Shown: positions 1 through 64,000, numbered from the stretch's first letter. The stretch is DNA of 64,000 bases from Synergistales bacterium (GCA_963666205.1 OY762654.1:1376001-1440000), one strand, 5' to 3'. The notes: a model not told the origin generated them from the letters alone. Translations and numbers: made by a program.

Positions 1-35
1 CCAATAGTTTTCATACTTTTTTTCCCTTTTCTCAT
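1..35 (-). CDS. 5' end of a gene running off the left edge (MRKREKKYENYW...)
   Basis: Minus-strand GGGAGA SD-like sequence shortly before ATG at 35; frame open to the window edge. Confidence 0.5.
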   Translation of the reverse strand, partial: MRKGKKSMKTI

Positions 36-459
36 TAAAATCTCCCTTCTTATGCATAAATGCTACACCGATAAACATCCCTCGGGACAGTTCCCGTGAG
101 AAATCAACACAACAAATGACCTTCTTCATGTTGAAGAAAGCAAAAGGCCTTTAGAACATCGGTCAAACAGGGTAAAAATTCTTTGGGACCATCGGAGGGC
201 CTGAGACCCGATGGAAAACCCGGAGGAAACACAAAACTAAAATATTGTTTATTATTATAACATATAAGAAAAAACGGTTCCTCAATGGGTGTCCAGGGAC
301 ATAGTAGACCCTGGTTTCTTTGGGTAATATCTTATATCAATGTTCTTCTCTGGTAATATAGTGTTACACAGAAAAAAGGAAATAGAATTCGGGAAAAGTG
401 GTCTGAATGTTCCCTGGCACCTGGAGTAACATGATCTTTCCAAACTGGAGGAAAACAAA

Positions 460-1524
460 ATGAACCCTAAGCACGCCCAATTAGATTGGTTGTTGTCTCT
501 ACCCGAATGGCCGAGGGCATCCCTGGCCCTGCTGCCGACCCCCATCCATCGCCTTCCGAGACTGGCAGAACATATCGGTGGTATCGATCTCTGGATGAAG
601 CGGGACGATCTGACCGGACTGACAGGTGGAGGGAATAAAACTCGGAAACTTGAATTCCTGGTTGCAGATGCCATAAAGGCAGGTGCGGACACACTGGTCA
701 CTGTTGGGGCGATCCAGTCTAACCATACTCGCCAGACCGCATCAGCTGCTAAAAAAATGGGCCTGGAATGCGCTCTTCTTCACTGTTCCTGGACAGAAGA
801 GGCCGGCCAGTATTATCGCAGCACCGGAAACATCCTTCTCAGCAGTATTCTGGGGGCAGAACTCTATTTAGACGAAGAGAGACGCCCCATTGAAGACCAG
901 GGGCCTCTTGACGCTCTCTGCGAACACCTTCGGAGTAAGGGACAAACACCGTATCTAATTCCTGGTGGTGCTTCCGAGCATCCCCTTGGAGGATTCGGTT
1001 ATGCCGCATGTGCTGCAGAGATCACCGAACAGGCGAACTCCATGGGGATTCATGTGGACTATGTGATACACTGCACCGGCAGCAGCAGTACGCAGGCCGG
1101 CCTGGTCGCCGGATTTGCGGCCCTTGGTGAAAGAACAAGAGTGATCGGGATCCCGGATGATGATGAAACCGAGATCAAGCGAGAGCGGGTATTGCGACTG
1201 GCTAATAACACCCTGAAAAAACTTGGACGCCCGGAACAGGTGGAAATTTCGGATATCGAGATAGTTGTGGGAGATAGAAGCCCTTATGGGAAAGCAGACA
1301 GCAAGACCTACGATGTCATACGCCTGATAGCCAGAACGGAAGGTCTCGTAGCAGACCCCGTGTATGAGGGCAAATCGCTGAGGGGTCTGATGGAACTTGC
1401 ACAGAGAGGACGGTTCGAGAAGGGGTCAGTGGTTCTGTTTCTTAACCTTGGAGGAACATCGGGAATTCATGGCTATGCAGACCATTTTGAGCCCATTAAT
1501 CTGCGTCCGCTTCCAAAAGCCTGA
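460..1524 (+). CDS. ACC deaminase / D-cysteine desulfhydrase family PLP enzyme
   Basis: KRDDLTG, GGNKTRKLE (PLP lysine), QSNHTR, DPVYEGKS; GGAGG SD upstream. Confidence 0.9.
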   Translation: MNPKHAQLDWLLSLPEWPRASLALLPTPIHRLPRLAEHIGGIDLWMKRDDLTGLTGGGNKTRKLEFLVADAIKAGADTLVTVGAIQSNHTRQTASAAKKMGLECALLHCSWTEEAGQYYRSTGNILLSSILGAELYLDEERRPIEDQGPLDALCEHLRSKGQTPYLIPGGASEHPLGGFGYAACAAEITEQANSMGIHVDYVIHCTGSSSTQAGLVAGFAALGERTRVIGIPDDDETEIKRERVLRLANNTLKKLGRPEQVEISDIEIVVGDRSPYGKADSKTYDVIRLIARTEGLVADPVYEGKSLRGLMELAQRGRFEKGSVVLFLNLGGTSGIHGYADHFEPINLRPLPKA

Positions 1525-1532
1525 GCAGTGAG

Positions 1533-1580
1533 ATCCAGACCCTGATCATCTGTAAATTTACAATGATGATCAGGGTTATC
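1533..1580. repeat. Palindromic hairpin repeat, copy 1 (homologous to 11675-11723); possible terminator
   Basis: ATCCAGACCCTGATCATCTGTAAATTTACAATGATGATCAGGGTTATC; arms ACCCTGATCATC / GATGATCAGGGT. Confidence 0.75.
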
Positions 1581-1726
1581 GACTGGGCGGTTTCCCCAGG
1601 TTAAAAATGCGATAAATTACAGATAGTAGTGACTTTATCCAATTATTTACCTTGTGGCTACCCAGTAATTCAGATCCTGTATGCACCATTCAAAGACCTT
1701 AAAACCCATTGAAGAAAACCAGGTAA

Positions 1727-1766
1727 CATTGCATACATACGGTTAAAATCAAGGTCTGACCCCATT
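1727..1766. repeat. TCAAGGTCTGACCCC core site, copy R1
   Basis: CATTGCATACATACGGTTAAAATCAAGGTCTGACCCCATT, identical over 40 bp to the copy ending at 26038. Confidence 0.95.
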
Positions 1767-1801
1767 GTTGATTGTGTCAATAACGGGCAAGACCGCCAAT
1801 C

Positions 1802-4800
1802 TCAATCCTCCGTAACAGGGATACACACATCAACCGAGTGTTCTTTATGGTCATCAACAAGAGGAATGCCCTTATCGTGTTGTTCTATCCCATCAACTCT
1901 CACTCGCATCTCACCATTACCAGGGGGTGTTTGCAGAACGGAGATGTGGTAAACCGTCTCTCGATATCGGTAGTACATTGTGAACCCTTTCCAATCCGGA
2001 GGGAGGCACGGCGTAAAAAACAGCTTATCCACTTCAAGCCTGAGTCCCAGGAGTGATTCCAGGATCAGCCGATACATCCAGGCGGCCGAGCCCGTGTACC
2101 ATGTCCAGCCGCCACGGCCGGTATGGGGAGGCAAGGCATAAACATCGGCTGCAATAACGTACGGTTCCACCTTGTAGGTGGCCGTTTCCTGGGGGGATCT
2201 TGCGTGGTTAACCGGGTTGATCATGGTAAAGAGTTCCCAGGCACGCCGATTGTCCCCCAAGCGAGCGAAGGCCATTGCCGCCCAGATGGCCGCATGCGTA
2301 TACTGTCCTCCGTTTTCTCTCACGCCGGGAACATATCCTTTGATGTAGCCTGGATTTACCGTCGACTTGTCGAAGGGTGGGTCCAGAAGTTGGATCAGCC
2401 CATGCTCGCGGCGAACAAGGCGCTTATCGACCGCTTCCATGGCCATACAGGAACGCTCATGATCTCCCGCACCCGAAAGGACAGACCAGCTCTGCGCAAT
2501 CGAATCAATCTGACATTCAGGGTTATCTGACGATCCAAGGGGCGATCCTTCATCGAAATAGGCGCGGAGGTACCACGCGCCGTCCCAGCCATGCCTCTTA
2601 ATGTTGCCGCGCAACTGCTCGGCCTCCCTTATGCAACGCCCGGCGAAAGCCACGTCACCATGTATGCGGGCAATCTCAGCGAAACGCATTAGCACTTCAA
2701 ATAAGAAAAACCCCAACCATACGCTCTCACCTTTGCCGTGTTCACCCACCCGGTTCATGCTATCGTTCCAGTCACCGGAGCCGATGAGCGGCAGGCCGTG
2801 TTCCCCGAATCTGAGGCCGTTCAATATTGCCCTGACACAGTGATCGTAAAGACTCGCCATCTCTTCAGAGTGTCCGGGTAGATCGTAATAAGAATCTTCA
2901 TCCGGGTTCACACTGCGACCCTGGAGGAAGTGGACAGGCTCATCCAGCACACCGGTATCCCCGGTGGCGAGAACATAGCGGCACGTCGCGACCGACAGCC
3001 AAAGGTAGTCGTCCGAACAGTGAGTACGCACACCTCGACCCGTTGGAGGATGCCACCAATGTTGAACATCTCCTTCCGTGAATTGGCGGCTCGCGCACAG
3101 TAGAATCTGCTCGCGCACGAGATGCGGCCTGGCATGAACAAGAGCCATCACGTCCTGCAGCTGATCCCGGAAACCGAAAGCCCCCCCCGACTGGTAGGTT
3201 GCGCTGCGCGCCCAAAGGCGACACGTAAGAGTCTGGTAAATCAGCCAGCCGTTTGCCAGAACGTTAAGGGATGGATCAGGTGTTTCCACATTGATAGCGC
3301 CGAGGGTATGTTTCCAGTGCTGCCACACCAGGTCAAGGGCGCTGTGCGCAGTGGTTGGTCCTCGAAAATCATTGATCAGTCTTCTGGCATCGTCTGCATC
3401 CCGCCCTATTCCCAGCCTGAAGACGATTTCGCGCTCCTGCCCGGATTCCAGATCGAAGCTGATCTGGATAGCAGCGCAGGGATCCCTCCCTGCTCCCACC
3501 TTGCCAGAAAGACACGTGCGATTCATGGCGGCAGGAGCGTGCAGCGTACCGTTGCGTCCCAGAAATTCTCTCCGATCACCAGTTACAGTGCGACTGGTGT
3601 CGTCCACGTCGAAGAAAGCAGTTCGGTCATGGAATTCCATATTGTAGGGGTTGCGAGCGAAGAGTGCGCCGCTATTCGGATCAATTTCAGTGATCACGTG
3701 CATGGCCGATTTCGACCGCAGGTCGCCAAGCACCCATTCCACATATCCAGTAGCGGAGAGCCGGCGGGATTGACCAGAATCGTTACGCACTTTTAGAACC
3801 GTAAACTTGATCGCTTCATCCATAGCTACATACACCCACAATTCGGAGTGGATACCGTGCTCGGTGTGTTCAAAGACGCTGTAACCGAATCCGTGCCGGG
3901 TGACATATGGCATTTTCCCGCGGCATGGCAGTGGCGTGGGCGACCAGAATTTGCCGAGATCTTCATCACGGAGGTAAAATGCCTCTCCTCTCGAATCGCT
4001 TACAGGATCGTTTCCCCATGGAGTCAGGCGGAACTCATGGGCATTCTCACTCCAGGTGTAGGCTAGGCCGCTCTCTGATATGACAGTCCCGAAGTTCGGG
4101 TTGGCCAGCACATTCACCCAGGGAGCCGGTGTCAGTTGTCCCTGCGCGGTGGTAATAATATACTCGTGTCCGTCATGGGTGAATCCGCCAAGTCCGTTGT
4201 AGAACATCAGATCGGGGCGTGGCAAAGGTGCGACCGCCAGGGGTTCGGAGCGGGGAGTTCGCGTCGGGGTAAGAAGGGGCGCTGTTGTTTCATCAAGACT
4301 CCGTCCATTTATCTGCTCCGCCAGTGTACCCCGGCTGTCACTGATTATTACGCGTGCTACCGTTTGGATAAGGATTCGGTCTTCCTCCGCTATCCGGTCC
4401 TCAGATCTCACAAAAATACCACCGGGTCGATCAGTTATGTTGGCTTCGATGCCTGCCGTAATAAGCCCCATGATCTGGTCGTGGAGGAGTTGCCGATAAC
4501 CTGCATGATCTTCGTTCCAGATCACCAGATCCACAGCTAGTCCCTTTAGACGCCAATAGGCATGGGCCTGCACGAGTTGGCGCACCAGTTCGATATTGGC
4601 CGGATCTCCTATCTTCAGCAGGACAATCGGTAAATCGCCCGAGATGGCGTATCCCCAAAGACCGGATTGGCCCCGGTGGTTCTTTATGAGAACACTCGGG
4701 TCGGCTCGCAGCGAGGCATTGGCATAGATGATCGAACTGGCGAGACGCCCATAGAGTTGCGCATCTGCCTCTGACGCATTAGACTGGCGCAGCAGTACCT

Positions 4801-7800
4801 GACCATGAGTCCAGGCCAGATCAAAGACACGATTCGCGAGTCGACGATCCTGGTACTTTCCCGCCAGTCCTACGGCTGCATCACGTGTTTCACCGATACC
4901 GGTGACCATATCTATGGTTACTGATTCTTCGGGATCCAGGTTTATCCGGCATCGGATGGAAACGATCGGATCAAGCACTGAACCCTCACTGCCCGAGAGT
5001 TCTCCCGTAAAAGAACCATCTCCTCCAATCATCGCTTGTGGATCAGCGACGGTGTTTCCTCGGCCGATAAACTGCATGCGATCGGTTTCGTAGGAAACTG
5101 CTCCTATTTCCGCCCCACGCACAGCCATCAGGTGCATCATCCAGGGCGCCTGTTCGCCTTCGGAGCGAGGCCGACGAGTGCAGAGAATCGCTCGCTGCTG
5201 GTGGATGATCTCGGTCTGCACAAAGAGATTGCTGAATGCCGGATGAAGCGCATCCGGGGCGGGTGGCGCCATAACCACTTCAGCGTAACTGGTAATGTCT
5301 ATCTCTCGCCGCGTCTGCGCGCGGTTGGTTATTTTGACACGGCGCAGTTCGATGTCATCCTCGGGCGAAACAGCTATCTCTGTATATGTATCATAATTGT
5401 GATCACGGCGTCGAAACTCTGCCCGCCCTTCCGAAAAGATCGCTTCATAATTTCCCGATAGGTTAAGCACAGGCTGATATGTAGTTGACCAGAACTCTTT
5501 GCTGGCCACGTCGCGTATGTAACAGAAGGTCCCCCAGTTGTCGCAGGTGCTGTCTTCACGCCAACGGGTGATAGCGAGGTCATTCCAGCGGCTGTAACCG
5601 CCTCCGGCATTGGTTATCATCACGTGGTATCTGCCGTTTGAAAGTAACTGCACTTCAGGGCTCGGTGTGTCGGGACTGTTGAAACAGCGTATCGGCGTCT
5701 CCAAAGCACTGAAAGTCATCGAGTGCTCGGAGAGCTCTGTTGTATGCACATAGAGAGGTGTTGCCTTGGGAATTCGCTCCTGGAGTAACAGCATGGTCGC
5801 CTGGAATAGGGGATCAGACTCGAATCGCTTCTGCATCGGGCGATCCTGAAGCACATGGGACAAAGACAGAAGAGTCATGCCCTGATGATGGGCCATAAAG
5901 GAACGAACCACGGCACTCGATTGACCACGGGGCAGACGGGATGGAGTGTAGTCTATAGCTTCGTAGAAGCCATACCGGGTTTCAAAGCCTTCAGCAGCTA
6001 GTAGCTCAAGATTCAGACACGCCTCATCGGGTGTCACCATCAATGCCAGTGCCGAAGCATAGGGTGCAATCACCAGATCCTCGGCAAGTCCTCGTTTGAG
6101 CCCCAGGCCAGGGACACCAAAGGCGCGATATTGATAGTTTCGATGAACATCTATGGCATTGTAGCCGCTTTCCGAAATGCCCCAAGGCACGTTGCGCTTT
6201 TTCCCATATTCGATCTGGCTGGCCACAGCCACCTTACAGGTCTGGTCAAGCAGCGTGTGTTCGTAAGTCGGCATAACCAGAAGGGGCATCAGGTATTCGA
6301 ACATGGAACCGCTCCACGAAAGCAGTATCGGTTCTCCACCGGCAGTCGTGAGAATCCGTCCCAGGGCAAACCAGCTTTCCTGTGCCAATTCTCCCTGCGC
6401 GATCGCTACAAAAACTGAAAGTCTCGCTTCAGAAGCCAGAAGATCGTAGTAGCTGGAGTCCTTCCGGCCTTCAGCTACGTTGTAGCCGATTGCCAGCAAA
6501 TGTTGTGTTTCATCAAACAGAAAACCGTATTCCATGCGGGCAAGGGTGTCGCATTGCAGGGCAAGCCCTTTTATCGCAGAAATCCTTGTTTTGGCATGCT
6601 GGCTGGCTGTCACGATTAGATCATGTAGTTCTCTGAGGTAAATTTTTTCCTCCATCGTGGAGGCAGGACTGATCCGATGTGCGATCACCGGCAACAGCTT
6701 TTTATCCAGTCCTGCCAGTTCCCGCAATGTCGGGATCTCGTCGAGATTTTGAAAGCCTCCTGGATTATCCTGAGAAGATAAGAGATCTGTCCAGGGTGCA
6801 AGAAGCTTCAGTTCATCGAGGGCGTCCTGGCATTGCCTGGAAAAGGCACGGACCCACCATTCAAATTGGCTCTCGGGGCTGGCATCGGTTGTCTCTATGC
6901 CCGAAACCACAACCGCAACGGACCTTGCCAACTGATCAATGCACAACCGTAACGCCGTGAGCGTGGGAGGGAAAGAATGAGTCGCGGAATCCAGATCCTC
7001 TTCAAGTTGAGCGAACTGGACAGGATTATATATCTCCGGCTTGTTCGCAGCAGTGTCTAAAACGATCCGGAGAGTGTCGCTTAAACTCTCAAAGAACCTC
7101 TTACTCAGGATCTTGTGATCGGGAAGACCGCGCAGACCCGACCTCAATGTCAGCAGATGGCCCGCAAGGTTTCCGCTGTCCACCGACGAAATGTAAAGAG
7201 GCGGCAGGGGTTTCAGAGAACGAGTGTCGTACCAGTTGAAGAAGTGTCCGCGGTGTCGTTCCAGTCCTTCCATGGTGTGAAGTGCCTTTGCTGTACGTTC
7301 TATAAGTTTTCCGGCCAGAATAACGCCAAAGTCGTACGCGGATAAATTTGCCAGCAGCACAAGCCCCATGTTGGTAGGTGAAGTGCGGTGTGCTAACACA
7401 GAAACAGGATACTCCTGGTAGTTATCCGGGGGGAGCCAGTTGTCTTCCGGGCCGATAAAGGTCTCGAAAAATGACCATGTTTTACGGAAGATTTTTCGCA
7501 GGAAGATTATCTGATCCGTTGTCAGTCTTTTTCTGCGACGGGTTATCGGCCGACTGATCCACCAGGCAATAACGGGAGAGGCAAACCAGAGACCTAATAT
7601 CGGGCCTGCCACAACCAAGGTGGCTGACCTGAATGAAGCGATCATTATCACTACTGCAACCACAAGGAGCGGAACAATCCACATGGCTCGATACGAACCG
7701 GCTAGGTCCGTTCGGCCATTGCGATCCGAGGAGTCCGATGGATTCCATTGGAGCAGACCTTGATGTGTGACCAGCGTCCTCCATGCAACGCGAACCATTG

Positions 7801-10600
7801 CATCCAGATTGGAAAATGCTTCGTATGGCAAGCAGACCACTGTGAATACAGCCTGAAAAAAATGACGGCGGGCCGATCTCACTGCGCCGGCAAGGTGCAG
7901 TCCCAGGGTAACATCGGATGGTTTCTTGATCACATTCAAGACCGAGGCCATCAAAGAAGGAATCAGGATAATGCCCATAACCGCCAAAGTCCAAAACCAG
8001 GCTGATGGCAACATGACCCAACTCCATATGGACAGCAGTGTCAATGCCGGGGCCATCAGACTACGCCGCAGGTTATCGAAGATCTTCCAGCGGGACAGCA
8101 TGGAAAGCGGGTTTTTCTGAAGGTGTCCACCAGGACCGGGAATGTATGGCAACAGCCACTGTGCGATCTGCCAATCACCGCGAATCCAACGATGCCGGCG
8201 ACTCACATCCGCGCTGTAGGAAGATGGATATTCCTCGTATAGCTCCACATCGCTCAACAGTCCCGCTCTGGCGTAACAACCTTCCAAAAGATCATGGCTG
8301 AGGATCCGGTTTTCGGGAAAACGCCCGTTAAGTGCCTGCTCAAATGCATCTATCTCATAGATTCCCTTACCTATAAACGAACCTTCACCAAACAGATCCT
8401 GGTAAACATCGGAAACGGCGCGCGTATACGGATCTATACCGAGCTCACTTGCACACATGCGCACATAGTGTGACCGGTTCTCACCAGACAGACTCTCCGC
8501 AACCCGCGGCTGAAGAATGCCGTACCCAGCAACGACACGTTGTTTTTTTTCGTCATAGCAGGGACGATTGAGTGGGTGCGCCATGGCTCCAACAAACTGC
8601 CGCGCCGAATCGCGTGCCAATAGCGTATCTGTATCCAGGGTGATCACGTACTTCACGTCCGATAAGACCGCGGTTTCGCCGACCACAAGTTCGAAGCGAT
8701 CTCTAGCTCCACCGCGCAGAAACCCATTCAGATCCGCTAGCTTGCCGCGTTTTCGCTCGTACCCCATCCATATCCTATCCTGTGGATTCCAGCGGCGGGG
8801 ACGATGAAACAGAAAGAAAGTATCGCCTTCCGGACTCTTGTATTTTTCGTTCAGATCCTGGATCCGTTTTTGGGCCAGGCGCAACAGCGGTTCGTCCCCA
8901 GGAAGAGTAGCTTCCATGGCATCAGAAAAATCTGTGAGCAGAGCAAAGTACAGGTGATCCTCCCGATTTGCCAGGAAGCGGACTTCCATTGCCTTGAACA
9001 GATCCTCGATATTTTGAGTGCCCGTGAGCATCGTCGGAACCACGATCAGCGTTCGTAAATCCTGTGGAATCCCCTTGGAGAAGTCCATTCTCGGGAGGGG
9101 ATGCGGCGGCACCAGCAGCGTTGCCAGCCAATTCACCATACCTACCCCCAGATGACTGGCGCAGAGAAGCGAAAGCAGTCCAACCATCCAGAGTGTCCAG
9201 CCTCTCAACCCGCTGGCATAAGCCTTATCAATGAAACAGCTGGCGACAATAACTGTTATCAGCAGAATGGTGCCGATATACAACTGTAAAGAGAACCGCC
9301 TGCTGAGTTTACTCAGAAGATCAGGAGGCGAAAATCGCACCTCCGCCACTCGTTTAAGTTGTGCCGATCCCTCGTCGATCAGGTAAAACCCGACATGCCC
9401 AGTGCGGTCGCTGCATCCTTTCCGAGCCGCTCCCTCTTGTGCCAGCTTGATTGCCCTGCTCGCTACATCGCTTTCGGATAAGGGACTGCTCTTTGCAATC
9501 TTCTCCACGACGTGGCGATAGCTATCACGGGTAGTAAAATCCATTTTGCCATAAACATCAGCAGGATCTTCTCTCAGGGTCTGCTCGACAACACTCATCT
9601 TTTCGACGAATTCGCGCCAATCCGTCCCGCCGATGAATCTGAGGCTGCCGATGCTGTTGCTGACCGAGATCTGATCAGCGGCTTGTTGCTGGTTCTCCGA
9701 GCGAACCAACTGCTCGATGGTCAGACCAGACTCGGCCAACTGCTGTTCGATCCAGGAAAGCGGCAGGGACAGGGCACCGCCCTGTCCCTGCAGGCGACGC
9801 GTGAGTTCTGCAACAAAGGAACTCACCATTGGCGGGTTCGACCGCGCCATGTCTGCGATAACGAGGATCAGGCTCTTCGGATCCTGTGCAGCAATCTCGA
9901 TCATCTGGTCCGCCCAGAATTCTGCGCGGTTTCTGTTAAGCCTGCCGGCCGCTATCCGGGCGGCAACCCGGCGCAGATTCTCGATCAGTGCCAGACGCAA
10001 CATGATGGGAATGGCCCATAATTCTCCCAATTTCAAAGCAGTCACCTTCTGATAGGCAGCGACAAATCGACTGAGGTTTTCCGGATCAACTCTGCCATCA
10101 CCGTGAGAGATCGTCTCCAGAGCAATGTCATACACCCGCGGGAACCCAGCCGATGGTCCGTTCGACAAGCGAGGAAGTTCCCTGCTGTACCCCTTTGGCA
10201 AATGTCGGGTGGCCGTGCGAATCTGTTCTTCGATCAGATAGAAGTTATCGAGCAGCCATTCTCCGGCCGGTGTTATCCGGCGATCCATGTTGACAGCCTC
10301 TGTCTCCAGGTTATGGACTTTACCCAGGAAAATTTCGTTATCGGCCAGCCGCGCCAGAAGGAGATGCCGCGGGCGTCCAGTCATCAACTTATGCATACCA
10401 GCAAGGGTCTTTCCATGCTGCTCCATCTGGTCTGCGCTGAACAGATCTGATCGAAGGGGCAGTTCCTCACCGACATATTGCTGTTCCAGGTCGCTTCCAC
10501 GGAGGCTCGACCACATACGGGAAAAAGTTTTGCGAACAGTCTTAGCGGTATCCTTCATTATCAATCTCTCCTCTGCCAGATCGGAAACCGTCTCATCCAT
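1802..10600 (-). CDS. ndvB: Cyclic beta-1,2-glucan synthase (Cgs/NdvB/ChvB type: GT84 synthase, TM segments, glycoamylase-like cyclisation domain, C-terminal GH94 phosphorylase)
   Basis: 2932 aa; WMGYERKRGKL, GKGIY, LSHDLLEG, RRHRWIRGDWQ, SWSGSMFEYLMP, WGISES, GGAFGFRDQLQD, GSGDWND, RENGGQYTH. Confidence 0.93.
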   Translation of the reverse strand: MDETVSDLAEERLIMKDTAKTVRKTFSRMWSSLRGSDLEQQYVGEELPLRSDLFSADQMEQHGKTLAGMHKLMTGRPRHLLLARLADNEIFLGKVHNLETEAVNMDRRITPAGEWLLDNFYLIEEQIRTATRHLPKGYSRELPRLSNGPSAGFPRVYDIALETISHGDGRVDPENLSRFVAAYQKVTALKLGELWAIPIMLRLALIENLRRVAARIAAGRLNRNRAEFWADQMIEIAAQDPKSLILVIADMARSNPPMVSSFVAELTRRLQGQGGALSLPLSWIEQQLAESGLTIEQLVRSENQQQAADQISVSNSIGSLRFIGGTDWREFVEKMSVVEQTLREDPADVYGKMDFTTRDSYRHVVEKIAKSSPLSESDVASRAIKLAQEGAARKGCSDRTGHVGFYLIDEGSAQLKRVAEVRFSPPDLLSKLSRRFSLQLYIGTILLITVIVASCFIDKAYASGLRGWTLWMVGLLSLLCASHLGVGMVNWLATLLVPPHPLPRMDFSKGIPQDLRTLIVVPTMLTGTQNIEDLFKAMEVRFLANREDHLYFALLTDFSDAMEATLPGDEPLLRLAQKRIQDLNEKYKSPEGDTFFLFHRPRRWNPQDRIWMGYERKRGKLADLNGFLRGGARDRFELVVGETAVLSDVKYVITLDTDTLLARDSARQFVGAMAHPLNRPCYDEKKQRVVAGYGILQPRVAESLSGENRSHYVRMCASELGIDPYTRAVSDVYQDLFGEGSFIGKGIYEIDAFEQALNGRFPENRILSHDLLEGCYARAGLLSDVELYEEYPSSYSADVSRRHRWIRGDWQIAQWLLPYIPGPGGHLQKNPLSMLSRWKIFDNLRRSLMAPALTLLSIWSWVMLPSAWFWTLAVMGIILIPSLMASVLNVIKKPSDVTLGLHLAGAVRSARRHFFQAVFTVVCLPYEAFSNLDAMVRVAWRTLVTHQGLLQWNPSDSSDRNGRTDLAGSYRAMWIVPLLVVAVVIMIASFRSATLVVAGPILGLWFASPVIAWWISRPITRRRKRLTTDQIIFLRKIFRKTWSFFETFIGPEDNWLPPDNYQEYPVSVLAHRTSPTNMGLVLLANLSAYDFGVILAGKLIERTAKALHTMEGLERHRGHFFNWYDTRSLKPLPPLYISSVDSGNLAGHLLTLRSGLRGLPDHKILSKRFFESLSDTLRIVLDTAANKPEIYNPVQFAQLEEDLDSATHSFPPTLTALRLCIDQLARSVAVVVSGIETTDASPESQFEWWVRAFSRQCQDALDELKLLAPWTDLLSSQDNPGGFQNLDEIPTLRELAGLDKKLLPVIAHRISPASTMEEKIYLRELHDLIVTASQHAKTRISAIKGLALQCDTLARMEYGFLFDETQHLLAIGYNVAEGRKDSSYYDLLASEARLSVFVAIAQGELAQESWFALGRILTTAGGEPILLSWSGSMFEYLMPLLVMPTYEHTLLDQTCKVAVASQIEYGKKRNVPWGISESGYNAIDVHRNYQYRAFGVPGLGLKRGLAEDLVIAPYASALALMVTPDEACLNLELLAAEGFETRYGFYEAIDYTPSRLPRGQSSAVVRSFMAHHQGMTLLSLSHVLQDRPMQKRFESDPLFQATMLLLQERIPKATPLYVHTTELSEHSMTFSALETPIRCFNSPDTPSPEVQLLSNGRYHVMITNAGGGYSRWNDLAITRWREDSTCDNWGTFCYIRDVASKEFWSTTYQPVLNLSGNYEAIFSEGRAEFRRRDHNYDTYTEIAVSPEDDIELRRVKITNRAQTRREIDITSYAEVVMAPPAPDALHPAFSNLFVQTEIIHQQRAILCTRRPRSEGEQAPWMMHLMAVRGAEIGAVSYETDRMQFIGRGNTVADPQAMIGGDGSFTGELSGSEGSVLDPIVSIRCRINLDPEESVTIDMVTGIGETRDAAVGLAGKYQDRRLANRVFDLAWTHGQVLLRQSNASEADAQLYGRLASSIIYANASLRADPSVLIKNHRGQSGLWGYAISGDLPIVLLKIGDPANIELVRQLVQAHAYWRLKGLAVDLVIWNEDHAGYRQLLHDQIMGLITAGIEANITDRPGGIFVRSEDRIAEEDRILIQTVARVIISDSRGTLAEQINGRSLDETTAPLLTPTRTPRSEPLAVAPLPRPDLMFYNGLGGFTHDGHEYIITTAQGQLTPAPWVNVLANPNFGTVISESGLAYTWSENAHEFRLTPWGNDPVSDSRGEAFYLRDEDLGKFWSPTPLPCRGKMPYVTRHGFGYSVFEHTEHGIHSELWVYVAMDEAIKFTVLKVRNDSGQSRRLSATGYVEWVLGDLRSKSAMHVITEIDPNSGALFARNPYNMEFHDRTAFFDVDDTSRTVTGDRREFLGRNGTLHAPAAMNRTCLSGKVGAGRDPCAAIQISFDLESGQEREIVFRLGIGRDADDARRLINDFRGPTTAHSALDLVWQHWKHTLGAINVETPDPSLNVLANGWLIYQTLTCRLWARSATYQSGGAFGFRDQLQDVMALVHARPHLVREQILLCASRQFTEGDVQHWWHPPTGRGVRTHCSDDYLWLSVATCRYVLATGDTGVLDEPVHFLQGRSVNPDEDSYYDLPGHSEEMASLYDHCVRAILNGLRFGEHGLPLIGSGDWNDSMNRVGEHGKGESVWLGFFLFEVLMRFAEIARIHGDVAFAGRCIREAEQLRGNIKRHGWDGAWYLRAYFDEGSPLGSSDNPECQIDSIAQSWSVLSGAGDHERSCMAMEAVDKRLVRREHGLIQLLDPPFDKSTVNPGYIKGYVPGVRENGGQYTHAAIWAAMAFARLGDNRRAWELFTMINPVNHARSPQETATYKVEPYVIAADVYALPPHTGRGGWTWYTGSAAWMYRLILESLLGLRLEVDKLFFTPCLPPDWKGFTMYYRYRETVYHISVLQTPPGNGEMRVRVDGIEQHDKGIPLVDDHKEHSVDVCIPVTED

Positions 10601-11197
10601 GTCAAAAAAGTATTATTCATTGCAATAGCCACTGGCTCGGGTATTCAGATCTCTCGACAATCATGGTCTGAACGAAGCAATCAATTCGGTCCATGTGGAA
10701 TTTTCGTAATAAGTAAACTATATTTTCCGATGGACATAACATCCAGGTCGCTGGACCCATCGTCGACCTGGATCAGGGCGGAGAACCCGTTTGGAGGACC
10801 ACCATTGGTCCTCCAAACAAGTCCATTGCTGAATGATGTGTAATTATGATATGGGATTCTTTGCAATCGTGGATATTTGTACATTGACCTTAGGGATAGT
10901 TGGAGTTCTTTCCCCAACCTGAACAATTTAACCTTAAGGTCAAAACTCTAACTATTTATTATATCATTTTGTTCATTATTTACTCTCCGAATAAAAAGGT
11001 ATTCCTTCCGGGGTGAACCTGAGGCAGACATGGACACCCTCGGGATCCACAATTTGACCCCTTTGATTCTTGGTACAGGCATATGGTTGTCAAGCCAGAT
11101 CTACCTTTCATGATAATGAGTTGTAAATTCAGAATATCACCGATTCAGTGTTATAATACTTTAGGGTTAGATGCACTTTAAGAAAGGAAGTGTCAAC

Positions 11198-11575
11198 ATG
11201 TTCAACAGAAAGATATGGATTATTGCTCTTGCAGCAATAATGGTGTTTGGCGGCGCATCTTTTGCGGCTGTCGGGGGGGATCTTGTCGGAACATACAGGG
11301 GAGTATTCACAGGGTCAGAGAACTACGGTGTATTTCTTGTCACAGTTAATCCTGACGGATCCATCTACGGAACCGGACATTCACAGGTATTTATGAGTGA
11401 CCTTGTTTTCGAGGGCACTGTAAGACCGGATGGTACGACCGAGTTTTACACTGTTAGCGGAGCCGATAGTCCAATATACTTCAATGGCAGGATCGATTTC
11501 ATAAAGAGGCTTCTGGGCAAATGGACCTACCGGGACAACAATGCCTGGGGCTCGTTCAACGGGTTGATCCAGTAG
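11198..11575 (+). CDS. Small secreted hypothetical beta-rich protein
   Basis: AAAGGAAG SD before ATG 11198; signal peptide MFNRKIWIIALAAIMVFGGASFA. Confidence 0.75.
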   Translation: MFNRKIWIIALAAIMVFGGASFAAVGGDLVGTYRGVFTGSENYGVFLVTVNPDGSIYGTGHSQVFMSDLVFEGTVRPDGTTEFYTVSGADSPIYFNGRIDFIKRLLGKWTYRDNNAWGSFNGLIQ

Positions 11576-11674
11576 AACCAGGATATCTTATACTGGAGAA
11601 AATGCTAGGGGTATGAATCATCCCAGTTTCGTAAACTTTGGCATTAGGTTCGTTTTAACAGCCGCAATGGGAAA

Positions 11675-11723
11675 ATCCAGACCCGGATCATCTGCAAGTT
11701 AACACATATGATCCGGGTCTATC
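11675..11723. repeat. Palindromic hairpin repeat, copy 2 (homologous to 1533-1580)
   Basis: ATCCAGACCCGGATCATCTGCAAGTTAACACATATGATCCGGGTCTATC; arms AGACCCGGATCAT / ATGATCCGGGTCT. Confidence 0.75.
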
Positions 11724-12124
11724 TATTGATTACTTCTATTGAGATCTTACGTAACGATACCCCCTGATTCCTGAAGATTCGAGTCCTGGCGGGAAATAGC
11801 TGAACTGCAAAACCGCGCGTACAATGTCGCGTACATTAGGTGTGCGTAACCAGTGAAAAAAGTTTGAAGGCTATTTGTACCCAGTTTGTCATTCAACTCA
11901 TAGTTATGGCCAGTTTTGGAGTATATCCTGTTTCCAAGGGATCGAGAGCCAGAGAAACTGTCATTTCAACAATAGACCCCGATCTTTCCTTTGTTATTGC
12001 AACAAAGGGACAACAGCCCCAATAGCTATACCTTCATCTTCTTTTATATTCGACCCTTTTCACATTCGGGAATTAACCTGATTACAATTTCAGATACAGA
12101 CACCAAAGGTTCGGATGATCTACA

Positions 12125-12152
12125 TTGACATATACTAATTCATCATTATAAT
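12125..12152 (+). promoter_or_regulatory. Sigma70-type promoter of the regulator-TRAP-DapA-like operon
   Basis: TTGACA-16 nt-TATAAT, both consensus; imperfect palindrome CTCACCAATGATGAG at ~12164-12178 may be an operator. Confidence 0.75.
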
Positions 12153-12205
12153 TAAGATAGCTACTCACCAATGATGAGCGGTAATGGCGGAGGAATTGAT
12201 ATCAA

Positions 12206-13009
12206 ATGAGTAAAAGTAGAAAAGAAATTGAGTATATTGTCCTTTCAGAATTATCCAAATCAGAACATCCCTTAGGCGCAGGCGCTATTCGGGTCCTTCT
12301 AAACGATCATAATATTGATTTTGGAGAAGCTACGGTCGGAAGATTTTTAAAACATCTTGATCTTGAGGGTTATGTGGACAAAGTAGGGTTCAAAGGCAGG
12401 ATCATTTCTGAACAAGGTCGAATCAGGCTGAAAAGTCTCTCTGACGAGAAAGCAAAAAACAAGAATCTGAAAGATTTCGGATCTTTTCTTTCTACAGATG
12501 ATGGTACCTATGTAAGGGATATTCTTGTTGCCCGGAGGGCTCTTGAATCTGAAGCTGCAGCTCTTGCTGCTCAGAATGCATCTGACGAGGATATCAACAC
12601 GATAGAGACCATACTGGACCACATGAGGTCCTTGCTTGATTCCAATCAGAGCATGGCTGTCACAGACGTTGAATTCCACGACAGTATAGCAAAAGCCTCG
12701 GGAAACAAGATTATCGAAACCGCCTTGAAGGTCATTCGTCATGGGGGGAAAGACTCTGGAATAGTTGAATTTCTGAGAAACAGGGCAGGGAGTCAGATCG
12801 GGAAGGATCACCTGGTAATTCTGGAAGCTATTCGGAACAGAGATTCAAGGAAAGCTCGAAAATTAATGCAGAATCATCTTGATAACATCATCGAAGACCT
12901 GACATCTTATGAAACAAGTGTGTTTGGCGATAATAACCATGAAAATGCCTGTTCGGGCATTAAATCAGAAAAGGAGATGATCTCAAGTGTTAAAACACCA
13001 TCGAAGTAA
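12206..13009 (+). CDS. Transcriptional regulator, N-terminal winged HTH + FCD (FadR/GntR C-terminal) domain
   Basis: EATVGRFLKHLDLEGYV wHTH; RRALESEAAALAA, DVEFHDSIAKASGN, H..ILEAIRNRD..A..M..H FCD motifs. Confidence 0.85.
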   Translation: MSKSRKEIEYIVLSELSKSEHPLGAGAIRVLLNDHNIDFGEATVGRFLKHLDLEGYVDKVGFKGRIISEQGRIRLKSLSDEKAKNKNLKDFGSFLSTDDGTYVRDILVARRALESEAAALAAQNASDEDINTIETILDHMRSLLDSNQSMAVTDVEFHDSIAKASGNKIIETALKVIRHGGKDSGIVEFLRNRAGSQIGKDHLVILEAIRNRDSRKARKLMQNHLDNIIEDLTSYETSVFGDNNHENACSGIKSEKEMISSVKTPSK

Positions 13010-13970
13010 GAAGCTCATTGCCCTGGTTATCATGTTCCTCTTTATGGCAGTTGGACCGTTAGCTGCAGCTCCCAAGTTCTTTACCATTGCCTCGGGTCCC
13101 GTAGGGGGAGGATGGTATATCCTTGGCGGAGTCCTGGGGGAACTTGTCAAATCTGAGTATCCTGAAACCAAGGTTGCGGTAAGGACCGGAGGAGCTATTT
13201 CCAATCCCACCACTGTCAGCACGGGTAAAGCAGATGTAGCAACAACGCAGGATCAGATTTTCTACCAGGCTTATAACAATTATCCCAGCTTCAAGGAACA
13301 TGGTGATCACAGTAATCTTATGGGATTAGCATATCTGGGCGATATTTATATGGGTGTTTTCCTTGTAAAACAGGATTCTGAATTCCAGTCACTCCAGCAG
13401 ATCGCTGATAACAAAATGCCCATAAGGATAGTAACTGCCCCGAAAGGTTCTTCTCCTTCAAAAGCAACAGAGAGATTACTGGAAGAATATGGTATATCAA
13501 CTGAAGATCTGAAGGAATGGGGAGGAAGTATAAGCTACGTATCCTATTCAGAGGGATCTGCACTGATCAAGGACGGACATGCTGATGCGTGGTGTGGACC
13601 TATAATGCCTGCAACAATAGACCTTGCTGTCAGCCGCCCCCTCAAAGTTCTTCCTATCAGTGAGAAAGTACGTACGGCACTCAATGAGAAATATAAATAC
13701 GGGATCAGGACCATCCCAAAGGGCACCTATGATTTCATAACGGAAGATACCCCTGTTATCGCTGAATCTCCCATCCTTATAGTTAATAAGGATATGCCGG
13801 AAGATGTAGCCTATACCCTTGTCAAAGTCATGTGTAATAACCCTGACAAGATCCGGGGTACCAGCAAGACCTACAGCAAGTGGAGCCCTGAAGTTGCCCC
13901 AAATATCACAGGTGGCCCGATACATCCGGGAGCAGTAAAGTACTACAAAGAAAAAGGTCTTATGCAGTAA
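12987..13970 (+). CDS. TAXI-family TRAP solute-binding protein
   Basis: Signal peptide; IASGPVGGGWY, TGGAISN, PIHPGAVKYYKE; GTG start with AAGGAG. Confidence 0.92.
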   Translation: MLKHHRSKKLIALVIMFLFMAVGPLAAAPKFFTIASGPVGGGWYILGGVLGELVKSEYPETKVAVRTGGAISNPTTVSTGKADVATTQDQIFYQAYNNYPSFKEHGDHSNLMGLAYLGDIYMGVFLVKQDSEFQSLQQIADNKMPIRIVTAPKGSSPSKATERLLEEYGISTEDLKEWGGSISYVSYSEGSALIKDGHADAWCGPIMPATIDLAVSRPLKVLPISEKVRTALNEKYKYGIRTIPKGTYDFITEDTPVIAESPILIVNKDMPEDVAYTLVKVMCNNPDKIRGTSKTYSKWSPEVAPNITGGPIHPGAVKYYKEKGLMQ

Positions 13971-13986
13971 ACCTTTGAGTCTGTTA

Positions 13987-14027
13987 AGAGGAGAAGAGCA
14001 GAGATATATCCTCTGCTCTTCTCCTCT
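13987..14027 (+). terminator. Intra-operon stem-loop after the SBP gene (attenuator or mRNA stabiliser)
   Basis: Perfect 17-bp arms AGAGGAGAAGAGCAGAG / CTCTGCTCTTCTCCTCT with a 7-nt loop and no U-tract. Confidence 0.65.
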
Positions 14028-14066
14028 AGTGTGAGTGTTTAGGTTAGTAATAGTGGAGGGTTCATA

Positions 14067-15962
14067 TTGAAAAGATTTGGGATACCGACAAAATATATCG
14101 TACTTATCCTCTCTATAGTCCTTGTAGGGTTTCATCTTTACACTGCTGCATTTGGCACAGTGATCACCCAGCTTCAGAGAAGTATTCATTTAACACTTGC
14201 CGCTGTTCTTGGCTTTCTTTGTTATCCTCGGTCGAAAGATTCCAGAACCGACCTCTTTGACATCTTTCTGGCAGTAATAGCTGTTTTATGTTTTGGATAC
14301 ATACTGATAAATTACGACAGGATCGCCCTGAGACAATCCCTTGTAAGTTATCTTTCCCCTTTTGATCTGGTAATCGGTGCTGGTGTGATACTCCTCGTGA
14401 TAGAGTTGACCAGAAGGACCGTAGGGAAAGTATTGAGCCTGGTGACCATAGCCTGCCTCCTGTTTGCTTATTACGGCCAGATCATGCCGGATATCATAGC
14501 TCATATAGGGGTCTCCCTGAGAGATATCATCGACTACCAGGCCTTTGGTCTAGACGGTGTATATTCCATGCCCCTCAGCATTTCCGCCACCTATATTGTC
14601 CTCTTTATTATCCTTGGAACCATCATGGAATATTCGAAAGCTGGAGACGTGATAATGGATCTTGGCAAATTGCTGGCAGGAAGGTTCAGGGGCGGCCCTG
14701 CCAAGGTGGCGTGCCTGACCTCTGCTTTCTTTGGATCCATTTCAGGGAGTGCTGCTGCCAACGTTTATGCCACAGGTACATTTACCATACCGATGATGAA
14801 ACGTATAGGATATAAACCGGTAACTGCTGGAGCAGTGGAAGCTATCGCTTCCACTGGCGGACAGATAATGCCTCCTGTAATGGGTGCAGCCGCTTTTATC
14901 ATGGCCGAAACCATAGGCATTCCATATATTTCCATTTGTAAAGCCGCGCTTATGCCTGCTGTTTTTTACTATATAAGCCTCATCCTGGTTCTTGATTTTA
15001 TCGCTGCCAAAAGGAACATTAAAGGCATAGCCCGAGAAGAGCTTCCAAAAGTCAGAGAAGTAATGCCTAAGGTTTACCTGCTGCTGCCTCTGATCGTTCT
15101 GGTGGTGGTCCTTATCAAAGGGTATACCCCCTTTCGCGCCTCTTTCATTGCAATAATCCTGAGTTTCGTTCTGAGCTTTTTCAGAAAGGATACCCGGTTC
15201 ACTCTCAACACTTTTCTTGAGGCTGTGGTGGTTTCCGCAAGACGGACTTCCATGATAGCCATTGCCTGTGCAGCTGCAGGGATAGTGATAGGTACTATCA
15301 CCCAGACAGGTGTCGGGCTTGCCCTTTCAAGCATCATTGTCTCTCTTTCCGGAGGACATCTCTGGCTGGCCCTTATTCTGATCATGGTCAGTTGCATAAT
15401 TATGGGTATGGGAACTCCTACAACTGTCGCTTATATCATTGTGGCGACCTTGGCAGTCCCCATAATGAAGGATCTCAATTTTGCAGATCTTCCATCCCAT
15501 CTTTTCGTCTTTTATTTCGGCGTCATGTCCATGATCACTCCCCCTGTCGCTATAGCAGCATATGCTGCTGGTGAAATAGCGCAGGAGGATCCGATGAAGA
15601 TCGGTTTTGCTGCCACAAAACTTGCCGCGATCGTTTACATCCTCCCCTTTGTCTTCCTCTTTGATAACAGCCTCCTTTTAATCGGAGAATGGCCTTATGT
15701 AGTTATGAGATTATTTTTCCTGCTTCTGGCCGTTTGCATCTTTGCAGGAGCAATTACAGGATGGACACTGATAAACCTTTCTTTAATTATGAGAGCACTG
15801 ATGGTGGGTGTTTTCTGCACCCTTGTAATACCTGACATACCCCTTAACCTATTGGGTACAGCAGCTTTTGGTGCCACTATTGCATTCCTTTACATGAAAT
15901 CGAAAAGAGCGGATGAAAAGTTAAAGACAATAAATATACATGAAGGAAGGGAAGAAATATGA
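14067..15962 (+). CDS. TRAP transporter fused (4TM/12TM) permease
   Basis: GGPAKVA, GSISGSAAANV, ASTGGQIMPPVMGAAAFIM, TPPVA; highly hydrophobic. Confidence 0.93.
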   Translation: MKRFGIPTKYIVLILSIVLVGFHLYTAAFGTVITQLQRSIHLTLAAVLGFLCYPRSKDSRTDLFDIFLAVIAVLCFGYILINYDRIALRQSLVSYLSPFDLVIGAGVILLVIELTRRTVGKVLSLVTIACLLFAYYGQIMPDIIAHIGVSLRDIIDYQAFGLDGVYSMPLSISATYIVLFIILGTIMEYSKAGDVIMDLGKLLAGRFRGGPAKVACLTSAFFGSISGSAAANVYATGTFTIPMMKRIGYKPVTAGAVEAIASTGGQIMPPVMGAAAFIMAETIGIPYISICKAALMPAVFYYISLILVLDFIAAKRNIKGIAREELPKVREVMPKVYLLLPLIVLVVVLIKGYTPFRASFIAIILSFVLSFFRKDTRFTLNTFLEAVVVSARRTSMIAIACAAAGIVIGTITQTGVGLALSSIIVSLSGGHLWLALILIMVSCIIMGMGTPTTVAYIIVATLAVPIMKDLNFADLPSHLFVFYFGVMSMITPPVAIAAYAAGEIAQEDPMKIGFAATKLAAIVYILPFVFLFDNSLLLIGEWPYVVMRLFFLLLAVCIFAGAITGWTLINLSLIMRALMVGVFCTLVIPDIPLNLLGTAAFGATIAFLYMKSKRADEKLKTINIHEGREEI

Positions 15963-16888
15963 CAGAAAGTAAAAAAGTTTTTTCAAAACCTGAAGGTTCA
16001 TGGGTAGCACTTATTACCCCTTTTACTGAAGATGACAGGGTCGACATGGACGGATTTGCAACGCTTGTTGATTTCCACGTAAAGAACGGTTCCGACGGAG
16101 TAGTTTTCATGGGCTCCACAGGGGAAGCAACTTCTCTGGATATAGAGGAAAAGAAAGAGATCATTTCAGCCATGGCGGACTATTGTAAAGGAAAGATCCC
16201 TGCCATGTTCGGGGTAACATGCTCCACCACAAAACAGACCGTAGCTCTTGCACAGCATGTTGAAGCCAGGGGCGGAGAAGGAGTGCTTATGGTAGTACCG
16301 CCATATATCATTCCGCCGCAGAAAGCCATTTTCGACCTTTTTGCAACTGTGGCACGATCTGTATCCATCGGGGTTACTCTCTATAACAACCCGGGAAGGG
16401 TGATCGCAAACATTGACCCGTCAACGATTGAAATGCTCGGAGAAATGGACAACGTATTAGCCATCAAGGAAGCATCCCCAAGTATCACACAGCTTATGGG
16501 CGCTGTTCAGGCTGCAGGAAATAAAATGAATGTCCTTTGCTGCGATTCTCCAAAATTCGGTTTGATCCTGCCCCTTATGTCCATGGGCGGACATGGTACA
16601 TCAAATGTTACGGGCAATATCATCCCGGCAGAAATGGCCAGACTTTCCAGGCCATGGGAAACAAAAGAACATGTTTTTGAAGCCAGGGAAACCTTTTTCA
16701 AATACAAACCCCTTATGGAAGCAGCTTATTCGGCAAGCAACCCCATAGCCATAAAGGCTGCCGTCGGTCTTCTCGGCCTGCCTGCAGGGAAACCGAGGCT
16801 GCCGTTGACTCCCCTGGATAACGTGAAACTGGAAAAAATGAAAAAAATGATCGAGACATTCCAGCTTCGGGAAAAATACGGCCTTTAA
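15959..16888 (+). CDS. DapA/NanA-family class I aldolase (dihydrodipicolinate synthase-like)
   Basis: ALITPF, GSTGE, LYNNP, AIKEAS Schiff-base lysine, NPIAIK. Confidence 0.9.
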   Translation: MTESKKVFSKPEGSWVALITPFTEDDRVDMDGFATLVDFHVKNGSDGVVFMGSTGEATSLDIEEKKEIISAMADYCKGKIPAMFGVTCSTTKQTVALAQHVEARGGEGVLMVVPPYIIPPQKAIFDLFATVARSVSIGVTLYNNPGRVIANIDPSTIEMLGEMDNVLAIKEASPSITQLMGAVQAAGNKMNVLCCDSPKFGLILPLMSMGGHGTSNVTGNIIPAEMARLSRPWETKEHVFEARETFFKYKPLMEAAYSASNPIAIKAAVGLLGLPAGKPRLPLTPLDNVKLEKMKKMIETFQLREKYGL

Positions 16889-16900
16889 CAGGGAGGTTTT

Positions 16901-17299
16901 TTGAATATGCTCACAAAAATGAGTCTGCAGAATAGTGAAGATTTTCTTCTGACCCTTGGGCCGGGGGAAGATATCTACAAGGAAATAGAAGCCTTTTTCA
17001 GGGCCTCGGGTTACAGGGAACTTGTCATAACAAGTGCTATCGGTTCGATGCTTAAAGCTGTACTGAATTATCCCAGGGATAAATCCCTTCCCCCGGTAAT
17101 TGAATCAAAGGAAGTAGAAGGACCCTTTGAAATAGCTTCAATGGTTGGAACAGTCCGTTACATCGAAGATGACAAAGTACACATACACATGCACGGTTCC
17201 GTTGCAGATAAAGGTGATCAGATATACGGAGGTGCTCTTGCCCGAGGATGCACCACCTATAAAATGCTGGAACTGATAGTAAAAGGAGTTAAAGAGTAA
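16901..17299 (+). CDS. PPC/DUF296 domain protein
   Basis: SAIGS, GPFEIASMVG, HIHMHGSV..GG. Confidence 0.85.
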   Translation: MNMLTKMSLQNSEDFLLTLGPGEDIYKEIEAFFRASGYRELVITSAIGSMLKAVLNYPRDKSLPPVIESKEVEGPFEIASMVGTVRYIEDDKVHIHMHGSVADKGDQIYGGALARGCTTYKMLELIVKGVKE

Positions 17300-17301
17300 A
17301 C

Positions 17302-17691
17302 ATGGCGGTTCTCTGGTTGAAACACTATATTCCCTCAAAGGATAAACAGGATCAGAATCCCGGGGTATATGAAAAGACATCTGTTTCTCTTGAAGAAATA
17401 GTACAGGCTTCAAAGAAACGTTTTAACGCATCTGGAGTAGACATTATGATCGAGAAAAAAGAATCCCCTGAATTCGACTCGAGAGGGGATAACGAGATCA
17501 CTGTTGAATGTCTCGAGATGGGCCTTAAGGAAACTTCTATACAGGATCTAACCAGTTCTGAAAATCTCAAGGCCCGGGGTTCAATGTTTCCCTGCCCCTC
17601 GAAGGAAACCCTCGAAAACATTATGCAGGACCTTCTTTTTCAGGCCATAGATCTGGCTGATAATGATGATTCAGCCTGCTCTGGCGGTTGA
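17302..17691 (+). CDS. Hypothetical protein, last gene of the operon
   Basis: AAGGAG/AAGAG SD, 2 nt after the previous stop, followed by a terminator. Confidence 0.65.
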   Translation: MAVLWLKHYIPSKDKQDQNPGVYEKTSVSLEEIVQASKKRFNASGVDIMIEKKESPEFDSRGDNEITVECLEMGLKETSIQDLTSSENLKARGSMFPCPSKETLENIMQDLLFQAIDLADNDDSACSGG

Positions 17692-17759
17692 AGCCTGGAT
17701 TAGCCAATGGGTCCCATTGGTATGATTCCGGGCAATTGATACCACTTGCAGTAAATGCG

Positions 17760-17794
17760 ACCCGGGGCATAAGATTCTGCCCCGGGTATTTTTT
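17760..17794 (+). terminator. Rho-independent terminator
   Basis: ACCCGGGGCA-loop-TGCCCCGGGT followed by a T-tract. Confidence 0.85.
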
Positions 17795-17846
17795 ACCATT
17801 GGAATATATCCTTTTTTCAGGGAGCGAGATTCATGAAAACTGCTGA

Positions 17847-17960
17847 TTCAAGATCTGGCTCCGATTTTTTTATGTGAATAAAAAAAGAGACCGGTCGGCA
17901 TAAAGAAGTCTCATCCATCTGGCGAACCAGACGGGCGACTAGAGCCATACCTCCGTCTCA
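17847..17960. repeat. Degenerate core site plus 'right arm' element
   Basis: TTCAAGATCTGGCTCCGATT, A-tract, TCTGGCGAACCAGA (identical at 27444-27457), GAGCCATACCTCCGTCT (identical at 34182-34198). Confidence 0.75.
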
Positions 17961-18120
17961 AATGTTATTTCAGACCTTTCATACCTTAAAATCCAGTAAG
18001 GACATGAGAACCTGTTTCTTCCCAGATCTATGCTTATTCCGATCTAAACCAGTTCCTGCATCTGTCCCTGGACCATCTCATTTATTTCAAAAGAACACGC
18101 AATAATATTGGATCGATTTT

Positions 18121-19653
18121 TTATTTCAGATTCTCCAGATAGGATCCTGCCAGTTTTAAATGTCTATTCAGTTTACTCCTGTCCATTCTTTCAAGGTTTT
18201 TCAGCATTATTTTCTGCCTGGGATTTCTGCTGAATTCATCCCTGTGGACATGAATGAATCGCCAGAAAAGGGAATCAAGTATCTGGCACCACTCTCCCTT
18301 CTGGTAACGGCCCATCCTCAGCAGGTAGCCTGAACTGCACAGATACGGTTTAGTTACCATGCTTCCGCCGTCCGAGAACTGGCTCATACCATATACATTT
18401 GGAACCATTACCCAGTCGAAGGCATCGATAAAACGGGACATGAACCACCGATAAACCTCGTCAGGTTGGACCTCGCAGAGAAGAAGGAAATTCCCGAGCA
18501 GCATCAGCCTCTCGATATGATGAGCATAGGAATATTGTTCTACTTTTTTAAGGCAGATATCTATGGGGATAATCCCCGTTTCACCATTAATAAAAGATTC
18601 AGGAATCGCCCTTTCATGGCGCCAGAAATTTGAAGTTCTCATGATATTACCTCTTTTACGATAAACAAGACGCATAAATTCTCTCCACCCGCAGATCTGC
18701 CTGATAAATCCTTCTATATTGTTAACAGGGATATCTTTTTCTCCCACGTATTTCATCGTATCCTCAAGAACTTCCGAGGGAGTCAGTAACCCTGTATTAA
18801 GGGAAGAAGAGATCACGGAATGGAAAAGAAAAGGATGTTGAGGGGTCATGGCATCCTCATAGTCACCAAAATGACACAGTCTGTGATTTAAAAAATCATC
18901 AAGCATCTCCCTTGCATGATCCCCTGTAACAGGATAGATAAAATTGTTACAGTTACCTGGATTATCAGGATAATTTTTCCCGATTTCGGCAGCAAGATCC
19001 TCCAGATCGGGGGAATAAGAAAAACAAGGCAGGGAAGGGACTTCAATTTCCTGAGGCAGTTTTTGTCGATTGGATGGATCATGGCTCCATTTACCGCCTT
19101 TCGGTCTCCCTTTTTCATCAACAAGTATCTGAAAACGTTTTCTCTGGTTTATGTAAAAACTGGTCATGGAAAGCTGTTTTCCCCTTAGGGGAAGTTGGTC
19201 CTCCTCTCCCCTGAGACAAAGGAAAGCAGGTGATTCCAGAATTTCCAGTGAAAGGCCAGTTTGTTCTGAAGCATCCTTAAGTCTCTTTTCAAGAAGGTGA
19301 TCTGCGGGATCTGCCAGGAAAAGTTTCAGAATTCCTTTTTCATTAATATTTTCAAAAAGATCCCTGTATGCTGAAGCCCCCTTTTGATAACTGACAATTG
19401 CAGTTTCGTATCCTCTGGATGAAAGGTTTTTCTGATATTCAAGACATGATGCCATGTGAAGAAGCAGCTTCTGTTTCGAGAAACTGCAGGGGTACTTCCA
19501 GTCTTTCCAGAAAAGCTGGTCCTGGACTATAAAGACCCTTCTTCCCCTTTTTAAACATGGATGGTGTCTGAAAAGCTGTGTCGGGAAAACAAGAACTCCC
19601 TCATTAAGGGGTGAAGATTCCACTTTTTCTACTTTTATCTTTTCATTCTTCAT
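18121..19653 (-). CDS. Cryptochrome/photolyase, PhrB (FeS-BCP)-like (6-4) photolyase family
   Basis: LVFPTQLF, KQKLLLH, P.GGKWS.D..NR, FG.YEDAM, EGFIRQICGWREF, YAHHIERLM, DAFDWVMVPNVYGM, TKPY. Confidence 0.9.
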   Translation of the reverse strand: MKNEKIKVEKVESSPLNEGVLVFPTQLFRHHPCLKRGRRVFIVQDQLFWKDWKYPCSFSKQKLLLHMASCLEYQKNLSSRGYETAIVSYQKGASAYRDLFENINEKGILKLFLADPADHLLEKRLKDASEQTGLSLEILESPAFLCLRGEEDQLPLRGKQLSMTSFYINQRKRFQILVDEKGRPKGGKWSHDPSNRQKLPQEIEVPSLPCFSYSPDLEDLAAEIGKNYPDNPGNCNNFIYPVTGDHAREMLDDFLNHRLCHFGDYEDAMTPQHPFLFHSVISSSLNTGLLTPSEVLEDTMKYVGEKDIPVNNIEGFIRQICGWREFMRLVYRKRGNIMRTSNFWRHERAIPESFINGETGIIPIDICLKKVEQYSYAHHIERLMLLGNFLLLCEVQPDEVYRWFMSRFIDAFDWVMVPNVYGMSQFSDGGSMVTKPYLCSSGYLLRMGRYQKGEWCQILDSLFWRFIHVHRDEFSRNPRQKIMLKNLERMDRSKLNRHLKLAGSYLENLK

Positions 19654-19880
19654 AACAATTACACTCTCCAGTAATTATTCTTTGCAATATATTCTTTCAT
19701 TAACATACTGTTCTTGTAAATAGAATTTGACCAGAATCAGCATCTGAAGAGATGAAGCTGATTTAAAACTGACCGGGGAAGTTGTATGAAAGCTTAATGA
19801 TCAGAAGAGGCCCGATTTCAGAAAAGCTGACTTTACATCTAAAACAATGATCCAGACCACTTTCACATCTTGTATCTAAA

Positions 19881-19939
19881 ACAATTATGTCAAGTTTTCT
19901 ATATAAAAAACTTGACATAATTGTATCGGAACCTATACT
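19881..19939 (+). promoter_or_regulatory. abiE promoter with a perfect 18-bp inverted-repeat operator overlapping -35
   Basis: ACAATTATGTCAAGTTTT-8 nt-AAAACTTGACATAATTGT; TTGACA 19912-19917, TATACT 19934-19939. Confidence 0.8.
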
Positions 19940-19975
19940 TGTTACCAGAGATAACAACTTAAGGAGGGGGCTATT

Positions 19976-20710
19976 ATGCCCGTAATGAAAAAACTCAAGC
20001 AGGACATAGCCAGAATGGAAAGCGGAACCGTTTTTTCATACAATGATCTCAAATTCAGCGAATTACAAAAGGGCGCTCTTGCAAAAGCTCTCAGCAGACT
20101 TGTTAAAGAGGGAATCATTCAGAGATTCTCAAAAGGGAAATACTACAAACCGAGAAAAACCAGGTTTGGATACCTTCCTCCTGCAGAAGACCAGATTATT
20201 GAAAAATGCCTTACCAGAGAGGGAAAAACAAGAATTGGATATGAAAGTGGAATCAATATATATCGAAAACTTGGCCTTACTAACCAGATTTCGAATGAAA
20301 TAATAATAGCAACTTCGAAACTCGGGAAAAGTTCTTTTTATTTTAATAACATCAGAATTAAATTCATCCGACAGAAGAACACGATTACCGATAAGAACAT
20401 CTATTACCTGCAACTCCTGGATGCTTTAAAAGAAATTAAAAAGATCCAGGACAGCGATCTGAATCAGTCTTTGAGGATTCTGAAGACTAAATTACAGGAA
20501 CTGGATCCGAATGAACGAAAAAGGATGATATCTCTGGCAAAACGATACAACCCTGCTACCAGAGCTCTGTTTGGGGCATTGTTGGAAAGTATCGGAGAAT
20601 CTCCAGACGCTCTCTTGCCACTCAAGCGATCCCTGAACTCTCTCACCAGGTTTATTTTGAAACTGGATCCGCAGATCCTACCGAATAAAGCGTTATGGCA
20701 GATCGCTTAG
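19976..20710 (+). CDS. Type IV TA antitoxin, AbiEi-like (wHTH)
   Basis: KALSRLVKEG..RFSKGKYYKP, LGLTNQI; directly upstream of an AbiEii toxin. Confidence 0.82.
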   Translation: MPVMKKLKQDIARMESGTVFSYNDLKFSELQKGALAKALSRLVKEGIIQRFSKGKYYKPRKTRFGYLPPAEDQIIEKCLTREGKTRIGYESGINIYRKLGLTNQISNEIIIATSKLGKSSFYFNNIRIKFIRQKNTITDKNIYYLQLLDALKEIKKIQDSDLNQSLRILKTKLQELDPNERKRMISLAKRYNPATRALFGALLESIGESPDALLPLKRSLNSLTRFILKLDPQILPNKALWQIA

Positions 20711-20722
20711 GTAACTGTCATA

Positions 20723-21697
20723 ATGAATATTCACGAAAACCCTGATTTATTCAACGATGTAGTTGACGCCACTTCAATATGGAAAGGGATAAGATCCCTC
20801 TATATTGAAAAGGATTATTGGGTATGCAAAGTGCTGAAAAACCTTTCCAATTCCATATTTCAATCTGAAATAATTTTTAAAGGAGGTACATCTTTATCAA
20901 AAGCATTCGGTATTATAGAGCGTTTCTCTGAAGATATTGACCTTGCGATCATAAAAAGGGACAACCTCACAGACAATCAGATTAAACGAAAAATGAAACA
21001 GGCTATAAGCTGTATTGCTTCAGACCTCAGAGAAGATCCCGCCGACCTACGAATGAGTAAAAGAGGACGCTTTCGTAAAATACCTTTCAAATACCCTCAT
21101 AGAAAAACTTCCTCAAGTATTGTTGATCAGGTTTCAGAAAACCTGTTGGTCGAATTTAACTCTTTTGCCGACCCCAATCCTGCATGTTCAAGAATTATAA
21201 CCAGCTATATCTATGATTTTTTGAAAGAAAATGGCGATGAAGAATTGATATCAGAATATGATCTCTATCCTTTCGAAGTCTCAACCTTATGCCCCAAAAG
21301 AACATTTACGGAAAAGATCTTTGCCATCGGAAGTACCTCATACAGGGAGCATGCTATTGAAAATTTAAAAACCGGTATCCGCCATTTCTATGATCTGCAC
21401 ATGCTCTTTTCACATAAGTACTTCGGGAATTTTATCAGTTCTACTGAATTTCCATTGTATTGCCACAAAGTAAAAGAAGCTGACCATACGAACGCTAACT
21501 TCGGACTTGATTGGGATACACATCCCTTGTCCTCAGCACCTATTTTCAAGAACCCCAATGAATACTGGGCAGAGATATCCCTCACATACGAAAGAGATTT
21601 TGGAGGACTGGTATTCGGGAATTTTCCGGATAAATCAGAGATCGAAAAATCTCTGATAGATATTTCAAATCATGTTATTGAGCACAGTATGGTTTAG
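20723..21697 (+). CDS. AbiEii/AbiGii-family nucleotidyltransferase toxin
   Basis: IEKDYWV, FKGGTSLSK, RFSEDIDL, RTFTEK, RHFYDL. Confidence 0.92.
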   Translation: MNIHENPDLFNDVVDATSIWKGIRSLYIEKDYWVCKVLKNLSNSIFQSEIIFKGGTSLSKAFGIIERFSEDIDLAIIKRDNLTDNQIKRKMKQAISCIASDLREDPADLRMSKRGRFRKIPFKYPHRKTSSSIVDQVSENLLVEFNSFADPNPACSRIITSYIYDFLKENGDEELISEYDLYPFEVSTLCPKRTFTEKIFAIGSTSYREHAIENLKTGIRHFYDLHMLFSHKYFGNFISSTEFPLYCHKVKEADHTNANFGLDWDTHPLSSAPIFKNPNEYWAEISLTYERDFGGLVFGNFPDKSEIEKSLIDISNHVIEHSMV

Positions 21698-22061
21698 ACC
21701 AAATTCACCGAGGAGTACGCCATAGAAAATGCTCTCGAAGATTACTGATGAATTTAAACATTGTTTTGTTATCAATGTTACAACATCCTGCTGACATAAA
21801 ACTGATCCCCAAGGGGTCACAACTCTGCAAAAGTGGAGATTACCCATTACAATTTGCCCTATTTGAATTACAGCAACTATATTGCATATAAATGCTTGAA
21901 ATAAAGCCTTGACTCCCAAATAGTTGCTGATTTTAAAGAAAGAATTGGCCGACTTGAAAGATTTTCAGGAAAACTTTTAGTAAACTTGAAACTGATATGT
22001 TATTAGATTGAATAGAGTGTCGAAATAATTCTTACTTAGCAAATTTCAGGGGAGGAAGAGA

Positions 22062-22853
22062 ATGGCTATCAATCTTGAAGAGTGTTCTGCAAAACTCAAA
22101 AAACATCTTTTTCTGAGAACAGAACCATTGGGCATTGGGATGCTGAAGATGGGAGAAGAAAAACCGGATGGATTTCTTCAGCCTTATAAAGATCTGGGCT
22201 ATCATTTATCAACCTGCCAGGGTTTTGCATTATCGAGAAGGAGCAAAATGTCCCTTCTAATGACAATGAATGATATGTGGTGCTTTGAACCGGTTGTGGG
22301 ATTTGGTCTGGCTACTCCGCCAGAAGATTTTCTTGAGGGGCATAACAGGTATCCCGGCACTGCAAGTTCTCTTGAAGCAGGGAAACAATGGGCTTCCAAC
22401 ATGCCCCGTTTCGAGGTTGGCAAATACCAGGGTGTGCTTTCCGCTCCTCTATCTTCATTCGGAAGGGACAGATCTCCTGATGTGGTAATAATATACTGTG
22501 ATCCATCCCAGTTGACCCATATTATGAGAGCCGTTAACTGGATCGATGGACATGATATATATTCAAGGATCTCTGCGCATGCCGCCTGCGTATATGCGGT
22601 GATCCCCACCATGCTGGAAAATAATTTTCAGGTAGTTGTCCCCTGCGGCGGTGACAGAAGAAGAGCAGCAGCCCAGGATAACGAGATCATCTTCAGTGCA
22701 CCCGTTGATAAACTGGAAAAACTTGTAAAAGGTCTTGACGCGGTAGGAGAAGCAGATGGTGGGCTTCCTGTGCAATTTACACTTAAAGAAGAATACCCCC
22801 TGGAACCTCATTATAAAAAAATGGGCCTGGAAATAGGAATGAAACTGGATTAA
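22062..22853 (+). CDS. DUF169 family protein
   Basis: Cys pattern TCQ..., WC, PDVVIIY..PSQL, AAC, PCGGDRR. Confidence 0.8.
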   Translation: MAINLEECSAKLKKHLFLRTEPLGIGMLKMGEEKPDGFLQPYKDLGYHLSTCQGFALSRRSKMSLLMTMNDMWCFEPVVGFGLATPPEDFLEGHNRYPGTASSLEAGKQWASNMPRFEVGKYQGVLSAPLSSFGRDRSPDVVIIYCDPSQLTHIMRAVNWIDGHDIYSRISAHAACVYAVIPTMLENNFQVVVPCGGDRRRAAAQDNEIIFSAPVDKLEKLVKGLDAVGEADGGLPVQFTLKEEYPLEPHYKKMGLEIGMKLD

Positions 22854-22911
22854 GGATAAATGTGAACACAGAACCGCAATTTTTGCAGAATATTGAATAA
22901 CAAACTACCTC

Positions 22912-22941
22912 AAGGGGAAGCTGTCAAAGCTTCCCCTTATT
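22912..22941 (+). terminator. Probable terminator
   Basis: AAGGGGAAGCT-loop-AGCTTCCCCTT-ATT. Confidence 0.7.
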
Positions 22942-23242
22942 ATTCACGACCGCATATGATGCAGACAACCCTTTTGCTTTAACCACGAAACATCTCAGTG
23001 CGTTCAGCTTGTCTGAAACAAAAAAAAGAGCTTTCAATATCAATAGGCTAGTACCCGGTTCTTGTGGTTCATGACATTTCTGTCGTCCGGGAACATGTGA
23101 TATATATCAATTGAAAGAAAACATCAGAAAATGATCATTAAAATAAAGGAAAGTGTAAGTTTCAGCCTTAAGCCAAATATGTATCGATATGCTATATTAG
23201 CATGGAGAATTGAGATGGCATTTTGTAGAGGGGTGAAATACT

Positions 23243-25822
23243 ACGAAATTCCGGAATAACAATTTACATGAGTATGGCAAAATATTCAGGAACATATTAC
23301 CTGTTATAGGTCTTTCACTTTTTGTATCTGCCTTGTGGATACTTCATAAGGAGCTTAAGGATTACCATGTCCACGATATAATATATCAACTGACACAGAC
23401 CCCTTTAAGATTTATTCTTCTGGCATTTTTATTTACCTTGTTCGATTATTTTACTCTTACCCTGTACGATTTCCTTGCCCTTAGAAGCATAGAGCATCCA
23501 TTGGATTACGGCAATATCTGTTCGGTGTCATTCATTTCCTTTGCTTTTAGCCATAATATAGGATTTTCCCCGGTTTCAGGTGGATCTGTCCGTTACAGAA
23601 TATATACCTCACTGGGTCTTTTACCTGGTGAAATCGCGAGGGTAATAGCCTTTACCACCGGGACTTTCTGGTTAGGATACAGTATTGTTGGAGGGATTGC
23701 TTTTTTGTTTGACCCTCTTGTTCTGCCAGAACAATTTCATATACCCTTTGGTTCCCTCCATTTTCTTGGTATCCTGCTTTTGATCCCCGGGATTTTTTAT
23801 ATAGGATTTTCCCTTCTGAAACATGACACTCTCAAGATCAATGGAATAAAGATGAAACTTTATAGTCCTTCTATACTCCTTCCGCAGATTCTTATTGCTT
23901 TTTCTGACTGGATTCTTGCCGCATCTGTACTGTTTATATTGATACGGGATATTTCTGATATATCGTTTTTTTATTTTTCAGGTATTTTCCTGCTGGCTCA
24001 GCTCTCAGGAGTTTTGAGCCAGGTACCGGGGGGATTAGGTGTCTTTGAAACGGTTATAGTATTGCTTATGCCTCCATCCATTGACAGGCACTCTCTTTTG
24101 GGCACCCTTCTTGTTTACAGAGGTATTTATTACCTTATACCCTTTTTTACGGCAATTATATGCCTGGGATTCCGGGAAACAGGTTTGAACAAAAAGTTGT
24201 TAGTTGCTGGAGGAAAGAGGGTAGCTTTTGTTCTGTTTCCCTTGATACCCTACCTGTTTTCGCTGGGCACTTTTATAGCTGGCGCAATTCTTCTAGCAAC
24301 AGGTTCCCTTCCTGTACCTATAGGCTATCTGCAGTTTCTGGAGAAATATATTCCTCTTACATTAGTTGAGGTATCTCATTTTATGGGTGCTCTCACAGGT
24401 ATGGCTTTGATTTTTCTATCCGGGGGGCTGCGGAGAAAGATAGATACAGCCTGGTTACTTACGTGTGTTCTGCTTACATCGGGAATTATTTTTTCTATTC
24501 TGAGAGGTTCCCATTACGTTGAGGTCGGGATACTTGTGGCCATGCTCATTCCACTTATCCCGGCAAAAAAGCATTTTACCCGCAAAGGCATGCTGTTAGG
24601 GAACGTAATGAGCATTCAATGGCTGGCAAGCGTTTTTCTTGTTTTGATTACCACATCATGGTTAGGATTTTTTTCCTACCGTCATGTAAATTATTCATCA
24701 CAGCTATGGTGGCAGTTTACCCTTGAAAATAATGCGCCAAGATTCCTGAGAGCCCAGGCTGGAATTGTTATTTTCCTCAGTTTAATAGCCCTGAAACAGT
24801 TATTCACACATGCAAAAGCACAAGAGACCATGGGACAGATCGACCGATCCAGGGTCGAAAGCATAGTATCCCTTTCACCAAGAAGTGATGCTTCCCTCGC
24901 CCTTCTGGGAGATAAAAAGTTCTTGTTCAGCAATTCCGGAAATTCCATGATCATGTATGGTGTCCGTGGTAAAAGATGGATCTCCATGGGTGATCCTCTC
25001 GGGGTGAAAGAAGAATGGCCGGGTTTACTATGGGATTTTCGGGAACTTGCCGATAAATATGGTGGAAATGCTATCTTCTACCAGGTATCTCCCACACAGA
25101 TCGTGAATTATGTTGATATGGGATTGACCCTTGTCAAACTTGGAGAAGTGGGCAAAGTCCCTCTCTATGATTTCAATCTTGAAGGAAGTTCACACAAGAA
25201 GTTCAGGTGGACTCTCAGGAAAGCGGAAAAAGAAGGTTTAAGTTTCAGGGTACTTATGCCTCCAGAAACGAATATCATAATGGATAATATCGAAGAGATC
25301 TCCGATCTCTGGCTGGCTGATAAAAACACCAGGGAGAAAGGATTCTCTCTCGGATCTTTTAACAGGGAATACCTGGCCAGATTTCCTGTCGGGATAGTAG
25401 AGCTGAATTCCTCCATAGTGGCTTTCTCAAACTTCTGGGTCAGTTATGAGAAGGAGGAAATATCCCCTGATCTCATGCGTTATAAATCTGGCATTCCCTC
25501 AGAAGTAATGGATTATCTTTTTTTAAAGTCCATGATATGGGGAAAAGAACAGGGATTCAGATATTTTAATCTTGGAATGTCTCCACTTTCCGGACTTGAA
25601 GGACATAAAATGGCGCCCTTATGGCAAAAGTTCGGGAATTTCCTGTACCGTCATGGAGAATATTTTTATAATTTTCAGGGATTAAGAATGTACAAAGATA
25701 AATTTTCGCCCCAATGGGAAGCACGCTACCTCGCATTTCCTGGAAAATTATCTCTGCCAGGAACATTGGCAGATGTGTCGGCACTTATTGCCGGGGGAAT
25801 ACCTGGCATCTTCGGGAAATAA
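23243..25822 (+). CDS. mprF: Bifunctional aminoacyl(lysyl)-phosphatidylglycerol flippase/synthase (start uncertain; first canonical start is TTG 23333)
   Basis: SGGSVRYR.Y, PGGLGVFE, LALLGDK, GDPLG, EKGFSLG, DLMR, FNLGMSPL, YNFQGLR.YK.KF.P.WE.RYL. Confidence 0.9.
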   Translation, partial: TKFRNNNLHEYGKIFRNILPVIGLSLFVSALWILHKELKDYHVHDIIYQLTQTPLRFILLAFLFTLFDYFTLTLYDFLALRSIEHPLDYGNICSVSFISFAFSHNIGFSPVSGGSVRYRIYTSLGLLPGEIARVIAFTTGTFWLGYSIVGGIAFLFDPLVLPEQFHIPFGSLHFLGILLLIPGIFYIGFSLLKHDTLKINGIKMKLYSPSILLPQILIAFSDWILAASVLFILIRDISDISFFYFSGIFLLAQLSGVLSQVPGGLGVFETVIVLLMPPSIDRHSLLGTLLVYRGIYYLIPFFTAIICLGFRETGLNKKLLVAGGKRVAFVLFPLIPYLFSLGTFIAGAILLATGSLPVPIGYLQFLEKYIPLTLVEVSHFMGALTGMALIFLSGGLRRKIDTAWLLTCVLLTSGIIFSILRGSHYVEVGILVAMLIPLIPAKKHFTRKGMLLGNVMSIQWLASVFLVLITTSWLGFFSYRHVNYSSQLWWQFTLENNAPRFLRAQAGIVIFLSLIALKQLFTHAKAQETMGQIDRSRVESIVSLSPRSDASLALLGDKKFLFSNSGNSMIMYGVRGKRWISMGDPLGVKEEWPGLLWDFRELADKYGGNAIFYQVSPTQIVNYVDMGLTLVKLGEVGKVPLYDFNLEGSSHKKFRWTLRKAEKEGLSFRVLMPPETNIIMDNIEEISDLWLADKNTREKGFSLGSFNREYLARFPVGIVELNSSIVAFSNFWVSYEKEEISPDLMRYKSGIPSEVMDYLFLKSMIWGKEQGFRYFNLGMSPLSGLEGHKMAPLWQKFGNFLYRHGEYFYNFQGLRMYKDKFSPQWEARYLAFPGKLSLPGTLADVSALIAGGIPGIFGK

Positions 25823-25845
25823 AACCGCGGTAAAGTCCTTTTTTA

Positions 25846-26042
25846 CCAGGTACTGCCCCATTAAAAAGGAACGCATTCGGGTCTGCGGAATTCCAACCAT
25901 GTTGGCGGCAATTATGACCCGGTTTTTCTGAGAATATACCAGATGTATATCGAAAAGATGTGAATTGGAAATTAGAAAACCACATTACTCAAAGGCAGCA
26001 TTGCATACATACGGTTAAAATCAAGGTCTGACCCCATTATTG
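25846..26042. repeat. 197-bp direct repeat, copy 1 (gene-remnant 'left arm' + core site R2)
   Basis: Colinear with 33803-33999, about 9 substitutions by eye and no indels. Confidence 0.95.
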
Positions 26043-26067
26043 TTTGTGTAACCTGATCTCTATTCTG

Positions 26068-27102
26068 CTAGATTTTTTTCGATTTTTCCCCAACAACCTG
26101 AATATCTTTTAACGCCTTATCAAAATCATTTTCGAAAAGATGATCCTGGACTATTCTGTATTTTTCAAACTCGCTTTCGGCAAAGTTTTTTGCCATCTCA
26201 GCAGAAATTTGCCCACTATCCTTCAAGATATCTCTATCAGTAAATTCAATAAACATATCCAGTCGTTTCGACCAGTCTTCCATAGTCATAGGGATCCTGC
26301 GTCTGGCACGCTCCTCCGCCAGATCAAGGTAGGCATTTACAATTCTGCCAAGAGCTCCCAGTTCTTCTTTCGTTAAATAGTTCTTAGCAATAGAAACATC
26401 ACTTTTCAGGATCTTTCCATCGGGGCCATTCTTCCATGAAGTCAATCCCATATTTTCCTTGCTGCTATCAGAACGCTTCGTGATAAGTTCTGCAGCGGTG
26501 TGACCATGAATAGCAAAATGAAGTTTGTTCTGAACCTTGGCAAAAAAGGCTCTGGTTGTGGGTGCATCCCTGTTGTAGTCAATACTGGTAGAATATATAT
26601 CGGTAATTTTCTGATAAAAACGTCTCTCGCTCAGTCGGATCTCCCGGATCTCTTCAAGAAGATGCTCAAAATAATCTTCCCCCAGGAAAGAACCATTTTC
26701 CATCCTTTTTTTATCAAGGACATAACCCTTGATAGCAAATTCTTTGAGAACCTGGGTAGCCCACTGGCGGAACTGTGTCGCTCTAATGGAATTGACCCTG
26801 TAGCCTACAGATATGATGGCATCCAGGTTATAGAACTGGGTTAAATATTCCTTCCCATCAGAAGCAGTATTCCGGAATTTCCGGATAACTGATTCGGCTT
26901 TTAATTCAGAGCTTTGAAAAATATTTTTAAGATGTTCACTCACAGTTCTTACATCAACATCAAAAAGCTCTGCCATAAGCTTTTGTGATAACCATATTGT
27001 GTCATCCTCATACCTGGCTTCTATGCTTGTTTCACCGCTCTGAGCAGTAAATATCAGAAATTCCGATGTGGAGTTCCGGATCATCTGCCTTTGACCTTTC
27101 AT
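26068..27102 (-). CDS. Virulence RhuM-family DNA-binding protein
   Basis: IRNSTSEFLIF, TIWLSQK.MAELF, YNLDAIISVGYRVNS..ATQFRQWAT, IREIRLSERRFYQKITDIY. Confidence 0.92.
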   Translation of the reverse strand: MKGQRQMIRNSTSEFLIFTAQSGETSIEARYEDDTIWLSQKLMAELFDVDVRTVSEHLKNIFQSSELKAESVIRKFRNTASDGKEYLTQFYNLDAIISVGYRVNSIRATQFRQWATQVLKEFAIKGYVLDKKRMENGSFLGEDYFEHLLEEIREIRLSERRFYQKITDIYSTSIDYNRDAPTTRAFFAKVQNKLHFAIHGHTAAELITKRSDSSKENMGLTSWKNGPDGKILKSDVSIAKNYLTKEELGALGRIVNAYLDLAEERARRRIPMTMEDWSKRLDMFIEFTDRDILKDSGQISAEMAKNFAESEFEKYRIVQDHLFENDFDKALKDIQVVGEKSKKI

Positions 27103-27360
27103 ATGGTTTCCCAGTGAGAACACCCCCTGTATTTCCGATCTATGCTCATAAAATCATAGCTTTTCCATAGAAAGCTGCTAACAGGACCTCTAATTCAAAC
27201 AAGTCTGATCTAACAAATAAAGGCTGCCTCTCCATATAAATACTATTTGTATATATTTTAGCATTTAGATCTGGAATGGAAAACAGCGTTGTTTTTGTAC
27301 CAATGCTCCCCGAAATGATAAGTTCTGATGCAAACCTGCCCCACTAAATAAAAAGAGAAC

Positions 27361-27549
27361 TGCATACATACGGTTAAAATCAAGGTCTGACCCCATTATT
27401 GGTAATGTCAGGAAAAAACGGAGGGGCATCGGGGCCGGATTGTTCTGGCGAACCAGATAACGCCCCCCGGAGCCATACCTCCATCTCTTCTTTATCGTAG
27501 TCCTTTTCAGGTTTTCAAGGGCTGCTATTATCTGCGATTTTAATAGCAG
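27361..27549. repeat. Core site R3 (41 bp identical to 26002-26042) + 'right arm' ending in a hairpin
   Basis: TGCATACATACGGTTAAAATCAAGGTCTGACCCCATTATTG; GAACCAGATAAC, GAGCCATACCTCC; hairpin CTGCTATTA/TAATAGCAG 27522-27549. Confidence 0.92.
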
Positions 27550-27829
27550 GCATCATCATCCACTTCTATCTTTCGGGTTCAGAAATCCCAGATTCGTATT
27601 GTCAAAAAGCAAAGTTTGTTCTATGATTACTGGCACATTCTTGGACTCTGAATATTAAAAATATTTCAGCTTTAATATTCCATGTTATAATTTTCGTTCA
27701 CTGCGAACCTTAAATCTCAGGGTATTTTCTGGATTCTCGAAATTTGTTTTTTGAACCATCCCTATTAATCAAATGAATTATCCAGTTTTTGAAATTAAAA
27801 ATATAACGATGTGAAAGGAGTGTTATGTT

Positions 27830-28837
27830 ATGAGAAGAAATAAGTTTTTCCAGATAGTCCTTGTAAGTGCTCTTGCCATTCTTTTTTGCTCAGGCAGCGC
27901 TTTTGCCGTCACATTTATGAGCATGGGTACAGGTTCTACCGGTGGAACCTTCTATCCAGTTGGAGTTATTCTTTCTAATGTATTCAATGAAGAACTTCAG
28001 CCCGAAGGATATAAATTCAGCGCCCAGGCCTCTGGAGGAAGCACTGAAAACCTGGAAATGCTCCGTAACAAGGAGATCAAGCTGGCAGTATGCGGAAGTG
28101 TTCCGGCAGCTAACGCCTATCAGGGTGTTGATAAATACGAAGGCAAAGAGATAAAGAACATCCGTTTTGTCACCGCCCTATGGCCGGAAGCAGTTCAGCT
28201 GATGTACAGGAAAGATTCCGGCATCAAGACCCTGGCTGATTTCAAGGGCAAAAAAGTCTCCGTAGGTCCGGCTGCAGGCGGGGGTGTTTTCTATTTACCC
28301 ACTATCCTCAAGGAATATAATGGCATGACCTTCGATGATTTTGACGCTCAGTACCTGGGTTATGGCGATTCTGTACAGGCGCTCCAGAATGGGCTCATTG
28401 ACGCATGTTATCTGTCTTCAGGATTGCCGACTTCAGCAGTTTCCCAGCTCTATGCCGGACAGGTGGATGTGGGAATGGTCGAATTCACCGATGAGGAAAT
28501 GAAGCGTATTGTCGAGGCAGCCCCCTACTTTACTCCATTGGTTATTCCCGAAAACATGTATTCAAAGCAGGATAAGCCTCTGCATACCCTTGCTATGAAA
28601 TCTTCACTTATCTGTGATCAGGACATTGACGACGAGGTTATCTACAAAATGCTCGATTCCCTGTATCTCAAACATATTGAGGAAGTAAGGGGACAGCACG
28701 GCTCCCTGAAACTTGTGACCCTGGATGAAGCTGTTAAGGGTCTGACCGGGGTACCTATGCATCCCGGTGCTGTAAAATTCTATAGAGAACAGGGCATTAC
28801 CGTTCCTGATCGTCTCCTTCCTCCGGAAATGAAATAA
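27830..28837 (+). CDS. TAXI-family TRAP solute-binding protein
   Basis: Signal peptide, GTGSTGGTFYPVG, SGGSTEN, PMHPGAVKFYRE. Confidence 0.93.
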   Translation: MRRNKFFQIVLVSALAILFCSGSAFAVTFMSMGTGSTGGTFYPVGVILSNVFNEELQPEGYKFSAQASGGSTENLEMLRNKEIKLAVCGSVPAANAYQGVDKYEGKEIKNIRFVTALWPEAVQLMYRKDSGIKTLADFKGKKVSVGPAAGGGVFYLPTILKEYNGMTFDDFDAQYLGYGDSVQALQNGLIDACYLSSGLPTSAVSQLYAGQVDVGMVEFTDEEMKRIVEAAPYFTPLVIPENMYSKQDKPLHTLAMKSSLICDQDIDDEVIYKMLDSLYLKHIEEVRGQHGSLKLVTLDEAVKGLTGVPMHPGAVKFYREQGITVPDRLLPPEMK

Positions 28838-28910
28838 ACCAGCTATTCGAATATCAGCAAAAAAGCAGGTGCATATTGTCTTGTGCCTGCTTTTTTGCAT
28901 AACGGGAGAG

Positions 28911-30797
28911 ATGTCAATGTTGGATAATTCCTCTGGAAAACTCACTCAAGTATCATTCAGGAATTTTTTTCTTATTTTTACAGTTGCAGTATCGTTAATT
29001 CACATTTATTACAACAGTTTCGGCCTTATAGAAGTAGTACCCAAAAACATGATCCACGTTTCTTTAATGATGGGCATCGTATTTTTAACCAAAAGGGCAC
29101 GAACAGGTTCTACGTCCGAGTTGCCCTCATTTTTTGACTGGATATTATTTGCTCTCTCCATAGCTGTTGGAGCCCACCTTCTGGTCTCATATGACAGATG
29201 GGTTCATACCCTTTTGACTCCCAACACCATGGATAGAATATACAGCGTGATCTTTATCCTTCTGGTCATAGAGGCTGCCAGACGTACAACAGGCTGGGTC
29301 CTAACCTCAATTGGTGTCACATTCCTGGCATACACATACCTGGGCCCATGGTGTCCGGGAGCTTTTGCCCATGCAGGTTTTTCATTTAGCAGGATCATGG
29401 TAAGGATGACTATGACCTCCGAGGGTATTCTAGGAGTAGCGGCAATGGTATCGGCATCATATATATTCATGTTCATACTCTTCGCCAGTTTCCTTAAGGC
29501 CACAAAGGCCTCGGAATTTTTTAATGATCTTGCCTCCGCTTTAACCGGAGGTACCCGTGGAGGTCCGGCAAAAGCTTCCATTTTTGCAAGTGCACTTACC
29601 GGAACCATTTCCGGGAGCTCCCAGGCAAATGTGGCCACTACGGGTTCCTTTACGATCCCTCTAATGATACACACTGGTTACAAACCCTATTTTGCAGCAG
29701 CGGTCGAGGCAATAGCCTCAACTGGAGGTGTACTCATGCCTCCGATCATGGGTGCAGCGGCTTTTATCATGAGTTCCTACCTGGGTATCTCCTATAACAA
29801 GATAATGCTCGCCGGGATCACCCCCGCGTTACTTTATTACTGGACCCTTTTCCATATGGTCGATCTCGGAGCGGTAAGATGGAAACTGGCAGGTATGCCG
29901 AAGGACCAGCTTCCTGACCTCAAAAAGGTCATGAAACAGAGGGGACACCTTCTTGCGCCCCTCATCCTCATAATAGCCTTTCTGGTAATAGGCTACAGCC
30001 CCCTGTTTGCGGCTTTCATGGGGATCATAAGCGTCATAGTGGTTTCTTTTTTAAGGAAGGAAACAAGGCTTACGATTCCCAAAATGATCGAAGCACTTTC
30101 TGAGGGAGCTGTAAACGGGGCAACCATAGCCATAATATGCGCGGTAATAGGATTTGTAATAGCATCCGTTGGCATGACCGGTATAGGCCAGACCATAGGA
30201 AACAACATCGTAAAGTGGTCGGGCAGCCAGGTATGGCTTACTGGAATACTGTGTATGATAACTGCTATCGTTCTCGGTATGGGACTTCCAGGTCCTGCAT
30301 GTTACATAATCACAGCGACAGTTGCCGCCCCAGCCCTTGTCAAAATAGGCATTCCCCAGCTTGGTGCCCATTTCTTTGCCTTTTATTTCGGGACCATGTC
30401 CTCAGTTATTCCGCCGGTGGCCCTGACATCCTTTACAGCTGCCGCCATTGCCCGATGTAACCCAACAAAAGTGGCTTTTACAGGATTGTTCATAGGGACA
30501 GCCGGTTTTATTATCCCCTTTATGTGGCTCTATAATCCCATCATTCTAGCTGAGTCCTTCAGCTGGGGCAGGTATGCCTGGGTTGTCTCAACTGCCATGG
30601 TAGGCCTTTATTCACTTGCCCACACCATAATAGGTTACGGGTTCGCAAAACTGTTCTTTTATGAAAGGATCATTCTGGGCGCAGCGGCATTGCTGCTTGT
30701 TTTCCCTCACCCTGTGACAAGGTCCATCGGCCTGGTGGTTTTTGCTTCAGGCTTTGCTGCTCATTACATCAGGACCAGGAAAAAAAGGCAAAAATGA
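28911..30797 (+). CDS. TRAP transporter fused permease
   Basis: GGPAKA, GTISGSSQANV, ASTGGVLMPPIMGAAAFIM, PPVAL; GGGAG before ATG 28911/28917. Confidence 0.92.
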   Translation: MSMLDNSSGKLTQVSFRNFFLIFTVAVSLIHIYYNSFGLIEVVPKNMIHVSLMMGIVFLTKRARTGSTSELPSFFDWILFALSIAVGAHLLVSYDRWVHTLLTPNTMDRIYSVIFILLVIEAARRTTGWVLTSIGVTFLAYTYLGPWCPGAFAHAGFSFSRIMVRMTMTSEGILGVAAMVSASYIFMFILFASFLKATKASEFFNDLASALTGGTRGGPAKASIFASALTGTISGSSQANVATTGSFTIPLMIHTGYKPYFAAAVEAIASTGGVLMPPIMGAAAFIMSSYLGISYNKIMLAGITPALLYYWTLFHMVDLGAVRWKLAGMPKDQLPDLKKVMKQRGHLLAPLILIIAFLVIGYSPLFAAFMGIISVIVVSFLRKETRLTIPKMIEALSEGAVNGATIAIICAVIGFVIASVGMTGIGQTIGNNIVKWSGSQVWLTGILCMITAIVLGMGLPGPACYIITATVAAPALVKIGIPQLGAHFFAFYFGTMSSVIPPVALTSFTAAAIARCNPTKVAFTGLFIGTAGFIIPFMWLYNPIILAESFSWGRYAWVVSTAMVGLYSLAHTIIGYGFAKLFFYERIILGAAALLLVFPHPVTRSIGLVVFASGFAAHYIRTRKKRQK

Positions 30798-30847
30798 CAG
30801 AATAAGGTCAGGGAAGATAGCGAAGAGAGTAAAAAGAAGGTGTTTAA

Positions 30848-30880
30848 AAACCGGGGAGCCTTTTGAGGGCTCCCCGGTTT
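30848..30880. terminator. Bidirectional terminator between convergent genes
   Basis: AAACCGGGGAGCC-loop-GGCTCCCCGGTTT. Confidence 0.85.
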
Positions 30881-30883
30881 CTG

Positions 30884-32122
30884 TTATCTCTTAACCTCAA
30901 AAATTCCTTCCTTCATTACATACCGTATCTTTGAAAGGTCCTGAAGAAGGGAAATATCCTCCAGAGGATTGCCTTCAACAGCTATGAGATCTGCCATCTT
31001 ACCTTCCTCCAGTGTCCCGATCTCCTTTTCAAGCCCTATACATTCAGCCGCGTATGAAGTTCCTGCCATTATAGCCTGCATAGGAGTAAGCCCTGCCTCA
31101 ACCATTGCATAAAATTCAAAAGCATTCTTTCCATGGTCGGCCAGCGGCATTCCGGCATCAGAACCCATAGCATACCTCACCCCGCCATCAAGGGCTCTCT
31201 TGAAACTCAGAAGACGTCTTTTCCTGCTCGCCAGAGCTTTCTGCTGAATATAATCAGGAAGGCCCGAAGTGTCTCCATTCTGCTCTATACGTTTACCATA
31301 GGAAAAGGTGGGAACAAGAAAAGTCCCGTTTTTAATCATTAATGCGATATCTTCATCGTCCAGGGTCGTGCCGTGTTCCAGGGTATCACAGCCAGCAGCC
31401 AGGGCGATCTTTACTCCCCTGGAACCATGGGCATGACATGAAACCGGGATCCCCTGGTTATGAGCCTCCTCAACAGCTACAGTAGCTTCTTCCAGACTTA
31501 GGGCATAGGCGTCGGGTGAAGAACTTTTACGGAAAGTTCTTCCACTGGTCAGAATCTTAATAACATCCACTCCCATTGCAAGGAGTGACCTGGTTGCTTT
31601 TCTCACCTCATCCGGGGAGTCCATTGTGAACCGCTCGTAAAAATTAACCTGGGGAGGATAGAGGGGATAATCGGCTCCTGTAGGAAGTATTCTGAATCCG
31701 CTCGCCAGAACTCTAGGCCCCCGGATAATATTCTGGTTAATTCCATCACGCACAGCAAGGTCTATCAGGTTGTCTGCACCAAGATCCCTTATGGTTGTAA
31801 AACCTGCCTCAAGAGTCATTTCAGCGTTTTTGAAAGCTTTAAGTGTCTTGAAAGGCACGCTTTCCTTAATGCCTGACAGTTCAGTGTCACCCTTTGTCAT
31901 GGCAATGTGGGTATGTGTATCAATAAGGCCGGGAAGAATAGTCATATCGGACATATCCAGAAATAGAGCATCTTCGGCTATTCCAGCTGACCTGTTTCCA
32001 GGAAATATTTTTTTAATTCTGTTACCACAGATCATAATGTCGCAGATTTGCGGTTCGGATCCTCTGCCATCGATCACTTTTCCCCCCTGAAGTACCAGGG
32101 GTCTACTTTCAACTGTTTTCAT
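30884..32122 (-). CDS. Metal-dependent amidohydrolase (Xaa-Pro dipeptidase/imidazolonepropionase-like)
   Basis: PGLIDTHTH, GFTTIRDLG, DVIKI, HAHG, EHG, GSDAG, GK.ADL; GAGGAG SD before ATG 32122. Confidence 0.9.
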   Translation of the reverse strand: MKTVESRPLVLQGGKVIDGRGSEPQICDIMICGNRIKKIFPGNRSAGIAEDALFLDMSDMTILPGLIDTHTHIAMTKGDTELSGIKESVPFKTLKAFKNAEMTLEAGFTTIRDLGADNLIDLAVRDGINQNIIRGPRVLASGFRILPTGADYPLYPPQVNFYERFTMDSPDEVRKATRSLLAMGVDVIKILTSGRTFRKSSSPDAYALSLEEATVAVEEAHNQGIPVSCHAHGSRGVKIALAAGCDTLEHGTTLDDEDIALMIKNGTFLVPTFSYGKRIEQNGDTSGLPDYIQQKALASRKRRLLSFKRALDGGVRYAMGSDAGMPLADHGKNAFEFYAMVEAGLTPMQAIMAGTSYAAECIGLEKEIGTLEEGKMADLIAVEGNPLEDISLLQDLSKIRYVMKEGIFEVKR

Positions 32123-32184
32123 AACACACTCTCCTCTCCCTGTAATGCTTACGTCCATACTTTGCTTATTGTGCAAGATTCAGC

Positions 32185-33384
32185 TTATATTCCATATGCA
32201 TCAAGGGCTATTCTCATAAAAGACATGAGACCGGTCTTTATACATTCCTGGTCAGCTCTGAATAATGGGCTATGGAGGGGAAAAACCTGGTTTTCTTCAG
32301 ATACCCCGGATGAACACCCAAGAAGCAGAAATAAAGCGGGAACCTTTTGAGCATAAAAACTGAAATCCTCTCCAACCATTGAAGATTTATCCAATTCTAC
32401 ACCTTTGATCCCGAGTTCTGACAGAACATCGAGCTCCTTCAATCCGAACCCGAAAAGGGACCGGTCGTTCTCAAGCACAGGAAACCCCTCGGCATAGCTC
32501 AGTTCTCCATTACCACCGAACATTTTTGCAGTACCTTCAACGATATTCCTGATCTGTTCCTTTAACCTTTGTCTTACCCTGGAGGAAGTATTCCGAACAG
32601 TACCCTGAAGCTCAGCCTCCTCGGCAATAATGTTGTACCTGCTGCCTCCCTCCATACGGCCTATGGTAACCACAGCCTCGTCAAAGGGGCTTAAACCTCT
32701 GGAAATTGCCGTCTGAAGGGCCACGATAACGTGTCCCGCTATAACTATAGCATCCGTTCCAGCTTCGGGCTTTGCTGCATGGGAACTCTTTCCAGTGATC
32801 TTGATACCTATCCTGTCAGAAGCTGCAAAAAGAGGCCCCGCCTTGAGACCAACTGTCCCTGTCTTGAGCTCTGGCCACAGGTGGAGACCAAAGATCGCCG
32901 AACATCCCGACAATGCACCCTCTTCGATCATTCTTTTTGCCCCGCCTTCAGGGTTGTTTTCCTCAGCAGGCTGAAATATGAAGCGAACATTTACCCTCAG
33001 CCTGTCTGAAAAGGAGCAAAGGCCTTTCGCCGCCCCCGCAAGGATAGCAGTGTGAAAATCATGTCCGCAGGCATGCATGGCATTATTAACCGTAGATTTG
33101 TAGGGTAAGTCAGTTTTCTCGTTAATTGAGAGGGCATCCATATCCCCTCTGAAAGCTATGGTCGGAAGACCATCCCCAACTTTCAGGTCACATATAAGAC
33201 CTGTAGATTTACTGCACTCGTGAATTTCAAGCTTTGAATCTGCCAGAAAGGTCCTGATCTTTTCCTTTGTCTTCTGCTCCTCGTTCGAAAGCTCAGGTTC
33301 CCTGTGAATGCTCTCCTGGAGAGAACGGACATCGGAATATATAGTTTCGGTTAAATTCTTTATCCGGGCATTCAAGTCATCCAT
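32185..33384 (-). CDS. M20D amidohydrolase (hippurate hydrolase/aminoacylase family)
   Basis: HREPELS, RGDMDAL, MHACGHDFH, FQPAEE, GEDFSFY, LHSP. Confidence 0.92.
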   Translation of the reverse strand: MDDLNARIKNLTETIYSDVRSLQESIHREPELSNEEQKTKEKIRTFLADSKLEIHECSKSTGLICDLKVGDGLPTIAFRGDMDALSINEKTDLPYKSTVNNAMHACGHDFHTAILAGAAKGLCSFSDRLRVNVRFIFQPAEENNPEGGAKRMIEEGALSGCSAIFGLHLWPELKTGTVGLKAGPLFAASDRIGIKITGKSSHAAKPEAGTDAIVIAGHVIVALQTAISRGLSPFDEAVVTIGRMEGGSRYNIIAEEAELQGTVRNTSSRVRQRLKEQIRNIVEGTAKMFGGNGELSYAEGFPVLENDRSLFGFGLKELDVLSELGIKGVELDKSSMVGEDFSFYAQKVPALFLLLGCSSGVSEENQVFPLHSPLFRADQECIKTGLMSFMRIALDAYGI

Positions 33385-33615
33385 GTAAAGACCTCCTTCT
33401 ATATTCTCGACTCACCCTTGCATTTTAATCCAAATATACCCTAAAAGGGGCCATCCATGGAGGTAAAAAGAACCAGGGATCCACTTATATTCAGCAGACA
33501 ACCCTGTTCAGAAATACCAGGAGATCAGTGATCTCAGGAGGTCTTATCGAATTTTCCCATATTTTGAGGATCAGAAAAGGACTGTTTCTCAGATTCACAT
33601 TCAGCAGGAGAATAA

Positions 33616-33925
33616 TTGAACGATAAAACCGCATTTGCAAGGCCTGATTCCAGTTTCCGATACATGTCTTTTTTATGGCTGGAAGTTGCGGACGAACCAT
33701 TAGAGGATAGAGAAAGGACCTACCCTGGGGGAAATAGTATCGCCCTTTTAAGTAACTGGAGTAAAAAGGAAAAAGCTGATGAACCTTCAGGCAGCTGGAT
33801 TGCCAGGTACTGCCTTATTAAAAAGGAACGCATTCGGGCCTGTGGAATTCCAACCATGTTGGCGGCAATTATGACCCGGTTTTTCTGAGAATATACCAGA
33901 TGTATATCGAAAAGATGCGAATTGG
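33616..33925 (+). pseudogene. Frameshifted remnant of a conserved hypothetical (possibly nuclease-like) gene
   Basis: MSFLWLEVADEP...GNSIALLSNW...PSGSWIARY in one frame, continuing as GLWNSNHVGGNYDPVFL in another; the 3' part is duplicated at ~25880-25965. Confidence 0.5.
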
Positions 33926-34260
33926 AAATCAGAAAACTACATTACTCAAAGACAGCATTGAATACATACGGTTAAAATCAAGGTCTGACCCCATTATTGG
34001 GAATATCAAGAAAAAAAGACGGAGAAATTCCCCCCTCAATGGGGCATTTCAGAGCCGAGTCACCACAGCCATCAGGCAACTCCACTGGAAATTCCCCCCC
34101 TCAATGGATAGAAACAACCGCCTCATTAACTGGCATTTCAAGAGCCGAGTTATTGGTATTGAACCAGATAACGGACCCCATGAGCCATACCTCCGTCTTA
34201 TATTTTCTTATGCCTTTTTCAGGGCTTCGGGGGCTGCTATTATCTAAGATCTTAATAGTA
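33803..34260. repeat. 197-bp repeat copy 2 + core site R4 + right arm ('empty' version of locus 25846-27549)
   Basis: Left arm matches 25846-26042; right arm shares GAACCAGATAAC, GAGCCATACCTCC and GGGCTGCTATTATCT with 27402-27549. Confidence 0.92.
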
Positions 34261-34281
34261 CCTTTTTGCACTCCAGACTAT

Positions 34282-36804
34282 CTATGACGTTTTATTGGCA
34301 TGATGCCTGGTTAAAACAGGCACGGCAGTGGGATCGAAAATCCGGTATGCCAGCAGTTTCAAACGGTCATTCACAAGGAACCATACCAGAGCATAGCTCC
34401 AAACGAACAATGCCCAGCGCCAGCCGATGGGTGTCATAAACAGCCCGTATACTGCTATTAATGTTGCAATGATCTGCGTACCAAACACAGCGCTCGACAA
34501 AATCCGAGCCGGACGTGTAGACCAGAATGGGCCGCGGGTTCGAGTGAGAAAAATAGTCAGATGTCCAGCAACCGAAAGCTTCAAATACATGAGCGACTGA
34601 ATATGTGCACGGTCGAGGTGAAAGACCCTCTCTCCAAGATAAAACAAGCCAAAGGCGGAGACAACCCCGATAACGCCAAGGACCGTAGCGACCCCTAACA
34701 CCATTCGCATATTCCATACCTCAGGCTTCTCGCTATAATGAACGTTGTCAAAGGCAATGGACAGGATGGCACCATCGTTTAGCAGCGCCAGAATTACTAT
34801 CATGACAGGTGTCAAAGGATAGAAGTTGAAGACCAGGATAGCCAATGTCATGAACAACAGCACTCGCAGTGTTTCCGCGATACGATAGATGGCATAGCTG
34901 TTCATTCGCTGGAAGATTTTTCGGCTTTCCTTTATAGCATCGACGATAACCGATAGGCCTGGCGTCATCAGTACTATTGACGCTGCTGCACGAGCTGCAT
35001 CCGTTGCTCCCGAAACAGCTATGCCGCAATCGGCCTTCTTAAGGGCAGGGGCGTCGTTCACCCCGTCACCAGTCATGCCCACAATATGCCCAAGCTTTTG
35101 CAGGACATCCACTATATGGTACTTGTGCTCGGGAAACACCTGGGCAAACCCGTCTGCATTCTGGATTGAGTCCGCGAGCTGCCCCGTTTCATGGTGCTTC
35201 GTGGTACCAAAGCTATTTGCATCGAGAATGTCGGTTCCCATGCCCAGCTTTTTTGCTGTTTCCCTGGCTATGGCTACCTGATCGCCGGTCACCATCTTGA
35301 CCTTCACTCCCATTTCCTTAGCATTTACAATGGTTTCACTGGCTTCTTCTCTCGGAGGATCAAAGAGGGGTAGTATGCCAAGGAACTGCCAGTCTCCCTT
35401 CGAGTCAGTCTGGGCCACCCCAAGGGAACGAAAGCCGCGCTCGGCAAAATCATTGATAGCGTTTTCAACATTGGACCTGATTTCCATGGAGTTCTTCGAT
35501 AAGGAAAGGATAACCTGAGGTGCTCCCTTTGTTGTCTTGAACTCGGTCCCGTCTGCACCTTTCACGGTTACTTCGGTACGCTTGTTTACAGGATCGAAGG
35601 GTTGGAAATGAAGCACCTTGTAAGAACTTACGTCCTGGGCTGTTTTAAGCCCCTCCAGTACTGCTTTGTCTATGGTATCCTCATCCTCTGCACGGGAGGC
35701 AAGTGCTGCGCAAAGAATGACCTGGTCGGCAGCGACGTGGTTAACTGTGAAAGGTTCACCCAGTGTCAGTTTGTTCTGGGTAAGAGTACCGGTCTTGTCA
35801 GAACACAGTACATCCACACCTGCCAATTCCTCAATGGCCGCCAACCGGGTTACAATGGCTTCTTTTCCGGCTAAAATTTTTGCTCCTACCGCCATCGTAA
35901 CAGAGAGGACTGTTGGCATTGCCACCGGAATTGCAGCAACCGTCAAAACCAGGGCGAATTGGAGAGTGGCAAGCATTCGATCGCCACGAAAGAGCGCAAC
36001 AGCAATTATCAGAATCACCAATATCATGGCGAGCAGGATCAGATAATTGCCGATCTTAAGCACTGCTATCTGGAAATGGCTGGAGGTATGTTCGCCCTGC
36101 ATGAGTTGAGCCGTTTTGCCGAAGAAGGTGTTCGCCCCGGTAGCATAAACCAATGCATCGGCTTCCCCCTGGCGAATGATCGAACCCGAAAACACCGCAT
36201 CGCCAAGTTTTCGTGTGACTGGTAATGACTCTCCAGTCAGTGATGATTGATCTACCTCCACAGGTGATTCTTCCAGCAAGCGTGCATCTGCCGGCACAAT
36301 GTCGCCCAGGCGAAGGCGGATAACATCGCCCGGCACCAGTTCCCTCGCCTCAAGGGTGATCCACTTTCCATCCCTTTTCACCCGGGCGTTCATTGCAAGT
36401 TTACCCTTCAAAGCCGCTATGGCGTTGCCAGCCTGATGTTCTTCCCAGAATCCGACGACGGCATTGGCAAAAAGCAACAGGAGGATGATGCCAAAGTCGG
36501 GCCAATGTCTGTCTAAGGCTGAAAGAATGACTGCCACTTCTATCATCCATGGGATGGGACCCCAAAAATAGGTGAGGAATTTCAGGAACTGGTTGGTCTT
36601 TTTTTCTTCAATCTCGTTGGCGCCATATTGGGTTAGACGTTTCTTTGCCTCGACTTGTTTTAGCCCCTCCGGCGAAGACTCTAACTTTGCCTGCAGTTCT
36701 CCCATGGAAAGATCTTTGAAATCACCTTCCACACTGGGCTTCGATCCCGAATTAGATTCTGACATCATGGATTTCATTGCATGAATCTCCCCTTTCTGAT
36801 GCAT
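34282..36804 (-). CDS. Plasma-membrane proton-efflux P-type ATPase (P3A)
   Basis: TGES, IPVAMPTVLSVTMAVGA, DKTGTLT, KGAPQ, TGDGVNDAPALKKAD, YAIYRIAET; true start may be ATG 36777. Confidence 0.92.
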   Translation of the reverse strand: MHQKGEIHAMKSMMSESNSGSKPSVEGDFKDLSMGELQAKLESSPEGLKQVEAKKRLTQYGANEIEEKKTNQFLKFLTYFWGPIPWMIEVAVILSALDRHWPDFGIILLLLFANAVVGFWEEHQAGNAIAALKGKLAMNARVKRDGKWITLEARELVPGDVIRLRLGDIVPADARLLEESPVEVDQSSLTGESLPVTRKLGDAVFSGSIIRQGEADALVYATGANTFFGKTAQLMQGEHTSSHFQIAVLKIGNYLILLAMILVILIIAVALFRGDRMLATLQFALVLTVAAIPVAMPTVLSVTMAVGAKILAGKEAIVTRLAAIEELAGVDVLCSDKTGTLTQNKLTLGEPFTVNHVAADQVILCAALASRAEDEDTIDKAVLEGLKTAQDVSSYKVLHFQPFDPVNKRTEVTVKGADGTEFKTTKGAPQVILSLSKNSMEIRSNVENAINDFAERGFRSLGVAQTDSKGDWQFLGILPLFDPPREEASETIVNAKEMGVKVKMVTGDQVAIARETAKKLGMGTDILDANSFGTTKHHETGQLADSIQNADGFAQVFPEHKYHIVDVLQKLGHIVGMTGDGVNDAPALKKADCGIAVSGATDAARAAASIVLMTPGLSVIVDAIKESRKIFQRMNSYAIYRIAETLRVLLFMTLAILVFNFYPLTPVMIVILALLNDGAILSIAFDNVHYSEKPEVWNMRMVLGVATVLGVIGVVSAFGLFYLGERVFHLDRAHIQSLMYLKLSVAGHLTIFLTRTRGPFWSTRPARILSSAVFGTQIIATLIAVYGLFMTPIGWRWALFVWSYALVWFLVNDRLKLLAYRIFDPTAVPVLTRHHANKTS

Positions 36805-37660
36805 GGAGAGGCTTCATCAGTTGCGTAAAATGGTCATGCTAATGTCGTCTTCCAGGCATCGTATCACTTTTCCTGAAGAAAGGTTAATGTAACGGCCTAT
36901 TGCAGAAAAACCTTTTCAGCTAACTTAAATATACTTTTCGCCGCCTAAAATGTTAGATATGTAAACTCATTTTAAGAAATTTGCATTCTTCTCGTAATAA
37001 TGTTGCCAGATAGACTAGCCTTAAACCTTAAACTCCTTAGATCAGGTCCATCCTGATCATTCCTGAAACCAGAAATCTTTACTTTTATCAGATAACTCTT
37101 TCTCTATCTGAACTGGTTACGTACTATTGGTAGATTTTTCATTATATGCTTAAAGCAATACCCTGTCCATAATCTTACTGGGCACCGATTATGTCATCCG
37201 TAAATCTCGCGATTTAATAAAAACTGTCGTATCAGAAAGCAATAAACCCACCAAGATGATTAAAGTTTGCCTGAACGAAGACAGGATAGGAAACTCAAGG
37301 AAGGGGATAAGCTTTGAGCGGCTTGGGAAAGTGCTAAATAAGGAAGGAGACGTCCTCTTTCAACTTGCATTGACAGCTACCGTAAGCGGGGATTGTATCG
37401 TGCAATTCGGGTTTCTTTATAAAAAAGTGCCCGGGACAGGTTAATTTTATATTGACATTCACATTCTTTTTGAATATTAGTGCAGCTGATAAATTGGAAC
37501 TGATTAAATGCCGTAATGGAAAAAGGCATCTAATCAAGATAAGTGTGAAATACAGATGCATCCCTGACTGGAGGGAAGCTTGGCAGAAAACATATTATTC
37601 CACAAAACCGTACGCGCAAGGGCTGATCCAAATTCGTATTATACGGCTCTTTTTAGAGTC

Positions 37661-39073
37661 CTACCCCACTTTTAACATTGGCAACAGTTCGGCTATTACT
37701 TCATCGGTATTGCCGGACATGGGTACGGCGGTTAGTAGCAAGTTGATCTGTCGGGACCCTGCTCCCAGGGTTGCCTGATGACACAGGCGATCTCTGGTCT
37801 TTAAAGACTTCCAGGTATTCCAGGTACAGGGGTAAACGAGGCATGTTGTTATGGGTTTGCCTTCAAAAAGAGTTGAATAGGCCAGTACCTGGAGAAGATC
37901 GTTTCGGTGTTGTTCTTTAATGTTTTCTTCTATGGTTCCCCATGGGGATCTGCGGATTTCTTCCCAATGGTATTTGTACTTGGCGTCTAAGATTATTACC
38001 TGGTCTTCTTTTTCGATCACCAAGTCGGGGACAAGGTATTTCTGAGACCCTACAAAGGTGGGTTGCCAGGATAGGGGTGCTATGGTCTGCCTGAGTCTTC
38101 CTGTTTTGAGGATACCTCCAGTGAGAAAGGCTACTTTGTGAGCCAATGTTTCGAGCCAACCTTCGAAGAACTGTTCCATGGGCATTTCCCATGGAATCCC
38201 CTCCAGTTCTCCCAGACCTGCGAGTCCTCTTTCTTCAGTGGTCCATTGAATTGCCTGAAGTCCTTCTTTGAAAAAGCTAGTTTGCAGAGGCGTTTTTTGC
38301 CATCTATCAAATAGTAGGTGAGATGGTCTTGAAGCAGGGTATTCCGCCACCTGTTGGATGAGGGTCTGACAATACTGGATGAGCCTGAGCACCACAGATC
38401 CACCTGCAACCTGATTCTGCAGGCTGTGGAGATGTTTATTCAATGTGTAGTGAATGGCAGATTTCAGCTCTTCATTGTATTTGAGAGTTGGGTATCTGCA
38501 TGGCACCTGAAGCATTTGAAACTTGGCCACCCTTTTAATGGCATAGTCTGTCCAGTTCACCTGGCCCTTGGGACTACTAGTGTCTTCGGAGGTATAGGAA
38601 AACTTTCTCTGAAGCTGTTTGAGTAGCTGTTCAATTCTGGGTAAGAGGGTTAGAGACAGCACCCATGAGGGAATTTTCTTTTCTGATTTTGGCAACAGGG
38701 GTAAATTCAACAATTGGGGTACTATCTTCCATCCGGCAACACCCAAGACAGATCCAACCCCAGACCAGCCGAATCGAGGTTGAACGATCAGGCCAATTTC
38801 AGCTCTGCCTGTGCTTGGAGAAACCAGAGGGATAGCCCCAACGTTAGTCCCCGATGTGAGTTTGAGCACCACCTGTTTTTCTGAAAAGGAAATATCGCAT
38901 TCCACTCCAAAGTCTCGAAGAACTCCGAGATTAGCTTTTTTGAACTGATGCCCCAGGTTAGCCAGTCGAGGATTGGGGTCTCTGCCAAGATTGGCAATGG
39001 AAAGAAAGGAGGCATCAATCTCCCTGGAACTTGAATCTTTTAATTCAATTATGGAACCAGTGATATGGCTCAT
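37661..39073 (-). CDS. mcrC: McrC-like PD-(D/E)xK restriction subunit
   Basis: MEQFFE, LVPDLVI...ILDAKYK, DLLQVLAY, CLVYP; directly downstream of mcrB. Confidence 0.8.
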   Translation of the reverse strand: MSHITGSIIELKDSSSREIDASFLSIANLGRDPNPRLANLGHQFKKANLGVLRDFGVECDISFSEKQVVLKLTSGTNVGAIPLVSPSTGRAEIGLIVQPRFGWSGVGSVLGVAGWKIVPQLLNLPLLPKSEKKIPSWVLSLTLLPRIEQLLKQLQRKFSYTSEDTSSPKGQVNWTDYAIKRVAKFQMLQVPCRYPTLKYNEELKSAIHYTLNKHLHSLQNQVAGGSVVLRLIQYCQTLIQQVAEYPASRPSHLLFDRWQKTPLQTSFFKEGLQAIQWTTEERGLAGLGELEGIPWEMPMEQFFEGWLETLAHKVAFLTGGILKTGRLRQTIAPLSWQPTFVGSQKYLVPDLVIEKEDQVIILDAKYKYHWEEIRRSPWGTIEENIKEQHRNDLLQVLAYSTLFEGKPITTCLVYPCTWNTWKSLKTRDRLCHQATLGAGSRQINLLLTAVPMSGNTDEVIAELLPMLKVG

Positions 39074-39085
39074 TCTTAGGCCAGA

Positions 39086-40546
39086 TTAGAGGGTGTTAAC
39101 CCACTGGATATATGCATCTACGGGACCAGCAAAACTTGAGATATAGCCCTGTTCAAGGTATTCCTCTAATAAAGGCACAAGATTCGTTCTGAGGCTTTGG
39201 GGCGTTTTTGCTTCATTATTCTCCATAAAGTATGAATGACCGGGCATAAGAGCAAAGGCTTCATCTGAGGCATATTCTACAAATATATTAACTAAGTTTT
39301 GATAAGCCTCTTTCATAAGTTTAGAACCGTGTTTTTGAACAACGGAATCTTGGGGCCAGAGTTTAGCGAAGGCAAAACGCCTACGGATTGCTATGTCCAT
39401 AATGGCTATACTGCGGTCAGCACTGTTCATGGTTCCGAGGATGTATAGGTTTTCCGGAATGGAAAGGCTCTTGCCATATTCCGATCCGAAGTCATGAGAA
39501 AGGTCCAGGCTCCTGGAAAAATCATTTTTTTCGAAAAGGAAGATGGCTTCCCCCAATACTTTTGAAAGATCTGCACGGTTTATTTCGTCAATAATCAATA
39601 GATAGGGCTCTTCTGTTTTCTGGGCTTCGGCTATAGCCTCCATCAACACTCCCGGCTTTGGAGAGAAGCTGAAACCCAAAGAAGAAGTGTCTTTCTCCGG
39701 GAAAAGGCCTCCCACAAATGTTTCATAAGTAGTATTTGGATGGAACTGAATGGTCTTTCCCCTACCTTCGAATTTCTCTTTGAGCAGTTGCAAGGCCATA
39801 TGGGTTTTTCCAGTACCTGGAGGTCCTGTTAAAACCGCGAAATGTCTGTCCAGGAGGAGATCAACCACATCTTCATTCGTAAGGTTGGGCATGAGGAATG
39901 AAAAATACTCCTGCTCAAGTTTGGCTATTTCCTTCAAAGGCTTTGCAAGGGGTTTATGACCATATTCATCAAAGTAAAGGCCCAGAAAAGTTTTAATCGC
40001 TTCATTTATAGACTGTTCATTTTCTTCTTCTGGAGGAGCAAAGAACCCGTAAATGACTTTGCCGTACCTCTTGAAAACAGAGGCATATTGAGGAAATTGA
40101 TCCATCACATTCTTAGGTATATCCATATCTATTCTCACAGGATCCTGCTTTGACCATGCAACTGCTTTACCATTGCCATATTTGCTGTTCAGCCATGAGC
40201 AAAGTGCAGATACCTTTCTTCCATGGCCTGGCCTGGAAAGAATATCTTCATCAGGACTCAGACCTTGGGTTCCCACAACCATGGAAATCAGAGCGGGGCC
40301 ATCTTCGATGGGAAAGAGAACAAAGCTCATTCCACCATAAGGACCACTATCTGGATTTGACTCATGAATTAGGGCAGTAAAGGGCACTTTTTCAATTTCA
40401 ATATTTGGTGCACGAAGGGCAACTGCTTTTTTTGCACTTTCCTTAAAAATTCCAGAATCTGAACCAAATAGAGTCTCAAAACATTCTTTGGAATTACTAC
40501 TCCAATCTGCTGAATGGGATTGTTTGACCAGATCAACAAAGTTCAT
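39086..40546 (-). CDS. mcrB: McrB-like AAA+ GTPase
   Basis: GPPGTGKT, IQFHPNTTYETFV, IIDEINRA, GTMNSADRS (NxxD), RRRF, GHSYF. Confidence 0.9.
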   Translation of the reverse strand: MNFVDLVKQSHSADWSSNSKECFETLFGSDSGIFKESAKKAVALRAPNIEIEKVPFTALIHESNPDSGPYGGMSFVLFPIEDGPALISMVVGTQGLSPDEDILSRPGHGRKVSALCSWLNSKYGNGKAVAWSKQDPVRIDMDIPKNVMDQFPQYASVFKRYGKVIYGFFAPPEEENEQSINEAIKTFLGLYFDEYGHKPLAKPLKEIAKLEQEYFSFLMPNLTNEDVVDLLLDRHFAVLTGPPGTGKTHMALQLLKEKFEGRGKTIQFHPNTTYETFVGGLFPEKDTSSLGFSFSPKPGVLMEAIAEAQKTEEPYLLIIDEINRADLSKVLGEAIFLFEKNDFSRSLDLSHDFGSEYGKSLSIPENLYILGTMNSADRSIAIMDIAIRRRFAFAKLWPQDSVVQKHGSKLMKEAYQNLVNIFVEYASDEAFALMPGHSYFMENNEAKTPQSLRTNLVPLLEEYLEQGYISSFAGPVDAYIQWVNTL

Positions 40547-40572
40547 GATGTTCCTCCTTAAAAACCGGATAT

Positions 40573-41541
40573 TTATATCCTCTTAAACACCCTGCCTCTA
40601 TGCCATTTGAGGCTTTCCAGGTCGGGGTTATACAGTTCTTTTTCGGGTAAGATCATTCCCCTGCCGGACAGGGCCTGGAGATGGGCCGGGAAGTTGGGAC
40701 TGGTTGAAATCTGAGGAGAGGTCACAACCTGGTATTTTCCAGACACGGTCATTAGCCCTTCGTCGAATGCCCAGTGGCATAACTTGCAGAGGGCAAGTCC
40801 GTTACGTGGGTCATCGTTGTGGGTCTCGCTCCAGGGAATGATATGGGCTGCGTCAACGGCGGTGTGTCCCTGTCCGGTCAACATGCGTATTCCGCACAAT
40901 GCACATCTGTGATCGTAGGCAGTAACAACTGCCCTTCGAAAACCCTGGTCCCTCGAAAACTGGTTCAGCCTTTGTTCTCCCCTTGGACTTGATGCTCTTT
41001 TCAGGGTCAGGAGATCTTCGCTGTATTTCAGAGCTTCATTATTTATCAGAGACTGTTCCAGCAGCTTTGTCTGAATACTGGGTGAAAAATATGTTCTTAT
41101 AAGGGCAAATCTCAGGTCATCACGGGATGATGGATCAGTCGCCAGAACTGCAAGTTCTTTATCCAGACGAGCTCCGAGAATAAGATTCTTGAGATTAGAA
41201 AGAGAACCGGGTTCCTTTGTATGGCTGAGGATCTCCTCTTTTCCCGGCTGGGGGATAAGGTGCCATAAACCTTCAGACTGGAGATGAAGAAATGGAAGTG
41301 CGATATCACCTTTGCGGTGGGGAGGCATACATAAAGACCAGTACCGGGCAAAGATTTCGCACAGGTCAGGGGTGAGTTCTATTAGTTCAGGACTGGCCAT
41401 GCCCTCCTGGATAAGGTCGAGTACGGAGAGAAGAAGGAGAGGTTTGTTGGGAGCCTTGAAAGCAGTATCTTCAGTCCAGTAATTTCTGCCGCCTGCGGTG
41501 TGGAGATGAGAGAACTTGCGGATGTAGTGTTCTTTATCTAT
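40573..41541 (-). CDS. SBD-like + HNH endonuclease (putative modification-dependent restriction enzyme); full length needs an ATA start
   Basis: Frame open upstream of ATG 41400 giving KAPNKPLLLLSVLDLI; LPFLHLQSEGLWHL; RDQGFRRAV, CALC, AAHIIPW, NGLALCKLCHWAFD. Confidence 0.85.
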   Translation of the reverse strand: MDKEHYIRKFSHLHTAGGRNYWTEDTAFKAPNKPLLLLSVLDLIQEGMASPELIELTPDLCEIFARYWSLCMPPHRKGDIALPFLHLQSEGLWHLIPQPGKEEILSHTKEPGSLSNLKNLILGARLDKELAVLATDPSSRDDLRFALIRTYFSPSIQTKLLEQSLINNEALKYSEDLLTLKRASSPRGEQRLNQFSRDQGFRRAVVTAYDHRCALCGIRMLTGQGHTAVDAAHIIPWSETHNDDPRNGLALCKLCHWAFDEGLMTVSGKYQVVTSPQISTSPNFPAHLQALSGRGMILPEKELYNPDLESLKWHRGRVFKRI

Positions 41542-41621
41542 CCCTGCCGCCCCCCGTTTAGTGAATACAGGATTTATTCAGGCTGATTATCTCACTACCC
41601 CGATTCATAAGCAAACCAGGC

Positions 41622-41640
41622 GGGGTCAGATCTGGAAATG
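41622..41640. repeat. Core-like site in inverted orientation upstream of the restriction cluster
   Basis: GGGGTCAGATCTGGA versus consensus GGGGTCAGACCTTGA. Confidence 0.65.
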
Positions 41641-41712
41641 ACAGTTTTTAATCAAAAACATAACAAGAAGAACCTCTTTGACCGCAGGGGACGCTCAGGT
41701 TTCGCTGAGTAA

Positions 41713-42220
41713 TCCGCCGCAAACCATCTTACAAAGACGTTAAGGCGGACTTACAGCACGGAGGAAAAGCATAACCCTCGTTCTGTACAGACGGCAAGGT
41801 TCTTCAAGATGATGTCCTATCTGATTTGATCCTACTAAGATAAAGAGTGATATATGTCATGAAATCGGAGATTTATGCCAGGTAATGCTTTCGTCCAGAG
41901 GTCGCTGAGAAGAACATAAACCATAACACCAACCCATAAGACCTGTTCACCACGGAGGCAGATCTGAGGGGTCCGCCGCAAACCATCTTGAACCCCGGAC
42001 ATAATGGTAAAATGAGGGAATATTTTACAAACTCGACAATAGTCACAATTCTCAGGGACTTGCAGATTCATATTTTTCACACTGAGTATCGGAGGCAGAT
42101 CTGAGGGGTCCGCCGCAAACCATCCTGCCTAAAGGTTAAGGCGGACTTGCAGCACTGAGTATCACGGAGGGAACCTAAAACCTTGGTATTACTGCGAAAA
42201 ATGATGAAGCCATTTTTCAC
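41713..42220. repeat. Cluster of three REP-like TCCGCC...GGCGGA elements
   Basis: Copies at 41713, 41972 and 42109; 35-bp exact duplication 41953-41987 = 42090-42124. Confidence 0.85.
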
Positions 42221-42334
42221 TAATAAAACACCGGGAAAGGTTTAAGATGCGCTGAAGCACATCCTATGGTCTGATCCTATGGTCTGGAAGATCTGTGCCA
42301 GGTAAGGCTTAGGCATGGAGGTAACAGAAGTTAG

Positions 42335-42364
42335 CAGAAAGCCGGCAGATCTGCCGGCTTTCTG
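42335..42364. terminator. Perfect 30-bp palindrome downstream of the amidohydrolase gene
   Basis: CAGAAAGCCGGCAGA|TCTGCCGGCTTTCTG. Confidence 0.7.
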
Positions 42365-42397
42365 GGTCAACTATAAAAAAGTTTTTCCTGTAACTGG

Positions 42398-43597
42398 CTA
42401 ATCTTTCCGGGAATATCCATCCCAGGAAAGGGCAAATCCGGCAAGTATCTCCATGCCGGGAAGCAGCGCATCCTCGTCCACGTCAAATAGGGGAGAGTGA
42501 TGGGGATTTGCACTGCCCTTTTCCTCTCTGGCAGTTCCCAGAAAGCCGAAAGCTCCAGGTACCTTCTGCTGGAAATAGCTGAAATCCTCGGACGCCATTT
42601 CAAGGGAAGTCTCGATCACGTTGCCATGTCCAAATATCTCATCTCCCAGTTTCTTTGCAAGGCCAATGGCTTCAGGATCATTTATAACTGAAGGAACATA
42701 TTTTTTATAAACATATTCCGATGTGCATCTGAAAGATTCCGAGATCCCCTTGATCAACCTTCCTAATTTCTCTTCGATCATGTCCTGCACTTCGGGTCTG
42801 AAGGTCCTGCAGGTTCCAAGAAGTTTTACACTTTCGGGGATAATATTGAAGGCGGAACCGGCCTCGATCTTACCAAGGCTGATGACAGAAGTTTCCTGGG
42901 AGTTTATCTCACGTCCTATGATACTCTGAAGAGAGGTGATAACATGTCCGGCAGGTACGGTTGGATCCACTGCCTGATCTGGTTCGGCACCGTGACCGCC
43001 CTTTCCTTTTATAACCGCTTCCCAGGCATCACAGGATGCCATTGTGGGACCAGAACGTAATGCTATTTTTCCGGTGGGCATTGAGGACCTGACATGTATG
43101 CCGAATATCACGTCAACACCCTCAAGGACACCTTCCCGAACCATATGATCCGCACCAGATTTAAGGCCGTGCTCCTCGGCAGGCTGAAAGATAAACCTTA
43201 CCTTTCCGGCAAGCTCGTCCTTCATCTGTGAAAGGACCTTTGCCGCTCCCAAAAGCATGGCAGTATGGGCATCATGTCCGCAGGCATGCATTACCCCTTT
43301 ATTCTTTGAACAGTAGGAAACCTTGTTTTCCTCCTGAAGAGGAAGGGCATCCATATCCGCCCTGAGGGCGACACAGGGACCCGGCTTCGATCCAGTCAGA
43401 TCAGCAGTAACTCCGCACATGGTTCCTCCAAAACCTTTTTGGATGTTTTCTAATCCCAGGCTTTGAAGGATCTCCGCTACCCTTTCAGTAGTTTTCACCT
43501 CATTCCAGGCGATTTCAGGGTTCATATGAAAATGACGTCTCAGTTCTACAACCTCGGGATGTCCCTTCTCTGCAAGCGCTCTCATTTTCTCAAGCAT
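42398..43597 (-). CDS. M20D amidohydrolase
   Basis: [47 protein letters not shown]. Confidence 0.93.
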
Positions 43598-43693
43598 TGA
43601 TCTTTACCTCCTCAAGTCTCTCTCTTCCTCCCGTCAATCATGTCTATGATCTCTGACGAAGGCTTTTATGGATAATCTCTGCGCTCTCTGCAG

Positions 43694-44857
43694 TTATCTT
43701 TGCCTGTTACCTCTGAACAGGGGCATTACGGACACCACTGCGGTACCGGCAATGATCAGACAAGCTGCGGCCCAGAAAGCGGGAACCAATGAGTCTGTCA
43801 TGTCCCTCAGAAAACCGGAGATGATGGGGGCTAATATGGCTGAGCTCATGGTGGCACAGTTGAAGAATCCTGTGGCTGCACCCATCTTACCGGGGTGTCT
43901 TTTGCTCACTACGTCCCCCAGCCAGGCGACCATTACGGGCTGAATGGCCGAATTACTGAGCATCCCATAGACCAGCAGTATGATTATTATTCCCGGCCTG
44001 GAAGGTATTTTTGTAAGCAGAAGCAGGACCAGGGCCGATGCGGGAAGTACTATCAGAGCTACCAGTTTGCGGTTGATCCTGTCGGACAGTCTTCCCCAGT
44101 AAAGTCCTGCCGGAATGGCGGTTATAGCCATGAGGCCGGTAAAAAAGCCCGCCTGGGAGAGAGAAAAGCCCCTTTCCACCTTCAGGAAAGTGGGTCCCCA
44201 TGCCATGGCCACCCAGAATCCGTAGAGAGATGTGAAGGTGGCAAAATTGATCTTCCATATATCCATATCTCTGAAAAGAGCCAGATAATCCTTCAATGAA
44301 GGGATGGAATCGCATTTGACTTTGGGTAGAAGAAAATATACCAGGATCGCCATAGCCAGGGTTGGGACACTTAGTATAAGGAAGGGAAGCCTGTAGCTGC
44401 CTACTGCCTCGTAGACAGGTCCGCTCATGGTCATGCCTATGAAAAGACCTATGGACATCCCTATTCCTACTATGGCACTGCTCAATGCTCTGCGGTCGGG
44501 AGATACCACATGGAAAAGGGTACTGTAGCAGGTTGGATAATAGGCACCTGCACCCATCCCGGAGAGGGCTGAAAAGAAGATCAGAAGGGAATAAGTCCTG
44601 CCGAAAGTACCAATGCCTAACATGCCCAGGCCGGCTATGACCAACATGATCATCATCACCCTCTTGAATCCCCATTTGTCACCTGCTATGCCTGCTGGTA
44701 TCTGCATTGCTACGTAGGTGAGGAAGTATGCCCCGGTGAGTGTTCCCGCCTGTGTGGATGAGAGCGACAGGTCTGCCGCGATCACCGAAAGGAGCGGATA
44801 GAGGCATGTGCGGTCCGCGTATAGAGTGGCCCAGCCAAGCATAAGTACCAGTAGCAT
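43694..44857 (-). CDS. MFS transporter
   Basis: About 12 TM segments; YADR, G..GDKWGFKR, WGRLSDRINRK motif A. Confidence 0.9.
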   Translation of the reverse strand: MLLVLMLGWATLYADRTCLYPLLSVIAADLSLSSTQAGTLTGAYFLTYVAMQIPAGIAGDKWGFKRVMMIMLVIAGLGMLGIGTFGRTYSLLIFFSALSGMGAGAYYPTCYSTLFHVVSPDRRALSSAIVGIGMSIGLFIGMTMSGPVYEAVGSYRLPFLILSVPTLAMAILVYFLLPKVKCDSIPSLKDYLALFRDMDIWKINFATFTSLYGFWVAMAWGPTFLKVERGFSLSQAGFFTGLMAITAIPAGLYWGRLSDRINRKLVALIVLPASALVLLLLTKIPSRPGIIIILLVYGMLSNSAIQPVMVAWLGDVVSKRHPGKMGAATGFFNCATMSSAILAPIISGFLRDMTDSLVPAFWAAACLIIAGTAVVSVMPLFRGNRQR

Positions 44858-45173
44858 TATGATCCTCCTTGATTTTGGAAGTTAAGTCAATATACCATGA
44901 ATCCCCTTATATATGGTGGTGTATACTACTCAATCTCAAGTTTGTGCCAGGTAAAGATCTCCATACAGCCGACGCTTAACCTAACTCCATGTCGCAATAG
45001 GGGCAAAAGTCTTTCCTGATGCAGATTTGCAAAAAATATGAGGGTTGTGTAAAGTTAAATCCGTATTTTTCATTTGCAGGAATGGTAAGCCCTGAATTTA
45101 TCGGATCATCACCGGGTTCAGGGGATATAATCCAGACCCGGTAAACGGGGATGATCATGAAAGGACCTGGACT

Positions 45174-45662
45174 ATGAGCGAGATCATAACTTTTAAACCT
45201 ATTGGTATAATCCGGACCCCCTTCAAGGAGAAGAAAGGCATGCCCATCCAGCCTCCCGGAGCAAAGGGTGTTCGGGGAGAGGTGATCCTTGACCCGTGTT
45301 ACAAGGAAGGCCTGAAGGATCTGGACGGCTTTTCTCATATCTACCTGATCTATCACTTTCATCGTAATGAAGGCTACAGGCTTACGGTGACTCCTTTCAT
45401 GGATACCGATCCGAGGGGACTCTTTTCGACCCGGGCCCCATGCAGGCCCAATCCGGTGGGCCTTTCGGTAGTAAGGCTTGTTGAGATCAGGGAAAACGTT
45501 CTGGCCGTTGAGGGTATTGATGTGCTGGATGGCACTCCTCTTATCGACATAAAGCCCTTTGTTCCCTGTTTTGATGTTACTGCGGAGGAATATCGAACGG
45601 GGTGGCTCAATAACAAGAATAAGGAAGTGGATTCAAAGAGGGCGGACACCCGGTTCAGGTAG
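45174..45662 (+). CDS. trmO: tRNA (N6-threonylcarbamoyladenosine(37)-N6)-methyltransferase TrmO/TsaA family
   Basis: PIGII, FSHIYLIYHFH, RGLFSTRAPCRPNPVGLSVV, D.LDGTPLIDIKP. Confidence 0.88.
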   Translation: MSEIITFKPIGIIRTPFKEKKGMPIQPPGAKGVRGEVILDPCYKEGLKDLDGFSHIYLIYHFHRNEGYRLTVTPFMDTDPRGLFSTRAPCRPNPVGLSVVRLVEIRENVLAVEGIDVLDGTPLIDIKPFVPCFDVTAEEYRTGWLNNKNKEVDSKRADTRFR

Positions 45663-45769
45663 GGATAATGAAGAATTCCGGGACCTTGTTCAGAACAGGG
45701 CTTAACGGCTGGGACTGTGAGAACAGGGGCAATTGAAAATAGTCTTACTGCAGGGAACTGAAGGGAACA

Positions 45770-45811
45770 AAGACAAAGTCCATTCCAGAAAACTGGAATG
45801 GACTTTGTCTT
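45770..45811. terminator. Bidirectional terminator
   Basis: 19-bp perfect arms AAGACAAAGTCCATTCCAG / CTGGAATGGACTTTGTCTT between convergent genes. Confidence 0.8.
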
Positions 45812-45841
45812 CAAAACCGGCAGATAGCCGGAATCAACAGG

Positions 45842-47590
45842 TTAACGTCTGATCAGCCAGGCAAGAGGCAACAGCAGCATCATAAGCGGAGAAAGAGAGC
45901 CGATCTGGCAACCACCAGAACCGTACCTGCTGTTCCCTCCCTCAGATTCATAGAGAGCCAGGGCGGAACTCGTAACGGTTATCTGTCCGGGGATATCGTC
46001 GGAATCGCCTGCTCCATTGTCGGTGATGGTGATCTCAATAAACTTGCCGTCAGTATCCACGTTAACTGTTACACCCTGGAGCATGGTCCAGTCAATTCCC
46101 GTACTTCTCATCCAGCAGAGAATGCTTTTGGGTGCTCCGTCTGCATCGACAAAAGCATATGGGTTATCAGGATTGAATCCTTCTGCGGGGGGCTCGAACC
46201 TTATAATTACAGAACCGCCTTCGGGGACATTATTAAGGATAAAACTGAAGGCCCCTATGGGGAATTCAGCTCCTTCAAAAGAGGCATCTTCCCTGGAAGC
46301 ACCGGAAATTGTGACTCCTCCGGAGGTCCTTATGGTAACCTTTCCCTGGATGGGGTTGGTCATGTCAGCCGGCTGGGCAAGGTGTTTCTCATTGGACTCG
46401 GTGGAGGTGTCGGCAAAGGCAAGGGTCATGAGTACAAAACTGGTTGCTATGGAGTCATTACCATCATGGCTATTAGATGCTGGCCAGTAACCCACATCGC
46501 CTGAAACGATCTGATCATCGGATATGATATCTCCACTTATGAGGATTTTCTGAGGAATAACATTGTTAAGAAGATCCTGTGACCAGGAGATATCTCCAAA
46601 AATAATCTCATCTGGAGGTATAAATGCAGTAAGAGCTTTACCCATACTGAATATGAAGTAATAATAGGCATTTTTCTGGCCAGCATAGTAGGAACCAGGA
46701 GTATATGCCCATGTGTAATTATGCCTGAACCAGTCAATAGCAATGTCAACGATGGGGTTCTGATCTTCTCCTATCATGGCAAGGTTCCAGAGTCCAGCTC
46801 CAGTCTGGCACCCACCCGGATAGAAACTGGCATAGTCTGGTTCATAAGAAAAAGCTCCATCAAGATTGATATCATTTCTTCCATCTGCCCATGACTCATC
46901 ATTGGTGGCATCCCATCCATGGCACCTTGTAACAAACATGAGGAGCCTGTCCGCCCATTCTGCTTCATCCATTGAGTAGTCAAGATATCTTGAGGCATAC
47001 CAGAGACCAAGTGCTGCATACTGGGTATTGGACATGTCAGCCCACCCGAAGTATGAGGAATCATAATACCAACCACCATAAAATGCATCATCTGAAGTAA
47101 TGCCGTTATCCTCATTATGTTGATAACTTAACAAATGATCGTAGGCGGCCTGAACCTTGTCAGAAAAACCCGGGAACAAATCTTCTTCCGCATCTGTCGC
47201 TGATCCGTAAAGGGAAAGAGCCATAAGGATAATTCCTGTTTCGTAGGTTTCGTGCCATGTCTGCTCAGGTATGAACTTCTGTTGAGTATCATCCCAGAAA
47301 GAAAGAATATAATCGATCCCGGCAATGATATGCGGGTCTGAGGCAGGCACCCCCGTATCAAGAAGTGTAGAAACAGCCATACAGGTGGTAGCAAGGGGAT
47401 AATCCGAATAAGATGCCGGCCCTCGGGAAAAATGACCGTCCGGCTGCTGCTGTCCGAAAAGGAACCACTGTCCCTGCTGAACAGCAAGGGCTACATCTGC
47501 ACTTGTAACATCATCGGCCCCAAGAACAACTGAACTGCATGTCAGAACCATAAACACTGCGACAAAACACAACAAAGCAAACTTCTTCAA
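45842..47590 (-). CDS. Secreted prenyltransferase/squalene-cyclase-like repeat protein with Synergist-CTERM-like tail
   Basis: Signal peptide; QQPDGHF, YGGWYY, DMSNTQYAALGL; ITDNGAGDSD; C-terminus GSGGCQIGSLSPLMMLLLPLAWLIRR. Confidence 0.75.
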   Translation of the reverse strand: MKKFALLCFVAVFMVLTCSSVVLGADDVTSADVALAVQQGQWFLFGQQQPDGHFSRGPASYSDYPLATTCMAVSTLLDTGVPASDPHIIAGIDYILSFWDDTQQKFIPEQTWHETYETGIILMALSLYGSATDAEEDLFPGFSDKVQAAYDHLLSYQHNEDNGITSDDAFYGGWYYDSSYFGWADMSNTQYAALGLWYASRYLDYSMDEAEWADRLLMFVTRCHGWDATNDESWADGRNDINLDGAFSYEPDYASFYPGGCQTGAGLWNLAMIGEDQNPIVDIAIDWFRHNYTWAYTPGSYYAGQKNAYYYFIFSMGKALTAFIPPDEIIFGDISWSQDLLNNVIPQKILISGDIISDDQIVSGDVGYWPASNSHDGNDSIATSFVLMTLAFADTSTESNEKHLAQPADMTNPIQGKVTIRTSGGVTISGASREDASFEGAEFPIGAFSFILNNVPEGGSVIIRFEPPAEGFNPDNPYAFVDADGAPKSILCWMRSTGIDWTMLQGVTVNVDTDGKFIEITITDNGAGDSDDIPGQITVTSSALALYESEGGNSRYGSGGCQIGSLSPLMMLLLPLAWLIRR

Positions 47591-47934
47591 AACTGCAACG
47601 CCTCCTGGGATTAAGATATGATAAAGGAACTACGATTTTTGGACACTATGGTTCCACTCCCTTAATAATATAGAAGAGTATGTAAAGGAATGTTTTTCGG
47701 ACACGGGCAGTAATATAACTTATCTCAAAGCTTGCTACAACTCCGAAATCTCATTTTTTGAGTTAATTTAATCTTACTGAGGGGTATAAATATCCGCAAA
47801 GAGTGGCCCTTTTTGATTACAACAATATCAGGTATATTGATAAAGAACAGGTAAATTGCGTATATTACCCTTGCTATCAGGTTAACCAGGGGGTAATCTT
47901 GATTATCTGAAATACTGGATCAAGACAGGGAGGT

Positions 47935-48396
47935 ATGTCCATGTTTGAATTCTTACAGGTATGGCACATTTGGATCATTGCAGGGATCCTTCTTTTTATA
48001 TGGGAGATATTCACTCCGGGTTTCGTTGTGGCATGTTTTGGCGTGGGCGCCATTGCTGCAGGACTTCTGACCTTTATGGGCATAGGTATCAAGGCTCAGC
48101 TTACTGTTTTCGCAGTTGTCTCTGCGGCAACGGGATATCTTATTCGCCCCCTGGTCCTGAAGATGCTGAGCAGGGGTTCTCAGAAGATTGAAAGCAATGT
48201 GGATGCCATGATAGGTAAAACCGCCATAGTCGTTGTCAGGATAGATCCGGATAAGGAAGAAGGCTATGTTCGTCTGGCAGGTGACCGGTGGAGAGCTGTT
48301 TCAGTTACCGGAGAGGCTGTTGAAGAAGGGAAAAAGGTGGTTATCGAAAGAGTTGAAGGAACAAGAGTATTCGTGCGGCCTGGTGCCGGGAATTAG
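47935..48396 (+). CDS. NfeD-family membrane protein
   Basis: W.IAGILL..EIFTPGF; IGKTA..G.V.L.G.RWRA; paired with SPFH gene. Confidence 0.9.
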   Translation: MSMFEFLQVWHIWIIAGILLFIWEIFTPGFVVACFGVGAIAAGLLTFMGIGIKAQLTVFAVVSAATGYLIRPLVLKMLSRGSQKIESNVDAMIGKTAIVVVRIDPDKEEGYVRLAGDRWRAVSVTGEAVEEGKKVVIERVEGTRVFVRPGAGN

Positions 48397-48429
48397 AATA
48401 CCGGTTATAAATTTAAGGAGGTTTTTCCT

Positions 48430-49446
48430 GTGTTTCAGATAATTATGGCCCTTGTGATTTTCGTGGTAGTTTTTGTTGTAAAGGGTATTGTCATGGTCTC
48501 CCAGAGTGAGACCATGGTGGTAGAAAGGCTTGGGAAATATCACCGGACCCTGGGTGCCGGTATCAACTTTACCATTCCCCTCATCGACAGACGGAAACTC
48601 TTTGTCTGGAAATACACCCTGGAAGGTCCCCAGGGGAAATATGCCGTTCAGAAACCTCTGAAAACCATAGACATGAGGGAGACCGTTTATGATTTCCCCC
48701 GGCAGAATGTTATAACCAGGGACAATGTCGTTCTGGAGATAAACGGCCTGCTCTACTTCCAGATAACAGATCCTTTCAGGGCAGTTTACGAAATCGCCAA
48801 CCTTCCCGAAGCCATTGAAAAACTTACCCAGACCACCCTCAGGAACGTGATCGGAGAAAAGACCCTGGATGAGACCCTTTCTTCACGGGAAGACATCAAT
48901 GCCCGTCTCTGCAGGGTATTGGACGAGGCTACCGACAAATGGGGTGTCAAGGTTAACAGGGTGGAGATCCAGGATATAAATCCTCCCGAGGAGATCAGGG
49001 AGGCCATGCAGAAGGAAATGCGGGCAGAAAGGGACAGGCGGGCCCAGGTCCTTGTAGCTGAAGGTGCAAAAAGGGCTGCCATACTCAAGGCTGAGGGTTT
49101 CAGGGAATCGGAGATCAACCAGGCGGAAGGCGAAAAACAGGCCAGGATACTTCGAGCCGATGGTATTGCCCAGGCACGAGTAAGAGAATCCCAGGCCGAG
49201 GCAGAGGCCATTAAAATGATATCCTCTGCCGTGAAGGAAGCCAATGGGGATCCATCTACCTACCTTATAGCCTTCAGGTACCTGGAAACATTGAAATCCA
49301 TGACCGAGGGAGACAGGGCCAAGACTGTTTACATGCCCTACGAGGCTACGGCCATTCTGGGTTCCCTGGGAGTACTCAAGGACCTGCCCGGGGGAGAGGG
49401 TTTGAAGAATATTCTTGGCGGTACAGGCAAAGGAACTGCTGAATAG
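48430..49446 (+). CDS. SPFH/band 7 (QmcA/stomatin-like) protein
   Basis: VVERLGKY, IDMRE, VITRDNV, TTLRNVIG, WGVKVNRVEI, AER.RRA..AEG. Confidence 0.93.
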   Translation: MFQIIMALVIFVVVFVVKGIVMVSQSETMVVERLGKYHRTLGAGINFTIPLIDRRKLFVWKYTLEGPQGKYAVQKPLKTIDMRETVYDFPRQNVITRDNVVLEINGLLYFQITDPFRAVYEIANLPEAIEKLTQTTLRNVIGEKTLDETLSSREDINARLCRVLDEATDKWGVKVNRVEIQDINPPEEIREAMQKEMRAERDRRAQVLVAEGAKRAAILKAEGFRESEINQAEGEKQARILRADGIAQARVRESQAEAEAIKMISSAVKEANGDPSTYLIAFRYLETLKSMTEGDRAKTVYMPYEATAILGSLGVLKDLPGGEGLKNILGGTGKGTAE

Positions 49447-49594
49447 TTTTTTTCACGATAGTTATGCCCCTTTCTTCCTGGAGAAAGGGGCTTTTGTATC
49501 GTTTTTTTCCTTAAAAATTGATCTTTCCATGTTCCGGGAAGGCATATTGTTATGATTGGGTTCTCCATGTTTTGTAAAGGAGGGGATATTTTAC

Positions 49595-50002
49595 ATGAAC
49601 AGTCTGTTCCTTAAAGGTTTATTGATGTGGCTGTTCTTTGCTGCTGTGGCAATAACTTCGGGTATTCTGAGGGAGAAATACCTTACTCCCATACTGGGTT
49701 CCCTGAGGGCACACCAGGCTGGGACCCTTGCTGTCCTCGGTATGGTCTTTCTGCTTATATATTTTCTTCTGGGCCCTGCCCTTTCCCAGATCCCGCCTGG
49801 CGGGGCCTGGACGCTGGGACTGTCCTGGCTCGGCATGACCATCTGCTTTGAATTTCTCTTCGGACACTACGTTGTGGGGCATTCCTGGAAACATCTGCTG
49901 GCGGACTACAACATAATGCAGGGAAGACTCTGGGGACTTTTCCTGGTGGGGATCGCTATTTTCCCAAGGATAGTACAGCTACTCAGGGCTTCTATAAACT
50001 GA
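49595..50002 (+). CDS. Hypothetical membrane protein
   Basis: AGGAGG SD; four hydrophobic segments; FEFLFGHY...LADYN...GRLW. Confidence 0.75.
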   Translation: MNSLFLKGLLMWLFFAAVAITSGILREKYLTPILGSLRAHQAGTLAVLGMVFLLIYFLLGPALSQIPPGGAWTLGLSWLGMTICFEFLFGHYVVGHSWKHLLADYNIMQGRLWGLFLVGIAIFPRIVQLLRASIN

Positions 50003-50255
50003 TACACATAGAGTCCAACCTGACCTGCTTCAAAGAACAGGTTTTTTCCAGACATGGCATTTTTATATAAAATGTAAAATAAAACAATAATTGAGTGCTA
50101 TTTTTTTATACATGGTATATCATCCAATAGCGTATAGTAAACATAGTATAATTTTATTGAGATATTATTGTACATCTGTTTGGCAAAATGTATAATTAAC
50201 CATGCTCTTGTATTGATTGGAAAGAATAATAGTTTTCATTGAAGGAGAGAAATGT

Positions 50256-50780
50256 ATGGGTATTCTATTACGTCTATTATATGTTTTCACAAAGGTTGGA
50301 GTGCTGGCTTATGGTGGCGGCCCTTCCATGATACCCCTTGTCCAGATCGAGGTGGTCGATAACAGTAAATGGATGTCCCTTACAGAATTTATGGACACCC
50401 TGGCCATGGGATATTCCCTTCCGGGACCCATTGCGACCAAAATGGCAGCAGCCGTTGGTTACAGAGTTGCAGGATTCAAAGGTGCCATTTCCGCCCTCCT
50501 GGGTATTGCCCTTCCATCTGCAATAATGATGCTTGTGATGGTGATATTCTTCATGCATCTTAAAGATCACCCCATGTTCGGTGCCATGATGAAGGGTATT
50601 CGACCGGTGATACTGGCCCTCCTTGCTCTTGTTGTTTACCAGATGTTTCCCAAGTCAGTAGTTTCTCCGCTGACTGGTCTTATCGGCCTGGGAGCCCTGG
50701 TTATCATGATAGTTTTCAAAGTACATCCTGCTTTTCTGATCATTGCAGGAGGTTCCTTAGGAATGATGTTCTTCAGATAA
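50256..50780 (+). CDS. Short-chain chromate (CHR) transporter
   Basis: KVG..AYGGGPSMIP, PGPIATK.A..VGY, LPS, GIRPV; GAAGGAG SD before ATG 50256. Confidence 0.88.
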   Translation: MGILLRLLYVFTKVGVLAYGGGPSMIPLVQIEVVDNSKWMSLTEFMDTLAMGYSLPGPIATKMAAAVGYRVAGFKGAISALLGIALPSAIMMLVMVIFFMHLKDHPMFGAMMKGIRPVILALLALVVYQMFPKSVVSPLTGLIGLGALVIMIVFKVHPAFLIIAGGSLGMMFFR

Positions 50781-50818
50781 AGAAAAAGGGGCTACCCGGA
50801 AGGTTAGCCCCTTTTCTT
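50781..50818. terminator. Bidirectional terminator
   Basis: AAAAGGGGCTA-loop-TAGCCCCTTTT between convergent genes. Confidence 0.85.
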
Positions 50819-50830
50819 ATCTGTATTTTC

Positions 50831-51277
50831 CTATAGCCTCAAGCCACCGGTCCGGTTTTTATACCTTTTCAGCAGAACATGGGTCTGAACCCTCAGAACT
50901 CCCTTTGTAGAATATATCTTTTCCAGGACCAGATCCCTCAGATCATCCATATCCGTAAGAAGGGAATGCATGTGAAGAGTGCTTGAACCGCTCATAAGGT
51001 AGAGACTCTCACAAAGGGGATCACTTGCCAGTTCTTCAGCAACCTGATTGAGCGACCCTGGTTCTACGTCTATTTCAAGAAATGCAGACACTTTCTTTTC
51101 GCATTTGTCAGGATTGATAATGACAGTAAATTTTTCTATCACCCCAGACTGCTTGAGCTTTTCTACCCTTTCTTTGATGCTGGCCCTGGTCAATCCATAT
51201 TTTCTACCCAGTTCCGCAAAGCTTATCCTGGCATCATTCGTAAGATCTCCAAGCAGGTCACGGTCAAGCTTATCCAA
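50831..51277 (-). CDS. Lrp/AsnC transcriptional regulator
   Basis: DKLDR.LL..L..DAR.SF.EL....GL....ERV..L...GVI. Confidence 0.9.
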   Translation of the reverse strand: MDKLDRDLLGDLTNDARISFAELGRKYGLTRASIKERVEKLKQSGVIEKFTVIINPDKCEKKVSAFLEIDVEPGSLNQVAEELASDPLCESLYLMSGSSTLHMHSLLTDMDDLRDLVLEKIYSTKGVLRVQTHVLLKRYKNRTGGLRL

Positions 51278-51334
51278 AGCAATTTCCCCCTTACATATGT
51301 GAAAACACCGGGTTTCAAAGTACCTGTAACAGAG

Positions 51335-52138
51335 CTACAAGCCGCTGACTCTTGTAACTTCGATTCCTCTTTTTTCCAATTCTTCGATGAAGGGATTGAT
51401 GCCTATAAGGTCACTTGTCATGTGACCTGAGATTACAAGGTTACCATGTCCTTCATATTCCCTGATCTTCCTGAGTTCAGGATAATGAATATGAATATAG
51501 ATCAGAGTATCAACTCCGTTGTCATAGTAGGCCCTTGCAACTTCGAATCCTCCATTCGTTCCCGCCCCATGGGAAACAGCTATCTTTCCTGCCCTGTTTT
51601 CCAGAGATCCAGCTTTAACAAGAACGGGAACCTCGCTCATGGAAAATTCAGGTATTTCATTCAGCTTACTTACAACGTCCCCGACAGTTGCATCTGGATC
51701 AAGACTTTCCAACGCTTTTTCCATTCTTTTCTTGCCGATCTGATCCAGGGGATAGTGGATATTCATAAAAGGCATACCTATAAGCCGAGCAAATGAAGGA
51801 ACATGATCCGTATTGGTTATTATCCCCCAGAGTTCCCGCTGCTCCTTGAGGGGTAATATGGTTTCCCAGGCTTCCTTCACAGGAACTCCTGCCTCTATAA
51901 GCTGCCGGGCATGCTCATCGATTATATTATAAAAGGTTCTGGCCGAACCGCTTGGATGATGGGCAATAACAGCGTCATAACCCATTTCTTTTGCCAGATG
52001 TAATTCGGCAACTCCTATATCTATACCAAAAAGGACTTTTCTGATCTTCTGTCCATGATGGTAAATAGCAGAATCTGCCGGAATTTCGTCAATTCCTACC
52101 ATAGAAAGAGCCAGATCCATTATTTCCTGTGTATTCAC
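51335..52138 (-). CDS. NIF3-like dinuclear metal centre protein
   Basis: LFGIDI, VIAHHP, NIHYPLD, GH.TSD.IG. Confidence 0.7.
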   Translation of the reverse strand: MNTQEIMDLALSMVGIDEIPADSAIYHHGQKIRKVLFGIDIGVAELHLAKEMGYDAVIAHHPSGSARTFYNIIDEHARQLIEAGVPVKEAWETILPLKEQRELWGIITNTDHVPSFARLIGMPFMNIHYPLDQIGKKRMEKALESLDPDATVGDVVSKLNEIPEFSMSEVPVLVKAGSLENRAGKIAVSHGAGTNGGFEVARAYYDNGVDTLIYIHIHYPELRKIREYEGHGNLVISGHMTSDLIGINPFIEELEKRGIEVTRVSGL

Positions 52139-52195
52139 TAACCAGCACCACCTTTTAAAATTTCAGGAGTAATTCAACTATTTTTTGCAGGTTCA

Positions 52196-53143
52196 TCAAT
52201 AAAGGTTACATGCAACCTCATGTCCCGGTGAAACTTCTTTCAGAGGTGGGATGCATTCCGTGCATTGTTTCATGCAGGATTGACACCTTGTGTGGAAAAG
52301 GCAGCCCGAGGGCGGATTAATAGGACTGGGAACATTCCCTTCAAGGATAATTCTGTCTCTATTCCTCCTATGAAGTTTAGGAACGGGGATCGCCGAAAGC
52401 AGTGCCTTTGTGTAGGGGTGGAGAGGGTTCCTGAATAACTCCGAACTGGCAGCTATCTCGACGATTTTCCCAAGGTACATTACCGCTACCCTGTCACTTA
52501 TATGTTTGACCACTGACAGATCGTGGGATATGAAAAGATAGGTCAATCCAAAGCTGGACTGCAATTCCTGAAGAAGATTAAGGATCTGGGCCTGTATAGA
52601 GACGTCAAGAGCTGATACTGGTTCATCGCAGACTATAAAACTGGGTTCGAGGGCCAGAGCCCTGGCAATACCAACCCTCTGTCTTCTGCCTCCATCGAGT
52701 TCATGGGGATACTTGTTATACAGCCTGGAGCTCAGTCCTACTTTATCCATTAGCAGGTCGACCTTATCTTCAATTTCTTTTTTTGTTCCCAGATGGTGTA
52801 CCTTGAAAGGTTTTGCTATTATCTGGGAAACACTTTTTCTTGGATCTATGGAAGAATATGGATCCTGAAAGATTATCTGCATATCCTGTCTGAGCTTCTT
52901 CAATTCTCCGCTGGATAAACTGTTTATGTCCACACCGTTGAAAAGGACTTTCCCCTCTGTGGCATCTATCAGCCTGATCACAACACGGCCGGTTGTTGAT
53001 TTTCCGCATCCGGACTCTCCCACCAGGCCAAGGGTTTCTCCCTTCTTAATGGAAAAATTGATATCGTCAACAGCCCTGACATTTCCTTTATGGGTAGGAA
53101 AATATTTTTTCAGATTCTGTACTGAAAGGAGAGTATCAGCCAT
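52196..53143 (-). CDS. oppF: Oligopeptide/dipeptide ABC ATPase (OppF/DppF)
   Basis: GESGCGKST, HELDGGRRQR, CDEPVSALD, HPYT, C-terminal Cys cluster. Confidence 0.92.
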   Translation of the reverse strand: MADTLLSVQNLKKYFPTHKGNVRAVDDINFSIKKGETLGLVGESGCGKSTTGRVVIRLIDATEGKVLFNGVDINSLSSGELKKLRQDMQIIFQDPYSSIDPRKSVSQIIAKPFKVHHLGTKKEIEDKVDLLMDKVGLSSRLYNKYPHELDGGRRQRVGIARALALEPSFIVCDEPVSALDVSIQAQILNLLQELQSSFGLTYLFISHDLSVVKHISDRVAVMYLGKIVEIAASSELFRNPLHPYTKALLSAIPVPKLHRRNRDRIILEGNVPSPINPPSGCLFHTRCQSCMKQCTECIPPLKEVSPGHEVACNLY

Positions 53144-54119
53144 TGATCATTTCCCCCTTCTCATTGTAAAGATGACATATAACCTGCTGCCCTTCCCTGA
53201 TCCTTACGCAGGGTTTCTCTTTTCTGCAGACAGGCATGGCTTTGGGACATCTCGGCTCAAAACAGCAGCCATGGGGAAGATTTATAGGATCAGGCATAAG
53301 ACCTTCGATGGGATTGATCGTACTGTCTTCAGATTCGATATCCGGTGTACATTTGAAAAGAGCCTCAGTATAGGGATGCATCGGATTTTCAAATACCTGT
53401 TCCAGGGTTCCCTGTTCAAGTATCTCTCCTGCATACATAACGGCGACCTTATCGCAGATCTCGGAAACTACACCAAGATCATGGGTGATCATTATCATAG
53501 CTGTATCCAGCTCATCTTTAAGATCATTCATCAACCTCAGGACCTGGGCCTGGATAGTAACATCCAGGGCAGTGGTCGGTTCATCTGCCAGGATAAGGGA
53601 AGGCCTGCAGACCAGGGCCATAGCTATTCCAACCCTCTGTCTCATACCGCCACTGAACTCGTGGGGATAATTCTCCATCCTTCCGGAAGGGATCTGGACC
53701 ATTTCAAGCATCTTGCGAGCCTGATCCACAGCTTCCTCTTTAGTAGCCTTCGTATGAGCCTGAATGACTTCTGTCAGCTGTGTCACCACTGGTACTACCG
53801 GGTTCAGAGAGGTCATGGGGTCCTGGAATATCATAGATATTTTATTGCCCCTCAGTTTTTTCATTTCCCTTTCAGGAAAATCCAGGATATCCTGGCCCTG
53901 GAAAATGATCTTTCCAGCCTTTATTTTTCCGGGAGGTTTGGGGATAAGATTCAGTATAGAAAGGGCAGTTGTAGTCTTTCCTGCACCGCTTTCACCTACA
54001 AGACCAAGGGTCTCCCTGGAGTTAAGAGAGAAACTGATCCCGTTAACGGCCTTTACGGTTCCTTCAAAAGATTCATATATAACTTCCAGATCTTTAACTT
54101 CAAGAATAGAATCCGACAT
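53136..54119 (-). CDS. oppD: Oligopeptide/dipeptide ABC ATPase (OppD/DppD)
   Basis: GESGAGKT, FSGGMRQR, ADEPTTALDVT. Confidence 0.92.
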   Translation of the reverse strand: MSDSILEVKDLEVIYESFEGTVKAVNGISFSLNSRETLGLVGESGAGKTTTALSILNLIPKPPGKIKAGKIIFQGQDILDFPEREMKKLRGNKISMIFQDPMTSLNPVVPVVTQLTEVIQAHTKATKEEAVDQARKMLEMVQIPSGRMENYPHEFSGGMRQRVGIAMALVCRPSLILADEPTTALDVTIQAQVLRLMNDLKDELDTAMIMITHDLGVVSEICDKVAVMYAGEILEQGTLEQVFENPMHPYTEALFKCTPDIESEDSTINPIEGLMPDPINLPHGCCFEPRCPKAMPVCRKEKPCVRIREGQQVICHLYNEKGEMING

Positions 54120-54140
54120 GATAGGGTACGGCCTCCTACA

Positions 54141-55034
54141 TTATTGTCTTAACTTTGGATCCAGGGCATCTCGCAAACCATCCCCCAGCATGTTCAACGC
54201 AATAACCACTATTACAATCGCTAACCCCGGGAAAATAGTGATATGAGGAGCATTCCTGAGGAACTGCCGCCCGGCACTGAGCATGGCCCCCCATTCAGGT
54301 GTGGGAGGCTGTATCCCCATCCCCAGAAAGCTGAGGGTCGCAGCTGAAAGGATCGCCTTGGCAACGCCCAATGTACTCTGGACAATGATGGGTGCCATAC
54401 AATTAGGGATAAGGGTTTCCACAATTATGGAAAAGTTCCCGGTTCCCAAAGCCCTTGCAGCTTCAACATATTCCTGTTCCCTGACTGAAAGGGCAGAAGC
54501 TCTCACCACCCTGGCGTAACGGGGCAGAATGCTTATCCCGACCGCTATCATTACGTTAGTCAGATTCGTACCGAAAACGCTCACTATGGCGAGGGCCAGG
54601 ATTATCTGGGGAATTGCCAGGAATACATCCATGATCCTCATGATAAGATTATCCAGTCTTCCACCATAAAAACCTGAGATCCCTCCGATAAGACCTCCGA
54701 AGATAGCTCCGATACCAACCGCAATAAAACCTACATATAGTGAAACTCGACTTCCAAAAATGATCCTGCTGAAAATATCCCGACCGAAATTATCCGTTCC
54801 CAGCCAATGCAGGGAAGAGGGTGGTTCCAGCCTGTGTTTTATATCCATCTGGACAGGATCGAAAGGTGCAATAAGGGGCGCAAAAACTGCACAGATAACA
54901 AGGATGACAAGGACTGTAAGTCCAACCATGGCCATCCTGTTCTGTTTCAGCCTTCTCCATACCTCTGCCCACAGGCTCTGTCTTTTACCTCTGCCAGTAT
55001 CTTCCTTTGAATTTATCACACTGAACATCAGCAT
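54141..55034 (-). CDS. oppC: Peptide ABC permease (OppC/DppC)
   Basis: HWLGTDNFGRD, EYVEAARALG, PEWG. Confidence 0.92.
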   Translation of the reverse strand: MLMFSVINSKEDTGRGKRQSLWAEVWRRLKQNRMAMVGLTVLVILVICAVFAPLIAPFDPVQMDIKHRLEPPSSLHWLGTDNFGRDIFSRIIFGSRVSLYVGFIAVGIGAIFGGLIGGISGFYGGRLDNLIMRIMDVFLAIPQIILALAIVSVFGTNLTNVMIAVGISILPRYARVVRASALSVREQEYVEAARALGTGNFSIIVETLIPNCMAPIIVQSTLGVAKAILSAATLSFLGMGIQPPTPEWGAMLSAGRQFLRNAPHITIFPGLAIVIVVIALNMLGDGLRDALDPKLRQ

Positions 55035-55049
55035 TCCCTCGTCTCCTGA

Positions 55050-55976
55050 CTAGTGATACTGCGCCTTGATCCTGGGATCAAGGAAAGCATAAAGAATATC
55101 TACGATCAGGTTTACTAATCCGACTCCCAATGCAAAGATGAGTATCCCACCCTGAACTACGGGATAATCCTGGGAACGAATGGCATCTACAAGCAATCTG
55201 CCCACCCCCGGGTAGGAAAAGACCGTTTCTGTCACAACGACTCCGCCCAGAGAATGTCCAAAATAAAGACCGGCTATTGTTACAACAGGGATAAGGGCAT
55301 TTCTTATGATGTGTCTGAAGAGGACTATCCTGTCCGGCAGTCCCTTTGCCCTTGCTGTTCTCACGTAGTCCTGGCGGATAACCTCAAGCATGCTTGATCT
55401 GCTCATTCTTGCTATTACCGCAATTGTCTGAATGGCAAGACCGAATGCAGGAAGCACCAGGTTTTTCCAGCTTCCATATCCGGATGACGGCAATATGGGA
55501 AAGATAACAGCAAATAAAAGCATTAACATCAGGCCCGCCCAGAAATTGGGCACGGAAAATCCGAAGAGGGCCAGGAAACTGCTTATGTAGTCTGTCAATG
55601 TGTTCTGTTTCAGGGCCGCAATTACCCCCAGGGGAAACCCTATCAGTACTGAAAGGAGTATTGCTGTTACCGCAAGGGTAAGAGTGGCCGGGAATCTGCT
55701 TTTGATCTCCTCAAAAACCGGAGTATTCGTCCTCAAAGATCTTCCGAAGTCCCCCTTGAGGGCATTGGTCAGAAAACGGAAATACTGGACATGAACAGGA
55801 TCATTCAATCCGAGATTCTCCCGCAGCTGCAGAATGTCTTCCTGGGAAGCCGTGGGACCTAACATGACCTCGGCAGGATCACCCGGGGCAAGTCTCATTA
55901 TCCCGAAAATAAGAATAGACACTCCCAGCAGGACTGGTATCAACATGAGTATTCGTTTAAAAATATATTTGAGCAT
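55050..55976 (-). CDS. oppB: Peptide ABC permease (OppB/DppB)
   Basis: PGDPA, GDFGRS, DYVRTARAKGL, DYPVVQG, LDPRI. Confidence 0.92.
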   Translation of the reverse strand: MLKYIFKRILMLIPVLLGVSILIFGIMRLAPGDPAEVMLGPTASQEDILQLRENLGLNDPVHVQYFRFLTNALKGDFGRSLRTNTPVFEEIKSRFPATLTLAVTAILLSVLIGFPLGVIAALKQNTLTDYISSFLALFGFSVPNFWAGLMLMLLFAVIFPILPSSGYGSWKNLVLPAFGLAIQTIAVIARMSRSSMLEVIRQDYVRTARAKGLPDRIVLFRHIIRNALIPVVTIAGLYFGHSLGGVVVTETVFSYPGVGRLLVDAIRSQDYPVVQGGILIFALGVGLVNLIVDILYAFLDPRIKAQYH

Positions 55977-56108
55977 AATATCGATCCCCTATGGCAAATA
56001 TTCTTTACTTCGTTCCGGGGTGTTCTTCCGATCTGAATTGATATTTAGAAGGGTACGGGTTCGCAGAAGATAATTCTTCTTTTCCGCAAACCCGTACTTT
56101 TTTAATTT

Positions 56109-57620
56109 TTATTTCTCTATGGAAACGCTGTAGAGAGGATTGATGTTATTAGGATACTGGACGTATCCCGAAACATTTTTCTTGCTGGCTGACATGAATT
56201 TAGGTACTGCTATAAAGATATCAGGTGCCTCTTCGAGAAGTTTCGCCTGTATCTCTTTGTAGACCTCTTTTCTGGCATCGATACCAACGGTTGTTCTACC
56301 CTTTACCAGAAGCTGGTCGGTTTCCTCATTACTGTAAAATTCCCTGTTGGAAGCCTGGATACCGGAACTGTGGAAACGGGGGAAAAGCCCTCCATCAGCA
56401 TCTCCAGTTCCTGTCCAGCCAAGGACGAACATGGCTTTTGAACCCTTTTTGGTGGCGCTGAGGAATGATCCCCATTCCATTATCTTGATCTCGGCGTTGA
56501 TTCCGACCTGAGCGAGATAAGCCTGAACAAGCTCGCATACACTCTTTCTTTCAGTTCTTGGATCAGTCCAGAGCTCGCAGCTGAATCCATCAGGGAATCC
56601 AGCTTCCTTCATCAGTTGAACTGCCTTGTCAGGATCATAGGGATAGGCTGGTTTGAGAGAACGGTCAAAACCCCAGATGCTGGGGGAAAGGACACCGAAG
56701 GAAGGATCTGCCTTGCCAAAAAATACGGCATCAATTACAGCCTGTTTGTCCACGGCATAATTCATAGCCTGCCTGAGTTTCTGATTATCAAAGGGAGGAT
56801 GGGTCAGGTCCATACCGATATAAAGGGTGGACTGCCCGACTGTTTCATGGATATCAAGACCCTTCTGTGCACTGAGACGATCAAATTCCTGGGGGGGAAG
56901 GTTGTACATGATATCTATGCCGCCAGATTCAAGCTCTATTACTCTTGTAGCATCTTCCGGGATCGCCCTGTAGACGATCTGATCCACCTTTGAAGCACCT
57001 TCAAAATAATCAGGGAATTTTTTCAGGATCACTTTATCCCCATAATGTCGACTTTCAAACATAAAGGGTCCTGTGCCTACCGGGTTCTTTGCATAATCCT
57101 CACCTGCACCCTCAACAGCCTTCCTGTTGAGTATGGCCATCTCATATCTGGCCAGGTTGCTGAGCAAAGGAGCAAAGGCATTTTTAGTTACAATTTTAAC
57201 TGTGTACTTATCAGTAGCTTCGACATTATCAACTTCCTTGAGAAGCCAGGCTCCGGGTGCATTCATATCCGGGGATAAAAGTCTCTGGATCGAAAAGACA
57301 ACATCGGAAGCGGTCAGTTCTTCTCCGTTATGGAATTTTACACCCTTGCGAAGATGGAACAACCAGGTCTTCTCATCCGGGTTTTCCCAGGATTCAGCAA
57401 GATCATTCTCTATCTCGATCTTGTCATTTATCTTCACGAGATAGTTGTACACCTGCTTCATAACGTTTGCTGAATAGACATCATTAGCCTTATGGGGATC
57501 AAGGGTCGTGATATCTGCCACCTGGGCTACTGTCAGGACCTTTTCCGCTGCGATAGCCTGACTCACACCTGCAAGACATAACGCTACTACCAGTACAAGT
57601 AAAGCAACTTTTCTCATCAC
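56109..57620 (-). CDS. oppA: Peptide ABC substrate-binding protein (family 5)
   Basis: TLDPH, LAESW, LRKGVKFHNG, PVGTGPF, RQAMNYAVD. Confidence 0.92.
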   Translation of the reverse strand: MMRKVALLVLVVALCLAGVSQAIAAEKVLTVAQVADITTLDPHKANDVYSANVMKQVYNYLVKINDKIEIENDLAESWENPDEKTWLFHLRKGVKFHNGEELTASDVVFSIQRLLSPDMNAPGAWLLKEVDNVEATDKYTVKIVTKNAFAPLLSNLARYEMAILNRKAVEGAGEDYAKNPVGTGPFMFESRHYGDKVILKKFPDYFEGASKVDQIVYRAIPEDATRVIELESGGIDIMYNLPPQEFDRLSAQKGLDIHETVGQSTLYIGMDLTHPPFDNQKLRQAMNYAVDKQAVIDAVFFGKADPSFGVLSPSIWGFDRSLKPAYPYDPDKAVQLMKEAGFPDGFSCELWTDPRTERKSVCELVQAYLAQVGINAEIKIMEWGSFLSATKKGSKAMFVLGWTGTGDADGGLFPRFHSSGIQASNREFYSNEETDQLLVKGRTTVGIDARKEVYKEIQAKLLEEAPDIFIAVPKFMSASKKNVSGYVQYPNNINPLYSVSIEK

Positions 57621-57658
57621 ATATCCTCCTCCATTCTCTTATCTGGGTTTAACAGGGT

Positions 57659-58741
57659 CTATAAAACAACAAGTTCCTTGTCTGCAAAGGTGAGGACCTC
57701 ACAACCATTTTCAGTTATAACAACGTCATCTTCGATCCTTATCCCGCCAATACCTGGAAGATATATTCCCGGTTCTATGGTAACTACTGAATTCACCGGC
57801 AGAAACTCTCCATTATTGAAATTGACATTCGGAAATTCATGGAGTTCGAGACCGATACCATGACCAGTAGAATGGGTAAAATATTGTCCATACCCCTTTG
57901 AAGATATATATTCTCTTACTTTTCTGTCCAATTCTCTTCCAGTCACTTTATTATTCGCTGTACTGATACCGATCTCATTCGCTTCATATACGATCCTGTA
58001 TATCCCGGCAAGTCTTTCATCGACAGGCCCAACTGCAACGGTCCTTGTGATATCACTGAAATAACCTTTATAAACAGCACCAAAATCAATGGTTATGAAA
58101 TCTCCATTTGTGATGACCTTATCTGAAAAAACACCGTGGGGACGCTGTCCCCTTGTACCTGAAGCAACGACAAAATGTCCCTTGGAGAGTTGCTCTGCTC
58201 CATATTTTCTGATCCTGTAAGACAGTTCTGCAGCAAGATCTGCTTCAGTTATTCCAGGCTTGATCAGAGGATAGAGATCATTGAAAGCTTTGGATGCTAT
58301 TTCGCATGATTTTCTGATAAGAGATAATTCTGATTCACTTTTAACTGAACGGAGGGACTTGAAATAGTTCGAATAACCTCTCATTTCAAGCCCTAGTGAT
58401 TGAAGCTTAATAAATTTATCCACAGTAAGCCTGTCTTTTTCAAAACCAGCAATTTCAACTTTGTGTTCCTGAATTAATTTTTCGATGTGAGGCCATGGAT
58501 CGCGATCTGCAATTCTTTCGACGGTGAAATCTGACTCTTCTTCCGCCTGGACAAAATATCTTGAATCCACTATCAGAAAATTTTCCTCAGATGTAAGAAG
58601 GACCACTGCTACAGACCCGGTGAATCCGCTTAAATATTGAATAGTCGGCCTGTTATCGTACTCCTGGGAAAAGAGTATGAAACCATCCAGACCATCTGGA
58701 TCCCAAAGGGAATCAATTCTCTCCATAATCCTGGAATTCAT
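57659..58741 (-). CDS. Xaa-Pro aminopeptidase (M24B)
   Basis: YLSGFTGS, DFGA, SDITRT, HSTGHGIGLELHE, TIEPGIY, GIRIEDD. Confidence 0.93.
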   Translation of the reverse strand: MNSRIMERIDSLWDPDGLDGFILFSQEYDNRPTIQYLSGFTGSVAVVLLTSEENFLIVDSRYFVQAEEESDFTVERIADRDPWPHIEKLIQEHKVEIAGFEKDRLTVDKFIKLQSLGLEMRGYSNYFKSLRSVKSESELSLIRKSCEIASKAFNDLYPLIKPGITEADLAAELSYRIRKYGAEQLSKGHFVVASGTRGQRPHGVFSDKVITNGDFITIDFGAVYKGYFSDITRTVAVGPVDERLAGIYRIVYEANEIGISTANNKVTGRELDRKVREYISSKGYGQYFTHSTGHGIGLELHEFPNVNFNNGEFLPVNSVVTIEPGIYLPGIGGIRIEDDVVITENGCEVLTFADKELVVL

Positions 58742-59268
58742 AATTACCTCCTGCAGCAGAACACTAGATTATCTATTTTCTATATAACATAATACTAACT
58801 TTATGTAAATAAATTTTGACTATTTATTATATTTTGTTTGGAATAAGCTCTATTTAGTTTTACATAGTGCAAGTCAAAAGGTCATTTGACCGGTTTCAAT
58901 TGAGGTAGTTAGCAATTTGACACAATAAATTTCCAATAGTGATGCAAATTATCATATTTTATGTAAAAAGATGAAATAAGCCCTGATATTCTTATTCAGG
59001 GACCTTCAGGTGGTCAGAATATGAGAATTTCCTAAAAAAATATTTCCTGCAGAAAAACCAGATCTTTCATAAGGATAAAGGTCGTCTCCCTGGCATGTTT
59101 TCATACCATGGATAATCCCCGCAGTTTTCAAGAATCATAAATTGAAGATCTGAGAAGCTGATTAGCAGGCCTTCATGATTTCCCTGCCAGGATTACCATT
59201 GAAGAATATGCTATAATTTTTTCTGATGAATCTTTACCTATTTTATCAATCAGAGAGGTGGAAGAGCA

Positions 59269-60081
59269 ATGGAGAGATTTACAAGAAAACATTATTTTGG
59301 CAGGCTTCTGATACTGAGCCTCCTCATTATGGTCATAGCCATTGCTTCAGCGGCTCCGACCGTTGGAACAGAAACATCAAGGCTGGATACCATCATGGAA
59401 ATGGGTGTCCTCAAGGTAGGTACCACGGGGGACTATAAGCCCTTCACATATTTCGATAAGGAAAAAGGCGAATTCGAGGGTATAGACATTGATATGGCCA
59501 AGTCCCTTGCGGCAGCCCTTGGGGTGAAACTGGAACTGGTTCAGACCACATGGAAAAATATCGTCACAGACCTGGTTGAAGGAAAATACGACGTGGCCAT
59601 GGGAGGAATATCCAAAAGGCTTTCAAGGCAGACCAGCGTTTTCTTCACCATTCCCTATCTCGAAACTGGAAAGGCACCCATAACCCTGAAAGAGAATGCG
59701 GAAAAATTCCAGACCCTCGACCAGATCGACCAGGAAGGCGTCAGGGTAATTGTTAACCCCGGAGGAACCAACGAGAGCTTCGCCAGGGCAAACCTTAAAA
59801 AAGCCACCATAGTGGTTCATGAGGATAACGTAACCATTTTCGACCAGATCATCCAGGGCAAGGCAGATCTTATGATGACAGATGCTGTGGAAACACTGGT
59901 ACAGGAAAAACTGCACCCCGAACTCAAGGCCGTAAACCCGGACAAACCATTCACATTCACCGAATTCGGCTACATGCTTCCCCGGGGAGACTCCGTGTTC
60001 AAGGAATGGGTCGACCTGTGGCTCCATACCGCTCTGAAAACCGGAGAATACCAGAAATATTTTGACAGCCGGGTAAGATAG
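59269..60081 (+). CDS. Amino-acid SBP family 3 / cyclohexadienyl dehydratase (PheC)-like periplasmic protein
   Basis: VGTTGDYKPF, GGIS, NPGGTNE, MTDAVE. Confidence 0.8.
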   Translation: MERFTRKHYFGRLLILSLLIMVIAIASAAPTVGTETSRLDTIMEMGVLKVGTTGDYKPFTYFDKEKGEFEGIDIDMAKSLAAALGVKLELVQTTWKNIVTDLVEGKYDVAMGGISKRLSRQTSVFFTIPYLETGKAPITLKENAEKFQTLDQIDQEGVRVIVNPGGTNESFARANLKKATIVVHEDNVTIFDQIIQGKADLMMTDAVETLVQEKLHPELKAVNPDKPFTFTEFGYMLPRGDSVFKEWVDLWLHTALKTGEYQKYFDSRVR

Positions 60082-60104
60082 TCTCCTCTTCTTCAGGCAA
60101 TCAT

Positions 60105-60142
60105 AAGGCCATTTCAGAAGTTTCTGAAATGGCCTTGCTTTT
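60105..60142. terminator. Terminator between convergent genes
   Basis: AAGGCCATTTCAGAA-GT-TTCTGAAATGGCCTT-GCTTTT. Confidence 0.8.
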
Positions 60143-60197
60143 ATGTATATCTGACGAACTGACCAGCATTGTCCGGACAATTTCAACCTGCCGGGTT

Positions 60198-60491
60198 CTA
60201 GGGTATAGAATCTATGATGTTCCGGTATTCGTCTTCGGTAAAGATCCTTGAAGTCCTGCTTCGTATGGCTCCGCCCTTGCCAACGTGCAGCCAGAGGGAT
60301 GCCATTATCTGGTCATCCGGACATTCGCTTATGACTATCATGTCGTATTCGCCTGTAGAGAGATAAAATTCCTTTATTTCGGACCCGTGTTTTTTGAAAA
60401 GCTCCTTTGCCTTGTCCAGCCGCATGTAGCTCTCCTGGACTTCGGTGATACCTTTATGGGTCCATTTGATCAGGGAAATATAGAGAGGCAT
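60198..60491 (-). CDS. GYD domain protein
   Basis: YISL..WT..G, GEYD, G.IRS.T; AGGAGG SD. Confidence 0.85.
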   Translation of the reverse strand: MPLYISLIKWTHKGITEVQESYMRLDKAKELFKKHGSEIKEFYLSTGEYDMIVISECPDDQIMASLWLHVGKGGAIRSRTSRIFTEDEYRNIIDSIP

Positions 60492-61208
60492 ATTCGGACC
60501 TCCTTTCCTCGATATTATTACGGAAGAACGAATAGATTAATTCAGGAACAGGATCAAGAATGGTTAAGGGAATGGGAACATAAATACAAAATAGCGTTAT
60601 TTATACAGCCCTTTAATACCTCGACACATCCTGTTTGTCAAGGTGTTGTTTTATCCTTTTAGCATGGCAGTGAATGAGGCAATAATAAATAGAGTCCCAT
60701 ATAGAAATAGGGGCTTTTCCACTGGTTCACCTGGGCATTACAGGTCTGCTCTCTCTCCTGAAATCGTCGCGGGGTTGGTAAAACAGGATAATAGCAAGTT
60801 ATAATCACATTTACAGGATTATGGATAATTACGCAAAAACCTCTCGGGAAAAATATTCAGCCTTCAGTTTTATGCGGGGAAACCAGCAAAACAATGAACC
60901 TTTCATTTATATGAAGAATAATGTCTCCTTACCTATTTTCAATTGAGCTGTAAAAGATTTATTATGGTAACTGCATCCCGGATCTTCAGCAGTTTGAGGG
61001 CTGGAAAACGGGAACAGGATCATGCAGACCGGGTAGGAAAAAACCTTATAATCGGCTTTTCCAGGACCTCTCGGTTCCAGTTATACCAGGTAATGGCAGA
61101 AATTTTTTTAATGTTGAAAATTTTATGTTTTTACCTATTGCTTTTACGCTATAAAACATGTAATATTCGCTAGCTTTTAAAAATTCCTTTTAAGGAGGAA
61201 CGGGTGAT

Positions 61209-62444
61209 ATGGTTCAGCTTGACGGATACAACTTTGACCTTGAAAGATTCATGTCCAGAGAGGATTTCGACAGGATAAAGGAGTTCGCTTCCGATAAGCA
61301 GACTCCCTTTCTGGTGTTGGACCTGGAAAAGGTGGGAGAAAAATACGATGCACTCACTACTGCCTTTCCATTTTCCAAGGTTTATTATGCCATCAAGGCC
61401 AATCCCCACGACGAAGTTCTTAAACTCCTTGCCGCACGGGGTTCCTGCTTTGACTTCGCCTCTCCTTATGAACTGGACCAGATAATGGGTCTTGGAGTAA
61501 CTCCTGACAGGCTGAGTTACGGAAACACCATCAAGAAGGCCAAAGACATCGCCTACGCCTACAGCAGAGGTGTAAGGCTTTTTGCAACAGACTCCGAGAA
61601 CGATCTCAGAAAAATCGCTGAAAATGCACCCGGATCAAAGGTGTTCTTTAGGCTTCTGACTGACGGTAGCGGCGCAGACTGGCCTCTTTCAAGAAAGTTC
61701 GGAGCCCACCAGGACGTTATAATAAGCCTCATCGATCTGGCTTCAAAGCTTGATGTGGAACCCTATGGAGTATCCTTCCATGTAGGATCACAGCAGAGAG
61801 ATATCGGCCAGTGGGACAACGCCATTTCTTCATGCTGGTATATTTTCGACTGGGCCAGAGAAATGGGAATCGAGCTCAAGATGATAAACATGGGGGGAGG
61901 ATTCCCTGCCATGTACCAGGATCCCAATCTCGACTTCGAGGTATACCGTACGGAGATAACCCGATTCCTCAAGGACGACTTCGGAGATAACTTCCCTGAA
62001 ATAATAATTGAGCCCGGAAGATCCATGGTCGGTGATGCTGGAGTGCTTGTCTCTGAAGTGGTCCTCATATCCAAAAAAGCCGAATATAACCAGTATGTAT
62101 GGGTCTACCTGGATGCCGGAAAATTCGGAGGGCTCATAGAAACCCTGGATGAGGCCATCAAATATCCCATATTCGTGGACAAGGAAGGCCAGGCTCTTGA
62201 GGCCATTCTTGCAGGACCGACCTGCGACAGCATGGATATACTTTATGAAAACTTCAAATACACCGTTCCCGACACCATGGAAGAGGGAGACAGGATGTTT
62301 TTCTTTACCACAGGAGCTTATACCACGAGCTACTGTTCTATAAACTTCAACGGATTTCCTCCGCTGAAGGCTTATATTCTTCCGCAAAGGACAGAAAGTG
62401 AGAAGAAAAAGGAAGTCTATCAGACTGGAAATCTTTTTGAATAA
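61209..62444 (+). CDS. Type III PLP-dependent ornithine/lysine decarboxylase
   Basis: YAIKAN, FDFAS, SRKFG, SFHVGSQ, NMGGGFP, EPGR, GPTCDSMD, GAYT. Confidence 0.92.
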   Translation: MVQLDGYNFDLERFMSREDFDRIKEFASDKQTPFLVLDLEKVGEKYDALTTAFPFSKVYYAIKANPHDEVLKLLAARGSCFDFASPYELDQIMGLGVTPDRLSYGNTIKKAKDIAYAYSRGVRLFATDSENDLRKIAENAPGSKVFFRLLTDGSGADWPLSRKFGAHQDVIISLIDLASKLDVEPYGVSFHVGSQQRDIGQWDNAISSCWYIFDWAREMGIELKMINMGGGFPAMYQDPNLDFEVYRTEITRFLKDDFGDNFPEIIIEPGRSMVGDAGVLVSEVVLISKKAEYNQYVWVYLDAGKFGGLIETLDEAIKYPIFVDKEGQALEAILAGPTCDSMDILYENFKYTVPDTMEEGDRMFFFTTGAYTTSYCSINFNGFPPLKAYILPQRTESEKKKEVYQTGNLFE

Positions 62445-62655
62445 CCAGTCTTACCGCGAAGTCGCAAAGGACTCAAATCCGCCAAAAACCACTGAATAAA
62501 ACCGGGGACGGGCGGACTTTCAGCACGGGTCCGGAAGGTAGATAAATAGGCCAGTATGCCGGCTGTGCAAAATGGTAGACAAGATTTTGCATGAGAAAAC
62601 ATTGGACCTGTTTGATGGGCTAAAGCCCATCAAACAGGTTTTGACTGTGATTTTT

Positions 62656-62720
62656 AATCCAAAGTCTAAAATCCGCAATCCAAAATCGGCATGTGGCAAA
62701 TCAAGACCTGACCCCCCAAT
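62656..62720. repeat. Heptamer-like tandem (AATCCAA) followed by core site R5
   Basis: AATCCAAAGTCTAAAATCCGCAATCCAAAATC then AAATCAAGACCTGACCCC at 62698-62715. Confidence 0.8.
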
Positions 62721-62749
62721 TATTTTACTCTCTAAGGCTCATGACACTG

Positions 62750-63589
62750 CTATACAGAGGCCAGAAATTGATCAATAACGTCAATGTAATCGTCCGGAAG
62801 ATGAGCGTCTAATCGCTGCTCGACGGCGTGAAGCAGGGTGACTCGCTGAGTAATACCTTCCAGTATTAAGCCTGAAACAATCTTTAAAAGACGATTTTGT
62901 TCCCAAAACTCCTCAACTCGTACGGGTAGGCTATGAGATTCAACATACCATTCAACGGAGAACTGTTCAATTTTCTCCATCAATTTTTGAAACATTGCCG
63001 CAGTATAACAGGGAGTCGGGGCATACATGTTCGGGGCAAATGCATCACTCAAAAAGAGTGTGCGTTCCTCCTTAACATAAATCGCCAAGACGTCATTTGA
63101 ATGATCGGTGGGAATCCAATGAAGTTCGCAGGTAATACCGCCTAAATCAAGAATCAGGAGGCGCTCAAAATAGACGGATGGCAAACTGACCTGAATGTTT
63201 CGAGTATCCCCATATTCCTTGCGAATGGCATCAGCACAAAAGACGATCTCTTCTCCATCATGAACGCGTTGAAAAAGAGCCTCATCATCCCAACTCAAAC
63301 CTTTGAGACATGACAGGTTTTGGGCGATATTTTTGTGCCCAATTGCAGGTATTGAGAGATGAGACAAACCAAACGTATGATCCCAATGCCAATGTGTAAG
63401 AACGACCCAATCGGGATTTCTCTGTGTGCTGGCCTTCAGGGACTCCAGGAAAAGATCGGCGTGGGCAGGGGAATTCCCGGCATCGATCATTAGAACAGCA
63501 TCGTTTCCAAGGATGGCGGCAAGGATGGGGCGGTCAGTGGACGAGTCTGGCGGAAGATACAGAATTCGATCAGTGAGTTTTTTTAACAT
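62750..63589 (-). CDS. Metallo-beta-lactamase-fold hydrolase
   Basis: TDRP, IDAGNS, LTHWHWDH, DHS.D, FLSD, ESH; AAGGA SD before ATG 63589. Confidence 0.88.
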   Translation of the reverse strand: MLKKLTDRILYLPPDSSTDRPILAAILGNDAVLMIDAGNSPAHADLFLESLKASTQRNPDWVVLTHWHWDHTFGLSHLSIPAIGHKNIAQNLSCLKGLSWDDEALFQRVHDGEEIVFCADAIRKEYGDTRNIQVSLPSVYFERLLILDLGGITCELHWIPTDHSNDVLAIYVKEERTLFLSDAFAPNMYAPTPCYTAAMFQKLMEKIEQFSVEWYVESHSLPVRVEEFWEQNRLLKIVSGLILEGITQRVTLLHAVEQRLDAHLPDDYIDVIDQFLASV

Positions 63590-63732
63590 ATGACAGTCCT
63601 TAATCTGATGTTGTCTTGCTTGAGACGAAGTCCTCCTGCACATTGTCTATATACAGATGGAGTGAGATATAATGCTTCATTTGTCTTGCCACCTTATTTA
63701 AAACCATAAAATCCTGTTCATAACGGATGACT

Positions 63733-63846
63733 TCCGCCGCAAATCATCATGCAAAGAAGTTAAGGCGGACTTACAGCGCTGAACCCACGCAGAGGAAGAT
63801 CATAGACCCTTTATGTCACTGTGCAAAATGATGATACCATTTTCCT
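63733..63846. repeat. REP-like TCCGCC...GGCGGA element, fourth copy
   Basis: 41/45 match to 41713-41757; tail AAAATGATGA..CCATTTT shared with ~42198-42217. Confidence 0.85.
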
Positions 63847-63868
63847 TATTCTATTTGCTGTAAGAATT

Positions 63869-64000
63869 TTAATGTGGGTTATACCCTCTGGAATGCGGAC
63901 AAAGGACTCTACATTCAAAGCATTTGATTCTCCATTCTCCACCATCTTCTTCTCCAAATGCATAATCCCAGCATTTCTTTTGATCCATAAAGTGGCTTCC
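63869..64000 (-). CDS. 3' end of a 4Fe-4S protein (epoxyqueuosine-reductase-like), truncated by the window edge
   Basis: Reads ...KKCWDYAFGEEDGGEWRIKCFECRVLCPHSRGYNPH* with CxxCxxxCP. Confidence 0.6.
   Translation of the reverse strand, partial: GSHFMDQKKCWDYAFGEEDGGEWRIKCFECRVLCPHSRGYNPH

What the first reader, a model, noticed from the sequence alone, without database searches (positions are those of the whole stretch)
1727..62720. Dispersed GGGGTCAG(A/G)(C/T)CTTGA site at a near-fixed distance from the 3' ends of unrelated accessory genes: candidate cassette-capture system
Seen: near-identical copies of ATACATACGGTTAAAATCAAGGTCTGACCCCATT at ~1733, ~26005, ~27364 and ~33962, a variant at 62698 (AAATCAAGACCTGACCCC), and degenerate copies at 17847, 11055, 21813 and 41622. 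Three unrelated genes (8.8-kb glucan synthase, rhuM, MBL hydrolase) all end on the minus strand 38, 32 and 32 nt from the G-run of this site, in the same orientation. The photolyase and H+-ATPase also point into a copy, separated by the shared right arm. The plus-strand abiE pair is followed by GGGGTCA about 115 nt downstream. No backbone gene ends with this geometry. Inference: an integron-like but non-attC system inserting single genes at a defined site with fixed polarity. From memory, unverified here, similar motifs flank IS200/RAYT-like Y1 HUH transposase genes, so such an enzyme acting in trans is my candidate.
Basis: partly seen in the sequence, partly recalled or inferred. Interest (0 to 1): 0.88.

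Follow-up and report, generated by a model that had tools for sequence, protein, structure and literature searches.

The report
Transposase-end repeats scattered through a variable island
The repeated motif is the end sequence of a little-studied "TIRtron" mobile element (a tyrosine HUH transposase gene framed by inverted repeats) that lies 180 kb away; its loose copies sit between genes of a fast-changing defence and accessory island, sometimes exactly where gene blocks have been swapped, but a gene-capture system is not shown.

Summary
The motif is real. Four identical 34-nt copies and one relative lie in the window. The genome holds 13 identical and 3 decayed copies.

It is the terminal inverted repeat of a TIRtron. 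An inverted pair 180 kb to the right frames a Y1/HUH transposase with a C-terminal HTH. This is the TIRYT class (GGGGWSAS ends) of Di Nocera 2013, Quentin 2018 subclass 2.1. Homologues in three other phyla or classes carry the same GGGGTCAGGTCTTG ends. The scan has met TIRtrons before on other DNA.

The fixed distance to gene 3' ends is not general: 8 of 16 copies here and 5 of 16 in the sister species. No tyrosine recombinase lies near any copy, and the repeat has no attC-like fold.

Three things remain of interest:
- Copies are far better conserved than their flanks (93% against 60-70%).
- Three of 9 copy edges lie within 3 nt of synteny breaks.
- Two "repeat-cargo-repeat versus single repeat" contrasts exist.

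Recombination at the repeats is likely; the mechanism is open. This is a new member of a known kind.

The parts
1730..1766 (+). Solo TIR copy 'c1377' (written ATAC...CCCCATT on +; the canonical GGGG-first reading is on the minus strand)
   Evidence: Exact 17-mer; nhmmer E 4.2e-16; no inverted partner within 238 nt
26002..26038 (+). Solo TIR copy 'c1402', 32 nt from the rhuM stop codon
   Evidence: Homology to the sister species starts 2 nt after it
27361..27397 (+). Solo TIR copy 'c1403', upstream of rhuM. With c1402 it forms a 41-nt perfect direct repeat around a 1.3-kb segment
   Evidence: Homology to the sister species and to a metagenomic relative stops at its left edge
33959..33995 (+). 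Solo TIR copy 'c1409'. It carries the same left and right arms as c1402/c1403 but has no cargo between them
62698..62717 (+). Variant TIR of subfamily B (AAATCAAGACCTGACCCCCC)
   Evidence: 2 mismatches. One search finds the same core upstream of the second TIRYT gene and at 3 further sites. One search gives score 14, above the 99th percentile
25847..26001 (+). Left arm of c1402: remnant of the 3' end of a gene-X-like (PADLOC PDC-M57B) gene
   Evidence: 95% identical to the c1409 arm, 78% to gene X
33616..33958 (+). Left arm of c1409: longer remnant of a gene-X paralogue (residues 151-206, 59% identity)
27398..27520 (-). Right arm 'Rt': long imperfect hairpin with a T-run (terminator-like on the minus strand), then a decayed second repeat-like stretch
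   Evidence: alignment; fold -21.9 kcal/mol, z -1.95
33996..34216 (-). Right arm Rt' of c1409, with a terminator-like site (34035-34021, minus strand) between the ATPase gene and the repeat
1802..10600 (-). GH94-type cyclic glucan synthase-like gene (2932 aa). It ends 38 nt from c1377
   Evidence: Found 94% identical next to a repeat in metagenome contig L038
26068..27123 (-). rhuM (PADLOC PDC-S05), lying between c1402 and c1403
62750..63643 (-). Metallo-beta-lactamase-fold gene next to the variant copy. The block 62524-66263 is absent from the sister species
23333..25822 (+). MprF-like lysyl-phosphatidylglycerol synthase to the left of c1402. Absent from the sister species and from metagenomic relative X1
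34282..36804 (-). P-type cation ATPase ending 289 nt to the right of c1409. Absent from the sister species at this place

Best explanation
IDENTITY. The motif (R) is the terminal inverted repeat of a TIRtron. The TIRtron is a 1.9-kb unit at genome 1555574-1557463, 180 kb to the right of the window. There two inverted R copies, with GGGG outward, frame a TIRYT-type Y1/HUH tyrosine transposase with a C-terminal HTH, a PC4-like 71-aa ORF and a 180-aa ORF of unknown family. The window's copies are solo TIRs of this family.

ORIGIN OF THE SOLO COPIES (inferred). The TIRYT enzyme acting in trans on single-stranded DNA spread them as short gene-less units. Inverted doublets of 66-131 nt exist in other genera, and one 99-nt insertion exists in the sister species. 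Many copies then lost their partner end.

PLACEMENT. Copies lie only in intergenic DNA, often just past a stop codon or terminator. Their orientation tends to follow the replication and gene direction, which produces the apparent fixed polarity in the window.

WHAT THE COPIES DO. The repeat is kept nearly unchanged while its flanks diverge, so it is either bound and used or homogenised between copies. Identical 34-60-nt copies in one orientation then serve as portable recombination points in a hypervariable defence and accessory island. This yields repeat-cargo-repeat arrangements and block swaps. I think ordinary homologous or illegitimate recombination between copies and with incoming DNA is the more likely agent. 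TIRYT-catalysed exchange is the less likely agent.

SHOWN: identity of the repeat with the TIRtron ends, its distribution, its conservation, and its coincidence with breakpoints. INFERRED: the mode of spread and the agent of recombination.
For: TIRTRON ANATOMY.
- L001 4574-6463 runs AATGGGGTCAGACC... to ...GGTCTGACCCCATT around three minus-strand ORFs.
- Pfam gives Y1_Tnp E 3.6e-13, HTH_28 E 1.4e-6, and PC4 E 8.7e-12.
- NCBIfam REP_Tyr_transpos scores 78.2 bits against a cut-off of 80.
- HUH (H60, H62) and Y119 are invariant in 16 aligned homologues. A profile of that alignment aligns them to the HMH and the DYIYINPV stretch of E. coli TnpA-REP, 4er8, at E 0.0011.
- Both TIRs hold an inward TTGATT-16-TATTAT promoter-like site. 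One ends 8 nt before the transposase ATG.
- The same unit is present in the sister species.

LINK TO THE KNOWN CLASS.
- Homologues at 46-49% identity in Syntrophorhabdus, a gammaproteobacterium and Acidovorax are each framed by inverted repeats with a core of (G)GGTCAGGTCTTG or GGTGTCAGGTCTTG.
- Literature passages: TIRtron/TIRYT with GGGGWSAS ends, and TIR families occurring as singles, dimers or groups. Subclass 2.1 carries HTH_23, HTH_28 or DnaA_C tails.

FAMILY SIZE.
- 13 full and 3 decayed copies; the next best profile hit has E 0.065.
- AAGRYCTGACCCC occurs 19 times against 0.24 expected.
- The motif is found in 10 of 61 genomes of the order and 4 of 27 genera. The reversed control pattern gives 0.

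MOBILITY AS SHORT UNITS.
- Five doublets in three other genomes fold as hairpins of -35 to -55 kcal/mol.
- A 99-nt insert in G001 is absent from G000 between two adjacent genes.

CONSERVATION. Across 10 orthologous pairs, the 37-nt repeat unit (R37) is 344/370 (93%) identical. The left flanks are 1401/2000 identical and the right flanks 1198/2000.

ORIENTATION. The origin lies near 1.70 Mb. The left replichore holds 8 + and 2 - copies of family A; the right holds 2 + and 4 -.

JUNCTIONS.
- Repeat edges lie 1, 2 and 3 nt from synteny block ends in 3 of 9 copies. A random intergenic position does so in 1.9% of draws (within 5 nt).
- Five of 6 intergenic gaps holding a repeat contain a block end, against 40 of 124 gaps overall; Fisher p 0.013.
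- Metagenome contig L038 reads X-R-GH94, where G000 reads X-R-[4.6 kb, 3 genes]-R-GH94. Identity jumps from 70% to 94% at R.
- Within G000, L-R-rhuM-R-Rt stands beside L-R-Rt'.

SETTING. The island holds candidate defence genes: AbiE, RhuM (PDC-S05), PDC-M57B and McrBC.
Against: - No transposition, cleavage or binding has been observed for any TIRYT. The two papers I read passages of report none, and only those two papers in the library name the class.
- Solo copies here have no detectable partner end within 238 nt; 13 of 13 score within the null. The 99-nt insert in G001 has only a weak left end and folds poorly, at -6.2 kcal/mol. Spread as doublets is therefore inferred from other genera.
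- The replichore bias is weak. Leaving out the TIRtron's own pair it is 7+/1- against 2+/4-, one-sided p about 0.06 by my hand count. The window's copies are partly duplicates of one another.
- The breakpoint statistics come from two variable regions of one species pair, and those copies are also not independent.
- Perfect conservation of solo copies fits a site used by an enzyme as well as it fits passive homogenisation. It therefore does not favour passive recombination over the cassette reading.
Confidence: 0.75

Rival explanations
1. R is the recombination site of a strand-specific Y1 enzyme. Two R copies in direct orientation on one strand are cut by TIRYT acting in trans. 'Cargo plus one R' leaves as a single-stranded circle and re-enters at another R. 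This builds same-orientation arrays and shuffles defence and accessory blocks, as a non-integron cassette system.
For: - All five family-A copies from 1373088 to 1409976, and the variant, share one orientation. The sister species has runs of 4 + and 3 - copies.
- There are two R-cargo-R versus single-R contrasts.
- The order of the 'Rt' and 'rhuM' units is swapped between G000 and G001.
- The flank following R at one site in G001 follows a different, truncated R in G000.
- Homology breaks lie at repeat edges.
- From established knowledge of IS608-type Y1 transposases: they act on two like-oriented ends of one strand and use circular single-stranded intermediates.
- The catalytic motifs are intact.
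Against: - The crossover point is not fixed. It lies at the ATAC edge at c1403, 9 nt past CCCC at c2099, and inside R at G000 2105978.
- R has no hairpin of the kind Y1 enzymes are known to read: MFE -0.7 and -0.8 kcal/mol, with 185 and 191 of 200 shuffles folding at least as well.
- Most insertions and deletions in the window do not touch a copy. Examples are 19803-21997 (abiE), 37635-40573 and 50787-60041.
- The blocks hold several genes on both strands.
- The gene-end geometry is not general.
Confidence: 0.15
2. Domesticated TIRYT-TIR system. The copies are no longer mobile. They are kept as binding sites for the HTH-bearing protein, or as terminator-adjacent elements that serve the host. 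Their link with breakpoints is only a by-product of lying in variable DNA.
For: - R is 93% conserved against 60-70% for its flanks, at orthologous sites of two species.
- There is one gene copy per TIR family, as reported for RAYTs in Bertels 2017 (passages seen).
- Copies lie just past terminator-like hairpins.
- Doublets in other genera carry an internal terminator-like hairpin.
Against: - Presence and absence differ between the two species. The 99-nt insert is one case. Copies c1377, c1403, c1409, c2092 and c2135 have no counterpart in G001, and G001 C8:306127, 310068 and 339956 have none in G000.
- The identical 25-mer occurs in a genome of another family, G044.
- Three G000 copies are decaying.
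Confidence: 0.2
3. Integron-like array run by a tyrosine recombinase, with R playing the part of attC.
For: Only the same-orientation array and the nearness of some copies to gene 3' ends.
Against: - Of the six Phage_integrase matches in the genome, the nearest to any copy are at 0.198 and 2.526 Mb. All copies lie between 1.05 and 2.14 Mb.
- R has no attC-like imperfect palindrome.
- The blocks are not promoterless single ORFs.
- Rfam finds nothing in the window.
Confidence: 0.01

Closest known systems
TIRtron / TIRYT (Di Nocera, De Gregorio & Rocco 2013, PMC3733652); TnpA-Y1 subclass 2.1 (Quentin et al. 2018, PMC6006769)
   Same: A RAYT-like Y1/HUH gene with a C-terminal HTH, framed by non-palindromic inverted repeats that start GGGGWSAS (here GGGGTCAG). 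The ends also occur as a moderately abundant dispersed family of singles and groups.
   Different: - Here the unit carries two further ORFs, one PC4-like and one of unknown family.
- In this genus the dispersed copies are almost all solo.
- They are clustered in one orientation in variable islands.
- They coincide with gene-block junctions. I found no mention of this in the passages read. The figures and supplements of both papers were not seen.
REPtron / REPIN-RAYT systems (Nunvar 2010; Bertels & Rainey 2011; Ton-Hoang 2012, the last recalled)
   Same: A single-copy Y1 gene framed by its cognate short repeat, which is dispersed between genes. Doublets form long hairpins. Inheritance is vertical, with repeats conserved.
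   Different: R is not a palindromic GTAG-headed hairpin. The protein is twice as long and scores just under the NCBIfam RAYT cut-off. There are tens of copies, not hundreds.
IS200/IS605 (IS608, ISDra2)
   Same: Y1/HUH chemistry, no target duplication seen, and a hint of replication-strand bias.
   Different: Those elements have subterminal hairpins and no terminal inverted repeats. Their TnpA is about 130-150 aa without an HTH tail (recalled).
Integron cassette arrays (IntI, attI, attC)
   Same: Repeats of one orientation between unrelated accessory genes, some close to gene 3' ends.
   Different: No IntI gene, no attC fold, blocks of several genes on both strands, and variable junction points.
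IS91 / ISCR and Helitron-type one-ended HUH capture (recalled)
   Same: A constant end with a variable adjoining segment. Here remnants of gene X travel with R at three sites.
   Different: Those use Y2 or Rep-helicase enzymes and ori/ter ends. No such gene lies near the copies. This was not tested beyond the Y1 and integrase searches.

Membership tests
TIRtron / TIRYT | Y1/HUH transposase fold with HUH motif and catalytic tyrosine | tested here: met
   Pfam Y1_Tnp E 3.6e-13. H60, H62 and Y119 are invariant in 16 sequences. They align to TnpA-REP 4er8 (E 0.0011).
TIRtron / TIRYT | Gene framed by terminal inverted repeats, not hairpin REPs, with a GGGGWSAS head | tested here: met
   L001 4574-6463 has 34-45-nt arms that begin GGGGTCAG. 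R alone does not fold.
TIRtron / TIRYT | C-terminal HTH tail (HTH_23, HTH_28 or Bac_DnaA_C) of subclass 2.1 | tested here: met
   HTH_28 E 1.4e-6 at residues 245-283. Placement in the subclass 2.1 tree was not tested.
TIRtron / TIRYT | The TIR is also a dispersed repeat family (single, dimer or grouped) | tested here: met
   13 + 3 copies in G000 and 16 in G001. Dimers occur in three other genomes.
TIRtron / TIRYT | The enzyme binds or cuts its TIR | not testable with these tools
   No biochemical data in the passages read.
REPtron / RAYT-REP | The repeat is a short imperfect palindrome (hairpin) with a GTAG or similar head | tested here: not met
   MFE -0.7 and -0.8 kcal/mol, z +1.2 and +1.4. 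There is no GTAG head (sequence).
REPtron / RAYT-REP | The protein reaches the NCBIfam REP_Tyr_transpos equivalog cut-off | tested here: not met
   78.2 bits against a cut-off of 80.
Integron | An IntI tyrosine recombinase with attI next to the array | tested here: not met
   Six PF00589 matches, none between 0.2 and 2.5 Mb; the copies lie at 1.05-2.14 Mb.
Integron | An attC imperfect palindrome at the 3' end of each single-ORF cassette | tested here: not met
   No fold. Blocks of 1.3-24 kb with several genes. A 3'-end neighbour in only 8 of 16 and 5 of 16 copies.
MITE (gene-less TIR doublet) | Two inverted ends around a short non-coding core | tested here: inconclusive
   Met in G018, G027 and G042. 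In this genome 13 of 13 solo copies lack a partner. One 99-nt insert in G001 has a weak left end.
IS200/IS605 | Subterminal hairpins, no TIRs, a short TnpA | tested here: not met
   TIRs are present. The protein is 283 aa with an HTH.

The most novel reading that the evidence does not exclude
Solo TIRs of a TIRYT are working recombination sites. The Y1 enzyme, acting in trans on one DNA strand, excises 'cargo plus one repeat' between like-oriented copies and re-inserts it at another copy. TIRtrons would then run a non-integron cassette exchange that shuffles defence and accessory gene blocks. This would give a function to the largest and so far function-less RAYT-like subclass.
Probability: 0.15. 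Interest if true: 0.85.

Novelty: new member of a known kind. Interest (0 to 1): 0.4.

Why it matters
TIRYTs (subclass 2.1) are the largest RAYT-like subclass. Quentin 2018 finds them in 14.9% of strains (passage). Only two papers in the searched library name the class, and no activity is known.

This genome pair gives three concrete, testable observations:
- Solo ends are conserved across species far above their flanks.
- Their orientation follows the replichore.
- Their edges coincide with gene-block exchanges in an island rich in defence genes.

If the enzyme proves to act at these sites, it would be a second, integron-independent way of swapping accessory genes. If not, the case shows how short transposase-end repeats become portable homology that speeds up island turnover.

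Tried and rejected
- Rfam at gathering thresholds: 0 matches in the window. tRNA and tmRNA: 0.
- G001 contig C8 as a syntenic partner of the window: only the repeats match. The true partner is C14.
- Inverted or direct partner ends next to solo copies: none above the null, 13 of 13.
- Tyrosine recombinase near the copies: none.
- Single-sequence search of solved structures with the transposase: 0 hits. The profile search gave one, 4er8.
- Gene X and the 180-aa ORF in Pfam at E up to 5: nothing usable.
- Gene X as a constant partner of R beyond the genus: found in 3 of 61 genomes, and the third (G009) has no R.
- Target-site duplication at the TIRtron, at the doublets and at the 99-nt insert: none seen by eye.
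- Public runs. Contigs of the source-strain runs X15 and X16 simply break at the repeats and show no skipping joints. Contigs cannot show rare excision, so this says nothing either way.
- A full reconstruction of the order of events among G000, G001 and metagenomic relative X1 at the rhuM locus was attempted and then abandoned as under-determined.
- The literal search for GGGGTCAGGTCTTG in papers found nothing.

Full report
1. THE OBSERVATION

The 17-mer AATCAAGGTCTGACCCC occurs exactly at window 1747, 26019, 27378 and 33976, and with two mismatches at 62699. All five are on the + strand. Shuffles give 0.32 matches on average, and none of 100 reaches five.

The window is bases 1376001-1440000 of a single 2,948,783-bp contig with 44.5% G+C. 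The whole genome holds 13 exact copies of the 17-mer.

A profile built from these copies finds the 13 at E of 3.4e-14 or better. It finds three decayed copies at E 7e-10, 1.3e-8 and 2.9e-6, and then nothing better than E 0.065.

The invariant unit is 34 nt, ATACATACGGTTAAAATCAAGGTCTGACCCCATT.

The 95th and 99th percentiles for random 100-nt pieces of the window are 10 and 12. I reject those four copies.

The 62699 variant scores 14. It belongs to a second subfamily, CAAGACCTGACCCC, described in section 2.

The distances of 38, 32 and 32-34 nt to the stops of the GH94, rhuM and MBL genes are correct. The gene to the left of copy 26019 is MprF-like, not an ATPase or a photolyase.

2. WHAT THE MOTIF IS

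At genome 1555575 (-) and 1557442 (+) two copies stand inverted with GGGG outward. They enclose 1.9 kb holding three minus-strand ORFs:
- A 283-aa protein with Pfam Y1_Tnp (E 3.6e-13) and HTH_28.
- A 71-aa PC4-like protein.
- A 180-aa protein without a family.

NCBIfam's REP-associated tyrosine transposase model scores 78.2 bits against a cut-off of 80.

The HUH histidines and the tyrosine are invariant among 16 homologues. In a profile search they align with those of E. coli TnpA-REP, 4er8.

The family is very large: 7997 of the 8000 scored candidates match.

Three homologues at 46-49% identity, from Syntrophorhabdus, a gammaproteobacterium and Acidovorax, are each framed by inverted repeats with the core GGTCAGGTCTTG.

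Passages of two papers describe exactly this design:
- Di Nocera et al. 2013 named TIRYT genes and TIRtrons. Their ends share GGGGWSAS and form dispersed families of singles, dimers and groups.
- Quentin et al. 2018 place most TIRYTs in their subclass 2.1, which carries HTH_23, HTH_28 or DnaA_C tails.

GGGGTCAG fits that consensus. Only these two papers in the library use the names.

The scan's own notes list several TIRtrons on other genomes. I reached the assignment before reading those notes.

A second TIRYT gene lies at genome 1642328-1643143. It has a subfamily-B end just upstream and no clear end downstream.

3. DISTRIBUTION AND FORM

The motif, allowing up to 3 mismatches in 25 nt, is found in 10 of 61 genomes of the order and in 4 of 27 genera. 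The reversed control pattern finds none.

The sister species G001 has 16 copies and the same TIRtron. The tool's title for its contig names an Acetomicrobium MAG.

In three genomes of another genus the ends occur as inverted doublets of 66-131 nt. These fold into long hairpins of -35 to -55 kcal/mol, some with an internal terminator-like stem.

In this genome the copies are truly solo: 13 of 13 have no partner above the null within 238 nt. R by itself has no structure on either strand.

One clean polymorphism shows a short unit coming or going. G001 has 99 nt, with a weak inverted end and a perfect R, between a stop codon and the next ribosome-binding site. G000 has none there.

4. THE 'FIXED GEOMETRY'

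I used my own rough gene calls (greedy longest ORFs of at least 70 aa).

On the CCCC side, the neighbour is a gene's 3' end in 8 of 16 family-A copies of G000, or 9 of 17 with the variant. The gaps run from 13 to 639 nt, measured from the ends of the profile hits. In G001 the figure is 5 of 16. About half is what any intergenic site would give.

Short gaps of 18-41 nt from the G-run do recur at five sites. One of these is beside a gene conserved in both species.

The origin of replication is near 1.70 Mb by GC skew and gene strand. All copies lie between 1.05 and 2.14 Mb. Family-A orientation is 8+/2- on the left replichore and 2+/4- on the right.

Most genes follow the replication direction. 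The copies tend to do the same. That is enough to explain the shared polarity in the window. The bias is weak, and the window's copies are not independent of one another.

5. ARE THE COPIES JUNCTIONS OF GENE GAIN AND LOSS?

The window is syntenic with G001 contig C14, inverted, at 81-95% DNA identity, with many insertions and deletions.

Most of these do not touch a copy. Examples are 19803-21997 (abiE), 37635-40573 (McrBC-like, replaced by 19.5 kb in G001) and 50787-60041.

Some do touch a copy:
- Homology to G001 starts 2 nt after c1402.
- It stops 1 nt into c1403.
- In the second repeat-rich region it stops 3 nt after c2099.

Over both regions, 3 of 9 copy edges lie within 3 nt of a block end. 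A random intergenic position lies within 5 nt of one in only 1.9% of draws. Five of 6 gaps holding a repeat contain a block end, against 40 of 124 gaps overall; Fisher p 0.013.

There are two repeat-cargo-repeat contrasts.
(a) Within G000, c1409 has the left arm (a remnant of gene X) and the right arm (hairpin Rt) directly around one R. At c1402/c1403 the same arms, 95% and 93% identical, enclose R-rhuM-R with 41-nt perfect direct repeats.
(b) Metagenome contig L038 reads gene X-R-GH94. G000 reads gene X-R-[carnitine acyltransferase-like, one further gene, PALP enzyme; 4.6 kb]-R-GH94. Identity to G000 jumps from 70% to the left of R to 94% to the right of it.

In G001 the rhuM unit stands after, not before, the Rt hairpin. 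It is preceded only by decayed repeat-like stretches.

A metagenomic relative (coded run X1) keeps 27521-33986 at about 97% identity. It lacks the MprF and ATPase genes. It has a breakpoint at 27351, the left edge of c1403.

The flank that follows R at G001 C8:299717 follows a truncated R 6.4 kb away in G000.

6. WHAT THIS DOES AND DOES NOT SHOW

Recombination at or in these repeats has happened repeatedly.

The crossover point is not constant. It falls at the ATAC edge, 9 nt past CCCC, or inside R. The blocks hold several genes. R has no hairpin for a Y1 enzyme to read. The genome is full of other patchwork intergenic repeats (earlier notes). All of this fits homologous or illegitimate recombination between short identical repeats, and with incoming DNA, in a hypervariable island.

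The island carries AbiE, RhuM (PDC-S05), PDC-M57B (gene X) and McrBC-like genes.

It does not exclude catalysis by the TIRYT. Y1 transposases work on like-oriented ends of one strand, and that is the arrangement seen here.

An integron is excluded. The nearest tyrosine recombinase genes are at 0.198 and 2.526 Mb, and there is no attC-like fold.

7. CONSERVATION

At ten orthologous sites of the two species, the 37-nt repeat unit (R37) is 344/370 (93%) identical. The 200-nt flanks are 70% and 60% identical. Five pairs differ at no more than one position. In three pairs the G000 copy is decayed.

The repeat is therefore either used or homogenised. It is not neutral filler.

Both TIRs of the TIRtron contain an inward promoter-like TTGATT-16-TATTAT site directly before the transposase start. 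Binding of the protein to its own ends for autoregulation is a plausible reason for conservation there. This is inference.

8. VERDICT

The cassette-capture model is unproven, and its geometric premise fails.

The element is a new member of the known TIRtron/TIRYT kind, from Synergistota. It has two passenger ORFs and an unusual array of solo ends in one orientation, which mark some gene-block junctions.

LIMITS
- Only one sister species and a few metagenome contigs were available.
- The gene calls are my own rough ORF calls.
- The figures and supplements of the two key papers were not seen.

Noticed in passing
L031 2960-3770 (genome 2457960-2458770): The third Y1_Tnp match of the genome (184-aa frame) is framed by several copies of a true palindromic repeat, GATGCGCTGAAGCGCATCCTAT, in both orientations. 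This looks like a classical REPtron beside the two TIRtrons.
   Followed up: partly
L030 2328-3221 (genome 1642328-1643221): A second TIRYT gene (MSRPLRIEF...) has a subfamily-B end (CCAAGACCTGACCCC) about 65 nt upstream and no recognisable end downstream. The window's 62699 variant and three other sites share this core.
   Followed up: partly
window 11855-17930: A 5.8-kb block holds a GntR/FCD regulator, TAXI and DctM TRAP transporter genes, a DHDPS-family enzyme and a PCC-domain protein. It is absent from the sister species and flanked by a direct duplication of about 70-130 nt of the target (11855-11987 against 17799-17930). No repeat R and no recombinase lie at its ends.
   Followed up: partly
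L002 6320-7033 (window -3680..-2967) and window 19976-21697, 26068-27123, 37661-40546: Gene X, just left of the window, matches the PADLOC candidate defence protein PDC-M57B (E 9e-73). Together with AbiEi/AbiEii, RhuM (PDC-S05) and a McrBC-like pair, the left 40 kb of the window looks like a defence island mixed with transporter operons.
   Followed up: partly
L001 4681-5506: The TIRtron of this genus carries two passenger ORFs between the transposase and the left end: a 71-aa PC4-like (single-stranded-DNA-binding fold) protein and a 180-aa protein with no family. Homologous units in three other taxa hold the transposase alone (870-960 nt between the arms).
   Followed up: partly
genome 2109570 and 2122591 (minus strand): Two copies of a third GGGG-type repeat, TTTTGTTGTGCAAAACCGYACRCGCAAGGCCTGACCCCG, with no transposase gene identified next to them.
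   Followed up: no
G001 C8:299950-300010 and 306480-306590; G000 flanks of copies 1055470 and 1076272: Another dispersed module (…CCTCCGTG…GTGAAAAAGGGTTTTAGGTTTAGCTTAACGG…) recurs next to R copies. Earlier notes of the scan describe mosaic REP/BIME-like repeats in the same genome about 320 kb to the left of the window.
   Followed up: no
whole genome: Cumulative GC skew has its minimum near 1.70 Mb and its maximum near 0.06 Mb, and gene strand bias switches at about 1.7 Mb. The replication origin therefore seems to lie mid-contig, not at base 1. All TIR copies lie within about 0.65 Mb of it.
   Followed up: partly
L042, L041, L040 (G027, G018, G042): The TIR doublets of other genera enclose a GC-rich stem followed by a T-run, that is, a terminator-like hairpin inside the miniature element.
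   Followed up: no
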